Shown piece by piece: positions 1 to 64,000 of a stretch of DNA of 64,000 nt. Both the position numbers and the translations under genes were made by a program. Source of the stretch: Candidatus Poribacteria bacterium (lineage in GTDB: Bacteria > Poribacteria > WGA-4E > JAJDTR01); the NCBI GenBank assembly GCA_965222225.1, contig CBDCTK010000002.1, positions 5,216,001 through 5,280,000 on the forward strand, read 5' to 3'. Below the pieces are notes generated by a model. That model was not told where the DNA came from. It worked only from the letters and a program-made list of their open reading frames with translations, and ran no database searches. Every line of letters starts with the position of its first letter. Positions within the stretch are counted from its first letter, which is position 1.

Positions 1-512
1 CTTCCGGGAACGGTTGTAACACCTAACCGCATGCCGTCCGGGGTCGACAACTCAACATCTACAAGCTCAATCGCGGAGTCTTTGTATTCGAGTATCTCAA
101 AAGTTACGCTCAATAGTGTGCCCTCATTGGCCCCGACACCGATTAAGGATGCCGCCGCAATGGGCGGTGCGAGTGTGGCAGTGTCAGTCGCCAAATCGGC
201 TTGTACGCCATTGGGTTCGATGAGGAAAACTTCAATATTCGCAAGGTTCCTGATATTCGGGTCGCCGGGCAAATAATCACTGAACTCCACGCCGACAAAC
301 GAGAGAGCAATCGCGTCAAATTTGAGATTAAGTTGATAGGCGGAGACATTCTCTGCGTTCGAGATATTCACATGAATTACAAGGTTTTCACCTACAAGTG
401 GCGAGTCGATTACCGCCGGATTGATCGATACAACCGCCTCTGCAAATACCAACGACGGGATAGTCAGGCATATCGCTGCTAAACAAGCAATCATCCTGAA
501 AAAACTATTCAC
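1..512 (-). CDS. Secreted cohesin-domain protein, 5' part (runs off window start)
   Basis: Not in the ORF track; hand translation from GTG at 512 (GGAGGA RBS upstream): MNSFFRMIACLAAICLTIPSLVFA|EAVVSINPAVIDSPLVGENLVIHVNISNAENVSAYQLNLKFDAIALSFVGVEFSDYLP...GANEGTLLSVTFEILEYKDSAIELVDVELS. Signal peptide plus cohesin-like pattern; open to position 1. Confidence 0.75.
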   Translation of the reverse strand, partial: MNSFFRMIACLAAICLTIPSLVFAEAVVSINPAVIDSPLVGENLVIHVNISNAENVSAYQLNLKFDAIALSFVGVEFSDYLPGDPNIRNLANIEVFLIEPNGVQADLATDTATLAPPIAAASLIGVGANEGTLLSVTFEILEYKDSAIELVDVELSTPDGMRLGVTTVPG

Positions 513-728
513 AATTGTCCTCCCTGACGCAACTAAAATCTTGATAGTGCTTTACAAACTAAATCATAATGCCTAGAATACCGCAGTTCTCCATGCTACG
601 CTAGCCTATAATTACCCCCGACACCCGAATTTAGTTCCATCCTTTGGAAATCGGTTTCGGGATATTTTACTGAGCTTTAACGCTTGAAGCACTCGAATTT
701 CGACAACAGCCAGCATCGCAAAGTGCAT

Positions 729-758
729 ATTGTAGTGTTGAAATTTCGGCGATGTCAA
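729..758 (-). promoter_or_regulatory. Putative sigma70 promoter for the cohesin gene
   Basis: Minus strand TTGACA-18 bp-TACAAT. Confidence 0.45.
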
Positions 759-790
759 GGAGTTTCATCGAACCGGTCGCGCCAATCGCA

Positions 791-815
791 GTAGGAGCGA
801 TCTCCGAATCGTGAC
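791..815 (+). repeat. REP-like GTAG hairpin element
   Basis: GTAGGAGCGATCTCCGAATCGTGAC; related copies near 25322, 38173, 50892, 60531. Confidence 0.6.
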
Positions 816-922
816 AGGTCAGTTCAGTGTTGCAACACGCTTTCCGCTCTGGAGCAAATTATCGTCATAGCTTCTCCCCTTCCTTCGTTCCAATCTTCCA
901 TCCTTCCAATCTCTCAATTCCC

Positions 923-1930
923 TCACTCCGATTTTTCGGCATTACCACTCCCTTCCACTGGCAATGCCTCAGCCTTATTCACCTTCTGTTCAGAGGTGCT
1001 CAGTGCAACCCTTAGCTGCTCCACAATCCTCGTATCTTGCGAAACTTCATTCCCACCACCCGTTCGCTGTCCGGGCGCATTCAACGCGAACGCTAACCCA
1101 TCCAAAATCCCCGCTAGTTGTGCAGCCTCGTTGCCAATCGCCTGTTGTTCCGGGGTTTTCAGTGCAAGTGTCAATCGCTCCAATACCGCAACAAGCTGAG
1201 GCCCGGACAAACTCTCTGACTTTCCGCGTTCAGTCGCCGACAGCTTCCTCATACTTTCCATCGTCTTGGTCAAAGAAGTCGTGAGCGCTTGCATATCGTG
1301 TACCGATTCAAGCGGCTCATCCAGCTTTCGACTGATTCGGTCGGCATTCTTCGCCAAAAGCGCAACGTGTTCCACTTTCGACGTGTACGGAACGTCACTC
1401 ACGACACGCCTATACTGATCCCGCGCTTCACGCCAAACTGAACCAAACTTCTTTTCAGGCCATCGCGCTGTCCCCGGTTTCAGATACGCCAACCGCTGGA
1501 TCAACATTTTTCGAAGTTCTTCCGCCCCCAGCGCGTCCTTCTGGGCAAGTCTGTTTATAATCTTGTCTTTCACCATTAACTCCCAGACCGCGGCTGAGCT
1601 AGGCATTCCCTGTGCATGACAGCGGATAATGAACTTCCGGTGTTCATCCGAAATAAACCGCGAAACCCACCGCCCCAACTCCTTATGGATTTCATCTTTG
1701 ATTACCTTTAGGTCCCCTCCATACCCCAAATCGGGTTCCTCTCTATACAAATCCCGATACAACTCCAATGCATGCCGTTGCACACGTGCGACAACCGCTT
1801 CAACAAGCTCCGCCCCGACCAATGTATCAAACATCGTGCGTATCTCCGACCTTAATTCCACCGCCCCGTCCTCCGGTACATCGTCGCTTAACGCATTTTG
1901 AAGTGCGATGTTCGGTTTTTCCGTCGCCAC
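923..1930 (-). CDS. DUF2280-like hypothetical protein
   Basis: 335-aa ORF; segment ISDEHRKFIIRCHA...KKFGSVWREARDQYRRVVSDVPYTSKVEHVALL resembles the DUF2280 pattern as recalled; C-terminus predicted helical. Confidence 0.55.
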   Translation of the reverse strand: MATEKPNIALQNALSDDVPEDGAVELRSEIRTMFDTLVGAELVEAVVARVQRHALELYRDLYREEPDLGYGGDLKVIKDEIHKELGRWVSRFISDEHRKFIIRCHAQGMPSSAAVWELMVKDKIINRLAQKDALGAEELRKMLIQRLAYLKPGTARWPEKKFGSVWREARDQYRRVVSDVPYTSKVEHVALLAKNADRISRKLDEPLESVHDMQALTTSLTKTMESMRKLSATERGKSESLSGPQLVAVLERLTLALKTPEQQAIGNEAAQLAGILDGLAFALNAPGQRTGGGNEVSQDTRIVEQLRVALSTSEQKVNKAEALPVEGSGNAEKSE

Positions 1931-2358
1931 TGTTTTCCTCCGTTCATCGTCAAAATAGGGAACGAAAATCTCAGTCCCCGATTCTTAAGTTACTATGTCT
2001 ATTTCCCCCGTGTGCTAAGCGCTGCGGAATAGTCCCCACGTGGGTTTTCACGTTTCTGTCGGCTATCAACTATCCGGATTTCCCGGAAAAAAAGTGGTGT
2101 GAATCCTCTGGCGAAATGCTTAACATATATTACCCTATTTCATGTTCGGGTTGCAAGCTCTCTTCACGGTTCATGCAAACGAACTCGGTCATACTGTAAG
2201 CTTTCACGCTCTTTTTAATCTCAAAGCTCTCGATCCATTTACCCTCATAGATATTAAAAGTATGAAATGCCGATAATCTCCCTTTAGCGACCACTTCCCG
2301 CGCCTGTGTTTTGTGACTTTTTGCCTATACAACTGCCCTCAACCGATGTTGGTTCATG

Positions 2359-2387
2359 TTGACATAATCTGCAAAATGTGATACGAT
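2359..2387 (+). promoter_or_regulatory. Putative sigma70 promoter upstream of the FG-GAP array
   Basis: TTGACA-17 bp-TACGAT with TG extended -10, about 70 bp before the first array gene. Confidence 0.55.
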
Positions 2388-3511
2388 GCCCTGTGATTTA
2401 ATTGCAGGGCGGCACAAAGGCGAAACTTTGTTGGCCCCTGCACGGAAAATGAGAAAATGATGACAAAAACAATACAATTTGTGCTTCTCACGCTTGCCCT
2501 TGGCTTGGGAACGGAATCCTTCGTGAACGCCAAGGAAGTCAAGCTAGCCGGCGCCGAGGGAGGATCCGGAAATAGGCAGCTCGCTGTCGATATCGTGGCG
2601 GGGACAGTCATTGTAGGAGCGCACGCCGAAAACTACGCCAAAATATATGCCGCGAAAAACAATCGGTGGGAATTGCAAGCACAAGTCAGTGAGGCCGAAG
2701 GGAGTTACGGATGGGCAGTCGCCATTGGAAGTCTCCATTTGCGGGGTAACCCGCACGCTGCCATCGTAGGAGCCCCGAACAACAGCGACCGTGGCGACAG
2801 CGCGGGCGCTGCTTTTGTCTACGCCCCGAGCGGCGGCACATGGAAACAGCAGGGAAAACTCACCGCCGACGATGCTGCCGCTACAAACAATTTCGGACAC
2901 GCCGTCTCCATTGACGGAAATACTGCCATTGTTGGCTCGCCAAAAAGCGACGATGCCGGCAAAAACTCCGGGGCAGCCTATATCTTCGTCCGCGATGGCC
3001 CGACATGGAAACAGCAGGCGAAACTGCTCCCCAACGATCTGGGAGGATCGGATGCGTTCGGGGAGGATGTCTTTGTCTCCGGGCGCAGCCTATGTTTTCG
3101 TCCGCGAGGGAACGACGTGGGTACAAAAAGCCAAGCTTACTGCTGACGACGCGGCCAAGAGCGATCGGTTCGGACATTCGGTTGCCATGAGCGGCAACAG
3201 CATCATCGTCGGCGCGCCGCTGCACGATACCCCTGCCGGCAAAGATGCCGGGGTAGCCTATATCTTCGTCCCCCACGAGGACTCATGGAAGCAGCAGGCA
3301 ATGCTCATGCCGGCAAAGGCGGAAGCTTCCAATCAGCTCGGATTCGGTGTTGCTACCACGGGAAACATCGCAATCGTTGGCGCTCCAGCCCGTAATGAAG
3401 GGGCAAGAGCCGCAGGAGCGGCATATTCCTTTGTGCGTGTCGAAGGCATCTGGGAGGAGAAAGAAAAGGTTGTGCCCAAAGATGGCGCCAGGAAATTATA
3501 GAAATCCTTAA

Positions 3512-4384
3512 GAACCTGTTTGAAAAGTCATTTGACTCGGTTTCGCATCAAGTAAATGGAAGCGCTGTACACCATGGTCCCAGGAGTCTTAAGGATAGCG
3601 TTCATAATCCAAAGTCAATGGACGAAACCAGCCAAGCCAAGAAAATGTGCGTTCAACAATCCATCGTAACGGGACAACTTCAAACCCCTGCTGCCCTAGC
3701 GTAGATGCGATCTCCAGTTGACACTGATGAGCTAGATATAACCAGTCTTCTAATTCTCCGCGATAGGCAGCATCGGCACACACCAACTGAATTGTTATGT
3801 ACCAGCTAAACACTTCTGTTAGTAATTCAATAGCTATCTGATTGTCACTGACTTTGACTATCAATGGAACACCTATCGTATCAGTTACTAGATGTCGTTT
3901 GCGTCCTTTGACTCTCTTGTGACCATCAAATCCTCTAGTCGCCGCTAATTCCGTCGTCTTAACGGATTGGCTGTTGATGATAGCTGCTGTCGGTGATGGT
4001 TCTTTGCCAACATCACGACGTGTTTGTTCGTGAAGTGCCTGATGAATCAAGAGCCATGTATCGTCGGCGCTCCACTTTCTGAAATGGTAATAGACCGTTT
4101 GCCACGGTGGCATATCATGGGGTAGCGTTCGCCACTGACAGCCTGACTTGACAACATAAAAGATGGCGTTGATGATTAAATACATCTCCCACTTGAGAGG
4201 TCTGCCTAAGCGTTGAGCTGTTGGCAGAAACGATGACAGTTTCTCCCACTGTGCATCGGTCAAATCACTGGGATAACTCTTGCGGTTCATGTTTACTCCT
4301 TTCATTGGTTCAGAATGAACTGCTCCAATGAGTAAACGTAATCATCAACCCTTCAGACAACTTTCTTCTTTTTCAAACAGGATC
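3512..4384 (-). mobile_element. IS5-family insertion sequence (defective)
   Basis: Terminal inverted repeats GAACCTGTTTGAAAA (3512) and TTTTCAAACAGGATC (to 4384) enclose the transposase ORF. Confidence 0.9.
3589..4305 (-). pseudogene. IS5-family transposase, probably inactive
   Basis: YPSDLTDAQW...SGCQWRTLPHD.PPWQTVY..F..W, GHKRVKGRKRHL.TD, RWIVERTFSWL. First DDE Asp appears as Asn (IINSQSVK); 1-bp frameshift truncates the C-terminus at ERYP*. Confidence 0.85.
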
Positions 4385-4705
4385 TTAGCGCGATAAGATA
4401 AATTAAAAAATTGTGACATTATGTGACATTATGTGAGGAAATATGGCAATGGAAGCGTAAAGATTGCTGGTTTCTAACCGCCGCGGACAATGACATAGTT
4501 TGTAGGGTGCGATCAAAGGAATGAATAATGACTGCGATAGAGATCCCCTGCGCACCAGCCTTTGAAAGCGCCAGCAGCGATCGAGCGAGTGGATAACGAG
4601 TGCGATAGGGATCCCACAGGTATGTAGCAGCCAACAATGAAAACATGAAAAAACTTTCTACAAATGACCAAAAATGGCTTTGCCACCGATTATTCAAACA
4701 GGCTC
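4385..4705. mobile_element. MITE-like passenger segment ending in an IS5-type end, carrying REP and hairpin-repeat units
   Basis: Ends TATTCAAACAGGCTC followed by TAA (4706-4708), matching the TAA (3509-3511) before the IS5 left end; internal block nearly identical to the one in MITE 23665-23905. Confidence 0.65.
4511..4615 (+). repeat. GATCAA-hairpin repeat cluster (2 units)
   Basis: Units at 4511 and 4579 fit GATCAA-NN-GA-NN-GNNNA-NN-GA-NN-GCGATAG-(A)GATCCC. Confidence 0.85.
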
Positions 4706-5121
4706 TAAGTTCGGTTCCTCAATTGCAATGAGCGACAACTCCGTTGTCATATCGTCCCACAATGCGGTGAATGAAGGCCCCGGATTTGCCAACGGTACCG
4801 CATTAGCGGTGACAACGCTTGGTCAAGTCAAGCGCACAGCGCTGTATCAAAACTTTCCGAACCCGTTTAACCCCGAAACATGGCTGCCTTATCGGTTGGC
4901 GTCGGATGCCCTGGTCACCCTTCGCATTTACAATGTCGGAGGGAAACTCGTGCGGGAGTTGGATCTCGGCGACCAAAGAGCGGGCGGCTACCTGACTCGC
5001 GAGACCGCCGCCTATTGGGATGGTCGGGACCAACGCGGTGAAGCCGTGTCAAGCGGTTTGTACGTTTACACCCTGCAAGCCGATGACTTCCGAGCCACGC
5101 GAAGAATGGTTATTTTGAAAT

Positions 5122-5230
5122 AGATGAAGCGACTGAACAAAGATCAACAGACCGAATAGGATCAAATGAGATTAAGTGAACGAACAGTGGGCGCGATAGA
5201 ATATATTTGTAGGGTGGGCACTGCCCACCA
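5122..5230 (+). repeat. GATCAA-hairpin repeat cluster plus REP-like GTAGGGTGGGCACTGCCCACC
   Basis: Nested partial units start at the stop codon; full unit at 5170; REP at 5210-5230. Confidence 0.75.
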
Positions 5231-5384
5231 TTTCTCGTAGCGCTAGAGCTCCCAAAGAGATTCTCAACGCGTATAGCAACTTGAATAACCAAAAATGGTT
5301 CTGTCGCGATTATTTAACTGGGTTCATAAAAGCACATAGCCCGCACTGATTTCAGCAATTCAAACATAAATTAATAAGGAGATT

Positions 5385-6977
5385 TTGATGAAAACGGCAT
5401 ATTTAGTATTGATTGGTCTGACTGTCGCCGTCGTATGGGCGTCCATCAGTTACACTGCCCTCGCTCAGAAAGATGTCAGGCTTGTCCCCGCCGACACGGG
5501 CGGCACCGATAATGATCCTGTGTCAATCGGTATCGGCACGAAGTACATCATCCTCGGCACACCGGGGAGTGCCCAAGACTTCGCCACAATCTTCGAGGGC
5601 GAAGGTGACAAGTGGAAGCAGACGGCACATCTCACGGGTGACGGCGGCGCGTTCGGGCAAGCTGTCGCTATCACCGATATCCGCGGACGAAGCAATACGG
5701 CATTTGCAATTGTCGGCGCACCAACCCACGACGGAGCCGGAGAAGCCCGAGTTTTTGCGCTCGGCGGAAGAGACTGGAACCCGCAGGCGAGACTCCGCGC
5801 CAGTGATGCGGCGGACGGAGACGCTTTCGGACATGCCGTCTCAATTAACGGCGACACCGCCCTCGTGGGTGCGCCGAAAGATGACGATGCGGGCAGCAAC
5901 TCCGGGGCGGTTTATGTCTTTGATCGTGTCGGCGCGCGCTGGAACCAACAAGCGAAACTTGTGGCGAAGGATGCCGCACCCTCCGCTGGATTCGGTGAAG
6001 CCGTCGCCCTATTTGGCAATACCGCTATCATAGGGGCACCACAGAGCGAGCATCGGGGCGTAAAGTTCGCAGGTGCGGCTTACGTGTTTGCGCGCGAAGG
6101 GAACAGATGGGTGGAGAAAACCAAACTCACGGCTGGCCATCCGGGCAAGGCGGACCGATTTGGGTTCGCCGTCGCTATCGGCGGGGACACCGTTGTCATC
6201 GTGGCGCCCTTGAAAGATACCGAGGGCGGACAAGATGCCGGCGCCGTCTACATTTTCGGGCGTGATGGGAACGCCTGGAGACAGCTTGCGAAAGTATTGG
6301 GGGAAGGCGGTTGGAAAGGCGACAAATTCGGAAACAGTGTGGCTACCAATGGAAACGTGGCAATTGTTGGGGCGCCTATCCGAGAAGAGGACGCATTTGC
6401 CTCGGGTGCCGCTTATGCCTTTGCACGTGTGGACGGAGTCTGGCAGGCAAAGGAGAAGGTCGTGCCCAAGGACGGATCCAAAGATCTTCACTTCGGTGCT
6501 TCGGTCGGGATAAATGAAAATACGGTGGCTATCGCTTCCCATCACAAAACCAAGTGCGCCGACTGCGGATGGCCGCACGGCGACGGCTCATCCGCCTATG
6601 TCTATAGCAGTATAGAAAGTTTCGGTACGCCGCCCTTCGCGGTCGAGCCGATTGATTTGAAAATAAATACGCTAGGGCGAGTAAAACGCACAGCGCTGTT
6701 CCAAAACTTCCCCAACCCCTTCAATCCGGAGACGTGGCTGCCGTATCAACTAGCTGCCGATGCCCCGGTAAACCTCCGCATCTATAACATCCGAGGTCAA
6801 TTGGTGCGAAAGTTGGATATCGGGGTACAAAAAGCCGGGAGCTATCGGGCACAAGAATCCGCCGCCTATTGGGATGGCAGCGATCAACTTGGCGAAAGCG
6901 TTTCCAGCGGCGTGTATTTCTACACGATGCAAGCCGGTGCGTTTCAAGCCACGCGCCGAATGCTTATTTTGAAATAG
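5385..6977 (+). CDS. Secreted FG-GAP repeat beta-propeller protein with FlgD-Ig/T9SS-A-like C-terminal domain, copy 2
   Basis: Signal peptide; repeated FG.AV.I.G.TA.VGAP...GAAYVF blades; tail TALFQNFPNPFNPETWLPY...YWDG...RRMLILK. Confidence 0.92.
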   Translation: MMKTAYLVLIGLTVAVVWASISYTALAQKDVRLVPADTGGTDNDPVSIGIGTKYIILGTPGSAQDFATIFEGEGDKWKQTAHLTGDGGAFGQAVAITDIRGRSNTAFAIVGAPTHDGAGEARVFALGGRDWNPQARLRASDAADGDAFGHAVSINGDTALVGAPKDDDAGSNSGAVYVFDRVGARWNQQAKLVAKDAAPSAGFGEAVALFGNTAIIGAPQSEHRGVKFAGAAYVFAREGNRWVEKTKLTAGHPGKADRFGFAVAIGGDTVVIVAPLKDTEGGQDAGAVYIFGRDGNAWRQLAKVLGEGGWKGDKFGNSVATNGNVAIVGAPIREEDAFASGAAYAFARVDGVWQAKEKVVPKDGSKDLHFGASVGINENTVAIASHHKTKCADCGWPHGDGSSAYVYSSIESFGTPPFAVEPIDLKINTLGRVKRTALFQNFPNPFNPETWLPYQLAADAPVNLRIYNIRGQLVRKLDIGVQKAGSYRAQESAAYWDGSDQLGESVSSGVYFYTMQAGAFQATRRMLILK

Positions 6978-7036
6978 ATCAAGGAAGTGAATAACGACCG
7001 CGATAGCGTCCTCATAGCGCGCGCGATAGAAATCCT
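6977..7036 (+). repeat. GATCAA-hairpin repeat cluster
   Basis: Unit starts in the TAG stop (TAGATCAA) and is followed by orphan 3' halves. Confidence 0.8.
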
Positions 7037-7167
7037 TTATAAGAGAAGAACAAACCTACAATATGGGAAGGCTCTATTTCCTACTCACCAGTTAACAACG
7101 AACAGAGACTACGCCAGCACGGACGCTGGCGACTAAAAATTCGCATAGACATAGAAGGGAATATATA

Positions 7168-8820
7168 ATGAGAAAAACGTTAACATCTCTCTTAATAGGT
7201 CTTACCCTCAGTATCGGTCTCGCACCTGTAAGCCACGCCGGAGTCGATAAACTCGTCGGCGCGGAAGAGGGGATTGACAATAAACATCTTGCGACGGATG
7301 TCAGCGGGGACATCCTCGCCATCGGTGCTTCCGGATCGGGCTACGTCAAAATCTACGTAAACGCCGGTGGAAATTGGAAAGAGCAGTGGCAACTCACAGC
7401 CCAAGAGCGAGTTGAACAAGAAGAGGCGCGTATTCCCGCCTTCGGATGGTCGGTCTCCCTTACGGGCGTCCACGAAATTGCCAGCGCGAACTACGCTATC
7501 GTTGGTGCGCCGACCGACACGCATCCTGAAAAAGGCGAGGGGGTCAATGAAGGTGGCGGCATTGCCGGCATCTTCGCCGCGGGAGAAAAAGGCGCCGCCT
7601 ATATTTTCCGCCGTACCGGAAACGAATGGCGACAACAGGTGAAGTTGATTGCTGAGGAACCCACAGATGACGATCGGTACGGCGAGTCTGTCTCTATTTT
7701 CCGAACCATGGCAATCATTGGCGTACCAAAAGACGATGATAACAAGAAGAACGAGGGTTCTGCCTACATTTATGTGCGCGAAGGTACTGATTGGCGTCAA
7801 CAAGCCAAAATTGTCCCCGATGGCCTTGGCGGCTCCGACGCGTTCGGAGAGGCCGTCGACATCCGCGAAAGCACAGCCGTGATCGGTGCACCGGCGCACA
7901 CACCCGGTGGAGTGAGATTCGCGGGCGCAGCGTATATCTACGTTCGCGAAGGGGAAACCTGGCGCCAACAAGCCAAACTCACAGCCAACGATGGTGCGAA
8001 AGCCGACCGTTTCGGTTCCTCTGTCGCTATTGGTAGTGGAACCGTAGTCATTGGTGCGCCGGCGCATGACACGGACAAAGGCAAGAATGCAGGAGCCGCC
8101 TATGTGTATGTGCGCGATGGAGATCGATGGAAACTGGAGGCGAAACTGACACCCGAAGTCGGAGAGAAGAACGATCAATTCGGATTTGGCGTCGACACCA
8201 ACGGTAATATCGTCATCATTGGAGCTAAAGGGCGCAGCGAACGCGCACCAGCCGCAGGGGCTGCCTATTCCTTTGTGCGAACCGATGGGCGCTGGGAAGA
8301 GAAGAAGAAGGTTCTTCCCGATGACCTAGAGCAAAAAATCAACTTCGGTGGTTCCGTTGCCATTAACGGCAATACCGTCGTCGTTGCGTCTCACAATGCA
8401 GGCAATGATGGCCCCGGATTTGGACACGGCACGGCGGTGCATGTTTACAGCAGTATAAAAGACTTCGACACACCGTCCTTCTCCGTTAATCCAACAGGAT
8501 TGAGAATTACATCACTTGGCAAGGTCAAACGCACGGCGCTGTTTCAGAACTTCCCCAATCCGTTTAACCCGGAAACTTGGCTGCCGTATCGCCTAGCCTC
8601 CGACTCGCCGGTTACCTTCCGCATCTACAATGCCCAAGGCCAGTTAATGCAGGAATTGGATCTCGGCACCCAAAAAGCTGCGGACTACCTGACTCGAGAA
8701 ACCGCCGCCTATTGGGACGGCAGAAACCGATTCGGAGAAACGGTGTCCAGCGGTGTCTATTTCTACACCCTTGAAGCCGGCTCTTACGAAGCCACTCGGC
8801 GGATGCTCATTTTGAAATAG
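7168..8820 (+). CDS. FG-GAP repeat protein with C-terminal sorting domain, copy 3
   Basis: 550 aa, same architecture as copy 2. Confidence 0.92.
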   Translation: MRKTLTSLLIGLTLSIGLAPVSHAGVDKLVGAEEGIDNKHLATDVSGDILAIGASGSGYVKIYVNAGGNWKEQWQLTAQERVEQEEARIPAFGWSVSLTGVHEIASANYAIVGAPTDTHPEKGEGVNEGGGIAGIFAAGEKGAAYIFRRTGNEWRQQVKLIAEEPTDDDRYGESVSIFRTMAIIGVPKDDDNKKNEGSAYIYVREGTDWRQQAKIVPDGLGGSDAFGEAVDIRESTAVIGAPAHTPGGVRFAGAAYIYVREGETWRQQAKLTANDGAKADRFGSSVAIGSGTVVIGAPAHDTDKGKNAGAAYVYVRDGDRWKLEAKLTPEVGEKNDQFGFGVDTNGNIVIIGAKGRSERAPAAGAAYSFVRTDGRWEEKKKVLPDDLEQKINFGGSVAINGNTVVVASHNAGNDGPGFGHGTAVHVYSSIKDFDTPSFSVNPTGLRITSLGKVKRTALFQNFPNPFNPETWLPYRLASDSPVTFRIYNAQGQLMQELDLGTQKAADYLTRETAAYWDGRNRFGETVSSGVYFYTLEAGSYEATRRMLILK

Positions 8821-9015
8821 CGCAAACGACAAACTCAAAGCGTGTGGGAGGTTCGGTATAGATGCGAATCTCCCACGCACTACCAGTTGCAGGACATAGA
8901 CGGCACAGTTCATGCCGCCGACTCGACATCGGGACTCGTGCCATTGATTAATTGTCATCGAAAACAAACGATTCCTGACCAATCTTCAAACAAAACAACT
9001 CGAAAGGAGCGTGCC

Positions 9016-10650
9016 ATGAAAAAAACGATACGATTTATCCTCATCACGCTTGCGCTCGGCATTGCATCGGCAACCGTAAATCATACGGCGCTGGCAAAAA
9101 AGGAAGTCAAGCTTATCGGCGTCGAGGAAGGAAACAACAACGAACATTTAACTTCAGACATTATTGGCGACTCCGTAATTATGGGAGCGCGTGGTGCGGG
9201 TGTTGCCACAGTCCACGTCTTTGACGGAAAATCTTGGAAAAAACAGGGGGATCTGCTTGCCAGCGATCCCGACAATGATAGAGCTGCCAGACCGTCTTAC
9301 AGCCATTCAGTCGCTATCGGGGCGCCCCACGAGTTTGCTGCTGCAAACTTCGCCATTATCGGTGCGCCGCGACACCTGCATGGAGGGGAACCGGCGCTTG
9401 CGGGCAAAGGGGGATTTGGTGCAGCATATATCTTCCGCCGCGGCGGAACGAAATGGAAACAGCAAATAAAGCTCGTAGCGCCAGACCCGATGCTCGACGA
9501 CCGGTTCGGCGAGGCTGTTGGCATCTACCGGAACACCGCCGTGGTTGGAGCATCGAAAGACGACGATCAGGGCAAAAACTCGGGTTCGGTCTTCGTCTAC
9601 GTATTCGATGAGGAATCGTGGAAACCACAAGCAAAGATAGTTCCCGACGATCTCGTCGGATCAGACGCTTTCGGAGAAGCGGTATCGTTAGATGAAAGCA
9701 CCCTCGCCATCGGAGCGCCGGGGCACACGCATAGTGGAGTAAGATTCGCTGGCGCCGTCTACATCTTTGTACGTGAGAACGATAAATGGGTACAGCAAGC
9801 CAAACTCACTCCCGATGACCCCGGAAAGTCTGCTCAGTTCGGGAGTTGTATATCACTCAGCTTCAACACGGTCGTCGTTGGAGCCCCGCTGCACGACACC
9901 GAGCGCGGTAAGGATGCGGGAGCGGCTTACATCTTCGTGCGCAACGGCGAAAGATGGACGCAACAGGCAAGATTGACTTCCAGCGACACGAAAGCCGGAG
10001 ATCGATTCGGTACGGGCGTTGCCACTACTGGAAAGAGCGCCATCATCGGCGCTCCGTTTAGACCTGAAGGCGCTCCGGGATCAGGCGCAGCTTATTCCTT
10101 TATAAGCGTTGACGGGAAATGGGAAGAGAAGGAGAAAATCACCCCTGACGACGCGGGACAAAAAATCAATTACGGACTTTGGATTGCCATGAGCGGCAAC
10201 ATGGTTATTGTTTCGTCTTATGCCGCCCCAAATGAAGGCGGCGCGGAAAAGGGGATTGGCACTGCGGCTTACATCTATAATAGCGTTGACGATTTTGGTG
10301 TTTTGCCTTACGCTGTCGAAGCGTTCGGCATGAGCTTAACAACGCTGGGGAGTGTAAAGCGGACAGCCCTGCTTCAGAATTTCCCCAACCCGTTCAATCC
10401 GGAAACGTGGATGCCGTATCGCCTAGCAACCGACACGCCGGTTACCTTCCGCATATACAATAACCGAGGTCAATTGATGCGGGAGTTGGATCTCGGTCTC
10501 CAAAAAGCCGCGGACTACCTGACACGAGAAACCGCTGCCTATTGGGACGGCAGAAACCGGTTCGGAGAAACGGTGTCCAGCGGCGTCTACTTCTATAGAA
10601 TTGAAGCCGGATCTTACGAAGCCACCCGGCGGATGCTTATTTTGAAGTAA
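9016..10650 (+). CDS. FG-GAP repeat protein with C-terminal sorting domain, copy 4
   Basis: Start moved to ATG 9016 (AAGGAG RBS; MKKTIRFILITLALG signal peptide nearly identical to copy 5). Confidence 0.92.
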   Translation: MKKTIRFILITLALGIASATVNHTALAKKEVKLIGVEEGNNNEHLTSDIIGDSVIMGARGAGVATVHVFDGKSWKKQGDLLASDPDNDRAARPSYSHSVAIGAPHEFAAANFAIIGAPRHLHGGEPALAGKGGFGAAYIFRRGGTKWKQQIKLVAPDPMLDDRFGEAVGIYRNTAVVGASKDDDQGKNSGSVFVYVFDEESWKPQAKIVPDDLVGSDAFGEAVSLDESTLAIGAPGHTHSGVRFAGAVYIFVRENDKWVQQAKLTPDDPGKSAQFGSCISLSFNTVVVGAPLHDTERGKDAGAAYIFVRNGERWTQQARLTSSDTKAGDRFGTGVATTGKSAIIGAPFRPEGAPGSGAAYSFISVDGKWEEKEKITPDDAGQKINYGLWIAMSGNMVIVSSYAAPNEGGAEKGIGTAAYIYNSVDDFGVLPYAVEAFGMSLTTLGSVKRTALLQNFPNPFNPETWMPYRLATDTPVTFRIYNNRGQLMRELDLGLQKAADYLTRETAAYWDGRNRFGETVSSGVYFYRIEAGSYEATRRMLILK

Positions 10651-10670
10651 GAAAGGTAACAAACCAAGCC

Positions 10671-10729
10671 GTGTGGGAGGTTCGATTTCTAACCGCACGG
10701 GATATGCGCGGTTGGAAACCGCGCCTACC
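10671..10729. repeat. REP-like inverted doublet
   Basis: GTGTGGGAGGTTCGATTTCTAACCGCAC...GCGCGGTTGGAAACCGCGCCTAC; related hairpin at 8842-8880. Confidence 0.55.
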
Positions 10730-10791
10730 AAAGGAGTTATGAAGACAAACGAGTACCGGCAAATCTAAAGACTACTCGAAAGGAGCGTGTC

Positions 10792-12438
10792 ATGGGAAAA
10801 ACCGTACGATTCATCCTCATCACTCTTGCGCTCGGCATTGTATCGGCAACCATAAATCATACCGCGCTGGCAAAAAAGGAAGTCAAGCTTATCGGTGTCG
10901 AGGAGGGCGTTAACCACGAGCATTTGACCGCGGACATAATCGGGGACACCGTCATTATCGCGTCACGCGGCGCAGGAACCGCCACAATTTACGTCAATGA
11001 CGGCAAAGTTTGGAAAAAGCAGGAGGACCTGCAAGCCCGTGACCACAATGCTCGAGATCCGTATGTTCCCGGCTTCGCTTATTCAGTCGCTATCGGGGCA
11101 CCTCATGAGTTTGCTACTCCAAACTTCGCCATTATCGGCGCGCCAAAACACTTGCATGGAGGAGACAACCTCAAAGGGCTGGACGGGCCCGCGGGATTTG
11201 GCGCCGCCTATATCTTCCGACGCAGTGGAAAGACCTGGAAGGAACATGTCAGACTTGTTGCCCCGGATCCCGTGGATGACGACCGATACGGCGAGTCTGT
11301 TGCCATCTACAGAACCACAGCCGTGGTTGGGGCGTCGAAAGACGACGATAATGGCAAAAACTCGGGTTCCGTCTTCGTCTATGTTCTAGACGGCGCCACG
11401 AATACGTGGAAACCCCAAGCAAAAATAGTTCCCGACGATTTAGGCGGGTCAGACGCTTTCGGAGAAACGGTATCGTTGGATGAAAATACCCTTGCTGTCG
11501 GAGCGCCGGGTCACACCCACAGCGGAGTGAGATTCGCCGGCGCCGTCTACGTCTTTGTTCGCAACGGAGATAAATGGGAACAACAAGCGAAACTCACTCC
11601 CGATGACCCCGGCAAGGCTTCGAAGTTCGGGAGCGCAATATCGCTCAGCTTCAACACGCTCGTTGTTGGAGCCCCTCTGCACGACACCGAGCGCGGCAGA
11701 GATGCCGGTGCGGCTTACATCTTCGTACGCAACGGCGACAGATGGAATCAGCAGGCGAAATTGATTGCCAAAGACACAAAGGAGAAAGACCGATTCGGTA
11801 CGGGCGTCGCCACCACCGGCAAGAGCGCCATAATCGGGGCTCCGTTTCGACCTGAAGGCGCGCCGGGATCAGGCGCCGCCTATTCCTTTGTAAGCGTTGA
11901 TGGGAAATGGGGGGAGAAGGTGAAAGTCACCCCCGACGATGCCGGACAAAAGATTAATTACGGGCTCTGGGTCGCCATGAGCGGCAACATGGTCATTGTT
12001 TCGTCTTATGCCGCCGCGAACGAAGGCGGCGCCGAAAAAGGAATCGGCACTGCGGCTTACGTTTATAATAGCGTAGACGATTTCGGAGCGTTCCCCTACG
12101 CCGTCGAACCGTTCGGCATGAACCTAACAACGCTTGGGAGTGTAAAAAGAACAGCGCTGCTTCAAAATTTCCCCAACCCGTTTAATCCGGAAACGTGGAT
12201 GCCGTATCGCTTGGCGTCGGATGTCCCGGTGTCGATTCAGATTTTCAACGTAAAAGGACAACTGCTACGGGAACTGAATCTCGGAGAACAGAAAGCGGGC
12301 AGCTATCTAACCCGAGACACCGCCGCTCATTGGGATGGAAGAGATCAGGTTGGAGAAACTGTTTCCAGCGGCGTCTATTTTTATGCCCTGCATGCCGGTG
12401 CATTCCAAGCCACCCGGCGCATGCTCATTTTGAAGTAG
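10792..12438 (+). CDS. FG-GAP repeat protein with C-terminal sorting domain, copy 5
   Basis: 548 aa, same architecture. Confidence 0.92.
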   Translation: MGKTVRFILITLALGIVSATINHTALAKKEVKLIGVEEGVNHEHLTADIIGDTVIIASRGAGTATIYVNDGKVWKKQEDLQARDHNARDPYVPGFAYSVAIGAPHEFATPNFAIIGAPKHLHGGDNLKGLDGPAGFGAAYIFRRSGKTWKEHVRLVAPDPVDDDRYGESVAIYRTTAVVGASKDDDNGKNSGSVFVYVLDGATNTWKPQAKIVPDDLGGSDAFGETVSLDENTLAVGAPGHTHSGVRFAGAVYVFVRNGDKWEQQAKLTPDDPGKASKFGSAISLSFNTLVVGAPLHDTERGRDAGAAYIFVRNGDRWNQQAKLIAKDTKEKDRFGTGVATTGKSAIIGAPFRPEGAPGSGAAYSFVSVDGKWGEKVKVTPDDAGQKINYGLWVAMSGNMVIVSSYAAANEGGAEKGIGTAAYVYNSVDDFGAFPYAVEPFGMNLTTLGSVKRTALLQNFPNPFNPETWMPYRLASDVPVSIQIFNVKGQLLRELNLGEQKAGSYLTRDTAAHWDGRDQVGETVSSGVYFYALHAGAFQATRRMLILK

Positions 12439-12625
12439 GATCAAGCGAATGGATAATGAGCGCGATAGAGATCCAAAGGCGATAGAAGATCCTGATAGAG
12501 ATTCCTCAAGCGAATGGCTAGAACGACGTAAATCAACCGAACGAATAGTGAGGGCGATACCGCGTTCATAACGACCAATCAACTGAGCGCTTAACGAAGG
12601 CGATAGGAGATTCTGATCGGGATCT
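12439..12625 (+). repeat. GATCAA-hairpin repeat cluster (3 full units plus fragments)
   Basis: Units at 12439, 12531, 12577; cluster begins immediately after the stop codon. Confidence 0.85.
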
Positions 12626-12884
12626 GTAGATGATTGATGTCCTAAATAGTTCCCAAGGAAGTTCTTCCCAATCACGACTTCCCGTCCATAGAAAAACTCG
12701 CTCATACAGTTGGCTTGTCGTAGCAATCTTCGATCGTCCAATCGTCCATCTTCGTTCTTTTTATTTCGCGTCCGACTGGTCGTTCACTTGTTTGTAAACC
12801 GCGAGACGTCTAAATGTGAATGTGAATGTGAATGGCTACAATAGGACAAATCGAGAAACTTGCTCCGATTGAAAGGGGACACTC

Positions 12885-14513
12885 ATGAAAGTCATACGGT
12901 TTATCGTCATCAGCTTGTTGCTCAATTTCCTGTTCACGGCGACAGGCCAAACTGCAGGAAAGGAAATCAAGTTGATTGGTGTCGAAGATGGGTCGAACAA
13001 CAATCATCTGTCCGCAGATGTCATTGGTGACTCGGTAATCGTCGGCGCGCGAGGAGGAGGTCTCGCGAAACTCTATGTGGGCGCCGGCGAGAAATGGAAA
13101 CTGGTAGCTGAGCTCATTGCCAAAGATGCAAATCAGCGGGATCCGGCTGTACCCGCCTTTGGATGGGCGGTCTCGCTTGCTGCTCCCCATGAACGCGCCA
13201 GCGCAAACTATGCCGTCATTGGAGCGCCAAAAGACCTTCATGGCGGTGACAACGAAGAAGGAATATTCGGCCATCAAGGATTCGGCGCCGTTTATACCTT
13301 CGCTCCTAGCCGAGGTACGTGGAAGCAGCAGCATAAGATTATCGCCCCAGATCCGAAAGAGAAAGATCAGTTTGGTTTCGCTGTCTCAATCGAAAGAGGT
13401 ACCATGGTGATCGGTGCACCGGGAGAAGACGGCGCAGCCAAGGACGGGGGCGCCGCCTATGTCTTTGTACGCGATGGAGAGGAATGGAAACAGAGTGCGA
13501 AAATCATCCCCGAGGATTTGGGTGGATTGGACGCTTTCGGCGAGTGTGCTGTGCTTCGCGGGAACACCGTTGTCATCGGGGCGCCTGGGCACACGCATGG
13601 CGGAATCAGATTTACCGGTGCCGCTTACGTCTTTGTGCGCAACGGGGACACGTGGGAGCAACAGGCGAAGCTGACAGCCAATGACGCCGGCAAAGCCGAC
13701 CGGTTCGGTCATTCTGTCGCTATGGCTGGAGAGACCATCATTGTGGGTTCGCCCTTGAACGATACTGTTGGCGGAAAAGACACCGGCGCCGCCTATGTCT
13801 TTGTCCGCGATGGCGACAGGTGGAATCAGCAAGCGAAGCTAGTCGCACAAGGCTTACGAGCGAAGGATCAGTTCGGATTCGGGGTTGCCACTACGGGCAG
13901 CATAGCCGTTGTGGGCGCGCCGTTGCGCCATGAGCGCGCGCCTGCGGCGGGCGCCGCTTATTCTTTCGTGAGAGTTAATGGCGATTGGGAGGAGAAAAAG
14001 AAGGTTGTCCTCGACGACGAAAGGCAAAAACTCAATTTCGGCACATGGGTCGCCATGAGCGGCAATACCGTCGTCGTCTCGGCGCATAACGACACCAACG
14101 ATGGGCCGGGTTGGGGAAACGGCACGGCAGCGTTTGTATACAGTAGTGTAGAAGATTTCGGAACGCCGCCGTTTGCTGTTGATCCGTATGGATTGGCGCT
14201 GACGACCTTTGGTAGGGTTAGGAATACCGCGTTGCTTCAGAACTATCCCAATCCGTTCAACCCGGAAACGTGGATGCCGTACCAATTGGCGGCTGATGCC
14301 CCGGTCGCCATCAACATCTTCAACGTTCAAGGGCAACTGATTCGGGAGTTGAATCTCGGCGCACAAAAAGCGGGCACCTATCTGAGCAGAGACACCGCCG
14401 CCTATTGGGACGGTCGAGACCAGCTAGGACAGACCGTTTCCAGCGGGGTTTATTTCTACTCTATGCAGGCGGACACATTTCGTGCGACGCGGAGAATGTT
14501 CATCTTAAAATAG
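12885..14513 (+). CDS. FG-GAP repeat protein with C-terminal sorting domain, copy 6
   Basis: 542 aa, same architecture. Confidence 0.92.
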   Translation: MKVIRFIVISLLLNFLFTATGQTAGKEIKLIGVEDGSNNNHLSADVIGDSVIVGARGGGLAKLYVGAGEKWKLVAELIAKDANQRDPAVPAFGWAVSLAAPHERASANYAVIGAPKDLHGGDNEEGIFGHQGFGAVYTFAPSRGTWKQQHKIIAPDPKEKDQFGFAVSIERGTMVIGAPGEDGAAKDGGAAYVFVRDGEEWKQSAKIIPEDLGGLDAFGECAVLRGNTVVIGAPGHTHGGIRFTGAAYVFVRNGDTWEQQAKLTANDAGKADRFGHSVAMAGETIIVGSPLNDTVGGKDTGAAYVFVRDGDRWNQQAKLVAQGLRAKDQFGFGVATTGSIAVVGAPLRHERAPAAGAAYSFVRVNGDWEEKKKVVLDDERQKLNFGTWVAMSGNTVVVSAHNDTNDGPGWGNGTAAFVYSSVEDFGTPPFAVDPYGLALTTFGRVRNTALLQNYPNPFNPETWMPYQLAADAPVAINIFNVQGQLIRELNLGAQKAGTYLSRDTAAYWDGRDQLGQTVSSGVYFYSMQADTFRATRRMFILK

Positions 14514-14642
14514 AACGGGAAGAATGGAATCGTATAAGCGTGCTTTATTCTTTCTATTGCCCCTTAGCCGCTTATCCCCATTAATGAATATACAGTGTTA
14601 TTTATACCGACGAATTCAGTTTGACATCGGGAGGAAAATGTC

Positions 14643-16247
14643 ATGAAAATGTGTATAAGATTTGTCCTTATCAGTCTGATGATTGTCACTATGTCGGCGA
14701 ACATCAGTCACGCTGGCGAATTCAAACTTGTCGCTGCCGAGGATGGTACGAGAAACAGCCACATGACGGCTGACATTATCGGTGATACTCTGATTGTTGG
14801 AGTACACGAGGGGTTTGGTTTAGCCAAAATCTATGTTGGTTCCGGAAAAAAGTGGAAAGTGCAGGCAGAACTCTCCGCTCTTGAAGGCGGTGGAGACGAA
14901 AACAGAGGCGTCCCCGGATTCGGATGGTCGGTCGCACTTACCGCTCCGCATGAGTTTGCTAGCGCGGACTATGCCCTAATCGGAGCAGCAAGGGACCATG
15001 CTGCCGGAGCATTATCTGGCTCAGCCTATATCTTCGCTCGCAATCGGACGACATGGAAGGAACAGGCGAAACTCATTGGCGGAGATACAGCCAAAGAGGA
15101 CAATTTCGGCTGGGCGGTGGCTATTGACAGGAACACTGCAGTCATTGGCGCTCCCGGCGACGACGACGCCGGAAGCAGCTCGGGTGCAGCCTTTGTCTTT
15201 GAATTCGAACGCATAAAATGGAAAGAGAAAGCGAAACTCATTCCCAAGGATTTAGACCGATCAGCCGCTCTCGGAACTTCGGTCTTGGTTCAAAAGGACA
15301 CGATCATCGTCGGGGCGCCAAGGCACACGCATAGCGGTGTCAGGTTCACCGGCGCCGCCTTCGTCTTTCGACGCGACGGAGACAAGTGGGTCGAACATAC
15401 CATGCTCACCGCCGATGACGCCGCTAAAAGTGACAGTTTCGGTACTTCGATTGCCATAAGCGGCGACACGGTTGTCGTAGGCGCGCCATTAGCCGATACG
15501 GACAGAGGAAAAGATGCTGGCGCCGCCTATGTCTTCGTTCGCGATGCCGGTGGATGGAAACAGCAGGCGAAACTGGGTTCCAGCGATGCAAAGAAAGCCG
15601 ATCAGTTCGGATCTAGTGTCGCCATTGAGGGAAACAACGTCATCGTTGGCGCCAAAACTCGCGACGAGGGCGAACCGGGCTCGGGCGCCGCATATTCATT
15701 TGTGCGTTCGAACGGGGTATGGGAGCAGAAACAGAAAGTCGCACCCGATGACCCCGGGCAAAAGATTAATTACGGTACTTGGGTCGCTGTGAGCGGCAAC
15801 ACCGTCATTGTCTCGGCACATAACGGGCCGAACGATGGCCCCGAATGGGGTAAAGGCGCCACGGTTCACATCTATAACGGCATTGAAGATTTCGACGCAG
15901 TACCCTACTCAGTCGAGCCGTTCGGTTTGGCTGTGACAACTTTCGGGAAGATTAGGCGTACAGCGCTGCTTCAGAATTTTCCCAATCCCTTCAACCCGGA
16001 GACATGGCTGCCGTATCGATTGGCGGCTGATGCTCCCGTGACCCTCCACATCTACAATGTCCGAGGACAACAGATAAGAGAACTCGATCTCGGCGTACAA
16101 AAGGCGGGAGGCTATCTAAACCGAGAAACCGCCGCTTATTGGGATGGTAGAGACAATGTCGGACAGACCGTTTCCAGTGGAGTCTACTTCTACAGTCTAC
16201 AGGCAGACACATTCCGTGCAACGCGCAGAATGCTTATTTTGAAGTAG
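14643..16247 (+). CDS. FG-GAP repeat protein with C-terminal sorting domain, copy 7
   Basis: 534 aa, GGAGG RBS, same architecture. Confidence 0.92.
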   Translation: MKMCIRFVLISLMIVTMSANISHAGEFKLVAAEDGTRNSHMTADIIGDTLIVGVHEGFGLAKIYVGSGKKWKVQAELSALEGGGDENRGVPGFGWSVALTAPHEFASADYALIGAARDHAAGALSGSAYIFARNRTTWKEQAKLIGGDTAKEDNFGWAVAIDRNTAVIGAPGDDDAGSSSGAAFVFEFERIKWKEKAKLIPKDLDRSAALGTSVLVQKDTIIVGAPRHTHSGVRFTGAAFVFRRDGDKWVEHTMLTADDAAKSDSFGTSIAISGDTVVVGAPLADTDRGKDAGAAYVFVRDAGGWKQQAKLGSSDAKKADQFGSSVAIEGNNVIVGAKTRDEGEPGSGAAYSFVRSNGVWEQKQKVAPDDPGQKINYGTWVAVSGNTVIVSAHNGPNDGPEWGKGATVHIYNGIEDFDAVPYSVEPFGLAVTTFGKIRRTALLQNFPNPFNPETWLPYRLAADAPVTLHIYNVRGQQIRELDLGVQKAGGYLNRETAAYWDGRDNVGQTVSSGVYFYSLQADTFRATRRMLILK

Positions 16248-16350
16248 ATCAAGCTAGTGGATAGCGAGTAGAATGCTCTATCGGAGTTCTATCGCACTCC
16301 TTATTCATTCGCTCGATCCCTCCTTATTCAGTCGGTTGATCGATTGCGAT
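16247..16350. repeat. GATCAA-hairpin repeat cluster with inverted units
   Basis: Plus-strand partial at the stop codon; full minus-strand unit 16289-16318; further minus-strand partial to ~16341. Confidence 0.8.
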
Positions 16351-16448
16351 CTTTCTTGCCCCGCCTTGGATAGAATTGACTTGCACCATTAATGCACCGC
16401 ACAGTTCCTGTTTTTTTGCGTAAGTCCTGAAAATAGAGGGAGATCACC

Positions 16449-18053
16449 ATGACAAAAATGTTGCAATCCGTCTTCAGTTGTCTAATGCTCTGCATCCTGT
16501 TCGCTGCCGTAGGTAATGCCGCCGGATTCAAGTTGGTTGCCGTTGAGGAGGGGACCAGAAATGGCCATCTAACGTCCGATATTAATGGGGACACCATAAT
16601 CATTGGAGCGCATGCGGGTTTCGGCATGGCAAAAATCTACGTTGGGAGTGGCACAAAATGGAAAGAACAGGCTGAACTTACCGTGAAGCCCGTCGGTGGA
16701 GACGTGGAAAGGAGCATTCCCGCTTTCGGATGGGCTGTCGCTCTTACGGGCCCCCATGAGTTGGCTAGTCCCGACTATGCAGTTATCGGGGCGGCAAGGG
16801 CCGGAGCAGATCAATCGCTGGCTGGAGCGGCATATATTTTCGTCCGCAACCGTAACCAATGGAACGAACAAGCGAAACTGGTCGGCGCGGATGTGGCGCC
16901 AGCCGACAGTTTTGGACATGCGGTCTCCATTGAAAGGGAGGTTGCCGTCATTGGTTCGCCCGGCGATGATGATGCCGGTAGCAGCTCGGGTTCGGCATAT
17001 ATCTTCGTCCGCAACGGAACCGAATGGAAACAGCAGGTTAAGCTCGCTCCGGCAGATCTACAACGCTCGGACGCCTTCGGAAGTGCCGTTCTAGTCTATA
17101 GGAACACCATCATTGTCGGGGCGCCGAAACATACGCATAGCGGTGTTAGATTCACCGGCGCGGCTTACGTGTTTGAACGCAACGGGGACACTTGGGTACA
17201 AGAGACCAAACTCGCAGCCGACGATTCCGCCCCGAGCGACAATTTCGGAGCTTCTCTTGCGATGAGCGGAAACACCATCATCGTTGGCGCGCCGTTAACT
17301 GACACCGACCGTGGAAAAGATACCGGTGCAGCCTATGTTTTCGTCCGAGAGGGCGGAGGGTGGCGGCAGCAGGCAAAACTCGGTTCCGGCGACGCAAAGA
17401 AAGCCGATCAGTTTGGGTCTGGTGTTGCCACAAGTGGAAGTATCGTCATCGTTGGCGCCAAAACTCGTGATGCAGGTGGACCGGGATCAGGGGCGACATA
17501 TTCCTTCGTGCGGGTTAACGGACGCTGGGAGGAGCGGGAAAAGGTCTTGCCTAGAGATTCGGGGCAAAAGATCAACTACGGGGAATGGGTCGCAATAAGA
17601 GGCAACACCGTCATAGTTTCCGCGCACAACGCACCCAATGACGGGCCCGAATCAGCCCACGGCGCCGTGGTGTACGTTTACGATAGCGTCAAAGATTTCA
17701 ACACGCCGCCATTCGCTGTCGTGCCCTCTGACTTGAGCGTAACAACACTGGGACAGATCAAGCGCACGGCGCTGCTTCAGAACTTCCCCAATCCGTTTAA
17801 CCCGGAGACCTGGCTGCCGTACCGCTTGGCGAACGACGCCGATGTCAAAATTCGCATCTACGATGTCCGTGGGAGTTTAACGCGCGAGTTAAATCTCGGG
17901 ACGCAAACATCGGGCGAATACCTGACACGAAAAACAGCCGCCTATTGGGACGGTAGAAACCAATTCGGTGAGACCGTATCGAGTGGCATTCACTATTACA
18001 CATTGCGTGCTGGCTCGTTCCAAGCCACGCGGAGAATGTTGGTCGTGAAATAG
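16449..18053 (+). CDS. FG-GAP repeat protein with C-terminal sorting domain, copy 8
   Basis: 534 aa, body most similar to copy 7. Confidence 0.92.
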   Translation: MTKMLQSVFSCLMLCILFAAVGNAAGFKLVAVEEGTRNGHLTSDINGDTIIIGAHAGFGMAKIYVGSGTKWKEQAELTVKPVGGDVERSIPAFGWAVALTGPHELASPDYAVIGAARAGADQSLAGAAYIFVRNRNQWNEQAKLVGADVAPADSFGHAVSIEREVAVIGSPGDDDAGSSSGSAYIFVRNGTEWKQQVKLAPADLQRSDAFGSAVLVYRNTIIVGAPKHTHSGVRFTGAAYVFERNGDTWVQETKLAADDSAPSDNFGASLAMSGNTIIVGAPLTDTDRGKDTGAAYVFVREGGGWRQQAKLGSGDAKKADQFGSGVATSGSIVIVGAKTRDAGGPGSGATYSFVRVNGRWEEREKVLPRDSGQKINYGEWVAIRGNTVIVSAHNAPNDGPESAHGAVVYVYDSVKDFNTPPFAVVPSDLSVTTLGQIKRTALLQNFPNPFNPETWLPYRLANDADVKIRIYDVRGSLTRELNLGTQTSGEYLTRKTAAYWDGRNQFGETVSSGIHYYTLRAGSFQATRRMLVVK

Positions 18054-18251
18054 TATTAACGCACTTCGGTTGGTGTTAACGTATTATGCCACACCTCCGT
18101 CCTGTAGAAGGGAATCTACTTTACGATAGGTTTTTGGCGAAACTTTCGTTCATCAAATCAGAGATACTCACCAAACACTCATTTATTTGCGGTCAAAGAC
18201 AAACATTTGTTGCATCTTCCTGACATCGACAAACATCGAGAGGAGATTTCC

Positions 18252-19826
18252 TTGAAACACTTAAAGTTAATTCTAGCCGCTCTAATCCTTGGTATTGGCC
18301 TAGCAACCTTCACTCACACCGCTTTGGCGCAAAAGGGCATCAAGCTGATTGCAGACGAGGACAACGACATCGGATCTCAACTGTCCGCCGCTATAAGCGA
18401 AAACTCTGTGATTGTTGGATCAATTTCTGAAAACACTGTGACAGTGTTTGCATTCGATGGAAAAAACTGGGCAAAACAAGCGGAACTAATCCCTCGAGAC
18501 GAGGGCAGTGTCGGATGGTCGGTCGCCATCAGCGGCGACAGCCTGATCATCGGCGTTCCTCATGACGATGCTGGCGCCGAAACCTCAGGCTCAGCATTTA
18601 TTTTTGTTCGGAAGGGCCAAAACTGGGATCAGCGAGCGAAACTGGGCACCGACGACCCGACAAAAGCGGACAATTTCGGATATTCTGTAGCGATTGACAG
18701 GAATACCGCCATTGTTGGTGTCCCGAGGGACGATGACGCGGGCAAAGACTCCGGATCAGCCTACGTATTCTTCCGCGAGGGGGCAGCGTGGAGGAAGCAG
18801 GCGAAGCTAGTTGGCTCGGATCTGGCGGGTGGAGACGCCTTCGGCGAATCTGTCTTCTTCCATGGCAACACGGCTGTCGTCGGTGCGAATGGACATACAC
18901 ATAGTGGCGCGAGATTTGCCGGCGCAGCTTACGTTTTCGTGCGTAGTGGAGATCGGTGGACAGAAAAAGCCAAACTCGTAGCTGCCGATGCCGCGAAAGC
19001 CGACCGTTTCGGAAGTTCGGTTAGCATGAGCGGAAAGACCATTGTTGTCGGGGTGCCGTTTCATGACACTGAACGCGGAACCGATGCGGGAGCCGCCTAT
19101 GTCTTTGCGCTTGACGGAGCAGCTTGGAAATTTCAAGCCAAGCTCACGCCTAACAAATCAAAGAAAAACCTTAAGTTCGGATTTGGCGTTGCCACCACTG
19201 GAAGAATTGTCATTGTTGGGGCACCAGGGCACGACGATCCGGCGAGAGGTTCAGGCGCCGCCTATTCCTTCGTACGCACCGAAGGTGTTTGGGCAGAAAA
19301 AGCTACTGTCGTACCGGAGGACGGCGCCAAAGATTTACACTTCGGCTCCGCGATCTCCATGAGCGAGAACGCGGTTGCTGTCGCGTCCCATAGTGGGCCA
19401 TTTTTGAACCACGACGGAAAACCCAACGGCGATGGCCACGCCGCATATATCTATAGTAGTATCGAGGATTTTGGAACGCCGCCGTTTGCTGTTGATCCGT
19501 TTGGATTGAGAGTGACGACGCTAGCTCAAGTTAAGCGGACAGCGCTCCTTCAGAATTTTCCCAATCCGTTTAACCCGGAAACCTGGATTCCGTATCGCTT
19601 GGGTGCTGACTCCGACGTTACACTTAGCATTTACAATGTCCAAGGGCAACTCATGCGACAATTAAATCTAGGTGAACAAACCGCCGGTGAGTATTCTACG
19701 CGAGAACGCGCTGCCTATTGGGATGGACGCAATAGTCGGGGTGAACACGTGTCAAACGGAATCTATTTCTATCAATTGTCCACTCCAACCTTCGATCGGA
19801 CGAAACGGATGGTAATTGTAAAATAG
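18252..19826 (+). CDS. FG-GAP repeat protein with C-terminal sorting domain, copy 9
   Basis: Likely TTG start at 18252 after GAGGAG; signal peptide MKHLKLILAALILGIGLATFTHTALA. Confidence 0.9.
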   Translation: MKHLKLILAALILGIGLATFTHTALAQKGIKLIADEDNDIGSQLSAAISENSVIVGSISENTVTVFAFDGKNWAKQAELIPRDEGSVGWSVAISGDSLIIGVPHDDAGAETSGSAFIFVRKGQNWDQRAKLGTDDPTKADNFGYSVAIDRNTAIVGVPRDDDAGKDSGSAYVFFREGAAWRKQAKLVGSDLAGGDAFGESVFFHGNTAVVGANGHTHSGARFAGAAYVFVRSGDRWTEKAKLVAADAAKADRFGSSVSMSGKTIVVGVPFHDTERGTDAGAAYVFALDGAAWKFQAKLTPNKSKKNLKFGFGVATTGRIVIVGAPGHDDPARGSGAAYSFVRTEGVWAEKATVVPEDGAKDLHFGSAISMSENAVAVASHSGPFLNHDGKPNGDGHAAYIYSSIEDFGTPPFAVDPFGLRVTTLAQVKRTALLQNFPNPFNPETWIPYRLGADSDVTLSIYNVQGQLMRQLNLGEQTAGEYSTRERAAYWDGRNSRGEHVSNGIYFYQLSTPTFDRTKRMVIVK

Positions 19827-19833
19827 TAGCAAA

Positions 19834-19970
19834 GCGAAACCGATTGTTTTTCCTAAAAACTCGGTTTCTTCCCTTACCTACCTCAGATCGTAGGGAATGC
19901 AGATCTGCATTCCTCATAGGGTCTTTAATCCGCGAAATCCTGTAATCCGTTTAATCCGTGATTCAGACAA
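19834..19970. repeat. Cluster of short intergenic hairpin/repeat elements
   Basis: GAAACCGA..TTTTT..AAAACTCGGTTTC hairpin (also at 59130-59161), GTAGGGAATGCAGATCTGCATTCC REP-like element, and AATCCG-type repeat ending ATTCAGACA (also at 56099-56261). Confidence 0.6.
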
Positions 19971-20101
19971 TTCCCAAAAAGCGTCCGCGTATGAGTTTTG
20001 ATTATTAAATCGAATCTGCAATCATTCAACCAATCGGATTTCAACAATTATAAATCTTAGGCTACTTCTAAAGATCTCTGCGACCGGATGACGTTATGGC
20101 A

Positions 20102-20788
20102 CTACCATCTGCGGGTAAAGCTCAGCCTTCCCGTTAAACCCGATTGCTCCTCCATTCTCTTGGTATCATACCCGGCAAGGATACCAAGCGTGTTATTTTT
20201 GCCGTATCCGATATTGATCCGTGCACCGAGAATCTGGCTGAAAACTGTTCTCTCATCTCCCAAACCCACTACGGCTTCAAACTGCGGGCCAACCGCGACA
20301 GTCCTGTTAAGGGAATAGGTGAGGTAATTGCGCGTGTAGACTTCGTTGTCCCGTTCCTCATCAAACACGGAATAGAGCGACCCAATCGTCCACGACTTGA
20401 GGAAGATTTTACCGGCGGGCAGAAACACAAACAGATGTGGAAAAATAGCGGAGGGACCATCCGGCGCTTTATAGTCAAACCCAAGACCAAGCATGGGCAG
20501 CAGCGTGAGGCTAAAACTTTCCCCTTTAACAGCCGGGATGGAAACACCGAGGTCAAACTCGCCGAGTGTATCGTCAATGTAAATATTGGACTCTAGCGAG
20601 ACACCGCCTATCGAATGCGTTGCCCCAATCAGGAAATGCGTACCCAAGCTATCGGTATCAACTCGGAACCAGCCGGGAATACGAGGTTTTTCAGAGTCAA
20701 CTTCACCCGCATGGCTGTCCTCAAGAATCGAAAAACTGGCGATCGTCACCATGCAAACAATCGTCAAAACAGGAATAAAGCGACACAC
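20102..20788 (-). CDS. Putative outer-membrane beta-barrel protein
   Basis: Signal peptide, alternating amphipathic strands, C-terminal aromatic residue (GRLSFTRRW). Confidence 0.65.
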   Translation of the reverse strand: MCRFIPVLTIVCMVTIASFSILEDSHAGEVDSEKPRIPGWFRVDTDSLGTHFLIGATHSIGGVSLESNIYIDDTLGEFDLGVSIPAVKGESFSLTLLPMLGLGFDYKAPDGPSAIFPHLFVFLPAGKIFLKSWTIGSLYSVFDEERDNEVYTRNYLTYSLNRTVAVGPQFEAVVGLGDERTVFSQILGARINIGYGKNNTLGILAGYDTKRMEEQSGLTGRLSFTRRW

Positions 20789-20832
20789 AATGCGTTGCCA
20801 TCCTTTCGTGTAATAGAATTCAACTGTACGTT

Positions 20833-20861
20833 AGCATAAGCAATTACTGTCTATTTGTCAA
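20833..20861 (-). promoter_or_regulatory. Putative sigma70 promoter
   Basis: Minus strand TTGACA-17 bp-TATGCT. Confidence 0.5.
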
Positions 20862-21141
20862 GATACTCAAGCCTTCTATTCAAGGGCAATCACACCCTAA
20901 TCTTGAGTGTGTTGTGCGGCGGCCACTGCCCACAGTCTCTAAGTCGCAATCTCAATCTTTTCACCTCTCTTCCAGGGCGAAGTAGAGGCCATCTCTACAA
21001 CCAAAATTAGATGCGATCGCCCTACATTCTGATACCAATAAATTGGACAAAGCAAGTCTATTCATGCTAGGATGTTATACCTAATCTTGGAATATCGCAC
21101 TTCTGAAAGGGGTGAATGGTCTTGCGGCACAATCGAATTCA

Positions 21142-21941
21142 GAGAGTGTTCACACAAAGATAGATAAGGCAATCTTCTGATACCGACGGAAGACCTCTGG
21201 GTCGCTCAAAGCAGTCCATAACTTCATGGCATTGTCCACCATCTCAAGTTTCTTGGATACTATTTTGGTGCGGCGTGTGAATCGTCCAAGATGATGGCGT
21301 GTATTGCTGTTATCACGTTTGACTGTTGCTGTCCCTGATTTCCCGATGTGATGACGCTCCGCAGGAAGTACCTTGGCAAACGCTTCCCAATTGTCAGTGT
21401 AATACTGGCAGTCACTTAAGTGTTTCACTTTGTCGAATAGCCGTCTGAAGGTATCAGCATCACGACCACCGATAACCCAGGCAACGGTTTTGCCTGTTTC
21501 ACGAGAAACTGCTTTGTGAATCCATCTTTTGTTTTTTTTGACCCGATAAAATGCCACATCTCATCAAATTCCAATTCACGGGTATTGATTGGAATCTCAG
21601 GCTCCGACAACAGGGCTGCTTCCTTTGCAAGCCATTTTTGAACAGTACTTGGCGATACATTAAACAAGTTGGCAATAGTGCCATAAGATGCTTTTGCAAG
21701 GGAGTAGAGAATTACTGCAAAAGCACGCTTGATGGTGGTTTGAGGGTTGGTTCTCTCGTCTCCCTCAACGAAATTATAACCGCACGTTTTACAACGGTAT
21801 CGCTGTTTGGAACGAACGAATCCGTTTTTCGTGACTTCCGAACTTTGACAGTTCTTACAGTTTGACATAATATCTCCTTCCTGACCTTTCTGGTTAGTTA
21901 GAGGAATTATATCATAAATCTATCTATATGGCAATACTCTC
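21142..21941 (-). mobile_element. IS1-family insertion sequence (800 bp)
   Basis: 8-bp direct repeat CGAATTCA at 21134-21141 and 21942-21949; ends GAGAGTGTT / AATACTCTC; InsA/InsB ORFs inside. Confidence 0.92.
21150..21868 (-). CDS. IS1-family transposase InsAB (programmed -1 frameshift)
   Basis: InsA zinc ribbon CKNC...KNG...QRYRCKTC plus HTH; InsB ELEFDEMWHF, YYTDNW, KRDNSNTRHHLGRFTRRT; slippery A8C at 21531-21539 on the minus strand. Confidence 0.88.
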
Positions 21942-22381
21942 CGAATTCACATCAATCTCACCGGCTGGATGATTGCGATGGGAATTTGTTGTTATCTGAT
22001 AACGTTAGGTCTTATCGAGATCGTGCATGAACACGAGGTTTCCGATTCGCACGATTGTTCTGCCTGCTTTTTCAGTGCGAACCACCTCGGAATTGCGCTC
22101 CAAGCTGTAGACCTCCCAAATCTAGACTCTTGTATCTCAATTCATCACCCTTTCGACCCGGCTTTTATATCCACGGCAGTTGTTGGCAATGTCCGTAGCC
22201 GCGCCCCACCAGCGTCCACTGCTTAATCCACCAGTTGTATCGGGATCTCAGTTTCTTTACCCAAGTTATTTCTGCCTATTTCCCGGTCGATTCTAGGTAA
22301 CCTTGATAACAGTCTAACTGTATCTACCTTCCCATCGGCATTCATGCCGGGAATACAATCTATTTATACTCGGAGGACAAC

Positions 22382-22921
22382 ATAATTAAGCAGTTTTTCA
22401 AACTATCTGTATTACTATTTGCTCTTTCCACGCTGCTTACTGCGTGTGGCGAGGACGATTCCGACCACGAAGAAGCGACTCACGTCGATGCCGACGGTTT
22501 TATCCTCTGGGTTGACGGCAATGAAATATATCGTCAATTTCAGGGAACAGAAACCGGCGGAATCACTATCAAGGTTGGAGATGAGCTAGATGTGATCGCC
22601 GTGTTCATAGACCGGCATAGCGAGGAGATATCCTTTGAGACCGAAGAAGGCGACGATGGCCACGGCGAGGAGGAAGATGATGACCATGACGAGGACGAGG
22701 CGTTTGGCTTAGCGCTATCCGAGTACGATCCATCAATCATTGAAATTCACCTTCCCGAAGGTGAGGAACACGGAGATGAAGGTGAGAACCATGAAGAAGG
22801 ATTCGCCTTTGAGGTGACAGGACTTCGCGTTGGGCAAACCGGAATTAAGCTCCAACTGTTGCACGGGGACCATCCCGACTTTACGGCAGCATTGCAGATT
22901 TCGGTGAATGTAAACCCGTAA
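22382..22921 (+). CDS. His/acid-rich metal-binding lipoprotein (start codon reads ATA)
   Basis: ORF 22592-22921 extends upstream in frame to ATA 22382, 5 nt after GGAGG: IIKQFFKLSVLLFALSTLLTAC (lipobox) GEDDSDHEE...; ends LLHGDHPDF. Confidence 0.7.
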   Translation: MIKQFFKLSVLLFALSTLLTACGEDDSDHEEATHVDADGFILWVDGNEIYRQFQGTETGGITIKVGDELDVIAVFIDRHSEEISFETEEGDDGHGEEEDDDHDEDEAFGLALSEYDPSIIEIHLPEGEEHGDEGENHEEGFAFEVTGLRVGQTGIKLQLLHGDHPDFTAALQISVNVNP

Positions 22922-22972
22922 AGGGCACAAACCTTAACGCACAAAACGCGAGACAACTGATTACGGGCTGTT

Positions 22973-23635
22973 ATGCCACTTCTGACAATCATTGACCTCC
23001 AAAAGGCTTACGTTTCGCCTGAAGGTTTCCAGACACCCATCATTGATATTCCCCATTTCGAGATGGAGGAAGGTACGCAGATTGCGCTCAGGGGAAGTAG
23101 CGGCGCTGGAAAAACGACGTTTCTCAATCTCATCGCCGGAATTCTGCAAGCCGATAGCGGACGCATCGTTGTTGCTGGCGAGGAGATAACTACCCTGTCG
23201 GAGTCCGGGCGTGACAGGTTGCGTGCCAGCCACATCGGCTACATCTTCCAAACCTTCAATCTACTCCCCGGTTACACCGCGTTAGAAAACGTCATGCTCG
23301 GCATGATGTTTGGAAAGGGGATTGATGCAACTTTTGCCCAACACCTGCTTGAGCGAGTGGGGCTTGGCAATCGGTTGGGATATCGACCATCGCAGTTATC
23401 CGTCGGGCAGCAGCAACGTGTTGCGGTTGCCCGCACCATCGCCAACCGACCCCAGTTGGTACTTGCCGACGAACCGACAGGAAATCTGGATTATCATCAC
23501 GCTAACGAAGCCATAGCGCTTATCCGCTAAATGTGCCATGAAAACAACGCCGCATTTCTCACCGTTAGCCACGATGCGGAAGTCTTGGGGCAGTTTGAGG
23601 AGGCAACAGATTTCGCACAAGTGAATCGTACATGA
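22973..23635 (+). pseudogene. ABC transporter ATP-binding protein (LolD/MacB-like) with premature stop
   Basis: GSSGAGKT, LSVGQQQR, LADEPTGNLD; TAA at 23528-23530 precedes the in-frame H-loop (FLTVSHD); natural stop at 23633-23635. Confidence 0.85.
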
Positions 23636-23664
23636 GAAGCAGGGAATGATTGGTGTTAGATTTA

Positions 23665-23905
23665 GAGCCTGTTTGAAAAGTACATTTGTAGGGTGCGATC
23701 AAAGGAATGAATAATGGCTGCGATAGAGCCCCCTGCGCACCCTACGGGATTGAGCAAGGAAGAAACCGATCAAGCGAGAGCGAATATATCAACCGAGTGA
23801 ACAGCGAGAACGATAAAAATCTCAGTGCGACAGAAATCCTTTTTCAGGATAAAACTCGGTTCGAGGGCAAATGGCTCAACCCGAAATGGATTTTCAACCA
23901 GGCTC
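23665..23905. mobile_element. Non-autonomous IS5-type MITE (241 bp)
   Basis: TIRs GAGCCTGTTTGAAAA / TTTTCAACCAGGCTC, TTA duplicated on both sides; ends match the IS5 at 3512; contains REP and hairpin-repeat units (23697, 23787). Confidence 0.85.
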
Positions 23906-23936
23906 TTAACGGAATTTCGCAGCAACGAAAATCATC

Positions 23937-24470
23937 ATGAAAATCCAAAACAGCATCGTGACATGGACAGCAATCCTGGCAATTACCTTCGTCCAATTCG
24001 GTTGTGAGAAAAAAGAATCACACCATGGCGAGCAGGAGGACGCGCACGAAAGCGACGTCCCTCATGAACATACGGCGCCGCACGGCGGCACACTGGTCGT
24101 ATTGGGCGAAGAGTTCGCGCACGTTGAATTGGTGCTGGAGAAAGCAACTGGAAAACTCACTGGCTACGTACTGGACGGCGAGGCGAAAAAACCGGTACGA
24201 CCCTCGCAGGGCGCGATTGAACTCAAGATAGATCGGTTGAATTCGGGGCACACAGTTGCATTGCAACTCATAGCCGTTGCGAATGTCCTGACAGGAGAAA
24301 CGCAAGGCGATACGTCTCACTTCGCAGGACAATCGGACGAACTTATAGGGGCAACGGAATTCCATGCGGAAATCGTGGCGATTGTGGTCAAAGGTCAGCC
24401 CTTCGTCGACGTTGACTTTGAATTTCCCGAAGGCAACGAGGGTGGGCGCGGCGAGCATCACGAACATTAG
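23937..24470 (+). CDS. His-rich metal-binding lipoprotein
   Basis: Lipobox-like VQFGC; HEHTAPHGG...HVELV motif; His-rich termini. Confidence 0.75.
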   Translation: MKIQNSIVTWTAILAITFVQFGCEKKESHHGEQEDAHESDVPHEHTAPHGGTLVVLGEEFAHVELVLEKATGKLTGYVLDGEAKKPVRPSQGAIELKIDRLNSGHTVALQLIAVANVLTGETQGDTSHFAGQSDELIGATEFHAEIVAIVVKGQPFVDVDFEFPEGNEGGRGEHHEH

Positions 24471-24486
24471 TTAGGAGACAAACGGG

Positions 24487-25265
24487 ATGAAACAACTCAA
24501 ATCTAAGAAACGACGTAGCTCTTGGCTGCACTTTGCAATTGCCGGCGCAGTTCTCGTCGGTCTGTCACTCGGCCTTTCTCAAATGGTACCGAAATCGCAT
24601 CCGATTTGCGCGCTTAGAAGTTTGAGCGGGCAGTCAAATTCAGACTCCAAGCCTTTCGAGGTGCAGGGCGCCCCCGTTCGCGGTTGCGGGGCAATTACTG
24701 ACAGCGCCACGTCGGCAGACAAGACGCGCTTCAGACCGGAAATCGGCACAAGTACGCAGCCGGCCTTGACGCCTGTCTCGCCGCTTCCAGAGGTTGGGTG
24801 CGAAAGGGGCCGCAAGCGCACAGGAGCGTATCAGTCGCTTACGTTCGACACCCTCGCTAGCTTTCGGATCAAAGAGCCGAACTGGGGAAGAATGGACGAT
24901 CCGGCATATATCGCCACACTGAATCTTGACGAGGGGATTCCACTGCAAATTAAAGTGTTGAACGGCGCGAAAATTGAGATTGAGGGGTTTATGTTCTCGC
25001 TTGAGGGTGAGGTTGACAATCTTCAACTTTTATGTTGCTTAAAGACCAAATGGCGTGCTGTTTCGGTACCATTCCGCTCCTAAATGAGTGGGTGTACGTC
25101 AAGGTGCCGAAAAACAAGACGATCAGCAGCTATCAAGATGAACTGGTGACGCTTTACGGTACGTTGCGCGTCGGGGCAAGGTTCGAGGACGACATGCTTA
25201 CCGGCATCTACCACCTTGAACTCGATCGCTTAGAGGCGGATGCACTCAAACTTGATAGATTCTAA
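24487..25265 (+). pseudogene. DUF3299-family protein, frameshifted
   Basis: N-terminal membrane anchor; LNGAKIEIEGFM in one frame and F.LL...CCFGTIP..NEWVYV...GTLRVG...IYHL in the next; shift at ~25025-25035. Confidence 0.75.
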
Positions 25266-25287
25266 CACCACCTTAGAGTTGTTGTTC

Positions 25288-25316
25288 TTGACAATTCGGA
25301 GACATTATCTTATAAT
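25288..25316 (+). promoter_or_regulatory. Perfect-consensus sigma70 promoter upstream of the leader-czcCBA operon
   Basis: TTGACA-17 bp-TATAAT. Confidence 0.75.
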
Positions 25317-25373
25317 AACCTGTAGGAGCGAGTTGTACTCGCGACGCTCTACGTTTTTTGCATTCACGACAGC

Positions 25374-25826
25374 ATGCTCAACAACATGGAATGTCGTCTG
25401 AAGATGAAAAAGAACATCCTCATTCCTTTAATTTGGCTACTCATCTATCCCGTCGTAATCCCGGCGCCGCTGTCCAACTATGTCCTGTGCATCGGCGCAG
25501 ATGGTCACGTCGAATTTGAAGTGGAAGCCAACGGACGATGTACCGACGCCCACTCAGAACACGTTGAGGTTCTGTTTACTCAACCCACTTCGCAAGCAGA
25601 TCACTGTGGCTCGTGCATCGACCTCCCGGTCTTTTTCTCCCTAGGCGAACAACCACATCTTGTTCCTTCCAAAAACATCTCAGCCAGCCAGCCAGTTTCT
25701 TCAGTCGCGGTAATGCCGCTTCAAACCCACGTTTCCACAATCGTAATCACCACACCCCCCTTAGGCTCTCCGCCAATAGATTATCCCCCCCTCATCTCCC
25801 TTCGTACCACTCCGCTCCTCATTTAA
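25374..25826 (+). CDS. Small Cys/His-rich exported protein upstream of the RND operon
   Basis: Hydrophobic N-terminus, VLCIGADGHVEFE, HCGSCIDLP, C-terminal LRTTPLLI; start may be 25404. Confidence 0.65.
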   Translation: MLNNMECRLKMKKNILIPLIWLLIYPVVIPAPLSNYVLCIGADGHVEFEVEANGRCTDAHSEHVEVLFTQPTSQADHCGSCIDLPVFFSLGEQPHLVPSKNISASQPVSSVAVMPLQTHVSTIVITTPPLGSPPIDYPPLISLRTTPLLI

Positions 25827-26039
25827 ACACCTTCCCCTAGGCTATTTACGTGCCGGTTTCATCGCGCCCCGCTTAATCACGAATTGAGCGTTCAGTGCTG
25901 TGGCTCTGTTTTGACCCGCACTGATCTCAGTTTAAGCGCCCTCAGTTACTCAGAAAACCACGCACGCTATTGTTTTGGGGAATGCGGACAGAAATCCTTA
26001 ATCCATTCGTCCATTGTACCTTGGAGGAGAACAGAGTGT

Positions 26040-27299
26040 ATGAAAACCCCATGCAACCGCATTATCATGATGGCGAGCATTTTCCTTTTAATGTTTGGCA
26101 CCGTGCAGATACCGCCCGCCATTTCACATACCGAAGCCAAAATCACATTGGAATCTGCGGTTCAGACAGCCTTGCGCGAAAACCCGGAGCTCGGTACGAT
26201 TCACAAGAAGATCGAGGTTGCCCGCGCCCGACTGAATGGCATCGCGTTACTCGGTAACCCCGAACTCGAAACCGAGTTCGTCGGAGGGCTAGATGGTCAG
26301 CAAATCATCGAATTATCCAAGTCTTTTCAGCTAGGCGGTCAACGGAGCCATCGGAGACAAATTGCCAAGATAAAACTTGACAAAGCGAATACTGAGCTTG
26401 ATGAAGCATCTAGGTTACTTACAAAGTCGGTAAAACTCGCCTTCCTTGATTTGGTGCTTATTCAAGAGAGACTTGAACTCGCTAAAGAAATCATTCGACA
26501 CAACGAACAGCTCTCCACTATCGCTCGGGTTCGATTTGAGACGGGCGATATTTCGAGAACGCATGTAAATCTGGCGAAAGTTCAGCTCCAGACAGCGATG
26601 CGCGAGGCAGCTACACTGGAAAGCGAATTGCAACTCGCGCAACTTGAAATCAACAATCTGATGGGTGCCATACTTGAAGCAAGCCCTATCGCTGTGCATG
26701 TATTGCCAGAAAACAAAGCGCTGAACAATCTTTGGCACCTTACGCTTGACGATTTAACGAAGCACGCGCTGGCGCATCGTGTAGACCTGAAGTCCCTTCG
26801 ATTAAACGCGCAAGTGACTGAAAACGAACTCCGATTGGCAAGGTCTGCGAACATCCCTGACCTAAGTGTCGCGGGTATTGCCGAACACAGCCCGGATGAG
26901 AAGGCGTTCGGTGTGAAGTTTTCAGTACCATTGCCGCTGTTTGACCGTAATCAATCAGAGATTGATGTCGCAAAAGCCGAGCATCAGGTCAACACAGTTG
27001 AAATTAGCAACAAGGAGCGGCAGATTGTCCGCGAGGTAACGGCGGCGTTCCTTTCCCTGACTGCCGCGCAAAAAAATCTTGAGTTTTATGAGGGTGATTT
27101 GTTGAAATTGCTCAATGAGAACCTCAAGCTAATGCGCACTGCGTACGAATTGGGAGAAGCAGAGCTCTTAGAGGTTATTCTCATGCAGAACGAATATATC
27201 AAAACACGGTTTGCCTATCTTGATGCACTCGCAGCGTCCCACAAGGCGCTCGCAAATCTTGATGCCGCCGTTGGCACATCCATCGAATCATTACCGTAA
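26040..27299 (+). CDS. czcC: TolC/CzcC-family outer membrane efflux protein
   Basis: ITLESAVQTALRENPEL, FSVPLPLFDRNQ, AYELGEAELLEVI; ATG 26040 follows GGAGGAG. Confidence 0.85.
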   Translation: MKTPCNRIIMMASIFLLMFGTVQIPPAISHTEAKITLESAVQTALRENPELGTIHKKIEVARARLNGIALLGNPELETEFVGGLDGQQIIELSKSFQLGGQRSHRRQIAKIKLDKANTELDEASRLLTKSVKLAFLDLVLIQERLELAKEIIRHNEQLSTIARVRFETGDISRTHVNLAKVQLQTAMREAATLESELQLAQLEINNLMGAILEASPIAVHVLPENKALNNLWHLTLDDLTKHALAHRVDLKSLRLNAQVTENELRLARSANIPDLSVAGIAEHSPDEKAFGVKFSVPLPLFDRNQSEIDVAKAEHQVNTVEISNKERQIVREVTAAFLSLTAAQKNLEFYEGDLLKLLNENLKLMRTAYELGEAELLEVILMQNEYIKTRFAYLDALAASHKALANLDAAVGTSIESLP

Positions 27300-27400
27300 C
27301 CAAGAAGCTTACAAAGTTTAATGCACACCGCCGACCGCGGTTAATCCTGTGAGTTCTTAATGAAAAATTGTCTGTCCAAACGATATAAGGAGAAATAAAA

Positions 27401-29392
27401 ATGGTACGCCACTCTCGTCTCATATTAATTCTCGTAATCTCTGCTATCGTGACAGCAGGGTTGATTTTGCTAAACGTCGCTCGTACATCAACGTGGGCAC
27501 AGGATTCAGATGTCGATGAAGAAAAAGCGAATCACTCGCACGGCACTGGGGACGATGCGCATGTACACGGCGAACGCGAGGGGCATACACATGGCACCGG
27601 AGATAATGATCGCGTTCACGGCGAAGACTCAAGCCATCCGCACGCCGAAGAAGACACGGTGAGACTCAGCGATAAAGCAAAAGCCAACATCGGATTGAAA
27701 ACTGCCGAAACCGATGTCCGCACAATTGAGCAAGGAGTGCAAGTTACCGGAAATGTAATACCCCATCCATCGGGGCGGATAGATGTCACACCACGAATCG
27801 GTGGCATCGTGAGGAACATCCATTTCAGTCTCGGCGACTCACCTGACAAGGGCGATGTGCTACTTGAATTGGAGAGCCTTGACCTGCAAATGGCACAAAT
27901 CGAACTGATTGAAGCGGTAGCTCAGCAGAAATCGTTAGTCGCCAAACTGGAGAGATTGACGGAAGTTTTCGCCAAGCAGATTCGGCGGGAATTACAAACG
28001 CGGCAAATTGACTATTTGCAATCGCTTTCGGAGTTGGAACAACTGCAGCTTGCAGTCAAGAAACGCAGAGCGCTTGCAGTGGCGAAGACCATCTCGGTGT
28101 TAGAGCAGATGCGCTTTCGATTAGTCAAAGCCGATATTGAACGCACGCTACTGGAAACCACACTCGAAAGGATTGAAACCTTGGCAGAAAAGCGAATCTC
28201 GGCACAAAAGGAACTTATTGCGCAACAGGCAGCATACAGGAAAGGGAAGAGTGAGTTGGCAGATGTGAAGCGCCAATTTCAGATCCTCGGCATCAATGAA
28301 CAGACGCTGGGAACCATCCTTAGCGATGGAGGAGAAACCCCAGTCCTTTCGCTACTGGATCTAGCCAGTTTAGATGCAGATCCTACAATGAAAAGTACGT
28401 CCGAAACCTTGCTGGAAAAGTATGCGATGCTTAGTGCGGAAGGCATGGAGGTTGTTGATGCAAAAGCAGCATACAAAATAGCGGCTATCAAGGTTGCCGC
28501 AAACAAACAGCGCGCCTTGGCAGCTGGCTTAAGCGATACAATTCTTGATATCCTCGCTCGAACCGATTCGATTGTATCGTTCAACGACTTATCCGCCGCT
28601 GAACTGATTGAGACCTACCTTGCCTTCGTCGAAAGCTCGGAAGCGCTAGAGGGAATGCTTCAAATGGAAGAAGCGCTTCGCGGCGCCATCATTACCCTGC
28701 AGAAGATTCGCCAGAAACTTCAAGTGTCGGGACTCGCATCTGAGGAGATTGAAAAAATTGCCCAAACAGGTCAGCCGTCCCCAATATTCTACGTCAAAGC
28801 ACCCGCCTCGGGGCAAATCGTTAAGCAGCATGTGACCCTTGGCTCCACGGTTGAGAAAAGCGACGTGCTCTTCTCGATACTGGACACCGGCATCGTTTGG
28901 GTTGAAGGCGAAGCATATGAAGACATACTCGCACTCATTCAGGAAAAATTTCGGGTGGGCCGTGAGGTGCGTATTCGTGTCACGGCATACCCTGATACCA
29001 CTTTCCCTGGCAAGATCTCCCACATTTCGGACGCAATGGACCCCGATAAACGTACCGTTCACTTTTGGGCGGAAGTAGACAATCCATCTCACCAACTCAA
29101 GCCGGGGATGTTCGCAGAGCAGACGATTGTCCTTGAAAAAATTGCAGATGTTTTGAGCGTACCGTTGAAGGCAGTGCTTGAAGAGGGTGGCAGCCGGTTC
29201 GTTTTTGTGGAGCACGGTGCCGCCTACACCAAGCAAGAAATTGTTGTGGGTGCGGAAGATGACCGGTTTATCGAAATAAGAGATGGTCTGTTTCCGGGCG
29301 AGCGTGTGGTTGTTCAGGGGCAGCATCAGTTGTTGCGGGCAACAGTGAACGTATCTGAAGCGCAAGATGCGCACGCGGGGCATTCTCACTAA
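27401..29392 (+). CDS. czcB: CzcB/CusB-family RND periplasmic adaptor, elongated, with His-rich N-terminus
   Basis: VTPRIGGIV...GD..DKGDVLLELES, VKAPASGQIV, LKPGMFAE, GLFPGERVVVQG, terminal HAGHSH. Confidence 0.85.
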   Translation: MVRHSRLILILVISAIVTAGLILLNVARTSTWAQDSDVDEEKANHSHGTGDDAHVHGEREGHTHGTGDNDRVHGEDSSHPHAEEDTVRLSDKAKANIGLKTAETDVRTIEQGVQVTGNVIPHPSGRIDVTPRIGGIVRNIHFSLGDSPDKGDVLLELESLDLQMAQIELIEAVAQQKSLVAKLERLTEVFAKQIRRELQTRQIDYLQSLSELEQLQLAVKKRRALAVAKTISVLEQMRFRLVKADIERTLLETTLERIETLAEKRISAQKELIAQQAAYRKGKSELADVKRQFQILGINEQTLGTILSDGGETPVLSLLDLASLDADPTMKSTSETLLEKYAMLSAEGMEVVDAKAAYKIAAIKVAANKQRALAAGLSDTILDILARTDSIVSFNDLSAAELIETYLAFVESSEALEGMLQMEEALRGAIITLQKIRQKLQVSGLASEEIEKIAQTGQPSPIFYVKAPASGQIVKQHVTLGSTVEKSDVLFSILDTGIVWVEGEAYEDILALIQEKFRVGREVRIRVTAYPDTTFPGKISHISDAMDPDKRTVHFWAEVDNPSHQLKPGMFAEQTIVLEKIADVLSVPLKAVLEEGGSRFVFVEHGAAYTKQEIVVGAEDDRFIEIRDGLFPGERVVVQGQHQLLRATVNVSEAQDAHAGHSH

Positions 29393-29413
29393 GCCGCCAA
29401 AGGAGGAAGATCC

Positions 29414-32400
29414 ATGTGGTCGAAAATCACAGAGGTTGCACTCAAAAATAGGCTACTGACAATTGCCTGCATGATTGTGGTAGTTATCATTGGTTTCCGG
29501 ATGTTTCGTTCGGCGCCGATTGACGTCTATCCTGACATCAATCCACCTCGCATTACCATCCTGACCGAAGCACACGGCTGGTCCCCGGAAGAGATGGAAA
29601 CCTTGGTTACGTTACCTATCGAAAGTGCAATGAACGGTGCGCCGTATGTCGCACGGGTTCGGTCCTCCTCTGCGATCGGTTTGTCGCTGGTGTTCGTTGA
29701 ATTCAACTGGGGCATGGATATTTTTCTAGCGCGGCAAATGGTCTCTGAGCGTCTTCAACTCGTTGCCCCGAATCTGCCTCACGGTGTAGATGCGCCGATT
29801 ATCTTGCCGACATCTTCCCTTCTGGGTGAGATTCTGGAATACGCGATTGTTGATGAAATCGGGAATTTTGACGAGATGGAAATGCGCGATCTTGCAGACT
29901 GGGTAATCCGCTATCAATTGCTATCGCAGGGCGGCATCGCCAATGTAATCAACATCGGCGGCTACGTGAAGCAATACCAGGTCTTCGTTGATCCTGAGCA
30001 GTTAATAAACTATAACCTCTCGTTGGAAGATGTCGCGGATGCCCTCGCGAAAAGCAACGAAAACTCTGCTGGCGGTCTTCTTATCAAAGATACCCGAGAG
30101 TTGATGATTCGCGGATTGGGGCGGATTTCTACAGTCGCCGACATTGAAAACGCCGTCATTGATGTGCGGGGACACAGCACCCCGATTCTCGTCAAAGATG
30201 TTGCGACAGTGAAAATCGGGGAACTTCCGGAGATACGGCGCGGGGCAGGCAGTCACAATGGGAAAGAGACCGTCCTGGGAAAGGTCGTTAAGCAACCGGG
30301 GGTCAATACGATGAGTCTCAGCGACAAGGTGGTTTCTGTATTAAAATCGCTGGAGAAGACACTCCCCGAAGGTATCAAGATTAAAATCGAGTACGCGCAA
30401 GCCGAGCTGATTCGGCGCGCCGTGGACACCGTCAAAGATGCCCTGCGTGATGGCGCGATTCTCGTCGTTGTAATCCTGGCTATCTTCCTCTTCAACATCC
30501 GCACCGCATTGATTACCCTCACCGCTATCCCGCTTTCGTTAATTATGGCGCTCATTGTCCTGCTATCTCAGGGGAGCACCCTCAATATCATGACGCTCGC
30601 GGGCTTGGCGATTGCTGTCGGAATGGTGGTTGACGACGCGATTGTCTACGTTGAAAACATCTTTCGACGATTGCAGGAGTACTTCCGGCTTCGCAGCAGG
30701 GGCGAGGCAACCGATGAAACACCCACACAGGTTGTGAGACGCGCAAGTGATGAGATCCGGTCGTCAATTGTTTTCGCGACGCTGATTATCATCCTCGTTT
30801 TTGTGCCGTTGTTCAGCCTGAGCGGTATGGAGGGCAGGATGTTTCGTCCTCTTGGATGGGCTGTCGTCATTTCAATGGCGGCATCGCTGCTCGTCGCATT
30901 AACGGTGGTTCCCGTATTGAGCGACCTCCTGTTAACGCGTTTCGGTAGACGACGCAAAGGAGAAGCATCAATTCTTGCCTCGAAAGAAAGTCCCATTGTT
31001 GTTTGGATTAAACGGGCTTATCGTCCTATTCTGTCCGTGGTCATGCGGTTGCGTTGGGGTGTTGTAGCCTTGGCGCTGTTGCTGATCGTCTTTACAGTGA
31101 CGGCGATTCCTCGCTTGGGCCGCGAATTTCTGCCCGTTATGGATGAAGCCACTTTTACTATCGCTGTCTTCTCGCCGCCGGGAACCTCGTTGGGAGAATC
31201 CACACGCATCGGACGTGAGATGGAAACTAGGCTCTTGACGCTTCCGGAAGTGACAAGCGTTAGCAGTCGCACCGGACGCGCGGAAGCCGATGAACACGCC
31301 CACAGCGTGAATACCCATGAAATCGTGGTAAACTTTATTCCGCCCGATGAACGGGAGAAGACACGAGAAGAACTACTTACCGAAGTGCGCGCATTGCTCT
31401 CGACGGAAAACTTCCCCGGCGTGATTGTTTCCGTTGGTCAACCGATACAGCATCGTCTCGATCATCTCTTGTCGGGCGTTAGCGCGCAAGTGGCGTTGAA
31501 ACTATTTGGCCCAGACCTCGACACGCTCAGGCAGAAAGCGGAGGAGATTCATTCGGTTATCTCGGAGATTCCAGGCGTAGCCGATTTATGGATTGAACAA
31601 CAGGTGCAAGTGGAGCAACTCCAGATTCGGGTCAAGCGACTTGAAGCGGCACGCTACGGCTTACGGGTGGAAGACGTGACGCATTTCACGGAGAGTGCCT
31701 TCAAAGGCGAAGCCGTCAGTCAGGTCATCCAAGGGCAACGCCAATATGCGCTCGTGGTTCGTGTTGATCCGACGCTTGTCAAGACCGTCGAATCCGTCGG
31801 AGACCTGAAACTCAGAACACCCTCGGGGACATTCGTTCAGTTAAAACAGGTCGCCGACGTTGGCTACGGGTTCGGACCAAATACCATCAATCGCGAGAAT
31901 GTTTCCCGGCGGATTGTGATTCAGTGTAACGTCCAAAATCGAGACCTCGGTAACTTTATTGCCCAAGTCCAACGGGAGATTAACGCGAACATTGACCTGC
32001 CAGAGGCGTATTTTCTGACCTACGGTGGGCAGTTTGAAAGCCAACAAGCGGCGCAAAAACGGATTCTAATTCAGACAGGTTTTGTCCTGGTCGGCATCTG
32101 TATTCTGTTGTATCTTGCGATGGATTCCATCCGGATTTCATTACTGGTAATGCTGAACCTACCGTTGGCGTTAATCGGCGGCGTTGTCAGTGTCTTTCTC
32201 ACTGGAGGTGTGTTGAGTATTCCGTCGATGGTAGGTTTTATTCTTCTGTTCGGCATCGCCGTGAGGAACGGCATTATCTTGGTCACACACATCAATACCC
32301 TACGCGCCGAAGGTATGCCCCTCTACGATGCCGTGATGAAGGGTGCCGAAGAACGCATTAGCCCGGTGTTAATGACAGCCTTGACCACGGGGCTGGGGAT

Positions 32401-32545
32401 GTTGCCGCTCGCGCTTGCCCACGGTTCGGGCGCGGAGCTTCAGAAACCACTCGCAATCGTTATCAGTGGTGGGATGATAACATCAACGCTCTTGACGCTG
32501 CTCGTTTTGCCGGTATTGTACTATATTGTCGAAAATCGTAGGTAG
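29414..32545 (+). CDS. czcA: CzcA/CusA-family heavy-metal RND transporter
   Basis: 1043 aa; PIDVYPDI, GMVVDDAIVYVENI, EGRMFRPL, ERISPVLMTAL, GAELQKPLAIV. Confidence 0.93.
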   Translation: MWSKITEVALKNRLLTIACMIVVVIIGFRMFRSAPIDVYPDINPPRITILTEAHGWSPEEMETLVTLPIESAMNGAPYVARVRSSSAIGLSLVFVEFNWGMDIFLARQMVSERLQLVAPNLPHGVDAPIILPTSSLLGEILEYAIVDEIGNFDEMEMRDLADWVIRYQLLSQGGIANVINIGGYVKQYQVFVDPEQLINYNLSLEDVADALAKSNENSAGGLLIKDTRELMIRGLGRISTVADIENAVIDVRGHSTPILVKDVATVKIGELPEIRRGAGSHNGKETVLGKVVKQPGVNTMSLSDKVVSVLKSLEKTLPEGIKIKIEYAQAELIRRAVDTVKDALRDGAILVVVILAIFLFNIRTALITLTAIPLSLIMALIVLLSQGSTLNIMTLAGLAIAVGMVVDDAIVYVENIFRRLQEYFRLRSRGEATDETPTQVVRRASDEIRSSIVFATLIIILVFVPLFSLSGMEGRMFRPLGWAVVISMAASLLVALTVVPVLSDLLLTRFGRRRKGEASILASKESPIVVWIKRAYRPILSVVMRLRWGVVALALLLIVFTVTAIPRLGREFLPVMDEATFTIAVFSPPGTSLGESTRIGREMETRLLTLPEVTSVSSRTGRAEADEHAHSVNTHEIVVNFIPPDEREKTREELLTEVRALLSTENFPGVIVSVGQPIQHRLDHLLSGVSAQVALKLFGPDLDTLRQKAEEIHSVISEIPGVADLWIEQQVQVEQLQIRVKRLEAARYGLRVEDVTHFTESAFKGEAVSQVIQGQRQYALVVRVDPTLVKTVESVGDLKLRTPSGTFVQLKQVADVGYGFGPNTINRENVSRRIVIQCNVQNRDLGNFIAQVQREINANIDLPEAYFLTYGGQFESQQAAQKRILIQTGFVLVGICILLYLAMDSIRISLLVMLNLPLALIGGVVSVFLTGGVLSIPSMVGFILLFGIAVRNGIILVTHINTLRAEGMPLYDAVMKGAEERISPVLMTALTTGLGMLPLALAHGSGAELQKPLAIVISGGMITSTLLTLLVLPVLYYIVENRR

Positions 32546-32565
32546 TACACCGATAACAATCTGTA

Positions 32566-32743
32566 GAATCAAGCGACCAGAAAGTGAGCAGGATTTTTTA
32601 TCGCCCTTCCTATCCGGTCGGTTGATCGATAGAGTTCTCACCAGCCTTTGGGAGTCCCTTTGTGCAATCAAGCAACTGAACAAGGAGTAGGAGGGGCATC
32701 TTGCCCCGACCGACCCAGTAACAACGAGTGCGATAGTAATCCC
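32566..32743. repeat. GATCAA-hairpin repeat cluster with an inverted unit and REP
   Basis: Minus-strand unit 32598-32627 lies inside a plus-strand unit; GTAGGAGGGGCATCTTGCCCC REP nearby. Confidence 0.75.
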
Positions 32744-32931
32744 ATGGAGCCCCCTTTTTTCCTCAATACTCGGTTTTCCCGTCCCTTCGACCCTTCCATT
32801 CTTCCAGTCACTCTCCCCGATTTTCCCTTTCACTTGCCCTATTTATGTCCATCTGCGTGCATTGCACTCTTTCATCCTCCCTTTCTTCCTTTCAATCCGC
32901 ATCTGAGGCGCTGGGCCTCCTTCGTTGTTTC

Positions 32932-32960
32932 TTGACATCTTCGTTTGCATGTGTTTTAAT
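32932..32960 (+). promoter_or_regulatory. Putative sigma70 promoter of the TonB-dependent receptor
   Basis: TTGACA-17 bp-TTTAAT with TG extension. Confidence 0.55.
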
Positions 32961-33097
32961 AAAAAAGTTCCCTAATCTCCACCGATAATCCCTAGAGTGG
33001 CACCCATTGTACTCAACACCGATGCGCTCGAAAGGGCGTTGAAGGTGATAAAAACAGCACTACCCAGCGCTTCAATTGTAATACCTTTCGAGCCCGC

Positions 33098-35302
33098 ATG
33101 AAGTGGTTTCGCCTATCTTTAGTTGCCATCTTCCTAATTAACAGTATACAAGCGATAGCTTTGCCCCAATCCGCTTCTGTTTCGGGACAGGTTGTTGATG
33201 ATTTGACATGGCTTCCAATTAGTGATGTCCAAGTTACACTTGTAGTAGAAGAAGCGACAATCCTCTCCCGGACCGATGCGAACGGGAATTTTCGGTTTGA
33301 TGGAATTGCACCGGGCACATACACGCTTCGTTTTGTTCGCGACACTTACCAAATGTTGGAGAGAGTAATTGATGTCGCCAGGAATCTGCCGGCATTGACG
33401 GTTTCGCTGAAGAGCCGCACGGTCCAGCTTGAAGAGATTCTGGTCACGCCTGACGACGATGCTCTCGCTAATCTTGAAAAAACGACAGATCTCGCGCTCT
33501 CTGAGGCGCGACTGGATGAAAAGATGGGGATTACGATCGCCGACGCGCTTAGCGATGAGGTGGGAATCGCGCAACGGTCGATGGGACGCGCGGTAGCGCG
33601 TCCGGTCATTCGAGGCATGGGTGGTGACCGATTGCTCATTCTTGAGGATGGCGAACGCACAGGCGATAAATCTGCATCCGCGGCAGACCATGCGGTTGCA
33701 ATCGATCCGAGCACCGCGAAAAATATCAAGGTAATCCGTGGCCCCGCGTCGCTCATCTACGGTTCAAACACCCTCGGCGGCGTCGTAAATGTCAAACGCG
33801 AAACTATCCCGAAAGCCGTGCCCAACCACCCTACGGTAGACCTCAAGTTTCAGAGTGAATCCGTCAATTCGGGAATTGCCGCGATAACAGGGTTGACGGT
33901 TCCAGTCGGTGATTTTGCCTGGAGGTTGGCGTGGAATCGTCGCTATGCTAATGACACGCACACTCCTGTTGGCGTTTTGGAAAACACATCTCTGTCAAAT
34001 ACCAGTTTTTCAAGCGGTGCTTCCGTGGTCAAGAACTGGGGTCACGTTGGCGTATCGGGGGGTCGATACCGTTCCGATTACGGGATTCCCGGGTCACCGG
34101 AAGGACACATCTCGGGAGTCAACATCGCACTCGATCGCCAGCGGTATGAAGGCAACGTTGAGTATGCGTTCAATGACTCATATCTTGAGAAGTTGAAACT
34201 GCACTCCACTCATACGCGCTATCAGCATCAGGAGTTTGAATCAAACAAAACACTCGGAGTTGAATTTGTTGCATTGACTTCCAACGTGTCCGCGTTGGCA
34301 CATCTGGAGGGTGATGCAATAGCGGGAATGTGGGGCGAGTATCGCGATCATTCGACGGGCGGATTCTACTGGACGCCACACACGCGGGAGATTTCTATCG
34401 CGGGTTTCTACTTCAATCAGAGACAATTCAACGACTTTACACTACAAGGAGCAATTCGCTACGACATCAAGCGAGTCGAGCCGTTTAAGACAGGCACTGT
34501 AACCCGCGCAGGAATGGTTCGGCGCAGAAACTTTGGCGGCGTGTCAGGTGCCGTGTCGGGCATCTACCATTGGAGCGACGGTTTGAAGACTGGGGCGACG
34601 ATGATGAAAGCGTTTCGTGCTCCCGGAATTGAAGAACTCTTTTCGGATGGGCCTCATCTTGCAGCTTACTCCTACGAGATTGGTAACTCCGAACTCGACA
34701 CCGAGAACGGCTGGGGAACAGAGGCGTTTCTGCGCTATTCGGTAGGTCGGGTAAAGCTGAATCTCGCACTTTTTCGCAACCAGATTTTCGGTTACCTGAT
34801 TCCGACTAACACCGGCGAAAAGGAGTGGGGCAGCGGCGCCGTGGGATGGTTGTGGATTTATCAATACCGAGGACAGGATGCTATCCTCGACGGTGCCGAA
34901 TTGAGCGTTGACGCCGAAATTATCCCGTGGTTGCACGCGCAGGTGCGCATGAGTTATGTCAGGGGGACTTTGGCGACCAATGAATTGCCAGTTGAACGTA
35001 TTCCGCCTCTAAACGGAAAAGTGGCGATCCGACACGTGACAAAATCGTCGAACTTTCACGTGTCGGCGCGATTCTCGGATTCGCAGCACCGGTTAGGCGA
35101 GTTTGAGCTTCCTACGGATGGATACATCGCCTATGACGTGGGTTGCCAGTATATGTTCTCGATTTGGGGGCTTCAACATCAAACGGTTTTTGCTATTGAG
35201 AACATCCTTGACACGGAGTACCGGCAACACCTTTCGAGAATCAAAGTGGTAATGCCGGAGCCGGGACGCAACGTCAAGTTCCTGTATCGAATCGGATACT
35301 AA
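33098..35302 (+). CDS. TonB-dependent receptor (ZnuD-like, probable metal uptake)
   Basis: Carboxypeptidase-regulatory-like N domain; plug RPVIRGMGGDRLLILEDG...DHAVAID...VIRGPASLIYGSNTLGGVVN; RAPGIEELFSDGPH; ENILDTEYRQHLS...PGRNV. Confidence 0.92.
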   Translation: MKWFRLSLVAIFLINSIQAIALPQSASVSGQVVDDLTWLPISDVQVTLVVEEATILSRTDANGNFRFDGIAPGTYTLRFVRDTYQMLERVIDVARNLPALTVSLKSRTVQLEEILVTPDDDALANLEKTTDLALSEARLDEKMGITIADALSDEVGIAQRSMGRAVARPVIRGMGGDRLLILEDGERTGDKSASAADHAVAIDPSTAKNIKVIRGPASLIYGSNTLGGVVNVKRETIPKAVPNHPTVDLKFQSESVNSGIAAITGLTVPVGDFAWRLAWNRRYANDTHTPVGVLENTSLSNTSFSSGASVVKNWGHVGVSGGRYRSDYGIPGSPEGHISGVNIALDRQRYEGNVEYAFNDSYLEKLKLHSTHTRYQHQEFESNKTLGVEFVALTSNVSALAHLEGDAIAGMWGEYRDHSTGGFYWTPHTREISIAGFYFNQRQFNDFTLQGAIRYDIKRVEPFKTGTVTRAGMVRRRNFGGVSGAVSGIYHWSDGLKTGATMMKAFRAPGIEELFSDGPHLAAYSYEIGNSELDTENGWGTEAFLRYSVGRVKLNLALFRNQIFGYLIPTNTGEKEWGSGAVGWLWIYQYRGQDAILDGAELSVDAEIIPWLHAQVRMSYVRGTLATNELPVERIPPLNGKVAIRHVTKSSNFHVSARFSDSQHRLGEFELPTDGYIAYDVGCQYMFSIWGLQHQTVFAIENILDTEYRQHLSRIKVVMPEPGRNVKFLYRIGY

Positions 35303-35303
35303 C

Positions 35304-35512
35304 GATCAACTGAGTGGATAACGAAGGCGATAGAAATCCCATACAGATCTTACCAGCCTTTGAGAGCGCCAGCGGCGATCAAGCGACTGATTAAGGAGCG
35401 CGATAGTAAATCCCGTGCGATGGAAATCTTCAGGTGTATAGCAGCAAGCCACCCTACACCAAGGCCCCGGTGCGGGATCAACCGACCGGAAAGGAAGGAC
35501 GATAGAGATTCT
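35304..35512 (+). repeat. GATCAA-hairpin repeat cluster (3 full units)
   Basis: Units at 35304, 35377, 35476, starting 1 bp after the stop codon. Confidence 0.85.
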
Positions 35513-35630
35513 CATGCTTCGCATTGGAAAGACTCGGTCGACACTATTTGTAACCGCTTATAATTGCAAATTTAGGGTGATGGTATTATTGCCCTACCCG
35601 ACAACATTGACAAGCAGGCGCACGTACTAT

Positions 35631-36275
35631 CTAAAATCGGAGGGTGAGAACAGTGCCTATTCCCCTGTTCGAGGTCACGGGGTCGATTCCAACCGTGGCT
35701 CGTTCACCATCAAGTTCAATCAAATGCCGGTAAGAAACCTGCTGATTCTGCCGATTAATCCTGTTGGCGGACATCGGCGCGTCAATCAGTGACCAAATCG
35801 CTCCGCCAAGGAGTAGCACATACCCGGGAATGCTCCGCCAATCGTCGTTGTCCGCGTCGAGGTTGCCATCAGGTTCGTCGACGTTATCGCCAACCGCGCT
35901 GAGTACAAGTCCCAATCCTACCACTGCCGCGCCCATTTGCGCGACTCCCTTCGTGTACTCCCCATTGTAGAATTGTCCGGAGCCGACGATCGGAAACGAC
36001 AAACCGAGTGCTACCATGGGGTTCTTCTTCTGGCTAAGAGTTCGCGAACCGAAAGCAGGATCTCTGGATATTCTGACAATCTCGTGCATCCTATATTTGA
36101 ACTCCTTGCCGTCTCGCCGCTTTATCTTTAGCGATTTGTCCGGAATCTGCTCCAGAATCGTGCCGCGCACGATGCCTCCATTCTCAAGGTAAACGACATC
36201 CTCTACCTGCTGTGCAGAAACTGTGGTAGCCACTGCAAATACCATCGCGAATACAACCAATGTAACACGTACCAT
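35631..36275 (-). CDS. Exported/membrane hypothetical protein (DUF5683-like C-terminal half)
   Basis: Signal peptide, DVVYLENGGIVRGTILEQ, KKNPMVALGLSFPIVGSGQFYNG..KG, WSLIDAPMSANRIN; GGAG RBS. Confidence 0.7.
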   Translation of the reverse strand: MVRVTLVVFAMVFAVATTVSAQQVEDVVYLENGGIVRGTILEQIPDKSLKIKRRDGKEFKYRMHEIVRISRDPAFGSRTLSQKKNPMVALGLSFPIVGSGQFYNGEYTKGVAQMGAAVVGLGLVLSAVGDNVDEPDGNLDADNDDWRSIPGYVLLLGGAIWSLIDAPMSANRINRQNQQVSYRHLIELDGERATVGIDPVTSNRGIGTVLTLRF

Positions 36276-36370
36276 AGCTCCTCCTACATGTCTTGCTCAT
36301 GTCTTGCTACAAGGGCCCCCAGTCTGGAAACAATGCCGAGATAGGCATTGTCCGGTTTTTCAGGGTTTCG

Positions 36371-37528
36371 TTAGCCGATTTGGACAACCTTCCCGCTTGC
36401 TGCCGACTGGAACGCCGCCGTAATCACCGCAACCGACTGTGCCGCCATTTCGGCGTTCATTTCACTTTCCACGCCGTTGTCGACACAGTCGACAAACGAG
36501 GAAATTTCCTCCTGACCCTGTCCGTCACTGACGGAAACCCAATGCTGTTTCGGCGGCCCCGTAGATTTGGTCTGGGTACTCCCCCACATTCCCGTTGGGT
36601 CTAAGGGATTAGGCGGAGGCGGCTGAAAAGTGGGTTCATCTGCGAAAACTTCCAAGTGAGATTTTGAAGGGTCAAATGTCAATGTGTCACGCGTCCCGAC
36701 GAGGTGAAGCCGCCAAATGCCGCCTTGGGGATGGCTCAACCATCCAATCCGACCTCCGGAGACCGTCGCGGTGACACCGTCCTCCAATGTCAAAGCCATT
36801 GCCCCAAAATCCTCCACATTGCGATCGAAGTGCCCCTTGAAGAAATAATTGGCGGTGTTTGCGTAGACCGTCTTGACCGTCTTGCGAGTTAACCAATTCA
36901 CCATTGCGACTGCATAAACACCGATGTCAAACATCTCTCGCTTGGCATCGACAAAGGTGTAACGTTCCACAGTGGGTTTTTCTATGCGCTTGTTGCCCGC
37001 AGGCGCAGACCCCGGATGCCCCTTGGCAAAGAGCACGTCGCAGTGAATGGCGCGAAGTTCGCCGACGTCCCCGCGATCTAATGCCTGACGCGCAGCTTGT
37101 GCAGGTGGATTGTGTATGTTGGTGTACATCTGGGTGCGAACGCCGGATCGCTTCACCGCCGCTACAATCTTTGCTGCGTCATCGGGGTTCAACGCAAGCG
37201 GTTTGTCCAGATAGACGTGCTTTCCCGCCTCCGCGCACCGAGCGCCCACGCGCCCGCGCCGCTCAGTCTCTACGCATGAGCACACGATATGCACGTCGTC
37301 ACGCGCCAACGCCTCCTCCAAATCCGGTATGTAAGGAATGTCTAATTCTCTGGCGAGTGCGCGGTTCAGTTCAACACGATCGGATGGCGCATCTAGCTCA
37401 TCAGACGACGCGATAAGCCGACATCGAGGGTCTGCGGCGAAAAGACGCGAATATCCTTCCTGGTGCGATCGATGCCCGCCAATTATTAGTACACCGTACT
37501 TTTCTTGACTGTCCATGTCACTCCTCAC
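36371..37528 (-). CDS. Gfo/Idh/MocA-family oxidoreductase
   Basis: AGKHVYLDKPLA, FDIGVY, VEDFG; start may be the ATG at 37516. Confidence 0.88.
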   Translation of the reverse strand: MRSDMDSQEKYGVLIIGGHRSHQEGYSRLFAADPRCRLIASSDELDAPSDRVELNRALARELDIPYIPDLEEALARDDVHIVCSCVETERRGRVGARCAEAGKHVYLDKPLALNPDDAAKIVAAVKRSGVRTQMYTNIHNPPAQAARQALDRGDVGELRAIHCDVLFAKGHPGSAPAGNKRIEKPTVERYTFVDAKREMFDIGVYAVAMVNWLTRKTVKTVYANTANYFFKGHFDRNVEDFGAMALTLEDGVTATVSGGRIGWLSHPQGGIWRLHLVGTRDTLTFDPSKSHLEVFADEPTFQPPPPNPLDPTGMWGSTQTKSTGPPKQHWVSVSDGQGQEEISSFVDCVDNGVESEMNAEMAAQSVAVITAAFQSAASGKVVQIG

Positions 37529-37973
37529 TCCTCAAGTTTACAGGTTCTCCCGACGCAATCGCCCGACTAATCAGATCAGAGAGTTTTCCTTCGTCATCAA
37601 GTTGAATCGAGGACCGCATCAACCGATACTGCCCACGCGGAGTTTCGTGATAGATTGCCCCTCGATTTCCGACTAGAGCCAAATCTATGGATTCCTCCTG
37701 ATTGGCTGCAACGCGATTCACGCTAAGTAAAGCCGTCTGTCCACCCGCGTATTTAATCATCGTCGTGGACTGAGTCCCATCCTGACTCTGCTGCACATAA
37801 ATCTGTTCAGGTGATGACGGCATCCAAGCATTCGCGATGTTCGCGAGTGCAGCGCTTGCCCCGACGGTATCCCCATCCTTGAGCGGAGACTGTAATAGAC
37901 AACGAACGAACACCGGGCTGCCTATTCGTCCTTCGTTGATAACGGATTGAACCGATTTCTGCAGAGATTCCAA
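37518..37973 (-). CDS. Hypothetical protein resembling the Gfo/Idh/MocA C-terminal domain
   Basis: VINEGRIGSPVFVR...IKYAGGQTALLS...LVGNRGAI...RAIASGEPV; no Rossmann fold. Confidence 0.6.
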   Translation of the reverse strand: MESLQKSVQSVINEGRIGSPVFVRCLLQSPLKDGDTVGASAALANIANAWMPSSPEQIYVQQSQDGTQSTTMIKYAGGQTALLSVNRVAANQEESIDLALVGNRGAIYHETPRGQYRLMRSSIQLDDEGKLSDLISRAIASGEPVNLRSEE

Positions 37974-38352
37974 TGTAAAATCCTTTCCTTTCGTCCAGAT
38001 TCACGCGATGTTTGCCGGCACGATGGTGAGATGATTTTCCTAGCAACAATGCCGACTCTCGTAACATTATTGCAATCGGGCGCCGAGAAACTCGCTGTAC
38101 TGAGATTCATGCGTTAAGATTTGGGGGTATGTGGTTCAGTATATAGTAGCGTTATTCACTGCGCCGTCTTCTGTAGGAGCGAGCTTTGCTCGCGACCGAA
38201 GGATCGCTCTTACAGCAGGTTTATAGTAGTGATTGTTCGATTGTCCGATCGAAGAGAGGAATTCTACAAGTGTATAGCGTGCGACGCAAAAACATGAAAG
38301 AACCTTCTCAATTTACCAAAAATGGTTTTGCCGCGCATTATTTATACAGAGC

Positions 38353-38670
38353 CTAAAAGGCGGCAGCAGCACTACTCTCTGTCGAAAAGATCTCGACAAT
38401 ACTTGATGCACCTACCAAGTTAAATGCTCGTAGTATGTTGTCTCGGAGGCCATACACCTTTAGGTCGCCGCCCTTCCGGCGAAGGCGCATTGCCACACCT
38501 ACGAGGGCCCCTATCGCCGTGCTGCTGATATGTTTTACCTCGCTGAGATTCATGACGATTTTCAAGGTGTTTTGAGACTCTAGGGTTTGCTTGAGTTCTC
38601 CTACCACATGATTCCGAAGGTCTTCATTGACATCAATAACGGTGATTTCGGCGCTTTCGCGGATGATCAT
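38353..38670 (-). CDS. STAS-domain anti-sigma factor antagonist
   Basis: IVMNLSEVKHISSTAIGALV...GGDLKVYGL; likely ATG at 38670. Confidence 0.85.
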   Translation of the reverse strand: MIIRESAEITVIDVNEDLRNHVVGELKQTLESQNTLKIVMNLSEVKHISSTAIGALVGVAMRLRRKGGDLKVYGLRDNILRAFNLVGASSIVEIFSTESSAAAAF

Positions 38671-39029
38671 CGATTCTTTTAACACGGTATTTTTCCCTTC
38701 AAGTATGATTTCAAAAACTTGGACAGTCAAGCAAATGAGTGTCTTTGTTGTTGGTAACTCTTGGCATTACGTCACATAATGCCTCGGTAGCCCTCCAAGC
38801 AAAGGAGAAAACGTGGGAAAAGACAGATAATAAAATGAAGTATAACACCGGTGGTGACAATTTATATCGCTAGTAGGTGACAGTCCCGTTATCTAGGTAA
38901 TGTTAGGCACCTGTACAAACTGCGTAGATGGCAAATTGATTAACGACGAACTTACACGAACCTAGAATAAACGATAGTTATCCCTATGTTTTGGACAAGA
39001 ACGGACATCAAGATCCCAACGTTGACGAT

Positions 39030-39989
39030 TTAGTATCCCAATTTCAAATCTACCAAATTCGTGAGCGGCTCTCCAGCGAGGTAACGACGCAAATTCTCGT
39101 GGAAAATTGCCGTAGCGCTGGCGGAGGTAAAGACAGACCGCCCGGAACAGTGCGGCGTTATTAGTAAGTTCGGCGTATCCCAGAGTGGGGTATCTTCCGG
39201 TAACGGTTCTGTAGCGGTCACATCCAATCCGGCACCGGCGAGTCGTCCTTCGCGCAACATCCGTACCAACGCATCTTCATCTACGATCCCACCCCGCGAA
39301 ACCACTAGCAGGTAGCTTGACGGCTTCATGAGCCCAAGTTGCTGTTCGCCGAGCAAGCCTGCTGTTTTCGGCGTATGGGGTGTTGTTACTGCTACCACAT
39401 CGGATCGCCGCAACAGGTCATCCAGTCCATCCGATAGCCTCAGTTCGGTCACAAAATCGGGTTTCAGCACTTCGTGGGCGTCAATGGCAATGACGTTCAT
39501 ATCAAATGCGTGACCCCTTTTGGCAATCGCACGGCCGATGTTTCCCAGACCGATCATTCCGAGGGTCAGGCCGGTTAATCCCACCATAGGGTTGTCAAAT
39601 TGAATCCCCCAGTCGTGATTCTGTTGAGCCTGAAAAGTCTGTCGCAAATTCCGGGCAAGGCTAATCAGCAACCCGAAGGTGTGCTCGGCGATTGTGGCGG
39701 CATGAGCCCCGCGGGTATTCGTGACAATCACATCACTTTCGGCGAGTTCGGCAATTCGTGCCAGTTTTTCCACCCCGGCGCCCGAATTTTGAATCCACTT
39801 CAGCTGTTTCGCCGCTAGAAACGCTTCCCGAGAGATACCCCCGAAAACAACCTCGGCATCGGAAATCTCGCGCAGAATCTCATTCTGGTCACTGGCGGCA
39901 GTAAATTCTACCTGAGGGAAAGTCTTCTTAGCTTCGGCAAACCGATTTTGGTACCATGACCCGATAATAAGTAGCTTCATATGACTCAA
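39030..39989 (-). CDS. D-2-hydroxyacid dehydrogenase
   Basis: GLGNIG, VSRGGIVDEDAL, GAGLDVTATEPLP, LITPHCSG. Confidence 0.92.
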   Translation of the reverse strand: MSHMKLLIIGSWYQNRFAEAKKTFPQVEFTAASDQNEILREISDAEVVFGGISREAFLAAKQLKWIQNSGAGVEKLARIAELAESDVIVTNTRGAHAATIAEHTFGLLISLARNLRQTFQAQQNHDWGIQFDNPMVGLTGLTLGMIGLGNIGRAIAKRGHAFDMNVIAIDAHEVLKPDFVTELRLSDGLDDLLRRSDVVAVTTPHTPKTAGLLGEQQLGLMKPSSYLLVVSRGGIVDEDALVRMLREGRLAGAGLDVTATEPLPEDTPLWDTPNLLITPHCSGRSVFTSASATAIFHENLRRYLAGEPLTNLVDLKLGY

Positions 39990-40171
39990 GCAGCCGGGAC
40001 CTCAAGATTCAGACTTGGGCACACAGCCGCGTCTCTCCCTTTTCGATTATAGCTCGTTCAGTCAGACGCAAAACTCCGACGTTTGGCATATCCGCTTTTA
40101 ATTAAAATTAATTTATTAGACGATATCCGGACAACTTGGTTGGGGGCATTCATTGACGCAAACAAGCCCAA

Positions 40172-40799
40172 TCAGTCAACCCGAAAGATGAGCAATGTTG
40201 AGTGATTGTAACCTGGACCAGCCAACTCTCTCCCAGCGTTACATCGCACCAACTCGTCTTCGAGCCAGAATAGTTCGGCAAGTGCCCCCCGCTTCCCACA
40301 ACGTCGGTCGAATGCCACCCTCCCGACTAACATTGGATAATTCAATAGCAATTCTGCTTTGAGGCCTCATGCAACCACGAATTTCTTCAAGGATCTTGAC
40401 AAGATCAATCACGTACTCCTGCACGGGTTGCTCGGTCTTTCCATCGCGAAGACTCAAATAGGGCGGACTCGTGAAGACAAGATTGAAAGGTGGCAAGTCG
40501 TGTTCTAAAATACCACGACTGTCTTCAGTAAGAACACGACTTGGAGGTACCCCCCGCTTGGCGGCAAAAACACTCCGTTGCGAGTCTTTCTCGAATCCAA
40601 TCGCTTGGCGTCCAAGGTATTGGGCAGCCACCAAAGTAGTGCCAAATCCACAGAACGGGTCAAGAACCCAGTCACCGGGATTGGAGAATCGGTTCACGAC
40701 AAACTCTGCCAGTTCTAGTGGAAACCGGAAAGAACTCGGACCGGAGAAGTCAATCGGCTCTAATGTGCCGTCTATGGTAAACCACGTTTTATCCCGCAC
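40172..40799 (-). pseudogene. Small N4/N6 DNA-methyltransferase-like protein, frameshifted in a G6 run
   Basis: [12 protein letters not shown] (motif I), FTSPPY (motif IV); removing one G from the G6 run (40285-40290) gives [13 protein letters not shown]...GYNHSTLLIFRVD* ending at 40172. Confidence 0.7.
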
Positions 40800-40892
40800 G
40801 ATTCGAGCGGCTTTATCTACTCGATTTTCTCAAGTCTTTCCCGCTCGTACTGTGTTTCATGCTCTGACGTAAATCCGGTGATGTGCCGGTTA

Positions 40893-41699
40893 TCAAGAAT
40901 TGATAAGGGTCCGCAAGTAATCGCCCGCTTTTCGCATAGATTCAATCGGATCCGATTCCCCTTCGTAGACGATGGAGAGGGGGCCATTGTAACCCACCCC
41001 GCGCAGAATGTCAAGAACCCGCGGATAATCAAGCCACTCCTCAATACCGCTGTCTATGTGATAAAACTTCGTGCGAACATACACGGCGTAAGGCGCCGTT
41101 TTCGCAATACTGGCATAGCAATCGTAGTCGGGATGAGATGAACCTCTATGACCGCTGGCACCGGGCGACCCGGCATATTGTCCCGTATCCAAGATATGGG
41201 TAAAATAGGGGCGATCCGTTTCCAGAAGTGCACGGAGCAAATCATCGCCGGTACGGGTGACATTGTTGTGGTTGTGGTTCTGTAAACCGACTAGAATGCC
41301 CTTTTCATAGCCATAGTCGGCGACTTCCTGGAATCCGGCAATCATCGGCGCCCAAAGCGCTTCTTCGTCTTCGCAATCTTCGGGAATATATGCCCCGAAG
41401 ACACGCACGAGCGGGCAACTCATGAAATCCGCGACATCGATCCACTTTTTAATCAACGCAATCTGCTCTGGATGTTCATCAACGGGACGACCGAAATCGT
41501 TGCTAATCCCGATATAGCCGAGAGGCAACCCCCGTTCAATCAGCGTCATCTTCAGTTCGCGAAGATACCCGATATCTGTGGATTCAAAAGCGCTTGTATG
41601 CAATTCAATGACATCGAAACCGAGATCGTACACAATCCGTGCAAATTCAGCAGCGACGACATTCCTGAGATTTAAAGACATCGTACCTAATTTTATCAT
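40893..41699 (-). CDS. Sugar phosphate isomerase/epimerase (AP endonuclease 2 TIM-barrel family)
   Basis: LGFDVIEL, WIDVADFMSCPLVRVFG, GLQNHNH, LDTGQY, GYNGPLSIVYEG; ATG 41699 after GAGGAG. Confidence 0.85.
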   Translation of the reverse strand: MIKLGTMSLNLRNVVAAEFARIVYDLGFDVIELHTSAFESTDIGYLRELKMTLIERGLPLGYIGISNDFGRPVDEHPEQIALIKKWIDVADFMSCPLVRVFGAYIPEDCEDEEALWAPMIAGFQEVADYGYEKGILVGLQNHNHNNVTRTGDDLLRALLETDRPYFTHILDTGQYAGSPGASGHRGSSHPDYDCYASIAKTAPYAVYVRTKFYHIDSGIEEWLDYPRVLDILRGVGYNGPLSIVYEGESDPIESMRKAGDYLRTLINS

Positions 41700-41848
41700 A
41701 ATAACAAATCTCCTCAATTCGTCATCAGAAATCGCGTTCGAACAGTATATCGCATCTACATCAGTCAATCAATCGATTTTCCGATGCCTAGACTCGATTT
41801 TTTCGTCATATAGCCTTGAGAACGCGAAGCCAACAAGGAGCTTCACTA

Positions 41849-42276
41849 GTGGATGACTCATTCATTAAAGCGTACGGGTTGCATGTTGACGATATCTATC
41901 GGTTTATTCATCGGCTTCTAGGGAACCCAACAGATGCCGAAGACATGACCGCCGAGACGTTTCTCCGAGCGTATCAAGGCTGGTCCGAATTACTTGACCC
42001 GGCAGCCGTACGTTCATGGCTGTTTCGCATCGCGTACAACGGGTGTATCGACCTAGTGCGCCAGCGCCAACAACATCCGGTGATTTCATTCGATAGAACG
42101 ACCTCGGAGGAAATGGCGCAGATTTAGCGGCGGCATTCGATGCCAAGTTCATTGAAGAAGCGCTTTTGCAGACCGATGCAGCCGAAGTTAAATTCTGGAT
42201 GCGCCCGGAACCGACTGATTCGATGCGCCTTGAATTAGCACAAAACTTTCTCTATGTCGTCATGCCCATGAAATGA
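41849..42276 (+). pseudogene. ECF sigma factor region-2 fragment joined out of frame to a beta-clamp (DnaN)-like C-terminal fragment
   Basis: DAEDMTAETFLRAY...SWLFRIAYNGCIDLVR, then in another frame GADLAAAFDAKFIEEAL...EVKF...NFLYVVMPMK*. Confidence 0.7.
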
Positions 42277-42722
42277 TGCAAGCCGAACTATTTACCGACA
42301 CACTCATACAGTTGATGCGCGACGCTTTCCCTCGCGAAACACTCGCGCCCGAATCCGCGCTCGCATCACCTCTAATTTAAACGTACACGGGATGGAACTC
42401 TGGACGAACCCGGCGATTCCGTTCGACGGATCGTCCGTTGAGTACACTCCGGTTGTGGCGGACCAACTCTACTATTCCGGAGTTTGATGTGCCGCCACCT
42501 GCCGCCGAATCAACCACATTTTCGTTGATTTCTGGTTCACGTAACTGATGCATCCACCGATGCGCAAGCGACAACGACGCCATCGGATAAACGCTGATAT
42601 TTCAATATAGAAAAAGCCCTGTTGGATTTATCCGGCAAGGCTTTTTTGGCCAATCTGATTCAAATTCTCGCGGTGGCACGCCCAAATCCTGGCGAGAGCA
42701 CTTCTGTCTGACCAGTTCCCGG

Positions 42723-45700
42723 TTATTTCGACACAAACGCCAACGGCGATGCCTCCAGCCGATTGACGAGAACCACCACATGACCATTCAACGGCTGTGC
42801 CCTAACAAGAGATGGCATCTCCTCACGGAAGGTTTGCCACAACTGACCGCCGCGGCGCTTTGCAAGCAGACTGGTCAGAAGAACGCCGTCATCACCGCCA
42901 ATCCGATGCGCCGAGATTGCCTCAATTAAGGAAAGATCGGTCTCTACGGAGGGTGAGAGCCAACCTTGGGCGATGAGACGTGTGATCCAAAGCGAGGAGT
43001 TTTCATCCACCATCATCAGCGACTTGACCGCATCTTCAGCCTGATTCTCACGGGCGTCTCCATCTTCAAGCAGTAACACCGCGTATAAAGCGGCGAGATA
43101 GGCGGAGGCATTGTTATCCTCTGGCTTCAACACCTTCATCGCATTTACCGTTGAGACGGCTTTTTCGGCAAGAGTTGTGAGTTCTGCGTCGTTGGGAACA
43201 ACTCGCCCTGCCATGCCGATACACCAAGCGGCGCGCGTCACAAGCTGCGGATCCATCCCTTCGATCTGCGGGTTGTCCCAAGCCATTTGAAGCGTGGTGA
43301 GTGCTTCAAGTTCAACGCCGCCGCGAACCGCCTCTGCCAGTAACTGCCAAGGTGCATCACCTAAACTTCTTTCGACATTATCACGTGCTTGTTTTGCTGT
43401 CGCCTTTTCACGAGTGTCGGCACGCGCTTCCCAACGTTTCACCGCTAATTGTTGCAACGCTTTCAGTGATGCACGCGTCTCGCTTGACAGGTCACGCCCA
43501 GCGACTTTCACGATATCAAGTTGGCCATTGCGCAGTGCTTCGAGAAATGACTTCACCTTTGCGTGGGTATGCGGCTCTCCGTAGACGAGCAATCGCCCCA
43601 CGTCAATCAACACCGCAGAGCCGGGATTGAGTCCCGAATCCTCCTTCTGGTCAATGGCAATTCTGACTCCATTAAGGAAGTCTGTCAGCGCGTTTTCGAG
43701 ATCTGCCTCTGAAGTGAAATTGTTAATCTCCTCCTCTGCAGGTATCGCGAGGTCGACAACAGCGTATCCCCAGGCGGAGGGCGCCGGTATACGCCGCGTT
43801 ACGCCAACTCTGATTGTGTCTGCGTCTTTCATTTGCCACGTTAGATGGTACGGCGCAAGCAGCCAATCCAGCCCTTGAATCATCGTGGCATAGCGCAGGT
43901 CAAGATATGTCACCCAAAGTTCTGGCAGATTCAGCAACTCAATGACATCTGCGAGGCTACCATTCATGAGGTCAAGTTCACATCCGCCCGCTTCGACGAC
44001 GGTATGAATTGCATCGTCAAGCGGTTGATTGCGAAGAACGAGGTCAAGTTTTCGGTTCAAACGCGGGTGGGCTTGGGCGCGTCTTTTGCCAATCTCCTCT
44101 GTCACGGTTAAAATCGCCTCGATCAGAGTGTCATCATTGCTGCCGTGCATGTCAGCTTGTAGTGCCAACACATGCTGATACCGAAGTCGTGCCGATTCGA
44201 GTTTACCCTGTTTCCGCAACTCTTTTGCCTCCGCCAACGCTTTTTGTTCATCTACGTGCCTTTTCATCGACCACTGGGCGAACAGAGTACGTCCAATCTC
44301 TTGAATACGTTCACTACTGAAGCGTGGTTGGTCATGCGGGGCATCACTGAACAGCCCCTGAGTGATCTGAATATCTTCCCTCAGTTCGCTGGTCGCGCTA
44401 ACGGATAAGGATTTCCTATCAAGACTCGGTGGTGCTTCTGTTGTGGGTGTAAAGGAAAAGGAAGCAGAAGATGACCATAGCTGCCGTGCAGCCCTGGGCC
44501 TCGCCAATGTACGCTGACTGTATCGGGCGGAATAACTCAGCCGGAGTTCTCCGATTCCACGCGACGCCTGTGCTGAAGCAGATGCTGCTTGAAACGTAGC
44601 TGCCCTTGCTGCAGGAGCTTGCCCTAAAAGGCTATCATGCTCTTCGAGAACAACACCTCCGCCAAAGACGCCATCGAACTCAACCCTAGTCGGTAACGGT
44701 ACCGGCACAAGCACCCGACGAGGCGGTTTCGCCTGTTGACTCACGAGCTGCACTTCGCTCTCATCCACCGCGACGAAACTCGTGTATTGGCTCATCAGTC
44801 GATAGGTCAGCGCTACCTGCGTAATTTCCTCAATGACTTCGGGCGTATCGGCATAGAACATCTGCGCCGATATGTCCTCAATCTTCTTCCGTGCCCACGT
44901 CTTGGAGAGAACGCCGTGTTTTGGTTGTGTACGCGGAAGTGCTACGTCCAGTGAATATGAGAGCGGTTTCCCCTCTGCGACACCTGACAATTCAATCTGT
45001 GTTCTTCCGCCCTCCGCATAGCGTCCAAACAGGATGACCGGCCTGCCTGCCCACAGCTCGGGAATTCGGCGCGGAAAGATTTCATAGACGGACAGATCAT
45101 TCCAATCAATCTGGATGTTCGCGAGTTGTGCCCGATGAATCCGATCGACAATCTGCGAGACCAACTCCTTCGGATCGGTATTGAGTTCAATAACACCAGA
45201 CATTCCTCCGCCCTGTTTCGCCACGCCATCAATCAGGAAGCGGTTGGGCGACGAACCGATGCCGATTGCCCAAAAGCGAATCTGGTCTCCGGCGCGCCTG
45301 CCGACCTCAGCAATAATCTCCGCTTCGTTGCCGATGTAGCCGTCTGTGAGCATCACGACGATACGCACCCGTTCCGGGTCTACCGGCTCGTTGAGCACCA
45401 TCCTGATGCCCTTGAGCATCTCCGTTCCGCCGCCGGCTTGAATCTGTTGTGTGAAGTTCAGGGCGCGACTGACATTCTCCTTCGTCGCTGCAACCGGTCT
45501 TTCGAACAGTTTGTTTGCATAGCCGGCAAAGGTGATGACTTGCACAGTGTCGTTCGGCTTGCTGAGGCGGAAAAAGTGACGCATCGCCTCTTTTACCTTC
45601 TCTGTCGGATGACCGCCCATCGAACCGGAAACGTCAACGAGAAAAACGACCTCGCGTGGCGGGGCTTTGGCGAGTTCAGCGTCAAGTTTCGGCTGAATCA

Positions 45701-46673
45701 TAAGCATGAAATAGCCTTGGTCCCTCCCTTTGGAGTGCGCCAAAACCGCCATCTCCGGCTTTTCACCAACGACAGCGTATTTCATCACAAAATCCTTGTT
45801 TGGAATCGAATCGGCGGGCGAAATCTCCACCACGGCGCCCGATGCTCCGATGCGCTCAAGCGTTACTTTGTGATTGGGGCTCTTGATGTCCCCAACCGGC
45901 ACCCCCGCTTCGAGCGACACCGAAAGACTTATATCGTGTCCTGTGCGATAGCCCGGCATAAGTGCTGGCGGTGTAATCCGCGAGGCATCCGGTACACGCG
46001 TCGTGTCCGGCGACCAACCTGTGCCGGACGGATCGCCCCCTTCCGTTGCTCCCTCTAATTCGCCAACTTTTCCCTTCAATTCTTTCGGAAGTTCCGGTTT
46101 CTTGGAAATCGGTGCGCCAGGAATATAACGGGGACCCACAACCATCGGGAAGTGAAATTCATAAGTGCCCATGTCGTAGTTGAGAACATCAACGTAGGAG
46201 ATTTCGATGCGAATCTCCTTGCCCGGTTTGATATTGCCGACCGACTGGGTAAAGATATTCGGTCGCTCCTGCTCAAGGAGGCTTGCCGTCGCTCCCTGAT
46301 TGATCGCCCGCTCATACATGGCACGCGCCTCATCCCGACGCTTAATCAGACCGACAACCCGTCGCTCGCCGATGACCATTGTCATATCGTCCACGGCGGC
46401 GGTATGCGGCAGCGGGAAGACATAAACCGCCTCAATCTTTTCGTCATACGGATTCTCGAACGTTTGGGTCACCGTCACGCGAGCGATGAAGCCGGAGATA
46501 ATCGCTTTGACATCTGTGTGCTTCAGCGGACATTCGACAATCTCATCTTCGGTTTTGACGCGCAACGCACCTTGGGTGACCTCCTGTTCCATCGGGTCAA
46601 TAGGCTGTGGTGTTTGTGCGAAGGCAATGCCGCCGGAAAAAATCAATATCATCAGCGAATTCAGTCCTGTCAT
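42723..46673 (-). CDS. Secreted VIT + vWA (inter-alpha-trypsin-inhibitor-like) protein with long C-terminal extension
   Basis: VIT (PLKHTDVKA...QTFENPY...EAVYVFPLP), MIDAS DVSGSMG, GGGTEM, LTDGYIGNE, LMSQYTSFVAVD. Confidence 0.9.
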   Translation of the reverse strand: MTGLNSLMILIFSGGIAFAQTPQPIDPMEQEVTQGALRVKTEDEIVECPLKHTDVKAIISGFIARVTVTQTFENPYDEKIEAVYVFPLPHTAAVDDMTMVIGERRVVGLIKRRDEARAMYERAINQGATASLLEQERPNIFTQSVGNIKPGKEIRIEISYVDVLNYDMGTYEFHFPMVVGPRYIPGAPISKKPELPKELKGKVGELEGATEGGDPSGTGWSPDTTRVPDASRITPPALMPGYRTGHDISLSVSLEAGVPVGDIKSPNHKVTLERIGASGAVVEISPADSIPNKDFVMKYAVVGEKPEMAVLAHSKGRDQGYFMLMIQPKLDAELAKAPPREVVFLVDVSGSMGGHPTEKVKEAMRHFFRLSKPNDTVQVITFAGYANKLFERPVAATKENVSRALNFTQQIQAGGGTEMLKGIRMVLNEPVDPERVRIVVMLTDGYIGNEAEIIAEVGRRAGDQIRFWAIGIGSSPNRFLIDGVAKQGGGMSGVIELNTDPKELVSQIVDRIHRAQLANIQIDWNDLSVYEIFPRRIPELWAGRPVILFGRYAEGGRTQIELSGVAEGKPLSYSLDVALPRTQPKHGVLSKTWARKKIEDISAQMFYADTPEVIEEITQVALTYRLMSQYTSFVAVDESEVQLVSQQAKPPRRVLVPVPLPTRVEFDGVFGGGVVLEEHDSLLGQAPAARAATFQAASASAQASRGIGELRLSYSARYSQRTLARPRAARQLWSSSASFSFTPTTEAPPSLDRKSLSVSATSELREDIQITQGLFSDAPHDQPRFSSERIQEIGRTLFAQWSMKRHVDEQKALAEAKELRKQGKLESARLRYQHVLALQADMHGSNDDTLIEAILTVTEEIGKRRAQAHPRLNRKLDLVLRNQPLDDAIHTVVEAGGCELDLMNGSLADVIELLNLPELWVTYLDLRYATMIQGLDWLLAPYHLTWQMKDADTIRVGVTRRIPAPSAWGYAVVDLAIPAEEEINNFTSEADLENALTDFLNGVRIAIDQKEDSGLNPGSAVLIDVGRLLVYGEPHTHAKVKSFLEALRNGQLDIVKVAGRDLSSETRASLKALQQLAVKRWEARADTREKATAKQARDNVERSLGDAPWQLLAEAVRGGVELEALTTLQMAWDNPQIEGMDPQLVTRAAWCIGMAGRVVPNDAELTTLAEKAVSTVNAMKVLKPEDNNASAYLAALYAVLLLEDGDARENQAEDAVKSLMMVDENSSLWITRLIAQGWLSPSVETDLSLIEAISAHRIGGDDGVLLTSLLAKRRGGQLWQTFREEMPSLVRAQPLNGHVVVLVNRLEASPLAFVSK

Positions 46674-47122
46674 TTTACCTCATTGTGTGTTTAGCGAGTT
46701 GGAAATTTGTGCTAAGTTTAGGGCAATAATCCAACCAAGGATTTTCGCAAATGCGAATTCTTGGATTCAAGCATTCAGGTGAGACGGTGCTTCGAACACG
46801 CGCGTTCATCGGTGTGATTTGCTGATTCCGAGGGGTTGAACTCCGGTTATCCACATAGACGATTTGGAAGGTGGATAGTTTAAGCTGCATCAGGATGTTT
46901 CGACAGATCCAGGTTTATGGAAAATGTGCGACATTCCGAGGAAGGGATTGTCAGGTCCTAGAACACATCGGAACAACGCTGGGAATGCGTGCAGAAACCT
47001 GAGTGTTTGGTAAATTCTGTCGTTCGGTACGGTTTTGTCACTTGTGAAGTAAGTTCGGAATGTGTAAAATCTTGCACCAAGTCGGAACACAACGCACGCG
47101 ATATATAGCCGGAGAAACTGTA

Positions 47123-49260
47123 ATGCCTAGGTTGATTCAAGGATACGTCGCTATCGAAAATGGAGATCGCTTGGAAGGTGTGTCGGTATCCAACGGTAGG
47201 GAGATTGTCCAAACCGATGGCCGTGGTCTGTATCAACTGTCGTGTTGCTCTGAGACTCGTTTCGTTTGTATTACCGTACCCGCGGGGTACGCGGCTGCGG
47301 ATGGGTTCTACATTGACCTGCAAACAACGTCGAACTTCGATTTCGCTCTACGGCATCACCCCGAAAGTAAGAGTACATCGTTCTCGTTTGTGCAAATTAC
47401 CGATCTCCACACCACGGTCGATGATGGTGTGTTTCTGGAACAAGATCTTGCGCAGATACATCGGGAGGTAGGTCACAAGGCTCAGTTCATTGTGGCAAGT
47501 GGCGATTTGACAGATGGCGGGCAACGGGAGGAATACAAAACCTATCTCGGCGCTATAGCAAAATCCGAGCTTCCCGTCTATCACGCTGTTGGCAATCACG
47601 ATGATCGTGCCGAAAAATGGGGAACAAATTTCATGGATGTGCTGGGACCAATGTACTACAGTTTCGACTACGGTCCTCTGCATTTCGTCGTTTACGATGG
47701 AAGGAGAAGACGACGTACTGACAGCACAGACCAGGAATGCTGGATGCGTGCAGATCTCGAATTGCAGCCTCCAAACAAGCCGGTGGCAATCATCAACCAC
47801 TACCCTTGGGGTAGCGAGTTCTACGATCAGTGGAAAGCCTACCCAATCATAGCGACCTTGTCCGGACACTGGCACTCCACTCGGCTGTTCGTGGATGGGC
47901 AGACCGTGCACTATAATACGCCTAGCCTCGGATTTGGCGGCAGCGATCAGAGCCCGCGAGCATATCGTCTATTCACCTATGAGCGTGGAAAACTGAATGC
48001 GGTAAGCCGGGCGCTGGTGTCGTCGGAGACTTTTTCCGGCATTAGTTTTCGGCCGTCCGCGGACAACGTCGCAGGTGTCCTGCATCGATTTGAGGAAACA
48101 CATCCCGAGCCTGGAGCAGATTGGTACCTATTTCACGGAAACGCACGTCGGACGGGGAGCGCCCTAATCGGACCGCACCCACCGTTGTCTTTGGCTTGGC
48201 GAGCGGGCACCGGTGGGTCAATACACATTGCCGCGCCACTGGTGGTTGAAGGATTGGTCTTCCAGTCCACGAAGAACGAGGATACACTTTCCGGCAATGG
48301 GCTTTCGGCGTTTGATGCGCGTAACGGCGCTCTGCAGTGGCGCCATACCACCAACTCCGCCATAAAGCGTGCGCCCGCCTACTGCGATGGTCGTCTATTT
48401 CTAGTGACCACAACCGGCTTGGTGCAGGCGCTTACCGCAGAAAGGGGCGAACGGCTATGGAGTTACGAGTTGGGAGACGCGTCTCGGCTCTGGGTGTATA
48501 CCGCGCCGCTAGTAGTACGCGATCGAGTGTACATCGGTGCGAATTCACGCGTCGTGGCATTAGATCAGGAAACCGGCGATGTCGTTTGGCGTCGAGATGA
48601 CCTAGTGCCGGACGATTTTCCTCCCTGTACCAACTCACCGTCTGCCTGCGGCGGATACATTGTGGTGGGGTTTTATGGACAACCGACGAATCTGATGGTA
48701 TTGGACGCCACAATCGGCAAGACGGTATGGACCAAAGCCGAGGAAATCCGTACGATATTTATTCTACGCCGGTCATTGATGAGGATGGTACGATTTACAC
48801 GGTCAGCGCTGGCGCGGTTCGAGCCTACGACTTGGAAACAGGGGCATTGAAGTGGGAGGCGCCGTTTACGCTTAATCGTGTCCGTGCAACACCTGCACTG
48901 GCTGAGGGTCGACTTTTTGTTTGTACGGGTAGCGGGACGCTGCATGCCCTTGAGGCGGAGTGCGGCAGGGAACTCTGGAAGTGGAGTGCATGCGGGAACG
49001 CGCCGTTGTTTACCCCTTACGCGCGTGAAGGGGGCGTCACGCTTGCATCACCGGTCGTGGCTGGAAACTGTGTCTACGTTGCGGCGGCGAACGGTTATCT
49101 TTATGCCCTGGACACAGCCACGGGAACGTGTGTGTGGGGACACAATCTCCAAATCCCCTTGGCTGCGTCCCCAGCCATTTCCGGCAACGGCGTTTGGGTT
49201 GGGGGCTGCGACGGGTTTGTCTACGCTTTTGCCTCGTCGGAACACATAATACTCTTGTAG
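47123..49260 (+). pseudogene. Calcineurin-like metallophosphoesterase fused to a PQQ/BamB-like beta-propeller, 1-bp frameshift
   Basis: GVSVSNGREIVQTD, QITDLH, SGDLT, GNHD, LSGHWH; PQQ-like repeats continue in ORF 48727-49260 after a shift at ~48742. Confidence 0.8.
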
Positions 49261-49265
49261 GGTGC

Positions 49266-49405
49266 GATCAACCGACTGATTAAGGAGGGCGATAGAGATC
49301 CCCTGCGATCAAGCGACTGGACAGGATCAAACGAGTGGATAACGATTAAGTGACCGAATAGGGAACGCGACAGCAAATCCCGTGCGATAGAACTCTTGCC
49401 AGCCT
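49266..49405 (+). repeat. GATCAA-hairpin repeat cluster, nested, inside a GTAGGGTGCG REP
   Basis: Units at 49266, 49307 (partial), 49325 (split) and 49344. Confidence 0.85.
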
Positions 49406-49511
49406 TTTCTCCGTGTCGTGATACCGCGACGGGAAAATTTCGGCACGCTGACATGCCCGATTACATTTTTGTCCGATAAAGGCGAACGATGTGACCCAAT
49501 CTCCGATTGAC

Positions 49512-50792
49512 CTAGCGCTCCTGCCAACGCCCCGGCTCCGGATTCTTCTGCACCTGTTGGAACAGATTCGCCCACTCGATTGAGCCGTCATCGTACCACA
49601 CTTCCAAACGTGCGCCTTCCACCTGCGCTTCCGCAATGCCCTGTTTGAAATAACTTAACCGGTCGCCTTCCATATGGATACAACTGCCATCCGGATATAC
49701 TACGGTCTTGATAATCCGAGGCTCTGGATGTATGTAACGCCCCTCCGCGTCGAGTTTTTCGTCGGGCACGCGGTATTTTTCGATGGCGTCTTCATCAACT
49801 TCAACACCGAGACCGGGAGCGTCCGGAACTTTGTGACATCCGTCCACAACTTCGATTGGCTTCTTGAGCAAATGGTGACTGTACAGATTAATGCAGGTAA
49901 TCGCAGGCCAAGTAGCGTGGGTAAGTACCGCGCCCAGATGGCCCGCCCAGGTTGTCGTCAGTCCGTTCCCCACGATCTGCAACCAGAAGGGGAGTTCCGC
50001 CTCCGCGCTAAGAGACCCTTGACGAACCACGATGGACTTCCCACCACCGATGACATACCCATCACAAACAGACTCACGGATGTTGACCTTGTAGGGTGGT
50101 GAACCGAAGTGCATCGCAATCGGTCGGTCTATGGCTTGGCGAATCCGCTTGTTGTCCGCCACATTCTCTTGTGGTATCGGTGATTCAAACATCGCCACGT
50201 TGTCGTATTTCGCCAACTTCGCCATGATAGGAATGGCGGTTGCCGCATCTTGGAAAGAACCGTTTGGATCCAGATCGAGTTTGAAATCCGCCGGCACAAC
50301 CTTGGAAATCGCATCAACCTGTTCGACGATATCCCACCACGGGCGCGGTTTATTCTTGAAACTGGTGTAACCGCTTTCCACGGCATCTCTGGCTTCAGCC
50401 GCCCAGTTTTCCGGCGAGGCGTCAATCGACCACCACGAAATTGGCGCTGTGTCTCTCACCTTCGTCCCCAGTAATTCGTAGACCGGCACCTCCAGAATCT
50501 TTCCCACCACGTCAAAGAGTGCCATCTGCAAACCCGCGCCGAGAGAGTCGTCGTTCATCAATTTGGCGGGGCTTTCCCCTAGCACACGCTGTACGCTTTC
50601 GTCGGTAACACGTCCATAGGTGTAGTGGATGACCGTCTCCCCCCATCCCACATGCCCGGTGTCCGTGGTCACCTTGCACAGTTCCAAAATGGACCAGTTG
50701 TACACATTGGATACGCTCTCGATAGTGATTTGGTTCTGCCGAGGCGTAAACGGTACGTCAACAATAGTGCGTTCGACATTAACAACTTTCAT
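49512..50792 (-). CDS. Mandelate racemase/muconate lactonizing enzyme (enolase superfamily)
   Basis: TDTGHVGWGE, MALFDVVGK...PVYELLG, FKNKPRP, LDPNG, FESPI, VPDAPGLGVEVDE. Confidence 0.9.
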   Translation of the reverse strand: MKVVNVERTIVDVPFTPRQNQITIESVSNVYNWSILELCKVTTDTGHVGWGETVIHYTYGRVTDESVQRVLGESPAKLMNDDSLGAGLQMALFDVVGKILEVPVYELLGTKVRDTAPISWWSIDASPENWAAEARDAVESGYTSFKNKPRPWWDIVEQVDAISKVVPADFKLDLDPNGSFQDAATAIPIMAKLAKYDNVAMFESPIPQENVADNKRIRQAIDRPIAMHFGSPPYKVNIRESVCDGYVIGGGKSIVVRQGSLSAEAELPFWLQIVGNGLTTTWAGHLGAVLTHATWPAITCINLYSHHLLKKPIEVVDGCHKVPDAPGLGVEVDEDAIEKYRVPDEKLDAEGRYIHPEPRIIKTVVYPDGSCIHMEGDRLSYFKQGIAEAQVEGARLEVWYDDGSIEWANLFQQVQKNPEPGRWQER

Positions 50793-51033
50793 CTGTACCC
50801 CTTTCTCCGCTTATAGTCATTACAATAAGGATTTCGCATATAGGACTTAGGTTGTTCGGTTTGTAGTAGCATAATTTATTGTGCGTCTCCTGTAGGAGCG
50901 ATCTCCCGATCACGACTTCCTGTAGCGAGCAAAGTTCACCTTTACAGTTGGTTTGTCGTAATAATCTTCAATCATTAAATCCCCCTGGTCGGTCCTACTG
51001 GATTGACAAATCCAGCAAATCTTTGTTTAACCC

Positions 51034-51115
51034 GTAGGTTGGGTTGAACAATCAAGCGACTGAATAGGGAATGCGATAGTGACTCCCTGCGATAGGAATC
51101 CTAGTGAAACCCAAC
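51034..51115 (+). repeat. REP-like GTAGGTTGGGTT...AACCCAAC hairpin with GATCAA-hairpin units in its loop
   Basis: Stem halves at 51034-51049 and ~51103-51115 flank the unit at 51050 and an orphan 3' half. Confidence 0.8.
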
Positions 51116-51142
51116 TATCCAGCTGAAAACCCACAGCATAGC

Positions 51143-52567
51143 CTAGAATGGGTTGAGTTCGTTTTTAAGTTCTTCCACCGCATTCATGGCATCCTCCAAT
51201 TCCTGTCTAGGTATGTTCACAATGGTAGCATGGCTGAGCGGGTTAAGGATAATGCTTCGACCCAATTCGATTTCGTGAATGAGAGTTTGTTTTAGTTTGC
51301 AAGTGACTTTGTTTTTGATTTTGATGGAATCCCAGAAATCCTGACTGTCCAGTTTCTTCGGGTCGCTGCGATACCGGACCGGGAGACGTTCATCATCGCA
51401 ATACTTTTTTATTATTGTTTCAAAAGCCGTGCGGATGTAGATTGCACAAGCTTTGTAGTCGCAGGCATCAAGATGTTCCTGTGCCTTCTCAAGATACGCC
51501 TTATTTTCCACATAGACCGGCATTTCAAATTTGTCTGTTTGTGCGAAATAGAATTCAACGGCTTTCCATTGCCTGTTCGCGGAGGCCCACTGTTTGACAA
51601 TCTCATACCACGCCTTATCGTAAGTCATCAGAAAAATCTGGTACTCTGAGAAATATTTCTTCAGAATGTCAAGTACCGGGAAACGATTTGACATGTCCAA
51701 GCCAATCAACACGTCGTCAAGAGCGAGAATCTTCAACTCGCTGTCCGGTTGAAGTAAGAACCCTGCGAAATAGAGGGATAAAGCAATCGCAGACAGTTTC
51801 GCTTCGTTCAAGAAACTGTGATACGCGGCGAGATCTCTGTCAAGAAACTTCACCTTTAGTGAAATCTGCTGATTATCTAGCGTCTTGTCGTGACGGTTGT
51901 ACTTAATCTTATCAAAGCCCAGGTCCAGAATAACATTGTATCCAAACTCGTTGAGGATTTCAGATGTCAACGTCTGTAGTTCTGCTAGCTTACCGGTCAA
52001 CTCATTATTGAACGATTCAACTTGTTCTTCAAGTTCTGCAATCTGTGTGGTTGCGTTTCGGCGAGGACGTGGTGCTTTTCGTAGGTCATCCCAGTCGTCG
52101 ACGAGACTTCGATTGGATTTGTCGCCAATAGTATTACCTAAGAGATTGTCAATCAGTAGCACGAAGACATTCACGTCCTCTTCATCGTGATTGACATTAT
52201 GCGTCTTCAGAAGCGCCTTGTAATCTAGGAAGCCCTTTGCCTTTGATGCATCAATAATACGTTGGTTCTCCGTCTCTCTAACAGTTCGCGACCATTTGTA
52301 GATACACTCATTTGGAACTGAATCCGCCTGGAGATGGAGCTTAGTGTATCCATCATCCTTAATGAAGATGTTCTGATGATTTTCAAATCGGGCAGAGGTA
52401 TCCTCACTGGATTCAAGAAACGACTTTAATGCCAGATACAGCGACGATTTTCCGCTCCCATTCTCGCCGTAGACCAGCAGATTTTTCCCTGCTTTATGAA
52501 GGTCAATCTCCAAGGTTCCACGGAAGGCTCTGAAGTTTTTAGTCTTGATTTTGGTGATTCTCACCAC
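51143..52567 (-). CDS. ABC/AAA-family ATPase with HEPN-like C-terminus (RloC/PrrC-like architecture)
   Basis: KNFRAF, GENGSGKSS, coiled coil, degenerate signature FLNEAK, LALDDVLIGLD..NR; C-terminal IRTAFE...RSIILNPLSH. Confidence 0.8.
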   Translation of the reverse strand: MVRITKIKTKNFRAFRGTLEIDLHKAGKNLLVYGENGSGKSSLYLALKSFLESSEDTSARFENHQNIFIKDDGYTKLHLQADSVPNECIYKWSRTVRETENQRIIDASKAKGFLDYKALLKTHNVNHDEEDVNVFVLLIDNLLGNTIGDKSNRSLVDDWDDLRKAPRPRRNATTQIAELEEQVESFNNELTGKLAELQTLTSEILNEFGYNVILDLGFDKIKYNRHDKTLDNQQISLKVKFLDRDLAAYHSFLNEAKLSAIALSLYFAGFLLQPDSELKILALDDVLIGLDMSNRFPVLDILKKYFSEYQIFLMTYDKAWYEIVKQWASANRQWKAVEFYFAQTDKFEMPVYVENKAYLEKAQEHLDACDYKACAIYIRTAFETIIKKYCDDERLPVRYRSDPKKLDSQDFWDSIKIKNKVTCKLKQTLIHEIELGRSIILNPLSHATIVNIPRQELEDAMNAVEELKNELNPF

Positions 52568-55500
52568 TTGTCCTCAATGATACGAATCGGTCTTAGACTA
52601 TCCTGAAAGAAAAGGTTGACCCGAACTGGATGTTCTTTATGGTACAGGCGCTCATATAGAGCGCGGAATGCAAACATTTTATCTCCGTGAATCTCTTTCA
52701 CTTCCGACAACTGCTCCGCCATCAGATGTTTGAATAAATCTCTGTTACCGCCCTGGAGCACATCGGGCATGTAGAACTCATAAAACAGCCCGTTGATTAT
52801 ACGCTCGAAATATTTGAGCATCAGGAAATCGCGAGCATGGGCTAAATCCTTGCCGCTCGTTGTCGGTTGGTTTTGAAGATAGATGAGGTACTCGACAATC
52901 TTGCGAACCAAGTTTTTCTGCTCTGCATTGAGGTCGGGAACGGGAATCTGCTTTATAAAGCCGCCGCGCGCTTGAAGTTCGCCCGGGCCTGACTGGTCAG
53001 AAACTTGGTAATAGAACCACTCCACGGTGCGCGTATTGAGTAAACCGCACAACCACGTTTGCTCCGTGGGGATGATGTAGCAAGTAGAGCCGCAAAAATA
53101 TCCATCGGCCTCAACCGCAAAGGTTTGGGTGTTATAAAGGTTCGGACAGACCAGCTTCGGTACCGCATAGCGCTCAATCTCCTCGACGGATGCTTGGAGC
53201 TCGTACCATCCCCCTTTGCCTTTTCTCTTGCTAAGAGAATCTCGGTGTTTTTCTAGGTGTCTTCGAATGGCTGGATAGGCGTTTATCTCTATACCACGGT
53301 AGGCAAAGATTAACCACTGCTCCGGTGGTTCCACTTGCCAGCGTCTTATGTCCCGCCCATGCAGGATTGGCTTCAGAATATCTTCGGACGAAGGGTGTTC
53401 TGCAATCAGTTTATCTCGCGTTTTGCCGTCTACTACAAACACATCAGTCGGTGCTGTTTTGATTCCGAAAAAGGGCTGCGTCTTGATATATTCTCCCAAC
53501 GGCGTACCAGTATCGCGAAGTCTCTTCTCCAAATTCAACATTTCTGGAGAATCATCCAGAGAACGAGAAGACTTTTCATCGACGGTTATGGCTTTTTCTT
53601 TCATGGGATAACGGTTCCTAAAACCTTGGCGAACCAACATCGCGATATCTTCCGGCAACTTAACCTGATTTGCCCGCTCAAAGGCGGCAATGTTTTTGTA
53701 ATCGTTGCGAAACGCCGCGCCAATATCCACACCTTTCTTCTTGGCAGTGATCAGATTTGCTTTGGCTTTGTCCCATTCTTTCAGGTGCAACCAAACTTCA
53801 GCGCGATTGTAATAGGCGTTAGCATAATCTCGTTTTATCGCGACATCATACTCTTCAATTGCGCGATTGTACTCACCGTTTTTGTAATAAGCAACTCCCC
53901 GATTGTTGTAGGCTACAGCAAGCGCCGGGTTGAGTTCAATGACTTTGCTATAGTCCTTGATGGATCGGTCAAATTCGCGTTGTTGATAATAAGCAATAGC
54001 ACGATTGTGATAGGCGAGGAAGCAATTAGGTTTCAGTTCTATTGCCTTATTATAGTCCTTGATGGCCCGATCAATTTCGCCCTTGTTGCGATACGCAGCA
54101 CCGCGGTTGTTATATGGTGCGGGATTCCAAGGTTCCAGTTCTATTGCCCTAGTACAGTCGATGATAGCGCGATCGTTCTCGCCTTTACTACGGTAAGCAC
54201 CTCCACGATTGCTGTAGGCCGCGGCATAGTTCTGTTTGCGCGCTATTGCTTTGCTAAAATCCTCAATAGCCCGGTCATGTTCACCTTTGTTACTGTTGAG
54301 CGTCCCACGATTGTTATAAGGCTCGGGATCGTCAGGATTGAGTTTTATCGCTGTGTTGTAATCTTTGACAGCTAGGCCAATCTTCCCTTGTTCATCGTAA
54401 GCAATGCCTCGGCTGTTATATGCGTTCGCATAATTGGGATTGAGTTGTATTGCTTTGTTAAAGTCTTTGATTGCCCGATCAACTTCATCCTTTTCGTGGT
54501 AAGCAATGCCGCGGTTGTTATAGGGATCAGCACAATAGGGATTGAGTTTAATCGCCACGTTAAATTCGTCAATTGCGCGATTGATTTCACCATGGTCACG
54601 GTAAGCAACCCCTCGATTATTATAGGCATTGGCATAATCCGGTTTGAGTTTGATAGCCATGTTAAAGTCTTTAATAGCTCGGCCATAATTACCTTTATCG
54701 TAGTAAACTGCACCACGATTATTGTATGGTTCGGCAAGGCCTGGGTTTAATTGTATTGCTGTATTAAAGTCTTTGATGGCTTGGTCTACCTCGCCCTTAT
54801 CGCGGTAAGCATTACCCCGATTGTTATAAGCTATGAAAGAGTCGGAATTTCGATCTATCGCTTTGGTGAAGTCTTTTATGGCCCTTTTGATGTCGTGCTT
54901 ATTGCTGTAAACCATTCCGCGATTATTATAGGCCATGGCAAAATCGGGTTCGTGTTTAATTGCAGTGTTAAAGTCTTTTATGGCCCGGTCATAATTACCT
55001 CTATCACAGTATGCATTGCCGCGATTATAGTAGGCGTTGGCATCGTCGGCCCTAAGTTCTATCGCGGCATTAAAATCCTTGATAGCAAGGTCATACTCGC
55101 CCAGTTTGTGATAGGCAATCCCTCGGTTGTTGTAGGGCTTGTCCTCATTGGGATTACGTCGTATCGCGTGATTAAAGTCCTTGATAGCAAGTTCAACCTC
55201 GTCTTTATCGACGTAAACAGTGCCGCGATTGTTATAGGCGGCGGCATCACCAGGATTGAGTTGTATCGCTTGATTGAAGTCCTTGATGGCAAAGCCATAC
55301 TCACCTTTGCTGTTATACGCAACCCCGCGGTTGTTGTATGCGTCGGTATCACGGGGGTTGAGTTCAACCGCCAGTGAGTAAGCTTCTATAGCCCCGTCTA
55401 TTTGCCCAAGCCTCAGAAGAAAATCACCTTGTTGGAACGCCGATTCAGCGCGTAACTCTCGTTCAGACATCCTAGGTGCCGAATCCTCCTGAACTAGCAT

Positions 55501-56004
55501 TTTGCGAACCGCTTTCCGGGTACCCTCCACCACATTTTGCCAGCCTTTGCTCCTAGGATTCCATTCGTTGAGAGGTTTGCCTTCGGCAGGGAGAACTTGG
55601 ATGTCACCGAGTATCTGGGGTTCCCATCTGTTAGGGTGCAAGCCCTCGGCGGACGGAGCCTTAGTACTTCTCAATTGATGATTCTCCCAGTCGCACGCCT
55701 CAAGGATAATCGGAATAACCCGTGTGTCTGTTTTTAACGCCTCTGCCAACTCCTTGTTGCAATTATTAGAGGCAAGACTTGCAGCCGAGACTAAGTATAG
55801 GAGAATATCCGAATTGGCTAGGTTATCGGCAATGTCTCTATACCACTCATCGCCCGGGAGAATTTCGTTGTCGTCCCAAAGTTCTATCTCGCCTCTGTTT
55901 TCCATCACGGCAAGGCGAGTTCTCAATTCCTTCCTTTCTTCTTTATCGTTATGTGAATAAGTAATGAATGCTTTTGGTCCTGCGCCCATTCTCATGTTCT
56001 CCAC
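52561..56004 (-). CDS. TIR domain - about 17 TPR repeats - TaqI_C-like DNA target recognition domain fusion
   Basis: AFITYSHND...WDDNEILPGDEW...SNNCNKEL...VIPIIL (TIR); 34-aa AYNNRG repeats; GIKT...LKPILHGRDIRRW...YPAI..HL...WYELQ...PKLV...LCGLLNT...IKQIPVP (type IIG R-M specificity region). Confidence 0.9.
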   Translation of the reverse strand: MENMRMGAGPKAFITYSHNDKEERKELRTRLAVMENRGEIELWDDNEILPGDEWYRDIADNLANSDILLYLVSAASLASNNCNKELAEALKTDTRVIPIILEACDWENHQLRSTKAPSAEGLHPNRWEPQILGDIQVLPAEGKPLNEWNPRSKGWQNVVEGTRKAVRKMLVQEDSAPRMSERELRAESAFQQGDFLLRLGQIDGAIEAYSLAVELNPRDTDAYNNRGVAYNSKGEYGFAIKDFNQAIQLNPGDAAAYNNRGTVYVDKDEVELAIKDFNHAIRRNPNEDKPYNNRGIAYHKLGEYDLAIKDFNAAIELRADDANAYYNRGNAYCDRGNYDRAIKDFNTAIKHEPDFAMAYNNRGMVYSNKHDIKRAIKDFTKAIDRNSDSFIAYNNRGNAYRDKGEVDQAIKDFNTAIQLNPGLAEPYNNRGAVYYDKGNYGRAIKDFNMAIKLKPDYANAYNNRGVAYRDHGEINRAIDEFNVAIKLNPYCADPYNNRGIAYHEKDEVDRAIKDFNKAIQLNPNYANAYNSRGIAYDEQGKIGLAVKDYNTAIKLNPDDPEPYNNRGTLNSNKGEHDRAIEDFSKAIARKQNYAAAYSNRGGAYRSKGENDRAIIDCTRAIELEPWNPAPYNNRGAAYRNKGEIDRAIKDYNKAIELKPNCFLAYHNRAIAYYQQREFDRSIKDYSKVIELNPALAVAYNNRGVAYYKNGEYNRAIEEYDVAIKRDYANAYYNRAEVWLHLKEWDKAKANLITAKKKGVDIGAAFRNDYKNIAAFERANQVKLPEDIAMLVRQGFRNRYPMKEKAITVDEKSSRSLDDSPEMLNLEKRLRDTGTPLGEYIKTQPFFGIKTAPTDVFVVDGKTRDKLIAEHPSSEDILKPILHGRDIRRWQVEPPEQWLIFAYRGIEINAYPAIRRHLEKHRDSLSKRKGKGGWYELQASVEEIERYAVPKLVCPNLYNTQTFAVEADGYFCGSTCYIIPTEQTWLCGLLNTRTVEWFYYQVSDQSGPGELQARGGFIKQIPVPDLNAEQKNLVRKIVEYLIYLQNQPTTSGKDLAHARDFLMLKYFERIINGLFYEFYMPDVLQGGNRDLFKHLMAEQLSEVKEIHGDKMFAFRALYERLYHKEHPVRVNLFFQDSLRPIRIIEDKW

Positions 56005-56098
56005 AATAGCGAATTATTAGAAGTTCGTCCGAATCGCAAGTTACCAGAGATTGCAGAATTTCACGGATTAAGTTCAACCAACGTTAGGACTCGCTTTT

Positions 56099-56261
56099 AA
56101 TCCGCGTAATCAGTTTAATCCGATCAACTGACTGAATAACGAGGGATCAAGCGACTGAACAAGGAGCGCGATAGAGATCCCATAGTAAATCCCGTAGTGA
56201 CCGATCAACTGAGTGGTCAACGAAGGCGATAGCAGATCCCGATAGAAATCCCATTCAGACA
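56099..56261 (+). repeat. AATCCG...ATTCAGACA element filled with nested GATCAA-hairpin units
   Basis: Units at 56122 (split), 56145, 56203; an unfilled relative is at ~19928-19969. Confidence 0.8.
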
Positions 56262-56337
56262 AGCGATAGTACATCGCCCCCTAAAATCGCAAGAACTTCA
56301 GTGTTTGACGTGCTCCATCAGTCATTGAATGATCCGC

Positions 56338-57033
56338 TTAGGATGATTTCTCATGCTCATACCAATCTCGCGGATAATACCCAATCACCAAGCGCCCATG
56401 ATCAAGATCATACATCGGCCAGTTGCTATCCGAAACCCCAAACACAATCTCATACTTCACGTCGGGGTGGATAATGGCACGCTCGAACACCCTCACCGCA
56501 TCGCCGTGACCGAGATGGTGCGGGTGTTCGGGCTTTGGCCTGTTGGCTCTGAAGTTGCCGATCCGCACCCCCACGAATCCGATGTCATACTGGCTCGAAT
56601 ACGAATATCCCATAGCCTCTCCGAACACTTTGCTCACCGTGTAATGACCAACCGGGCAAGGCGTCATATCAACCGTACGGCGTACCTTCGTGTAAGACGG
56701 TCCGAGCACACCTGCGCGGCTCGCATAAGCAATGCGGCGCACGCCATTCCGAACGGATGCTTCAAACATGTTGTAAGTTCCGATGAGATTGCTCTGAAGT
56801 ACGCCTTCCCAGCCATGGTCGATGCCGGTTAGATGGATGACCGCATCCATACCTTGGGTCGCTCGGAGCATCGTGTCAAAGTCGGCGACATCGCCGATGA
56901 TTGTGTCTTCAAGATCGGGCATCGGTTGGCGGTCTAAACCGCGAATGGCGTACCTATCCTTCATTCCCTTCACGAGTACCGAGCCAATCGCCCCCGCCGC
57001 GCCGGTGATTAAAACTTTAATCTTCTCTTCCAT
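56338..57033 (-). CDS. NAD-dependent epimerase/dehydratase (uronate dehydrogenase-like)
   Basis: ITGAAGAIG, YTVSKVFGE, VRIG, FGVSDS, GYYPRD. Confidence 0.85.
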   Translation of the reverse strand: MEEKIKVLITGAAGAIGSVLVKGMKDRYAIRGLDRQPMPDLEDTIIGDVADFDTMLRATQGMDAVIHLTGIDHGWEGVLQSNLIGTYNMFEASVRNGVRRIAYASRAGVLGPSYTKVRRTVDMTPCPVGHYTVSKVFGEAMGYSYSSQYDIGFVGVRIGNFRANRPKPEHPHHLGHGDAVRVFERAIIHPDVKYEIVFGVSDSNWPMYDLDHGRLVIGYYPRDWYEHEKSS

Positions 57034-57154
57034 TACTACCTCTTGGATTGTACGACTTCAGATTTGGAATATCTCACTAGTTAAACGTGGCAATTCCAAG
57101 TCGCTCTGAATCCTGACTAATCCGGAACTAGGATTTGCTTTTGCACCGCCCCTA

Positions 57155-58306
57155 TTAGCTCCTACCTATGCGTCGGTCCTCTGCCTCTAGCCATTCGTTG
57201 TAGGGTCTGGGCATCTTCTCTGGAGCGGGCAAGCCGTTTTCCCGCCGCCAACGCAGCAGCGGGTGTTCTCGGTGTTGCTGCGGTAAGTCTACGCGATTGC
57301 CATACGCCGCGGATTCGAAAATGCCCATCATAATTTCAATATTGTGCTGTCCCTCCGCACCGCTGCATTCGTGATCGCGATTTTCGTCTAAGGCGCTAAC
57401 GTGCTCTTCGACAAACCAGTAATCGTCGATGGAGGCGGGGCTGGATCGGTCATAGTGTTCCGGATAGAGTGGCGCCAACGCTTCCCAGCCATCCGGTTCA
57501 AACGACTGTGTCAACCGCCACGCGCCTCCTTGAATGAGAAGCCCGGTTTTCCCCAGCAATCGTCCTTCAGTCCCGACAATCTCCATCATGGTGGAAGTCG
57601 TTGACGGGAGACGGTGCTGCAAAAGGTTCGCTGTAACGTTATTGTCAAAGTGAAGCGTCGCCGTGATGCGTTCTCCGGCAATCGTTCCCATTCCGTGCGG
57701 TGACGAAATAACGTCCTCAGGTGTAATGAGATGGTTGTTTGTTAATGCCGTGGCGGAAACGGTGCGGCAATGACCCGCGAACTTGAGCATATCATTGAGT
57801 TGGTGTGTCCCGATATTCATCAATCCGTAACCGCCGTAGTAGACCTTGCCGCGGCTGTTGATATAGCACAATTCGCCAATGCGGCCCTCTGTAAACGCCT
57901 TGTACGTTGCCCGCATATAAGCGCCAACGCGGCCCTGATGATGAACGGCTATGCGAACTCCCTTTTCCTTCGCTTTTGCCACCACCGCATCGGCTTGCTC
58001 AAGGTCAACACACATCGGCTTTTCAACATCGACATGGACGCCGTGTTCCAGCACGCGCATGCAGAGATCGTAGTGAAACTCGGTTCCCGTCGGTATGGCC
58101 ACGATATCGGGTGCGGTCTGGCGAATCATCTCATCCAAGTCGGTAAAGCGCGCGGTTACCCCCAATTCGTCACCGAGTGTGTCTAGTCGATCTCGGATTA
58201 GGTCGCACAGCGCTACGACTTCGGTGTGCGGGTGGGCATGATACGCGCGCGCAGCCGCGGTGCCGCGTCCACGACAGCCCAAAATCGCAATTCGATACGT
58301 TTTCAT
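57155..58306 (-). CDS. Gfo/Idh/MocA-family oxidoreductase
   Basis: AILGCRGRG, VDVEKPM, LMNIGTH. Confidence 0.88.
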   Translation of the reverse strand: MKTYRIAILGCRGRGTAAARAYHAHPHTEVVALCDLIRDRLDTLGDELGVTARFTDLDEMIRQTAPDIVAIPTGTEFHYDLCMRVLEHGVHVDVEKPMCVDLEQADAVVAKAKEKGVRIAVHHQGRVGAYMRATYKAFTEGRIGELCYINSRGKVYYGGYGLMNIGTHQLNDMLKFAGHCRTVSATALTNNHLITPEDVISSPHGMGTIAGERITATLHFDNNVTANLLQHRLPSTTSTMMEIVGTEGRLLGKTGLLIQGGAWRLTQSFEPDGWEALAPLYPEHYDRSSPASIDDYWFVEEHVSALDENRDHECSGAEGQHNIEIMMGIFESAAYGNRVDLPQQHREHPLLRWRRENGLPAPEKMPRPYNEWLEAEDRRIGRS

Positions 58307-59091
58307 ACGGTTTCACCCAATGCTTTATCGAACTCTTGGATGCTGTTCTTCAAGACATTCGTTAACTCGAAATCGCCGCGATACGCCAATAACTGTGCTC
58401 CCAGTTCGCGAAGTTCCGTTATCTGCTCCGGTGTGCCGGCGGGCATGCCCCAAACGATGTTATGCCTGCGAGCGACTTCAGCGACCCGACAAATCGCCGT
58501 GTCAAGTGTTATCCCAGCGTTGGGTTCAACCCGATCAAGGCGTAGAGCGAGATCGCCGGGGCCCACAAAAAGCGCGTCGATTCCCGGCACGGATGCAATC
58601 TCGTCCGCGTTCTCAAGTGCTTCGAGTGTCTCAATCTGGACGACGACGAAGGTCTCACGATTAATGTCATCGGAATAGGCGCTGTTCGGACGAAAAACGT
58701 CAAGACCAAAGTCCGCATCCAGACCTGACCCGTCCAACCCGCGATTGCCCAACGGAGGAAATTTCACGGCATTCACAACACGCCGAGCGGTTGCCGCATC
58801 CGAAATAAGGGGCATCATCACAGCCGTCGTGCCATCCTCAAGATAGCGATAGAGGCGGGAATGTTCCTGTGTGGGAGGTCGCACCATACAGTCGATATCA
58901 TTGTAATGACACAGCGCCAACAAACTTTGAACCTCGCGGTCGGACATCGTCCGATGCTCCAGATCCAGCCAGATAAGGCCGTGACCGACATGTGCCGCAT
59001 GACGCACATAAAACGGGATGTAGTGCCCCAGACCGCATACACGAGCACACCTGCCCTCCCGGAATTTCTTCAACGTCTTGCTTTCTCTCAT
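58303..59091 (-). CDS. HpcH/HpaI aldolase family protein
   Basis: WLDLEH, KFPPLGNRG, VQIETLEALENADEIASVPGIDALFVGPGDL; 4-bp overlap with the downstream gene. Confidence 0.9.
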   Translation of the reverse strand: MRESKTLKKFREGRCARVCGLGHYIPFYVRHAAHVGHGLIWLDLEHRTMSDREVQSLLALCHYNDIDCMVRPPTQEHSRLYRYLEDGTTAVMMPLISDAATARRVVNAVKFPPLGNRGLDGSGLDADFGLDVFRPNSAYSDDINRETFVVVQIETLEALENADEIASVPGIDALFVGPGDLALRLDRVEPNAGITLDTAICRVAEVARRHNIVWGMPAGTPEQITELRELGAQLLAYRGDFELTNVLKNSIQEFDKALGETV

Positions 59092-59293
59092 GTTTTGTTC
59101 CTATTTCATGAAACCTTCAGAGCCTATTCGAAACCGAGTTTTTTCTTCAAAACTCGGTTTCTTCCTTACGCAATGTTGTAGAGTGGGCACTGCCCACCAG
59201 TCTTTGAAAGCCCTTGGTGAAAATGCTCAATGCAGCTATTCTGCAACCCAAATGACCAAAACAGACTCTACCACCCATCATCCAAACAGGCGC

Positions 59294-60280
59294 CTAATTA
59301 TCATCCATAACTGCCTGAATCATCGCCTTGATGTAACCGAACTCGTAAGCAAACGCTTGACGATTACTCTCCGGATCCTTATGCCCCGGGGCGTGATCGG
59401 GCACAACCATGTGTTCGTAGCCAACCTCTTTGAGCGCCTGCATGTTACGGTGCATATTCATCGCCCCTTCATCGGGCCACACTTCCTGAAATTTGTTGCG
59501 CCCGCCAACAATGTTCCGAAAATGGCACACAAATATCTTCTTGCGGCTGCCCAAGTAACGAATAATCTCGGGAACCTCAGTTCTGGGGTCTTCCACACTC
59601 TCCGCCATGCAGCCTAGGCACAGGTTGACGCCGTGATAGGGACTTGGGTAAATCTCTATAAAACGCTTGAAACCGTTGGCGCCGCCAAGTACCCGGTCCA
59701 CACCACGGTGACCGGGCGGTAGCCACGGATCACAAGGATGACAAGCCAACCTGACTTTGCACTCCGTTGCCACCGGAATCACCCGTTCAAGGAAATATGT
59801 GATGCGTTCCCAATTCATCTCGGCGGTGACAGGTGTCTCGAATCTCGGTTCACGGTCTTTGGCTTTTTCCAAATCCCACGTGCTATAAATGGACCCGCCG
59901 CGTCCGGGAGGTTCGCTTTCGGTACGTTGGTGTTCCATTTCGCAAAGCAGATATTTGACTGCGGGGATCCCTGCCTCCGCCGCTTGTCGAATCATGTCAC
60001 AGACGAGATCGATCTCCTTGTCCCCTTCCTCGTAATTCCCGAGCATAAAGTTGGGTATCTCACCCCCATTCACATTGAGCAGCGAGGTAGGCAGCCTGAC
60101 CATCTCCATGTCAATCCCGAATTGGGCGCACTTCTCCTTTTTCTCCACCAGCTCCGCGACATCCCAGCCGTAAGCGCGATGGAAGGTGATGAAGTTCTCA
60201 TTCTTGTTGAACACGCCGTGTCTCGCCAAGTATTCCAAATCCATGTCCGATGTGTTGAACTGCTGTGTGCCGACGTGCAT
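59294..60280 (-). CDS. uxuA: Mannonate dehydratase (UxuA family)
   Basis: WERITYFLERVIPVA...LACHPCDP, NLCLG, HFRNI, PDEG, VPDHAP; ATG 60280 after GAGGAG. Confidence 0.8.
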   Translation of the reverse strand: MHVGTQQFNTSDMDLEYLARHGVFNKNENFITFHRAYGWDVAELVEKKEKCAQFGIDMEMVRLPTSLLNVNGGEIPNFMLGNYEEGDKEIDLVCDMIRQAAEAGIPAVKYLLCEMEHQRTESEPPGRGGSIYSTWDLEKAKDREPRFETPVTAEMNWERITYFLERVIPVATECKVRLACHPCDPWLPPGHRGVDRVLGGANGFKRFIEIYPSPYHGVNLCLGCMAESVEDPRTEVPEIIRYLGSRKKIFVCHFRNIVGGRNKFQEVWPDEGAMNMHRNMQALKEVGYEHMVVPDHAPGHKDPESNRQAFAYEFGYIKAMIQAVMDDN

Positions 60281-60885
60281 CCGTCTCCTCCTACGCCTTC
60301 TTCGGGTCAAGCATCAAATAATCCGTCAGTGCAAACCAAATAGGAGCTGTGCAATCGCTCCTACACGAGCGTCTTCCTCGCTCGGGACGAACGTTCCCAA
60401 TCCGCATTATTCGATGTTGAATGTTACCAAAAGTCTGCGCTCAATCAACGAATCACTATAGCACTCTTCAAAATATTGGTCAAGCGAAATCATCGGCTGT
60501 GAGAAGGCAATTCCACAGGTGAAAGGTCTTGTAGGAGCGATCTCCCGGTCGCGATTCCTTGTAGAATCCACAACCATCAAATCCCCGATTTCCCATCCTC
60601 TCTTTTCGTTGCGTGTCCTGTCTAAAGCGAAGTGCGGGGGTGGGCACTCCCCACCATTCAAACCCATTGGTAATTTACCGGTTACTGGGTGAAGAGGACG
60701 AACCGTGGCAAATCAATGGATTTCTGATGCGTTGCCCCGCGTGCATTTTGAGTTTAAGTTTCAAACCAGTTATGCTATGATTATCACCGCGTACACGGGG
60801 CATGATAGCCGCCGCGAAAACGCCCCCAATAACCGCACAATTCCTAAAAATTGACCATGCCCCGCACCGCATCGGAGGCCCTCAC

Positions 60886-62613
60886 TTGCCATCTCCAGAA
60901 ATAAGCTTCGATCCGATCCAGTTTGAAGTCATACGTAACGCACTCCTTGAGGCAACTGAAGAAATGACAGTTGCCTTGCGGCGCAGCGCCTATTCGACCA
61001 ATATTAAAACCCGCGCAGACTTTTCTTGTGCCTTCTTTGACCGCCAGTTGCAAGCCGTTGCGCAAGCCTTCGCTCAACCTTCCCATCTTGGCTCGCTATC
61101 CGAATTTGTACCGAGAGTGGTCCGGGAATACGGCGACGCCATCCTCGGTCCCGGCGACGCCATCCTCTCTAACCACCCTTACTTGGGTGGTGTCCATCTC
61201 AACGACATCACCCTTATCTCGCCCGTATATCACCAAGATGAGCTCTTCGGCTACGTCGCTAGCCTCGCGCATCATGTTGATGTGGGTGGCGGTGCGCCTG
61301 CCAGCATCGGCGCCTTTCGCGAAGTCTTTCAGGAAGGCATCATCATTCCACCTGTGAAACTGGTACATCGCGGAGAGATTGTCGATGATGTCTTTAGGCT
61401 TGTGCTGGAACAGATTCGTTCAAAACGTGAAACTGCGGGCGATTTCCGAGCGCAGATCGCGGCGAACAACACCGGTATACGCCGGATTGTTGCTCTCCTG
61501 GACCAAAAAGGGGCAGAAACTATTGCTTTTTACATCAACGAACTCCTTGATTACACCGAACGACGCACGCGTGCCGAGATCGCCACGCTTCCTCAAGGCA
61601 GTTTCTCTGCCGACGGATATGTTGACAACGACGGGTTTACCGATGAACCGGTATACCTCGCGGGAAAAATGGTAGTTGATGCCGACGGCGTTCTTTTTGA
61701 CTTAACCGGTTGCGACGCGCAACGGCGCGCACCCGTGAATTCGACCTACGCCCAGACCTTCTCAGCGTGCGCGTATGTACTGAAAGCCCTCATAGATCCC
61801 GACATCCCGGTCAATGCGGGGTTCTACCGCTTGGTGCGCATGAATGCGCCCCTCGGCACAGTCGTCAATTGCGCACCGCCAGCCCCGGTGGTCGGGGGAT
61901 GGGAGACGCAAATGCGGGTTAGCGATATACTTCTCAAGGCGCTGGCGCAAGTTCTCCCGGAGCGCGTTCCTGCCGGCACCAAAGCCATGATGGCTCAACT
62001 CGGATTTGGAGGAACCGATCCCCGGTCGGGTGAACTTTACGCCTATTACGAAACGATGGCGGGCGGATACGGCGGTCGTGCGACTAGCGACGGCCCCGAT
62101 GCTGTGCAGGCTCACAGTCAAAATACGGAGAATGCCCCGGTTGAGGAAACCGAAATCAATTATCCGGTACGCATCCTTCGCTATGAACTGGTCGAGAATT
62201 CGGAAGGCGCCGGTGAATATCGCGGTGGACTCGGCTTGCGCCGTGATTACTTCTTTGACCATGAGGTTTCGTATACCATTCTGGCAGATCGAGATCGGTG
62301 GGGGCCGTGGGGGCTGTTCGGCGGAGAGGCTGGAAAAGTGGCAAGCTACGTGTTGAATCCCGATGCGGAGGCGACCAAGCTCGGCTCCAAAGTGACGGTT
62401 CATCTCAAGCCGGGAGATGTCGTGAGTTACCGCACATGCGGCGGCGGTGGTTACAATCCACCGACAGCACGTCATCCGCAATCGGTATTGCGTGATGTAA
62501 GAGATGGAAAAGTAAGCTTGGAGAGAGCGAGAGATGTCTATCGAGTCGCCATCAACACAGACACGTGGAGCGTTGACACTGAAGAGACCACTAAGCTACG
62601 CTCAAATAAATGA
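60886..62613 (+). CDS. Hydantoinase B / 5-oxoprolinase subunit
   Basis: FEVIRNAL...RSAYSTNIK...DFSCA, NHPYLGGVHLND, HHVDVGG, NAPVEETE, GEYRGGLG, CGGGGY; likely TTG 60886 after GGAGG. Confidence 0.92.
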   Translation: MPSPEISFDPIQFEVIRNALLEATEEMTVALRRSAYSTNIKTRADFSCAFFDRQLQAVAQAFAQPSHLGSLSEFVPRVVREYGDAILGPGDAILSNHPYLGGVHLNDITLISPVYHQDELFGYVASLAHHVDVGGGAPASIGAFREVFQEGIIIPPVKLVHRGEIVDDVFRLVLEQIRSKRETAGDFRAQIAANNTGIRRIVALLDQKGAETIAFYINELLDYTERRTRAEIATLPQGSFSADGYVDNDGFTDEPVYLAGKMVVDADGVLFDLTGCDAQRRAPVNSTYAQTFSACAYVLKALIDPDIPVNAGFYRLVRMNAPLGTVVNCAPPAPVVGGWETQMRVSDILLKALAQVLPERVPAGTKAMMAQLGFGGTDPRSGELYAYYETMAGGYGGRATSDGPDAVQAHSQNTENAPVEETEINYPVRILRYELVENSEGAGEYRGGLGLRRDYFFDHEVSYTILADRDRWGPWGLFGGEAGKVASYVLNPDAEATKLGSKVTVHLKPGDVVSYRTCGGGGYNPPTARHPQSVLRDVRDGKVSLERARDVYRVAINTDTWSVDTEETTKLRSNK

Positions 62614-62684
62614 CGTGGAACGCACGCAAAGTAGCAGAAACGCCGATTCTCTGCGGTGATTTCATGTTGTAGGGCGCGCACTGC

Positions 62685-62848
62685 GATCAAGCGACTGCAT
62701 AGGGAGTGCGATAGAACTCTTACCAGCCTTTGAAAGCGTCAGCGTGCAATCAACTGAGATCGAACGAGCAAACAGCGATTAACCGAATGGATAGTGAGTA
62801 AAACTTTCTATCGCCCTCGCTGTTCACTCGGTTGATCGATAAAGATCC
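62685..62848. repeat. GATCAA-hairpin repeat cluster with an inverted unit
   Basis: Plus-strand unit at 62685 (after REP start GTAGGGCGCGCACTGC); minus-strand unit 62808-62837. Confidence 0.8.
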
Positions 62849-62959
62849 TCTCTCCAAATCACGACCTATCGTCGAGAATCGGAATTCCCTCCTACCGGGG
62901 ATATACCGTTTCCGTTTTCCGGCGCGAACAATGGGCCCGAGACAAAAAAGGCAAAACGT

Positions 62960-64000
62960 ATGACCTCAAGGTATCGCCTTGGAATTGACATTGGTGGCAC
63001 GTTTACCGATGCAACCTTAATCAACGAAAATACGGGAGAGATTCACGTCGGCAAGGTGCCTTCCACGCCGGAAGACCCGTCAGTCGGTTTTATGAATGCA
63101 ACCGATCGGATGCTCCGCGAGGTCGCCGTGTCCCCGGATGAGGTCGAATATGTCGTACACGGCACGACCGTCGCCACCAATGCCATAATCGAAAAAAAGG
63201 TGGCTCCGACAGGTTTCATTACAACCGATGGCTTCCGCGATCTGCTTGAGATCCAACGACAGATTCGACCGACGTTGTACGATTTGCATTTCGAGAAACC
63301 CCGTCCGCTGGTGCCGCGATACCTATGTTTCGGCATACCGGAGCGCCTTGACGCACAGGGGCAGGTGTTAACGCCCTTGGATGAAAACGCGCTCGTGGAG
63401 GCGGTTGAGCAACTTAAGCGCGAAAATGTGACAGCCGTCGCCGTCTGCTTCCTTCATTCCTACATCAACCCGAACCATGAAAAACGAGTGGGCGAAATCC
63501 TGCACGAGGTATTTCCCGACGCCATCGTCTCTCTCTCTTCCGAGGTCGCCCCGGAATTTCGCGAGTATTTTAGAGCGAGTACCACAGTGATTAACGCGTG
63601 TATCCGTCCCATTGTCGCGCGTTATCTCCGGCACATCGAAGATCGGCTGCGGGAGAAAGGGATTACAGCGTCGTTACTCGTCATGCAGAGCAGCGGCGGT
63701 GTATTTACCTTCGCGTCGGCGAGCGAAAAACCCGTATTCATGGTCGAATCCGGTCCCGCGGCGGGCGTAATCGCCGCAACCTACCTTGGCACAGCCTTGG
63801 GGCACCCCGATGTCATCTCCTTCGACATGGGCGGAACCACGGCGAAGGCAGGTCTTGTTCAAAACGGGGCACCGCGCGTGACCAAGGAGTATGAGGTCGG
63901 AACGGCGGCGCAATCCGGCGTTGGTGCCTCCCGTGGTGCAGGGTATCCAATTCGCACGCCTGTACTCGATCTCGTGGAGATAGGCGCCGGGGGCGGGTCG
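62960..64000 (+). CDS. Hydantoinase A / 5-oxoprolinase subunit (runs off window end)
   Basis: Hand translation: MTSRYRLGIDIGGTFTD...HGTTVATNA...ESGPAAGV...FDMGGTTAK...EIGAGGGS. Confidence 0.92.
   Translation, partial: MTSRYRLGIDIGGTFTDATLINENTGEIHVGKVPSTPEDPSVGFMNATDRMLREVAVSPDEVEYVVHGTTVATNAIIEKKVAPTGFITTDGFRDLLEIQRQIRPTLYDLHFEKPRPLVPRYLCFGIPERLDAQGQVLTPLDENALVEAVEQLKRENVTAVAVCFLHSYINPNHEKRVGEILHEVFPDAIVSLSSEVAPEFREYFRASTTVINACIRPIVARYLRHIEDRLREKGITASLLVMQSSGGVFTFASASEKPVFMVESGPAAGVIAATYLGTALGHPDVISFDMGGTTAKAGLVQNGAPRVTKEYEVGTAAQSGVGASRGAGYPIRTPVLDLVEIGAGGGS

Follow-up and report, generated by a model that had tools for sequence, protein, structure and literature searches.

A one-strand hairpin repeat of Candidatus Poribacteria nests in REP palindromes and in its own copies

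Results

Repeat copies in the window and in the genome

The window, the whole 64-kb stretch of Candidatus Poribacteria DNA analysed here, carries many copies of a non-coding repeat module of 35-37 nt (Table 1). A search of the window with the pattern GATCAANNGANNGNNNANNGANNGCGATAG, allowing up to two mismatches, gave 20 matches, compared with 0 in each of 100 dinucleotide-preserving shuffles. The original prediction had listed 21 copies, and we found all of them: 20 coincide with the pattern matches, and the remaining one, at 23787, is more degenerate yet aligns to the others without gaps.

Table 1. The repeat copies of the window and their host elements
Feature	Position	Strand	Context
Copy nested in GTAG palindrome	4511-4547	+	Head GTAGGGTGC at 4502-4510, right arm CTGCGCACC at 4548-4556
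Copy, GATCGA variant (G5 pairs C25)	4579-4615	+	Between GCGCCAGCAGC hairpin arm and CACAGGTATGTAGCA, inside REP2-type element
Degenerate copy, decayed tail	5170-5206	+	Degenerate partial modules upstream, from about 5126
Empty host palindrome GTAGGGTGGGCACTGCCCACC (REP1b)	5209-5229	+	Comparison for filled sites
Copy overlapping stop codon	6977-7013	+	First G is last base of TAG stop of ORF 5385-6977
Copy right behind stop codon	12439-12475	+	Stop of ORF 10792-12438; repeated tail units downstream
Copy, AATCAA variant	12531-12567	+	
Copy, AATCAA variant	12577-12613	+	
Copy behind position 23 of host module	16282-16318	-	Truncated same-strand host module, 16319-16341
Copy nested in GTAGGGTGC...GCGCACCCTAC palindrome	23697-23733	+	Same composite as copy 4511
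Degenerate copy (TATCAA...ACGATAA)	23787-23823	+	
Copy	32591-32627	-	Different copies on other strand in same intergenic gap of two sister species
Copy	35304-35340	+	Starts 2 bases past ORF 33098-35302
Copy inside REP2-type element	35377-35413	+	GCGCCAGCGGC ... AGGTGTATAGCA; doubled tail
Copy, 2 mismatches to pattern	35476-35512	+	
Copy behind head GTAGGGTGC	49266-49302	+	Head at 49257-49265; nested partial modules up to next copy
Copy, GATTAA variant (T4-G26 wobble)	49344-49380	+	End of nested array
Copy behind head GTAGGTTGGGTTGAAC	51050-51086	+	Head at 51034-51049, another GTAG REP family
Truncated host module, positions 1-23	56122-56144	+	Cut where copy 56145 inserted
Copy behind position 23 of module 56122	56145-56181	+	Followed by host's leftover tail (ATAG...)
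Copy	56203-56239	+	
Copy behind GTAGGGCGCGCACTGC	62685-62721	+	GTAGGGCGCGCACTGC at 62669-62684; second insertion point in REP1 palindrome
Copy	62801-62837	-	

Across the sponge-symbiont genome we found 1102 matches at up to three mismatches (645 exact, and 257, 118 and 82 with one, two and three), comprising 685 distinct 30-mers. The 1099 chromosomal copies form 666 clusters over the whole chromosome. By crude ORF calls, 876 copies lie outside any ORF. The other 226 are within one, in 169 cases an ORF shorter than 150 aa, and only 16 lie at least 60 nt deep in an ORF of at least 300 aa. We saw the repeat in Poribacteria only, in numbers in two genera and with few copies in a third. Related genera differ in copy number, from 4 to about 1300, and no copy is present in 26 of the order's 41 genomes. 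As a side observation, these repeats fill intergenic DNA, break short-read assemblies and give rise to spurious ORFs.

The repeat covaries as a hairpin of one strand

In the proposed fold, a 3-bp lower stem, ATC(2-4):GAT(26-28), is followed by an AA/GC mismatch and by an upper stem of two 2-bp helices, between which two GA dinucleotides face each other. A G-R-A-Y-A loop closes the hairpin; on its 3' side are the conserved GCGATAG (93-99% per position) and (A)GATCC(C), unpaired in the proposed fold. The predicted tally for the four variable pairs of the 21 window copies, 71 Watson-Crick, 9 G-T and 4 mismatches out of 84, was exactly reproduced. In these copies 96.6% of 147 cells held a standard pair, compared with 75.5% (sd 2.5) after shuffling, and none of 500 shuffles reached the observed value. 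The covariation score was 0.637, against 0.219 for shuffled alignments and at most 0.112 when the 3' partners were slid by 1-3 columns.

The same pairs hold among the 1102 copies, with Watson-Crick, wobble and other combinations at 765, 263 and 74 for pair 7:23, 982, 39 and 81 for 8:22, 1005, 36 and 61 for 11:19, and 898, 149 and 55 for 12:18. The non-canonical oppositions are near-invariant (G9/A21 in 1023, A10/G20 in 1048 and G13/A17 in 1052 copies), as is the mid-stem mismatch (A5/C25 in 1014, A6/G24 in 1007), and the facing GA dinucleotides may form sheared G-A pairs. Mutual information on the four proposed pairs is 0.63, 0.68, 0.96 and 0.28 bits, and at most 0.13 bits for any other pair of variable positions. 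Because it is concentrated on the proposed pairs, subfamily ancestry cannot explain it: the covariation reflects selection for structure. Other Poribacteria genomes extend this claim of the original prediction beyond the window, with 98.6% of cells paired versus 80.4% shuffled (0 of 500 shuffles; best 150 of 203 model matches), in an alignment fitted to the model. The lower stem is nearly invariant, with 46 T4-G26 wobbles and 36 G5-C25 pairs as its variants, and therefore lies beyond the reach of covariation.

G-T or T-G combinations (487) far outnumber A-C or C-A (82), indicating that folding takes place on the GATCAA strand only. One-strand folding had been predicted, and the minimum-energy fold of solo copies under RNA parameters is exactly the predicted structure. 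All four variable pairs appear in the minimum-energy fold of 653 of the 1102 copies with RNA parameters and of 69 with DNA parameters. The GATCAA strand gave -5.06 kcal/mol with RNA parameters (shuffled, -4.72) and -1.54 kcal/mol with DNA parameters (shuffled, -2.04). The nearest-neighbour models predict no stable hairpin, and the hairpin would be thermodynamically weak.

Orientation follows strand composition, not transcription

The GATCAA strand coincides with the locally C-rich strand in 746 of 1099 copies, in 737 of 1080 when the skew is corrected for gene direction, and in 407 of 585 uniform clusters. Empty GTAG-tagged REPs share this bias (94 of 126 REP1 copies). Furthermore, where a host GTAG tag is present, it lies on the same strand as the copy in 223 cases and on the opposite strand in 30 (6 copies with both are counted twice). 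In E. coli the GTAG strand is the one bound by TnpA-REP (PMC8266576). If the G-rich strand is the leading strand, the folding strand lies on the leading-strand template; genes show no strand preference against the same skew (1409 of 2768), so reading the skew as replication direction remains an assumption.

Relative to genes, 309 copies run in the sense direction and 256 antisense; a further 158 lie in divergent and 153 in convergent gaps. Divergent gaps are not depleted (158 of 876 copies versus 644 of 4610 gaps), and the skew bias holds irrespective of gene direction, for 209 of 307 sense and 189 of 256 antisense copies. Module orientation is thus indifferent to the direction of transcription. 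These counts bear on an explanation in which the fold matters as RNA, as a protein-binding or stabilising hairpin of untranslated regions with tandem G-A pairs and a GNRA-like pentaloop, its spread as DNA being secondary. That explanation would account for the better agreement with RNA folding parameters, for the common G-U wobbles and for the G-R-A-Y-A loop, which we take to resemble GNRA-like pentaloops; several copies also begin at or just behind a stop codon. A contig from an RNA library covers the copy at 6977, although neither strand nor ends can be read from it. However, a hairpin selected as RNA fits poorly with orientation that tracks strand composition and the host GTAG strand instead of genes, and with folding energies no better than those of shuffled sequence. 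The repeat also matches no Rfam family, either at gathering scores in the 64-kb window or at E<=10 in 311 nt with three copies, in keeping with the novelty originally proposed. We regard this explanation as quite improbable. The fold may matter in DNA or in RNA, the DNA-level evidence being the stronger.

Copies occupy unpaired sites of other hairpins

Comparison of filled with empty sites showed that a copy replaces 1-4 unpaired bases of a GTAG-tagged REP palindrome, without duplication. The replaced bases begin with G at most sites; we saw no target tetranucleotide at the insertion sites, and only G is common at the left junction. A putative empty paralogue was found for 305 of the 1102 copies. 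The GTAGGGTGG-GCA-CTGCCCACC host is present in 61 empty copies, GTAGGCGGG-GCAT-CTTGCCCCGC is a further host with empty and filled versions, and CTGC-G-CACCAGCC shows a clean insertion. Filled sites, with 1-4 host bases replaced, are otherwise not clean insertions, and known Y1 transposition does not predict such junctions.

The module also nests in itself, likewise in place of 1-4 unpaired bases. Directly behind a truncated same-strand copy lie 305 of the 1102 copies, the host being cut after position 23 (124), 19 (45), 12 (43), 17 (38), 18 (21) or 10 (21), and its remainder resumes behind the insert as TCCCATAG in 162 and CCCGTGCG in 87 of the 1102 downstream flanks. One module occupies at least six different host palindromes as well as its own copies, and neighbours less than 300 nt apart share orientation, head to tail, in 274 of 354 pairs. 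Copies with an identical 30-mer mostly differ in their flanks; one set of 16, for instance, has 15 distinct flanks on the upstream side. Together with the paralogous empty and filled sites, this backs the mobility that had been suggested; no strain-level insertion polymorphism was readable from public contigs.

An alternative is that the module is an optional structured 'long loop' of GTAG REP families, moved only with them by their RAYTs and swapped between families by recombination at GTAGG heads. GTAG stands 4-5 nt upstream of 162 copies and at most 12 nt upstream of 291 of the 1102, where it belongs to the host REP; where a copy adjoins a RAYT gene, the REP in which it is nested is the cognate one. 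Alternative long loops with self-complementarity have been described for GTAG REP families (PMC3733652). The commonest 30-mer (45 copies) often accompanies the GTAGGGTGC head, and of the 49 copies that follow this head 26 carry the stem pair of that 30-mer. On the other hand, 811 copies have no GTAG within 12 nt, and the self-nested copies sit in other copies instead of in REPs. One host head takes many stems (at least eight combinations among 19 copies behind GTAGGCGGG), stem bases are statistically independent of the flanks (mutual information at most 0.08 bits), and some genera have the same RAYT and REP2 but lack the module. A loop that moves only with its REP is therefore, in our judgement, rather unlikely.

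No Y1 or RAYT type searched tracks the repeat

The genome holds several Y1/RAYT genes or remnants. Copies adjoin three of six Y1 genes or remnants in genome G000 and one RAYT in genome G015. Across 41 genomes, none of four Y1 types searched tracks the distribution of the repeat. The IS200-like gene L001 of G000 has copies on its flanks, but its direct flank is a different palindrome in all genera. This gene is in all seven genomes of genus g6, where the repeat was not found (the model search covered two of the seven), and it was not found in two of four g4 genomes that carry the repeat. Two other RAYT types have their own GTAG REPs at the flanks, with or without a nested copy, and a fourth is in only three of ten genomes of the genus. 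No RAYT is directly flanked by the repeat as its own REP.

That no dedicated transposase was found among the Y1/RAYT types searched would fit a host-selected DNA site, for example one at which a nucleoid, topoisomerase or replication protein reads an extruded hairpin, with copies kept by purifying selection and spread by recombination or template switching. Among more than 10 species with coding DNA of only 80-91% identity, about 20 of the 37 positions keep a constancy of at least 93%, the strand-composition bias is common to other hairpin repeats, and replacement of 1-4 bases, mostly from G, fits microhomology-guided template switching. However, sister species have different copies in different orientation in the same intergenic gap, indicating turnover instead of site conservation; a range of 4 to about 1300 copies, with none in 26 of 41 genomes, is not what a housekeeping site would show; and self-nesting destroys the host copy. 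We consider a host-selected site improbable.

Discussion

With moderate confidence, we take the repeat to be a non-autonomous interspersed element of the REP class in Candidatus Poribacteria, one that acts in the form of single-stranded DNA, with the GATCAA strand folded. An HUH/Y1 enzyme that recognises hairpins, RAYT-like or IS200-like, would read the constant bases and the shape of the module and, presumably through a single-stranded DNA intermediate, copy it into unpaired spots of other folded hairpins, usually just after a G. The targets would be GTAG-tagged REPs of several families and the loop and internal loops of the module itself, and repeated insertion would yield nested, BIME-like mosaics. 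Several observations count against this explanation: no dedicated transposase was found among the Y1/RAYT types searched, the module has no GTAG tag of its own, filled sites are not clean insertions, the strand bias would run opposite to that reported for IS200/IS605 elements, and the predicted fold is weak. In addition, few copies sit in an intact palindrome, and flanks with at least six complementary bases are found for 51 of the 1102 copies, compared with 2.3% of control positions. More specifically, and tentatively, the module could itself be mobile DNA that is independent of its hosts, only about 35 nt long and parasitic on other hairpin repeats. It would be recognised by its shape and some 20 constant bases alone, be inserted just after a G in the unpaired parts of any folded single strand (REPs of several families as well as its own loop and internal loops) and perhaps borrow any RAYT present.

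The spread of REP-type repeats is still an open question (PMC8266576). Present in more than 10 species, at about a thousand copies to the genome, the repeat offers an unusually clean natural data set, and since four pairs vary freely yet stay paired while other positions are fixed, features read as sequence can be separated from those read as shape. Nesting in REP loops and in itself is a simple rule for building BIME-like mosaics, and a hint that one hairpin repeat can be host to another. If the module is indeed independent mobile DNA, it would be the smallest self-nesting mobile element described, and its natural variants in Poribacteria, more than 10,000 in number, would already constitute a mutational scan of the requirements of a hairpin-reading HUH enzyme. 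If the enzyme is never found, the repeat remains a well-described new REP-like family of an uncultured phylum.

Several known classes do not accommodate the repeat. MITEs are 70-300 bp long (PMC3733652), so 37 nt is too short; the ends of the module share only GATC, compared with terminal inverted repeats of 15-30 bp in MITEs, and there is no target-site duplication. The predominance of head-to-tail neighbours excludes the inverted doublet of REPINs and BIMEs. A CRISPR array is excluded by the scatter of clusters over the whole chromosome, the irregular spacing and copies that abut or nest.

The repeat is closest to REPs, being a short imperfect palindrome (37 nt, within the 20-40 nt of REPs), in high copy number and extragenic. 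It lacks a GTAG (or CGTC) tag at the hairpin foot, its own conserved unpaired motif being the 3' GCGATAG. Like the group-2 REPs and BIMEs of E. coli, it is 30-40 nt long with hundreds of extragenic copies, forms mosaics with neighbouring repeats and shares its genome with several RAYT genes. As in those REPs, one strand gives an imperfect hairpin with a lower stem, an AA-GC mismatch and a variable complementary upper stem (PMC8266576, PMC3333891). PMC8266576 describes the mid-stem AA-GC mismatch as required for TnpA-REP activity and the upper half as structural, not sequence-specific; the Poribacteria repeat has both the mismatch and an upper stem free in sequence and dependent on structure. 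It differs from E. coli REPs in having no intrinsic 5' GTAG, its unpaired conserved bases being 3', in the facing GA dinucleotides that interrupt the upper stem, in its head-to-tail neighbours, in nesting in other REPs and in its own copies, and in flanking no RAYT of its own.

The GTAG REP families of Di Nocera et al. 2013 likewise include subfamilies with alternative complementary stem residues, some long self-complementary loops and some REPs inside other palindromes (PMC3733652). In contrast, the Poribacteria module occupies at least six host palindromes and itself, with stems independent of the host; judged by the descriptions of the 24 + 4 families of that paper, it appears to differ from them. 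Pseudomonas REPINs are also non-autonomous and abundant, with common compensatory hairpin changes (Bertels and Rainey 2011, PMC3116915). A single-copy RAYT is presumed to mobilise them. REPINs are inverted doublets some 100 nt long, whereas the Poribacteria unit is a single 37-nt hairpin, mostly in tandem, with no cognate RAYT found. With the ends of IS200/IS605 elements the repeat shares a strand-specific irregular hairpin, an orientation tied to strand composition and the presence of the Y1 family; unlike them it has one hairpin in place of two different ends, no target tetranucleotide was seen, and its skew bias, if the G-rich strand is the leading one, is opposite to the lagging-strand-template preference reported for these elements (PMC3333891, PMC6006769). 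Collectively, these comparisons suggest that the repeat is a new relative of the REPs of bacteria and does not form an altogether new category.

Copies of the repeat and covariation of its stem

We found that the predicted pattern of the 35-37-nt hairpin repeat (the module), run with up to two mismatches, has 20 matches in the window and none in 100 shuffles. The one other copy of the original prediction, at 23787, is more degenerate and was placed by ungapped alignment, so that all 21 are present. The 21 copies were used to train a covariance model, which, run with filters off, returned exactly those 21 in the window at E≤0.1; this recovery follows by construction. The genome (5.70 Mb in two contigs) holds 1102 copies at ≤3 mismatches, 645 of them exact, with 685 distinct 30-mers among the 1102. 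When only the bare hairpin core was sought, with pairing required, it occurred 987 times, nearly always flanked by the constant ends (GATCAA in 711, GCGATAG in 698); the first 2 Mb contain 260 such cores, compared with 12 in shuffled sequence.

The proposed fold has a lower stem, ATC(2-4):GAT(26-28), four variable pairs (7:23, 8:22, 11:19 and 12:18), facing GA dinucleotides at 9-10 and 20-21 and a loop at 13-17. Pairing holds in 96.6% of the 147 cells aligned from the window versus 75.5% after shuffling (0 of 500 shuffles reach the observed value), and the covariation score is 0.637 versus 0.219 for shuffled and at most 0.112 for slid partners. The predicted tally of 71 Watson-Crick, 9 G-U and 4 unpaired among 84 pairs was reproduced exactly. 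Across the genomic copies, mutual information reaches 0.63 bits for 7:23, 0.68 for 8:22, 0.96 for 11:19 and 0.28 for 12:18, and is ≤0.13 bits for the remaining variable-position pairs. Because the signal is concentrated on the four proposed pairs, the covariation tracks the fold and not subfamily descent, and selection on structure is upheld. The outer stem uses about 8-10 pair combinations, the inner stem likewise, and the two combine freely. Among other Poribacteria species, the best 150 of 203 matches pair in 98.6% of cells versus 80.4% when shuffled, in an alignment that was fitted to the covariance model.

Folding strand and predicted stability

Wobbles in the 1102 copies comprise 487 G-T or T-G and 82 A-C or C-A. 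This large excess indicates that the pairs are kept on the GATCAA strand alone, as had been proposed. The base alphabets are narrower than pairing demands: T is nearly absent at positions 7, 11 and 22 and A at 8, 12, 19 and 23, with C/T at position 12 and A/G at 18. The loop reads G-R-A-Y-A, most often as GAATA (455 copies) or GGATA (299), and a constant AA/GC mismatch separates the ATC:GAT stem from the variable stem (A5/C25 in 1014 copies, A6/G24 in 1007).

With RNA parameters, the mean folding energy over 1102 copies was -5.06 kcal/mol for the GATCAA strand, -3.24 for the complement and -4.72 for shuffled sequence; the corresponding DNA values were -1.54, -1.09 and -2.04 kcal/mol. All four variable pairs were present in 653 of the 1102 RNA-parameter folds versus 69 of 1102 DNA-parameter folds. 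For solo copies under RNA parameters the minimum-energy fold is the predicted structure, with z-scores of only -1.26 and -0.19, and DNA folds of single copies had z near 0. Such energy models may give too little weight to tandem G-A in DNA. If accepted as they stand, the modelled energies would suggest that pairing is maintained for shape, presumably one read by a protein, rather than for stability.

Nesting in other hairpins and in itself

A GTAG lies within 12 nt upstream of 291 of 1102 copies, versus a low background, and such heads stand 4-5 nt upstream in 162 copies and 12 nt upstream in 41. They stem from several palindromes, including GTAGGGTGC, GTAGGGTGG, GTAGGCGGG, GTAGGAGC and GTAGGTTGGGTTGAAC, and each GTAG-type head carries many different module stems. 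By matching flanks to paralogous sites, we obtained putative empty sites for 305 copies. The module replaces GCA in the host GTAGGGTGG-GCA-CTGCCCACC, GCAT in GTAGGCGGG-GCAT-CTTGCCCCGC and 1-3 bases in other small host palindromes; at a few sites it is cleanly inserted between G and C. Furthermore, identical 30-mers are located in mostly different flanks, which together with the putative empty sites bears out the claim of a mobile motif. In sister species, orthologous gaps revealed turnover of copies without clean empty sites, because divergence between the intergenic regions is too high (80-91% identity in coding DNA).

The module also occupies itself. Directly behind a truncated same-strand copy we found 305 copies, the host copy being cut after position 23 (124), 19 (45), 12 (43), 17 (38), 18 (21) or 10 (21), and a further 41 lie behind a copy in inverted orientation that ends at the equivalent position. 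Most of these cuts fall at the edges of unpaired parts, that is, before G24C25, G20A21 and loop G13 for the first three positions, and in each of these three cases a G comes next in the host. The host remainder resumes downstream of the insert, which accounts for the repeated tails and for the frequency of TCCCATAG (162 copies) and CCCGTGCG (87 copies) in downstream flanks.

Three further ideas on placement were rejected. A guide-target relation finds no basis in the stem bases, which share ≤0.08 bits of mutual information with the flanks. Cutting and ligation at GATC sites was ruled out because the empty sites are without GATC. Residence in a palindrome loop fails as a general rule, with no excess flank complementarity at offsets ≤4 nt and an intact surrounding palindrome in a minority at offsets ≤9 nt (51 of 1102 copies with at least six complementary flank bases, versus 2.3% of controls).

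A further recurring motif, ACCAGCCTTTGA(A/G)AGCG(C/T)CAGC..., joins a GTAG palindrome to the next hairpin and belongs to the same mosaics; ACCAGCCT occurs in 57 upstream and 96 downstream flanks.

Strand bias

Module and host GTAG share a strand in 223 cases and lie on opposite strands in 30, six copies with both being counted twice. In addition, the GATCAA strand is the locally C-rich strand in 746/1099 copies. This bias persisted per cluster (407 of 585 clusters of uniform orientation, with 81 mixed clusters left out), with coding-DNA skew averaged over both gene directions (737/1080), and in sense (209/307) as well as antisense copies (189/256). Empty GTAG palindromes, those without a nested module, share it: REP1 94/126, GTAGGCGGGGCA 13/16, GTAGTAGGCA 21/30 and GTAGGAGCGA 137/230; all GTAGG pentamers pooled show no bias (3691/7238).

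By the general rule that leading strands are G-rich, the strand bias may be a replication bias; if the rule applies here, the strand that folds would serve as template for the leading strand. The skew is unevenly distributed over the chromosome, its sign flipping about 10 times on the 5.6-Mb contig C2, and long ORFs have no preference for the G-rich strand (1409/2768). These two observations would point to numerous inversions, to repeats at which the assembly was joined, or to a gene orientation only weakly tied to replication in the phylum.

Gene context and transcription

On crude ORF calls made for this analysis, 876 copies lie outside ORFs and 226 inside, of which 169 are in ORFs shorter than 150 aa and 16 deep within ORFs of at least 300 aa. 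Co-directional gaps hold 309 sense and 256 antisense copies, divergent gaps 158 and convergent gaps 153. Orientation is thus indifferent to transcription, which speaks against a main role as terminator or 3'-end stabiliser; a stable hairpin serving as terminator or mRNA stabiliser is supported by neither the folding energies nor the gene context. The public read runs were examined as Logan contigs, whose assembly stops at the repeats, and they yielded no strain-level gain or loss of a copy and neither ends nor strand of any RNA. The copy at 6977 is covered by one contig from an RNA library, which is no proof of transcription.

The window also contains a row of similarly sized tandem ORFs (table). 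A similar ...RRM(L/V)ILK stop ends at least three ORFs here, including one just upstream of the row, and the repeat begins at or directly past the stop codon of those ORFs. This tail may resemble a secretion-sorting C-terminal domain. One RNA-library contig has one extra unit of a short tandem repeat.

Features in the window (first six rows) and on the contigs of the genome (G000) and a relative (G005)
Feature	Location	Strand	Description
Short tandem repeat	4411-4440		10-nt unit TGTGACATTA
ORF with RRM(L/V)ILK end	4674-5123		149 aa
Eight tandem ORFs	5385-19826; starts 5385, 7168, 8842, 10792, 12885, 14643, 16449, 18207	+	530-602 aa each
Joining motif	4555-4578		ACCAGCCTTTGA type
Joining motif	35341-35376		ACCAGCCTTTGA type
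Joining motif	62722-62745		ACCAGCCTTTGA type
IS200-like Y1 gene, L001 type	G000 C2:3080258-3080728		orthologous loci L013-L025
Sixth Y1 remnant	G000 C2:1545570-1545977		REP_Tyr_transpos
RAYT-type remnant	G000 C2:1545300-1546500 (encloses C2:1545570-1545977)		
RAYT-type remnant	G000 C2:3560268-3560495		
RAYT-type remnant	G000 C2:3088937-3089269		
Y1-family protein	G000 C2:2563965-2564705		247 aa
Y1-family protein	G005 C1:3780663-3781403		247 aa

Distribution

With the strict pattern (≤1 mismatch), the repeat was found in 15 of 41 genomes of the order: all 10 of genus g1, which includes this genome (611-1307 copies per genome), all four of g4, a genus of a different taxonomic family (205-220 copies), the single g2 genome (4 copies) and 0 of 26 in other genera. 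Searched with the covariance model, the g2 genome gave 11 copies and one g4 genome at least 150; two genomes of g6 and one of g3 gave none. Scanning species genomes gave at least 102 stretches, and among the matches listed every record is titled Candidatus Poribacteria bacterium. Sequencing runs labelled sponge metagenome contain the window stretch.

Candidate enzymes

A PF01797 search gave five Y1 matches in the genome, and a sixth Y1 remnant scored 91.6 bits as REP_Tyr_transpos (cut-off 80). One gene, L001, is intact (157 aa), scores as IS200 (65.8 bits, cut-off 55) and has repeat copies on both sides. The direct flank of L001-type genes is GCCCC-n3-GGGGC followed by GACAGGTG/ACATGT...TATAGAA in all genera examined; this palindrome is often present in several copies, and in some species the module is nested within it. 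L001 orthologs are present where the module was not found (7/7 genomes in g6, 5/10 in g3) and were not found in two of four g4 genomes that carry it. The gene and its own palindrome look like a separate REP-RAYT pair across at least four genera.

The other types gave a similar picture. Five sister species carry an intact gene of the L005 type, and the 1.5 kb around these genes is free of the module. An intact REP_Tyr_transpos gene occurs in four sister species; its flanks consist of GTAGGGTG[CG]GCACTGC[CG]CACC, in which a module may or may not be nested. Copies are fivefold scarcer in g4; there, modules lie on both sides of one RAYT, nested within the GTAGGTTGGGTT repeat that belongs to this RAYT. 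The L002 type is in 3/10 genomes of its genus. For the L001, L005, REP_Tyr_transpos and L002 types, and for the PF01797 matches of the four g4 genomes, the repeat in no case forms the gene's own flanking REP, and no examined Y1 type follows its distribution. Among these types there is no dedicated enzyme for the module; resident RAYTs would act on it in trans.

Three RAYT-type genes survive in this genome as remnants, two reduced to the C-terminal half and the third interrupted by an in-frame stop. Orthologs were sought for two of them and proved intact in sister species. This genome seems to show parallel decay of several REP-RAYT systems. Separately, a 247-aa Y1-family protein shows 99% identity between two species that share only about 85-91% identity in their common coding DNA; it was found in 3/10 genomes of the genus and may have been transferred recently.

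Comparison with known repeat families

Collectively, these data indicate a real feature under selection for structure, which folds on one strand and is, or recently was, mobile. Its novelty stands in part: no Rfam family matched (none at gathering scores for the 64-kb window, none at E≤10 for 311 nt covering three copies), but the repeat falls within the broad REP/BIME class. Our literature search turned up no publication on intergenic Poribacteria repeats, and the comparison covered the text of REP papers.

As described in the text of previous reports, E. coli REPs are 30-40-nt imperfect palindromes with GTAG at the foot, whose varying bases stay complementary; TnpA-REP activity depends on a conserved AA-GC mismatch, the upper half matters for its structure and not for its sequence, and the GTAG strand alone is processed (PMC3333891, PMC8266576). 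For REPINs, compensatory changes are described as frequent (PMC3116915), and some GTAG families have long structured loops or REPs inside other palindromes (PMC3733652). On these descriptions the module shares the architecture of E. coli REPs and belongs to the same class. Unlike the known REPs as described there, it has no GTAG of its own, its stem is interrupted by GA, it sits in many different hosts as well as in its own copies, and no REPtron for it emerged among the Y1 types examined. Unlike REPIN and BIME doublets, neighbours less than 300 nt apart are mostly head-to-tail (274/354 pairs). The strand preference reported in the text on IS200/IS605 runs opposite to the module's placement on the leading-strand template, if G-rich is leading (PMC3333891, PMC6006769). 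The module is best filed as a new member of the REP/BIME kind, set apart from published families by their text descriptions; on a bolder, less probable reading it may be an independent 35-nt element living in the loops of other hairpin repeats.

Follow-up and report, generated by a model that had tools for sequence, protein, structure and literature searches.

The closest known things to the repeat described here are the SDRs of cyanobacteria and the REPs, the likeness to SDRs being judged by description. SDR1-8 of heterocystous cyanobacteria, reportedly described by Elhai and colleagues in 2008, are said to be hairpins of 21-27 nt that carry compensatory changes, nest within themselves and had no known mechanism. 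Rickettsia palindromic elements are also small and are tolerated in-frame within ORFs; to our knowledge they are larger than the present unit and have no reported self-nesting. SDR5 inserts precisely between the third and fourth base of HIP1, GCG^ATCGC (PMC4390886), and SDRs are reported only in Nostocaceae (PMC5861425). TnpAREP acts on ssDNA only, with low cleavage specificity and with strand transfer, leaving a 3'-OH from which synthesis could start (PMC3333891). Insertion of IS608 takes place 3' of a short flanking sequence, causes no duplication and is linked to the replication fork (PMC5027513), and REP hairpins (loops) are preferred landing sites of IS1397/ISKpn1-type elements (references in PMC3116915).

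We analyzed a 64-kb stretch (the window) of a sponge-symbiont Candidatus Poribacteria MAG (genome G000) together with the rest of that genome, which holds ~1,100 copies of a 36-37 nt unit, G|ATCAA-NN-GA-NN-GrATA-NN-GA-NN-GCGATAG-(A)rATC-YY. Strict copies number 737, and allowing up to three substitutions returned 1,156 in the genome versus 13 when the genome was reversed as a control; pieces of the unit are the most frequent octamers in the genome. Most copies are intergenic, with 859 of 1,010 units lying outside crude ORF calls. Complementarity at the four variable pairs holds in 94-97% of 944 copies, compared to 50-79% after column shuffling; these pairs comprise 3,203 Watson-Crick, 415 G.T and 53 A.C pairs, spread over 512 distinct 29-mers (unit cores). 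The sense strand forms a three-tier hairpin (ATC:GAT, then two 2-bp stems and a GrATA loop) whose tiers are set apart by invariant AA/GC and GA/GA internal loops, and 291 of 300 sampled copies adopt this fold. Its predicted energy is -4.6 kcal/mol for the sense strand and -1.5 kcal/mol for the antisense strand under RNA parameters; under DNA parameters the hairpin is barely stable (-0.9 kcal/mol), which counts against movement by a Y1/HUH enzyme. What stays constant is the unpaired bases and the pairing, while the identity of the paired bases varies freely, a signature of a protein-read structure.

The unit has no coding capacity. No Rfam family matched the window at its gathering score, and the sole Rfam hit obtained was at chance level (15 bits versus a threshold of 126). 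MITE features are absent as well: the ends read ATCAA... and ...ATCC, without terminal inverted repeats or target-site duplication, and we found no relevant description in the literature on Poribacteria REPs or MITEs. This 36-base hairpin repeat is among the smallest mobile elements seen.

Like the SDRs, the unit is a very small dispersed hairpin with compensatory changes and with copies nested in their own kind, and the GCG^ATC junction of SDR5 in HIP1 is the same as that at the head of most units. It differs in its length and in its occurrence in Poribacteria, hence outside the Nostocaceae range given in PMC5861425. HIP1 was considered as a target by analogy with SDR5 and set aside, being not enriched in the genome (117 found versus 85 expected). 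With REPs, BIMEs and REPINs the unit shares a short imperfect hairpin in hundreds of mostly intergenic copies, an essential stem mismatch and a strand-specific form, and the genome itself holds genuine GTAG REPs and Y1 genes; the ssDNA cleavage, strand transfer and 3'-OH priming modeled for TnpAREP (PMC3333891) would fit the unit too. Unlike REPs, it lacks a 5' GTAG head and a flanking cognate RAYT, and its stems are hypervariable where REP stems are near-identical. Unlike REPINs and BIMEs, its copies are mostly direct and nested rather than inverted pairs, both orientations occurring in 62 of 223 multi-unit clusters. Because it inserts into REPs, it behaves as a parasite of them.

The locus from which the analysis started is a REP hairpin of family H that has received several such units:

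49257..49266, plus strand: left arm of the host REP hairpin (family H, GTAG-type), GTAGGGTGCG
49267..49302, plus strand: complete unit 1 (core 49267-49295, tail AGATC + CC), in REP site 1 (GCG^CAC)
49301..49307, plus strand: middle of the host REP, CCCTGCG (CACTGCG in unfilled copies), its first bases overlapping the pyrimidine end of unit 1
49308..49325, plus strand: head-only partial unit, ATCAA-GC-GA-CT-GGACA-GG, in REP site 2
49326..49344, plus strand: 5' part of an outer unit, ATCAA-AC-GA-GT-GGATA-AC-G (event C2:5265344)
49345..49381, plus strand: inner complete unit (core 49345-49373, tail CAAATC + CC)
49382..49395, plus strand: 3' remainder of the outer unit, GT-GCGATAG-AACTC
49396..49404, plus strand: right side of the host REP, TT-GCCAGCC (CACCAGCC in unfilled copies)

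G000 has 121 copies of this REP in its unfilled form, GTAGGGTGCG-CACTG-CGCACC. An earlier reading made from the sequence alone (the sequence-only reading) had seen the unit at 49326-49395 as split by a complete unit and resuming with GT-GCGATAG, and this holds, the GT pairing with the outer unit's own AC. The inner unit follows the 19th base of the outer unit, the G of its second GA, and carries two substitutions (ATTAA, GCGACAG). This nested composite recurs at C2:1947296 and in relatives, and we found no remainder for the partial head at 49308-49325.

The other copies in the window extend this pattern to further hosts:

4512..4546, plus strand: unit in REP H site 1
4580..4614, plus strand: unit followed by ACAGGTATGTAG, resembling filled H3 junctions
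12440..12612, plus strand: cluster of units and tail pieces; the orthologous spacers of G005, G003 and G002 lack it
16289..16341, minus strand: two units with a 23-nt period
23698..23732, plus strand: unit in a complete REP H
23766..23846, plus strand: units within a terminator-like hairpin (AAACCG^...AAAACTCGGTT); unfilled paralogue at 59130-59161
32568..32645, plus strand: unit split by a minus-strand unit (32598-32626), which is inserted after CTATCG of the opposite strand
35305..35512, plus strand: three units (35305, 35378, 35477)
51051..51103, plus strand: unit and tail piece in REP H2 (GTAGGTTGGGTTGAACA^); site unfilled in G003
56123..56261, plus strand: nested and tandem units, TAATCCG to ATTCAGACA; absent in G005, unfilled paralogue at 19952-19969
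62686..62722, plus strand: unit in REP H site 2; REP plus unit missing in G001, G002 and G003
62808..62836, minus strand: unit; the orthologous unit in G001, G002 and G003 has different, compensated stems

The hosts named in the sequence-only reading at 4502-4556 and 51034-51115 are indeed REP hairpins split by units, and those at 23761-23861 and 56117-56261 resemble the unfilled forms to which it had likened them. Its statement that minus-strand units each follow a plus-strand partial unit stood for 32598-32626 and 62808-62836 and did not for 16289-16317.

Empty sites in relatives bear out the insertion that had been proposed. The REP hairpin at 49257 is unfilled in all six alignable same-genus genomes, and REP H2 is likewise unfilled in one relative. 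Within a 531-aa ORF the site is empty in four species, longer by 36 nt in G002 and longer by 72 nt, with nested units, in G000; a 2,419-aa ORF carries a unit that G005 lacks although the flanks are 98-99% identical, placing activity recently enough to differ between such genomes, and two more ORFs provide empty and filled sites. Insertion into an ORF brings a net gain of 33-36 nt and keeps the reading frame. In one recent case the target had GGATCAAG beforehand, a match of 7-8 nt to the element; insertion may thus be steered by homology to the head of the element, which speaks against a Y1/HUH enzyme. Separately, 20 of 24 public runs contain part of the window, and short-read (Logan) contigs from the four runs aligned to 44001-64000 end or chimerise at repeats. 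These contigs yielded no readable empty or filled allele, circle junction or transcript, and the RNA run added nothing.

We then examined nesting genome-wide with a peel test, in which complete units are excised and the flanks are searched for a complete, paired outer unit. Excision restored an outer unit 68 times among 736 complete units, representing 57 combinations of site, outer stems and inner stems, while displaced-excision controls gave 17 matches in 90 cells, or ~0.2 per cell. Among 188 unit heads interrupted by another unit, the remainder directly follows the inner unit in 116; of the 102 that could be stringently tested, 45 show an immediate remainder and 57 show none, the latter counting against a Y1/HUH enzyme. 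Interruptions fall only after core positions 10, 12, 17-19, 21-23 and 25-26, with 12, 17-19 and 23 dominating, and the flanking base is G in nearly all cases shown and A in a few. Composite units propagate as wholes, and arrays are direct or nested. Slippage or tandem duplication, which the sequence-only reading had set against its own proposal, fails to explain the arrays because neighbouring units are unrelated, the same variable part recurring in 5 of 235 adjacent pairs versus 2.2 expected. Head and tail counts were tried as a sign of 3' truncation and dropped, since nested insertions at G22 cut through tails and distort the count. The results support the earlier description of the repeat as a minimal, non-autonomous element, inserting into hairpin repeats and into its own copies without duplicating the target.

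The 5' junction of insertions is exact (G|ATCAA), with G at position -1 in 676 of 735 copies and C or G at position -2 in 652 of 735; the common target rule is a position directly 3' of G, in most cases that of CG or GG. ATC and 0-4 pyrimidines make up the 3' end, which is ragged. As had been claimed, no target duplication appears at any empty/filled pair compared and few host bases are lost (0-2 at the 3' junction, and 4 in one coding case). Units land in GTAG-type REP hairpins, in other units, in terminator-like hairpins and, now and then, in ORFs; targets therefore go beyond the extruded hairpins that had been proposed and include ORF-internal sites.

Strand choice within REPs is marked, with units on the head strand versus the other in ratios of 184:8 for family H, 22:1 for H2, 88:1 for H3 and 79:33 for H4. 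The host REP families H, H2, H4 and H5 carry GTAG heads; the unit's own head is G|ATCAA. In the palindromic REP H, the TGCG^CA sites are alike on both strands and the choice is nevertheless this uneven. Unit orientation also follows GC skew, both at the cluster level (counts 105,238 / 188,92; p=6e-20) and in 100-kb bins (rho=-0.54, p=3e-5), the sense strand lying preferentially on the C-rich strand. The skew flips sign many times along the contig, and replication direction is therefore inferred. The coupling to the REP-head strand and the orientation with GC skew point to a single-strand, replication-linked process, and a single-strand mechanism fits the excess of G.T over A.C pairs, the skew bias and the strand coupling in host REPs.

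From these data we consider it probable that the unit is a mobile micro-element, 36-37 nt long and non-autonomous, whose most likely catalyst is an HUH Y1 nuclease of the RAYT or IS200 kind. The genome encodes several enzymes of this type, and the REPs cognate to them are the main landing sites. Such an enzyme would cut the target 3' of a G and attach the 5' end of the element to the 3'-OH thus exposed, the 3' side being closed with less precision. We offer more tentatively the possibility that the unit is a hyperparasite of the REP/RAYT system: a 36-nt hairpin comprising the recognition fold only, which would be the smallest site-directed transposon class, and which may integrate as ssDNA at the fork through RAYT-type HUH nicks on the GTAG strand of REPs and on units.

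Comparison with IS200/IS605 elements and PATEs is consistent with such a catalyst in part. As these are presented in PMC5027513 and PMC3333891, the unit shares with them the lack of target duplication, insertion 3' of a fixed short sequence that thereafter flanks the left end, a hairpin specific to one strand and an orientation apparently linked to replication. It differs in having a single hairpin instead of two subterminal ones, a target of only 1-2 nt and a ragged 3' end with loss of target bases; TnpB was looked for and not found, nor was there a TnpA with matching ends. The ragged 3' junction and the lost bases argue against HUH enzymes, whose 'peel and paste' is precise. By the usual rule the leading strand is G-rich, and if that applies here, a sense strand on the C-rich strand is the opposite of IS608's lagging-strand-template rule and would count against the catalyst. 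IS1397/ISKpn1 elements resemble the unit in favoring REP hairpins and differ in being full-size insertion sequences with transposases.

The search for the enzyme itself did not bear out the proposed HUH enzyme. G000 has five Y1_Tnp matches and a truncated RayT-like gene, and the repeats that flank each of the Y1 genes examined belong to a different REP family (H3, H4, H5 or H), which counts against the catalyst. No enzyme cognate to the unit was found, and the units beside these genes are secondary insertions that interrupt the flanking REPs. Y1a (C2:3080258-3080728) has units on both sides and was rejected as the cognate transposase because orthologues show that its own REP is of another family, into which the adjoining units were inserted. 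High copy number is restricted to two of 31 genera, g1 and g4, which account for 14 unit-rich genomes among 176 from Poribacteria, and no Y1 lineage or RT has that distribution; Y1b, Y1c, Y1d and the RT-like gene were each tried as phyletic matches and none fits. Y1 genes are also present in genomes without the unit, which weighs against a Y1/HUH catalyst.

Without any dedicated enzyme, units could spread by replication template switching: a nascent strand stalled at a hairpin and ending in ...CG would re-anneal by microhomology (GCG/ATC) to another unit, copy it and return. The exact 5' junction falls at a shared (C/G)G, in some copies extended by ATC or by more bases, as with the 7-8 nt of the ORF case described above and GCG^ATC in REP H4. 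This agrees with template switching, as do the ragged 3' junction with few target bases lost, the use of hairpins, which stall forks, as targets, and an orientation that tracks GC skew. We nonetheless regard it as unlikely, since donors are not nearby, as the few alike neighbouring pairs indicate, the strict unpaired bases and covarying stems imply recognition of the folded form, the palindromic REP H offers its site on both strands yet is used so unequally, and high copy number is limited to two genera, whereas hairpins and polymerases are found everywhere.

Very unlikely, in our assessment, is that the units are functional sites maintained by the host (REP-like modules that bind a protein or serve as DNA or RNA structures) under selection at each locus, with spread a by-product of REP/RAYT activity. 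Selection of this kind would keep conserved bases while stems covary, would let an orthologous unit persist in four species with different but compensated stems, as at 62808..62836, and would keep the family across the whole genus, all of which is seen. The same reading sits poorly with the lack of orientation preference relative to neighbouring ORFs (309 versus 273), with units inside ORFs and inside each other, with frequent presence/absence at orthologous sites and with most Poribacteria lacking the unit.

A route through RNA, with target-primed reverse transcription of a small transcript at a nick, appears highly improbable. In its favor, RNA parameters give a much better fold than DNA parameters, one element end is exact and the other ragged, and one RT-like gene exists in the genome (C2:4499560-4501572). 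Against it, this RT is found in five of nine same-genus relatives (broken in several), one of four g4 genomes and one of three g6 genomes, the unit has no promoter-like feature, and its orientation is unrelated to the transcription direction of neighbours. Finally, a nested appearance created by slippage and tandem duplication within arrays can be practically dismissed, for although a few truly identical 23-nt tandem copies exist (e.g. three at C2:1543606) and TRF finds period-23 arrays at 16297 and 56122, the bulk of cases contradicts it, adjacent units being as unlike as random pairs, outer units resuming with their complementary partner after a complete, unrelated inner unit, and single units occurring at orthologous sites that are otherwise empty.

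A mobile micro-element of this kind has practical consequences, as its units break short-read contigs and generate spurious ORFs in assembly and annotation. It also offers experimental handles: its copy number, the exactness of its 5' junction, a defined fold whose unpaired bases do not vary, rules of strand choice with respect to both REPs and replication, and natural empty, single and double alleles, some of them coding. Elements of this size consist of the recognition structure alone and hence mark the lower size limit of mobile DNA. If the unit is a hyperparasite of REPs, it would provide the SDR-type 'very small mobile elements', whose movement has gone without an explanation since 2008, with a mechanism, and could extend proteins in frame by 11-12 residues. 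REP hairpins are themselves colonised, and the genomes of sponge symbionts, known only as MAGs, contain layered selfish-DNA systems that alter intergenic regions, and occasionally proteins, from species to species.

The dispersed hairpin repeat (the unit, 36-37 nt) occurs in 737 strict copies in this Candidatus Poribacteria genome, or 1,156 when up to three substitutions are allowed (versus 13 in the reversed genome), and pieces of it are the commonest octamers of the genome. A profile of 735 strict copies gave the consensus sG|ATCAA-NN-GA-NN-GrATA-NN-GA-NN-GCGATAG-(A)rATC-YY, conserved from 3 bases upstream through ATCCC downstream and random further out. Among 619 copies, ATCAA-to-ATC length was 34 nt in 390 and 35 nt in 216, and two (341 copies) or four (169) pyrimidines followed the ATC. 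The four variable pairs were complementary in 94-97% of 944 copies, which comprised 512 distinct 29-mers, compared to 50-79% after column shuffling; the totals of 3,203 Watson-Crick and 415 G.T pairs versus just 53 A.C indicate that a single strand is the folding one. Under RNA parameters, 291 of 300 sampled copies shared a common fold (ATC:GAT and two 2-bp stems, with AA/GC and GA/GA internal loops between), with a folding energy of -4.6 kcal/mol for the sense strand, -1.5 for the antisense and -2.5 for shuffles; under DNA parameters the fold was marginal. Rfam held no family resembling the unit.

Units land mainly in REP hairpin families, namely the GTAG-headed H (GTAGGGTGCG-CACTG-CGCACC, with exactly this loop in 121 of 189 short-loop copies), H2, H4 and H5, and H3 (GCCCCAGnGGGGCGACAGGTG), which has no GTAG head. 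Insertion sites were as follows.

H: GCG^CAC, two per H
H2: ACA^CAG
H3: GGGG^CGAC
H4 loop: CG^AT
Others: a terminator-like hairpin; TAATCCG^TG

The 5' junction is G|ATCAA, with G at -1 in 676 of 735 copies, and at the 3' junction ATC is followed by 1-4 pyrimidines. The sequence-only reading had proposed insertion without target duplication and with loss of 0-3 host bases; the junctions examined carry no duplication, and the loss is borne out as 0-2 target bases, at the 3' side of the unit. Minus-strand units obey the identical rule on the opposite strand, for example the one at 32598, which lies after CTATCG inside a plus-strand unit. The terminator-like hairpin at 59130-59162 (GAAACCGAG...CTCGGTTTC) is itself a highly repeated element, with a summed contig depth of 3,800-7,000 versus ~40 for its neighbours in four metagenome runs, and its paralogue at 23761 hosts inserted units.

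The focal locus, 49257-49404, reads as follows.

49257-49266, plus strand: REP hairpin with a GTAG head, left arm
49267-49300, plus strand: complete unit, then pyrimidines
49301-49307, plus strand: REP middle, CCCTGCG
49308-49325, plus strand: partial unit, head only
49326-49344, plus strand: outer-unit head, ATCAA-AC-GA-GT-GGATA-AC-G
49345-49381, plus strand: complete inner unit
49382-49395, plus strand: remainder of the outer unit, GT-GCGATAG-AACTC
49396-49404, plus strand: right side of the REP

Re-reading the sequence confirmed the nested pair at 49326-49395 as first described, including the AC/GT partnership across the inner unit. We found no remainder for the partial head at 49308, and the locus is thus not purely clean nesting. 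The same composite recurs at C2:1947296 (C2 being a contig of this genome) and in relatives, indicating that composites are copied onward whole.

Adjacent units were alike in 5 of 235 pairs versus 2.2 expected, no more than random pairs, which contradicts slippage as the source of the bulk of the nesting. Some tandem copies with a 23-nt period are genuinely identical, but they are few. The nesting of units is real: when each of 736 complete units was excised over a grid of boundaries, requiring the outer unit to regain all four pairs, a complete outer unit was recovered in 68 cases (57 distinct combinations of site and stem), all on the single diagonal where the excised length equals the unit and 1-2 further bases, compared to 17 matches across 90 cells for displaced excisions. 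Breaks in 188 interrupted heads fell only after core positions 10, 12, 17-19, 21-23 and 25-26, the bulk at 12, 17-19 and 23, and the base preceding the inner unit was G in nearly all printed examples and A in a few. The remainder lay immediately 3' of the inner unit in 116 of the 188, and 45 of the 102 heads open to a stringent remainder test passed it.

The sequence-only reading had proposed comparing relatives for empty and filled alleles, and we found these at both intergenic sites and ORFs. The REP at 49257 is unfilled in each of the six alignable genomes from the same genus, H2 at 51051 is unfilled in the relative G003, and the unit clusters at 12440 and 56123 are missing from orthologous spacers. 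The unit at 62808 (62808-62836) is shared by four species (orthologues in G001-G003) with differing, compensated stems (CC/GG, GC/GC, CT/AG), a pattern suggesting that the unit at this fixed site was replaced or converted and did not drift slowly. ORF insertions are cleaner evidence than intergenic sites, and called ORFs contain 59 units at a depth of 90 nt or more. Within a 531-aa ORF, one site is unoccupied in G005, G003, G009 and G001, and carries +36 nt (one unit) in G002 and +72 nt (that unit and a nested one) in the genome under study. A 2,419-aa ORF holds a unit and an adjoining second insert, neither of which is present in G005, even though the flanks are 98-99% identical; the target already read GGATCAAG before insertion. 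This second insert, a 37-nt hairpin unrelated to the unit (CGACGATTC...GAATCGCCC, C2:2921310-2921350), may be another micro-element family. Two more ORFs carry a unit (+33 and +36 nt) missing in every compared relative or paralogue.

Other repeats occupy the window. At 2700-19900 about nine paralogues lie in tandem, ~1.8-kb genes that contain repeats of ~165/333 nt (families D1-D6, D9 and D12), and several of the spacers between them hold units; fifteen head-to-tail 102-nt repeats of 34 codons apiece at 53830-55350 probably encode a minus-strand repeat protein.

Across 176 Poribacteria genomes, searched with one mismatch allowed, units were present in 10 of 10 genomes of the same genus, including this one (600-1,303 copies each), in 4 of 4 of a genus from a different family (206-212) and in one genome of a third genus (19); six genomes held 1-5 copies and 155 none. 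A control pattern matched none of the 176.

Within REPs, units lie on the REP-head strand (184:8 in H, 22:1 in H2, 88:1 in H3 and 79:33 in H4), and the palindromic H offers identical TGCG^CA sites on both strands. Orientation bore no relation to neighbouring ORFs (309 co-directional versus 273) and tracked local GC skew (cluster-level table [[105,238],[188,92]], p=6e-20; 100-kb bins, rho=-0.54, p=3e-5), a bias that persisted for units distant from REP heads (p=2e-6) and had the same sign in GTAG REP families. The unit's sense strand lies preferentially on the C-rich strand; the IS608 strand rule (PMC5027513) is opposite if the leading strand is G-rich. Because the skew flips sign at least 8 times along the 5.6-Mb contig C2, we can only infer that unit orientation is linked to replication; rearrangements, assembly joins or unusual replication could cause these flips.

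The genome encodes five Y1_Tnp (HUH) matches and a truncated RayT-like gene. The Y1/RAYT or reverse transcriptase (RT) gene flanked by units that the sequence-only reading looked to did not materialize as a cognate: Y1 genes carry other REP families, and the adjoining unit interrupts a REP. Y1a scores IS200-like (65.8 bits versus a cut-off of 55), inverted H3 REPs flank its orthologues, and a unit 20 nt past its stop codon splits an H3 REP; we rejected it as the cognate enzyme because its own REP is H3 and that unit is an interruption of it. H4 flanks Y1c, H5 flanks Y1d and H flanks the truncated RayT-like gene, such that at least four REP families (H3, H4, H5 and H) each surround their own Y1/RAYT-like gene in inverted orientation (C2:3080258-3080728, 3088808-3089350, 3727535-3728017 and 1545569-1545977). 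Two Y1/RAYT-like genes are broken, one by an in-frame TAG and one by N-terminal truncation. A Y1 gene of some kind was present in all five further unit-bearing genomes checked and also in unit-free genomes; no Y1 lineage, nor the truncated RayT-like gene or lone RT-like gene, matched the unit's phyletic distribution, and a search for TnpB found none. Movement by an HUH enzyme is accordingly proposed by analogy: TnpAREP is ssDNA-dependent, with low cleavage specificity and strand transfer, leaving a 3'-OH that could prime synthesis (PMC3333891).

The 670-aa RT-like ORF (YVDD motif, C2:4499560-4501572) is broken by stop codons in several same-genus relatives. Separately, ~15 kb including Y1b are 99% identical between this genome (C2:2558845-2574309) and G005 (C1:3771001-3791000, where inserts of 1.4 and 3.2 kb are additionally present), the compared stretches of the two species being otherwise ~80-96% identical, which suggests recent exchange.

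The unit is a genuine mobile element, a very small hairpin with recent activity. Its nearest precedents are the cyanobacterial SDRs, which reportedly resemble it in very small size, nesting and covariation. SDR5 inserts at GCG^ATCGC (PMC4390886), and no SDRs are reported beyond Nostocaceae (PMC5861425). The unit falls outside the definitions of REP/RAYT (no GTAG head, no cognate RAYT, no inverted doublets) and IS200/IS605 (single hairpin, ragged 3' end), and a search for literature on REPs or MITEs in Poribacteria returned nothing relevant. It is an element of the SDR/REP kind in a phylum new for it, with well-defined insertion rules.

Follow-up and report, generated by a model that had tools for sequence, protein, structure and literature searches.

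A TIR-TPR fusion to a type IIG TRD, coupled to an ABC ATPase with a predicted HEPN domain, is a conserved and apparently undescribed candidate variant of R-M-linked defense in Candidatus Poribacteria

As described in PMC3710099, PrrC is an ABC-HEPN RNase whose R-M partner keeps it silent until anti-restriction proteins set it free. PARIS (AriA/AriB) is, according to bioRxiv 2024.01.29.577857, triggered by anti-restriction proteins, and E. coli TIR-II, as presented in PMC11350192, carries a TIR domain with catalytic Glu beside TPR repeats. Here, a cassette of two genes (A and B) from Candidatus Poribacteria was compared with these systems. It lies in the window, i.e. the whole 64,000 nt stretch of DNA that was analyzed, and both genes, like all parts of them located below, are on the minus strand. 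B resembles PrrC-EcoprrI and the PrrC/RloC/APECO1_4465 class of PMC3710099 in combining a Rad50/SbcC-like ABC ATPase with a C-terminal HEPN domain, which is predicted in B, and it shares with PrrC-EcoprrI a position beside R-M genes, for which that source proposes that they hold the ABC-HEPN protein inactive. Unlike in PrrC, the partner of B derives from type IIG and not from type I hsdMSR, has neither MTase nor nuclease, and is joined to an effector-TPR part. The likeness to PARIS as given in bioRxiv 2024.01.29.577857 is that of an ABC-ATPase defense, with similarity of B at the level of the P-loop only. A is like TIR-II (PMC11350192) by architecture; unlike TIR-II and Thoeris ThsB, it has a C-terminal TRD and a coupled ATPase-HEPN partner, and its TIR is replaceable by FRG, DUF2971 or HNH. 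A ThsA-like neighbor was found neither in the window nor in 33 further loci, as far as these are annotated. The A-B pair is outside type IIG R-M, PrrC proper, RloC and Thoeris, in agreement with the first-pass annotation, which had not recognized the architecture as a named system. Neither the fusion nor the extension-linked pair described below was found in the literature searched; beyond it, the ABC ATPase classification of Krishnan et al. 2020 or the supplements of PMC3710099 may list the clade of B. We regard A-B as a real, conserved and apparently undescribed variant of R-M-linked ABC-HEPN defense.

Gene A (52561..56004) encodes 1147 aa, arranged as TIR, 17 TPRs, cap and linker, TRD and a helical tail. 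Profile searches identified the TIR_2 domain (aa 13-112; 55669..55968), in which Glu85 is kept, as well as the TRD, as had been annotated. The 17 TPR units (53722..55455) have a period of 102 nt, with copies 60-73% alike, and are followed by a cap and linker (53551..53721); eight further TPR paralogs in this genome share the cap, with which those proteins end. The TRD (aa 819-1023; 52936..53550) has the fold of gamma-class N6-adenine MTases and of type IIG C-termini and stands without a catalytic domain. Behind it lie an MmeI_C-like helical hairpin (aa 1024-1078; 52771..52935), of a kind that type IIG C-termini share, and a C-terminal extension of ~70 aa (52561..52770), which is found in IIG or TRD genes linked to ATPase-HEPN genes and co-varies with the ATPase. 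The PADLOC type IIG match is confined to aa 821-1038, and the ThsB1 model matches gene A with E 4e-23; Atlas matches to the tail belong mostly to unnamed clusters. In TRD sequence and fold, A is like type IIG/Eco57I-TaqI-like R-M enzymes with SNF2-PLD helicase; unlike these, it has no catalytic motifs, its TRD is conserved and not swapped, and it carries the B-linked extension. MTase motifs I (FxGxG) and IV (NPPY) were absent from the chain, and an N-terminal nuclease domain was not found, the N-terminus being TIR and TPR throughout, which bears out the earlier reading. In this genus the mean net charge of the TRD is +0.5, versus +5.0 in 28 non-Poribacteria TRDs, and with this loss of positive charge DNA binding may be weak. 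The junctions of the fusion are bridged by contigs from independent runs, and the annotated TIR-TPR17-TRD fusion is real. Contigs of both genes were also present in RNA run X15, although contigs cannot show transcription.

The stop of gene A overlaps the start of gene B, and B is an ABC ATPase of 474 aa, both as first annotated. Its ATPase part (51548..52567) has a Rad50/SMC-like head with Walker A GENGSGKS, a Walker B ending in DD and an H-loop TYD, and a short coiled coil, with one helix of 35 residues in the insert. Walker A and B are invariant in the B alignment; the H-loop is deviant, with Thr-Tyr-Asp (Tyr in place of His) in 39 of 53 rows. Pfam AAA_13 covers the P-loop only. The C-terminal helical domain (51143..51535), with R379, E383, R437, N442 and H446, is predicted to be HEPN: its His is invariant, and HEPN, DUF4145 and 2q00 matches were obtained below curated cut-offs. 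R437 is kept in 32/53 and 49/64 rows, and B departs from canonical ABC-HEPN proteins in the spacing R-x8-H (canonical Rx4-6H) and in the Tyr of the H-loop. RloC has a long coiled coil with a zinc hook; unlike RloC, B is only 474 aa long, and no conserved CxxC was found among the invariant columns of its family. Retron-PtuAB is an ABC-ATPase defense guard, and unlike in PARIS or retron-PtuAB the effector of B is a fused, predicted HEPN and not TOPRIM or HNH. No PADLOC model of PrrC or RloC was among the best 25 of 67 matches, and Atlas matches to the HEPN domain of the B homolog P0125 were mostly to unnamed clusters. By analogy with PrrC/RloC, B is a putative toxic RNase, probably of tRNA. Between close relatives (L031, L033, L034, L035) and the window, the ATPase and HEPN halves are mosaic, with identities of 90%/60% in L031 and 63%/85% in L034.

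By source names, the relatives are Ca. Poribacteria. All 120 listed of the 625 matches to A(730-1147) combine TPR and TaqI_C, and a near-full-length TRD-tail is present in 30 of 61 related (Poribacteria) genomes; the partial matches left over in these genomes proved, as far as they were inspected, to be TRDs from ordinary IIG genes. For locus comparison, the window and the 33 best other loci were used (34 fusion loci). B is the next gene after the fusion in 30 of them, with a 4 or 7 nt overlap in 29; one locus has an in-frame A-B deletion fusion and three lack B. The fused state with TPRs is kept in 32 of 33 full-length loci from three families. The TRD-tail is a separate frame in L056. A profile search detected B in 28 of the 61 genomes, and every copy with visible upstream DNA sits behind a TRD-tail, one copy lying at a contig edge. 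In G009 (L036) the tail is frameshifted and B reads intact, which may be an assembly error. The first-pass annotation had set out in advance that a fusion unique to this assembly, an unsupported junction or a neutrally evolving TRD would count against it; none of these was found, since the same fusion with the same neighbor recurs and the TRD has dN/dS values of 0.12-0.18. The other parts gave 0.10-0.20 (tail), 0.16 (TIR), 0.24 (TPR), 0.15 (ATPase) and 0.21 (HEPN), and all domains of A and B are under purifying selection. Two further observations were made in these arrays. In L063 (10769-13117) the in-frame deletion joins TIR, TPR and half of the TRD to the C-terminal ATPase half and an intact-looking HEPN (782 aa), removing the tail and Walker A. 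A second ABC ATPase fused to DUF4435 occurs at L044:8491-10155, with similar ORFs in L047 and L051, and is present in two of the three loci without B.

The B family comprises 532 representatives at E<=1e-30. To sample B outside Poribacteria, at least 64 loci from a GTDB scan and three plasmid records were taken. Six of the Poribacteria fusion type (L069, L070, L072, L073, L085, L086) and 12 others (E>1e-40), unmatched or with a weak match to the P-loop only, were set aside, and 49 non-Poribacteria family loci were counted. Among these 49 listed loci an NPPY-type ORF lies upstream in 39, a SNF2-type helicase in 35 and a TPR match in only one. Outside Poribacteria, B lies behind complete type IIG genes that end in a ~70-aa homolog of the last part of A, the extension, or behind TRD+extension genes that stand alone. 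The ordinary IIG genes found upstream of Poribacteria fusions lack this extension. Starting from B, the extension was found within 4 kb in 40 of the 49 listed loci, including 12 of 21 outside the profile, and an extension match was absent in nine. Starting from the extension, 602 genomes (301 cyanobacterial and 301 of the Bacteroidota phylum) gave 22 matches (9 and 13, respectively); with two seeds left out, B or a remnant lay within ~2 kb in 16 of 20, and four were without B, one of these near a contig end. In L154 (G493) two ORFs, which we take by eye to resemble a DarT/DarG toxin-antitoxin pair, lie between the IIG extension (5362) and B (7179).

The distances of the extension correlated with those of the ATPase halves (Spearman 0.62/0.50 for 28 non-Poribacteria pairs, 0.69/0.69 for 25 Poribacteria pairs), compared with 0.38/0.44 for the adjacent hairpin, 0.21/0.44 for the TRD and 0.31/0.32 for HEPN. 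In two close relatives a divergent tract sets in with the extension and continues across the ATPase. As the extension tracks the B ATPase better than its own neighboring domains, the conserved unit is, judged by sequence, the extension together with ATPase-HEPN, which resembles PrrC as a pair. Linkage leads one to expect some co-variation between neighboring genes, and related sequences are not independent samples; both inflate the correlations, so that a contact of extension and ATPase is suggested rather than demonstrated. The earlier idea that the DNA-reading domain was kept together with a downstream toxin gene stands as to retention and was corrected as to the element tied to B, which is the last ~70 residues of A and not the TRD proper.

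The fusion TRDs form one clade (FastTree, SH support 1.0), grouped largely by family, whose neighbors in the tree are IIG/TRD sequences of cyanobacteria and a single Poribacteria IIG without tail; they are conserved, and IIG TRDs are scattered across the tree. A single fusion origin within Poribacteria from an operon type of helicase, type IIG(+extension) and ATPase-HEPN is shown, and the ancestral type of helicase, IIG and B is seen in many phyla. As proposed in the first pass, a type IIG gene lost its catalytic half but kept the TRD and the downstream ATPase-HEPN, on the evidence of the TRD tree and of IIG+B loci elsewhere. In Poribacteria, a derivative seems to have become fixed whose catalytic half has given way to an effector-TPR gene. 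MTase-less TRD+extension genes also precede B in Nostoc (L065, L071) and Desulfonema (L080), the latter with the order helicase, tail-less IIG, TRD+tail and B, which indicates that loss of the catalytic half with TRD and tail kept has recurred. L066, a TRD-like ORF without extension match, was not counted here, and L092 was dropped as a stand-alone TRD because it is a split IIG.

The N-termini of 153 fusion proteins (two overlapping sets) were surveyed: 86 have TIR of two types, 29 FRG (the type also of L057, L060 and L061), three DUF2971 and one a weak HNH, and in ~30 the TPRs are preceded by little or no sequence, which in some cases may reflect contig edges or start calls. TPR number ranges from 3 to 20. 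The window allele was compared with fusion alleles and with the stand-alone upstream TIR-TPR genes of G005, G006 and G007. From nt -20 to 280 it is 86-96% identical to the upstream TIR genes versus 51-76% to fusion alleles, and from nt 340 onward fusion alleles share 75-98% identity with it and the upstream genes 5-71%. The window allele is a recombinant with its crossover at the end of TIR (nt ~280-345 of A; 55655..55725, approximate), its TIR being derived from a TIR-TPR paralog that lies upstream in the same array; what precedes the TRD is thus exchanged when tandem paralogs recombine. The TIR is a replaceable passenger, and of the annotated replacement of the catalytic half by TIR-TPR, the replacement holds and the TIR as its defining part does not, being one of several interchangeable N-termini.

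In this genus the site is a variable array of defense-type genes, among which a type IIG gene, TPR genes with FRG, DUF2971 or TIR, and a DUF433/DUF5615 pair can occur; its last members are usually the fusion and B. The site is empty in G002, and G006 lacks the fusion-B pair. This genome has nine cap-terminated TPR paralogs, with a TRD continuation in gene A only. The DUF433/DUF5615 pair lies just upstream of the fusion in L031-L036, L063 and L165 (in L035 a DUF433-like gene only); its absence from the window is consistent with the deletion that made the window allele. The cassette lies between members of a repeat family that occurs hundreds of times in the genome, with an interspersed, genome-wide repeat upstream (56123..56235; up to ~360 overlapping BLAST pieces) and a related copy downstream (51051-51082). 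Elsewhere in the genome, an unlinked locus (L064; G000:C2:4421369-4431653) contains a type IIG gene split into 906 and 330 aa, a TIR-TPR gene without TRD, whose TIR is 48% identical to that of the window, and a SNF2-PLD helicase, and FRG-like/TPR paralogs are split or interrupted by transposase-like sequence at G000:C2:3566165-3568886, 3291104-3292468 and 3979570-3983258. On the plus strand of the window, a metallophosphoesterase-PQQ-repeat gene (47060-49260) is apparently split into 596 and 177 aa, possibly by a frameshift or assembly error, its relatives in L031 and L033 being ORFs of ~708 aa; seven ORFs of like size (534-602 aa; 7168-19826) are possibly tandem paralogs.

We tentatively favor, at somewhat less than an even chance, that A and B form a PrrC-like abortive-infection guard. 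In this model the C-terminal extension of A would bind and restrain the predicted RNase B, a phage signal would be caught by the TPR array or the catalytically orphaned TRD, and this signal would both release B and switch on TIR, a putative NADase or signal maker. Binding of A to B, the sensed signal and the coupling of the two arms are thereby all presumed. Extension and ATPase are co-inherited and co-vary, and the fusion persists without B (three loci) or with B split or truncated (five of 34), the asymmetry expected of a toxin and its restrainer. Speaking against the model are the frameshifted tail beside an intact-reading B in G009, the B loci without an extension match and the extension matches without B, the deviant H-loop, R437 and HEPN matches of B, and the reduced positive charge of the TRD. 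The two arms need not be coupled, since effector-TPR genes occur without TRD, and TRD-tail with B without TPR. The main rival, which we consider rather unlikely, places two independent defense modules in one polypeptide: effector-TPR would work alone like TIR-II, the TRD-tail would be a structural partner or antitoxin of B, B would sense infection via its own ATPase, and the fusion would be a one-time read-through that persisted because the tail was expressed. The common cap-terminated paralogs without TRD, the free variation of N-terminus and TPR number, with ~30 fusions having little before the TPRs, the separate TRD-tail frame of L056 and the sufficiency of a stand-alone TRD+tail in Nostoc are in keeping with it; the fused state including TPRs in all listed homologs and nearly all full-length loci, and purifying selection on the whole TRD beyond the tail, argue against it.

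Within the guard model, an integrated decoy receptor is a more doubtful proposition, in which the catalysis-stripped TRD would be bait for phage DNA mimics or anti-restriction proteins, wired by the tail to ATPase-HEPN and by the TPRs to a reshuffled N-terminal effector. Ocr is reported in PMC11341690 to bind PglX at its C-terminal domain, which makes a decoy role of the TRD plausible. A further, improbable reading takes A for an accessory subunit that serves a tail-less type IIG enzyme elsewhere in the cell, docking B onto the R-M machinery or supplying an alternative specificity domain in a system of three or four components. A tail-less IIG gene upstream of the fusion in 14 of 34 loci, the Desulfonema gene order and the unlinked IIG, TIR-TPR and helicase locus of this genome would fit; no IIG lies within ~10 kb upstream in the other 20, the window included, the unlinked IIG is split into two frames, and the fusion TRD is conserved versus the scattered IIG TRDs. 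A selfish addiction module or decaying R-M remnant without defense role is very improbable: the distribution is patchy (30/61 genomes) and B is broken or lost in 8/34 loci, but selection is purifying on all domains and TRD+tail+B recurs independently in other phyla. TPR proteins are enriched in sponge symbionts and sponge metagenomes are among the holders, but that TIR-TPR is a eukaryote-like protein for sponge-host interaction with TRD and B as passengers is the least probable reading of all, as A starts directly with TIR, with no signal peptide by eye, the alternatives to TIR are FRG, DUF2971 and HNH, the neighboring genes are of R-M and toxin-antitoxin type, and B is translationally coupled.

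Taken together, the cross-phylum pairing of type IIG and ABC-HEPN genes presents a ~70-aa module as candidate interface, and helicase-IIG(+extension)-B may be the type IIG counterpart of the PrrC system. If the extension is the interface, restraint of a PrrC-like RNase by R-M would be testable in a minimal two-gene system, the TRD-tail and ATPase-HEPN of Nostoc. If the decoy reading is true, the tail would moreover mark out a PrrC analog that is linked to type IIG, widespread and undescribed. For Poribacteria, the cassette is a record of an R-M enzyme turned into a sensor scaffold, and the window allele a concrete recombination event by which a dominant lineage of sponge symbionts exchanged immune effector domains.
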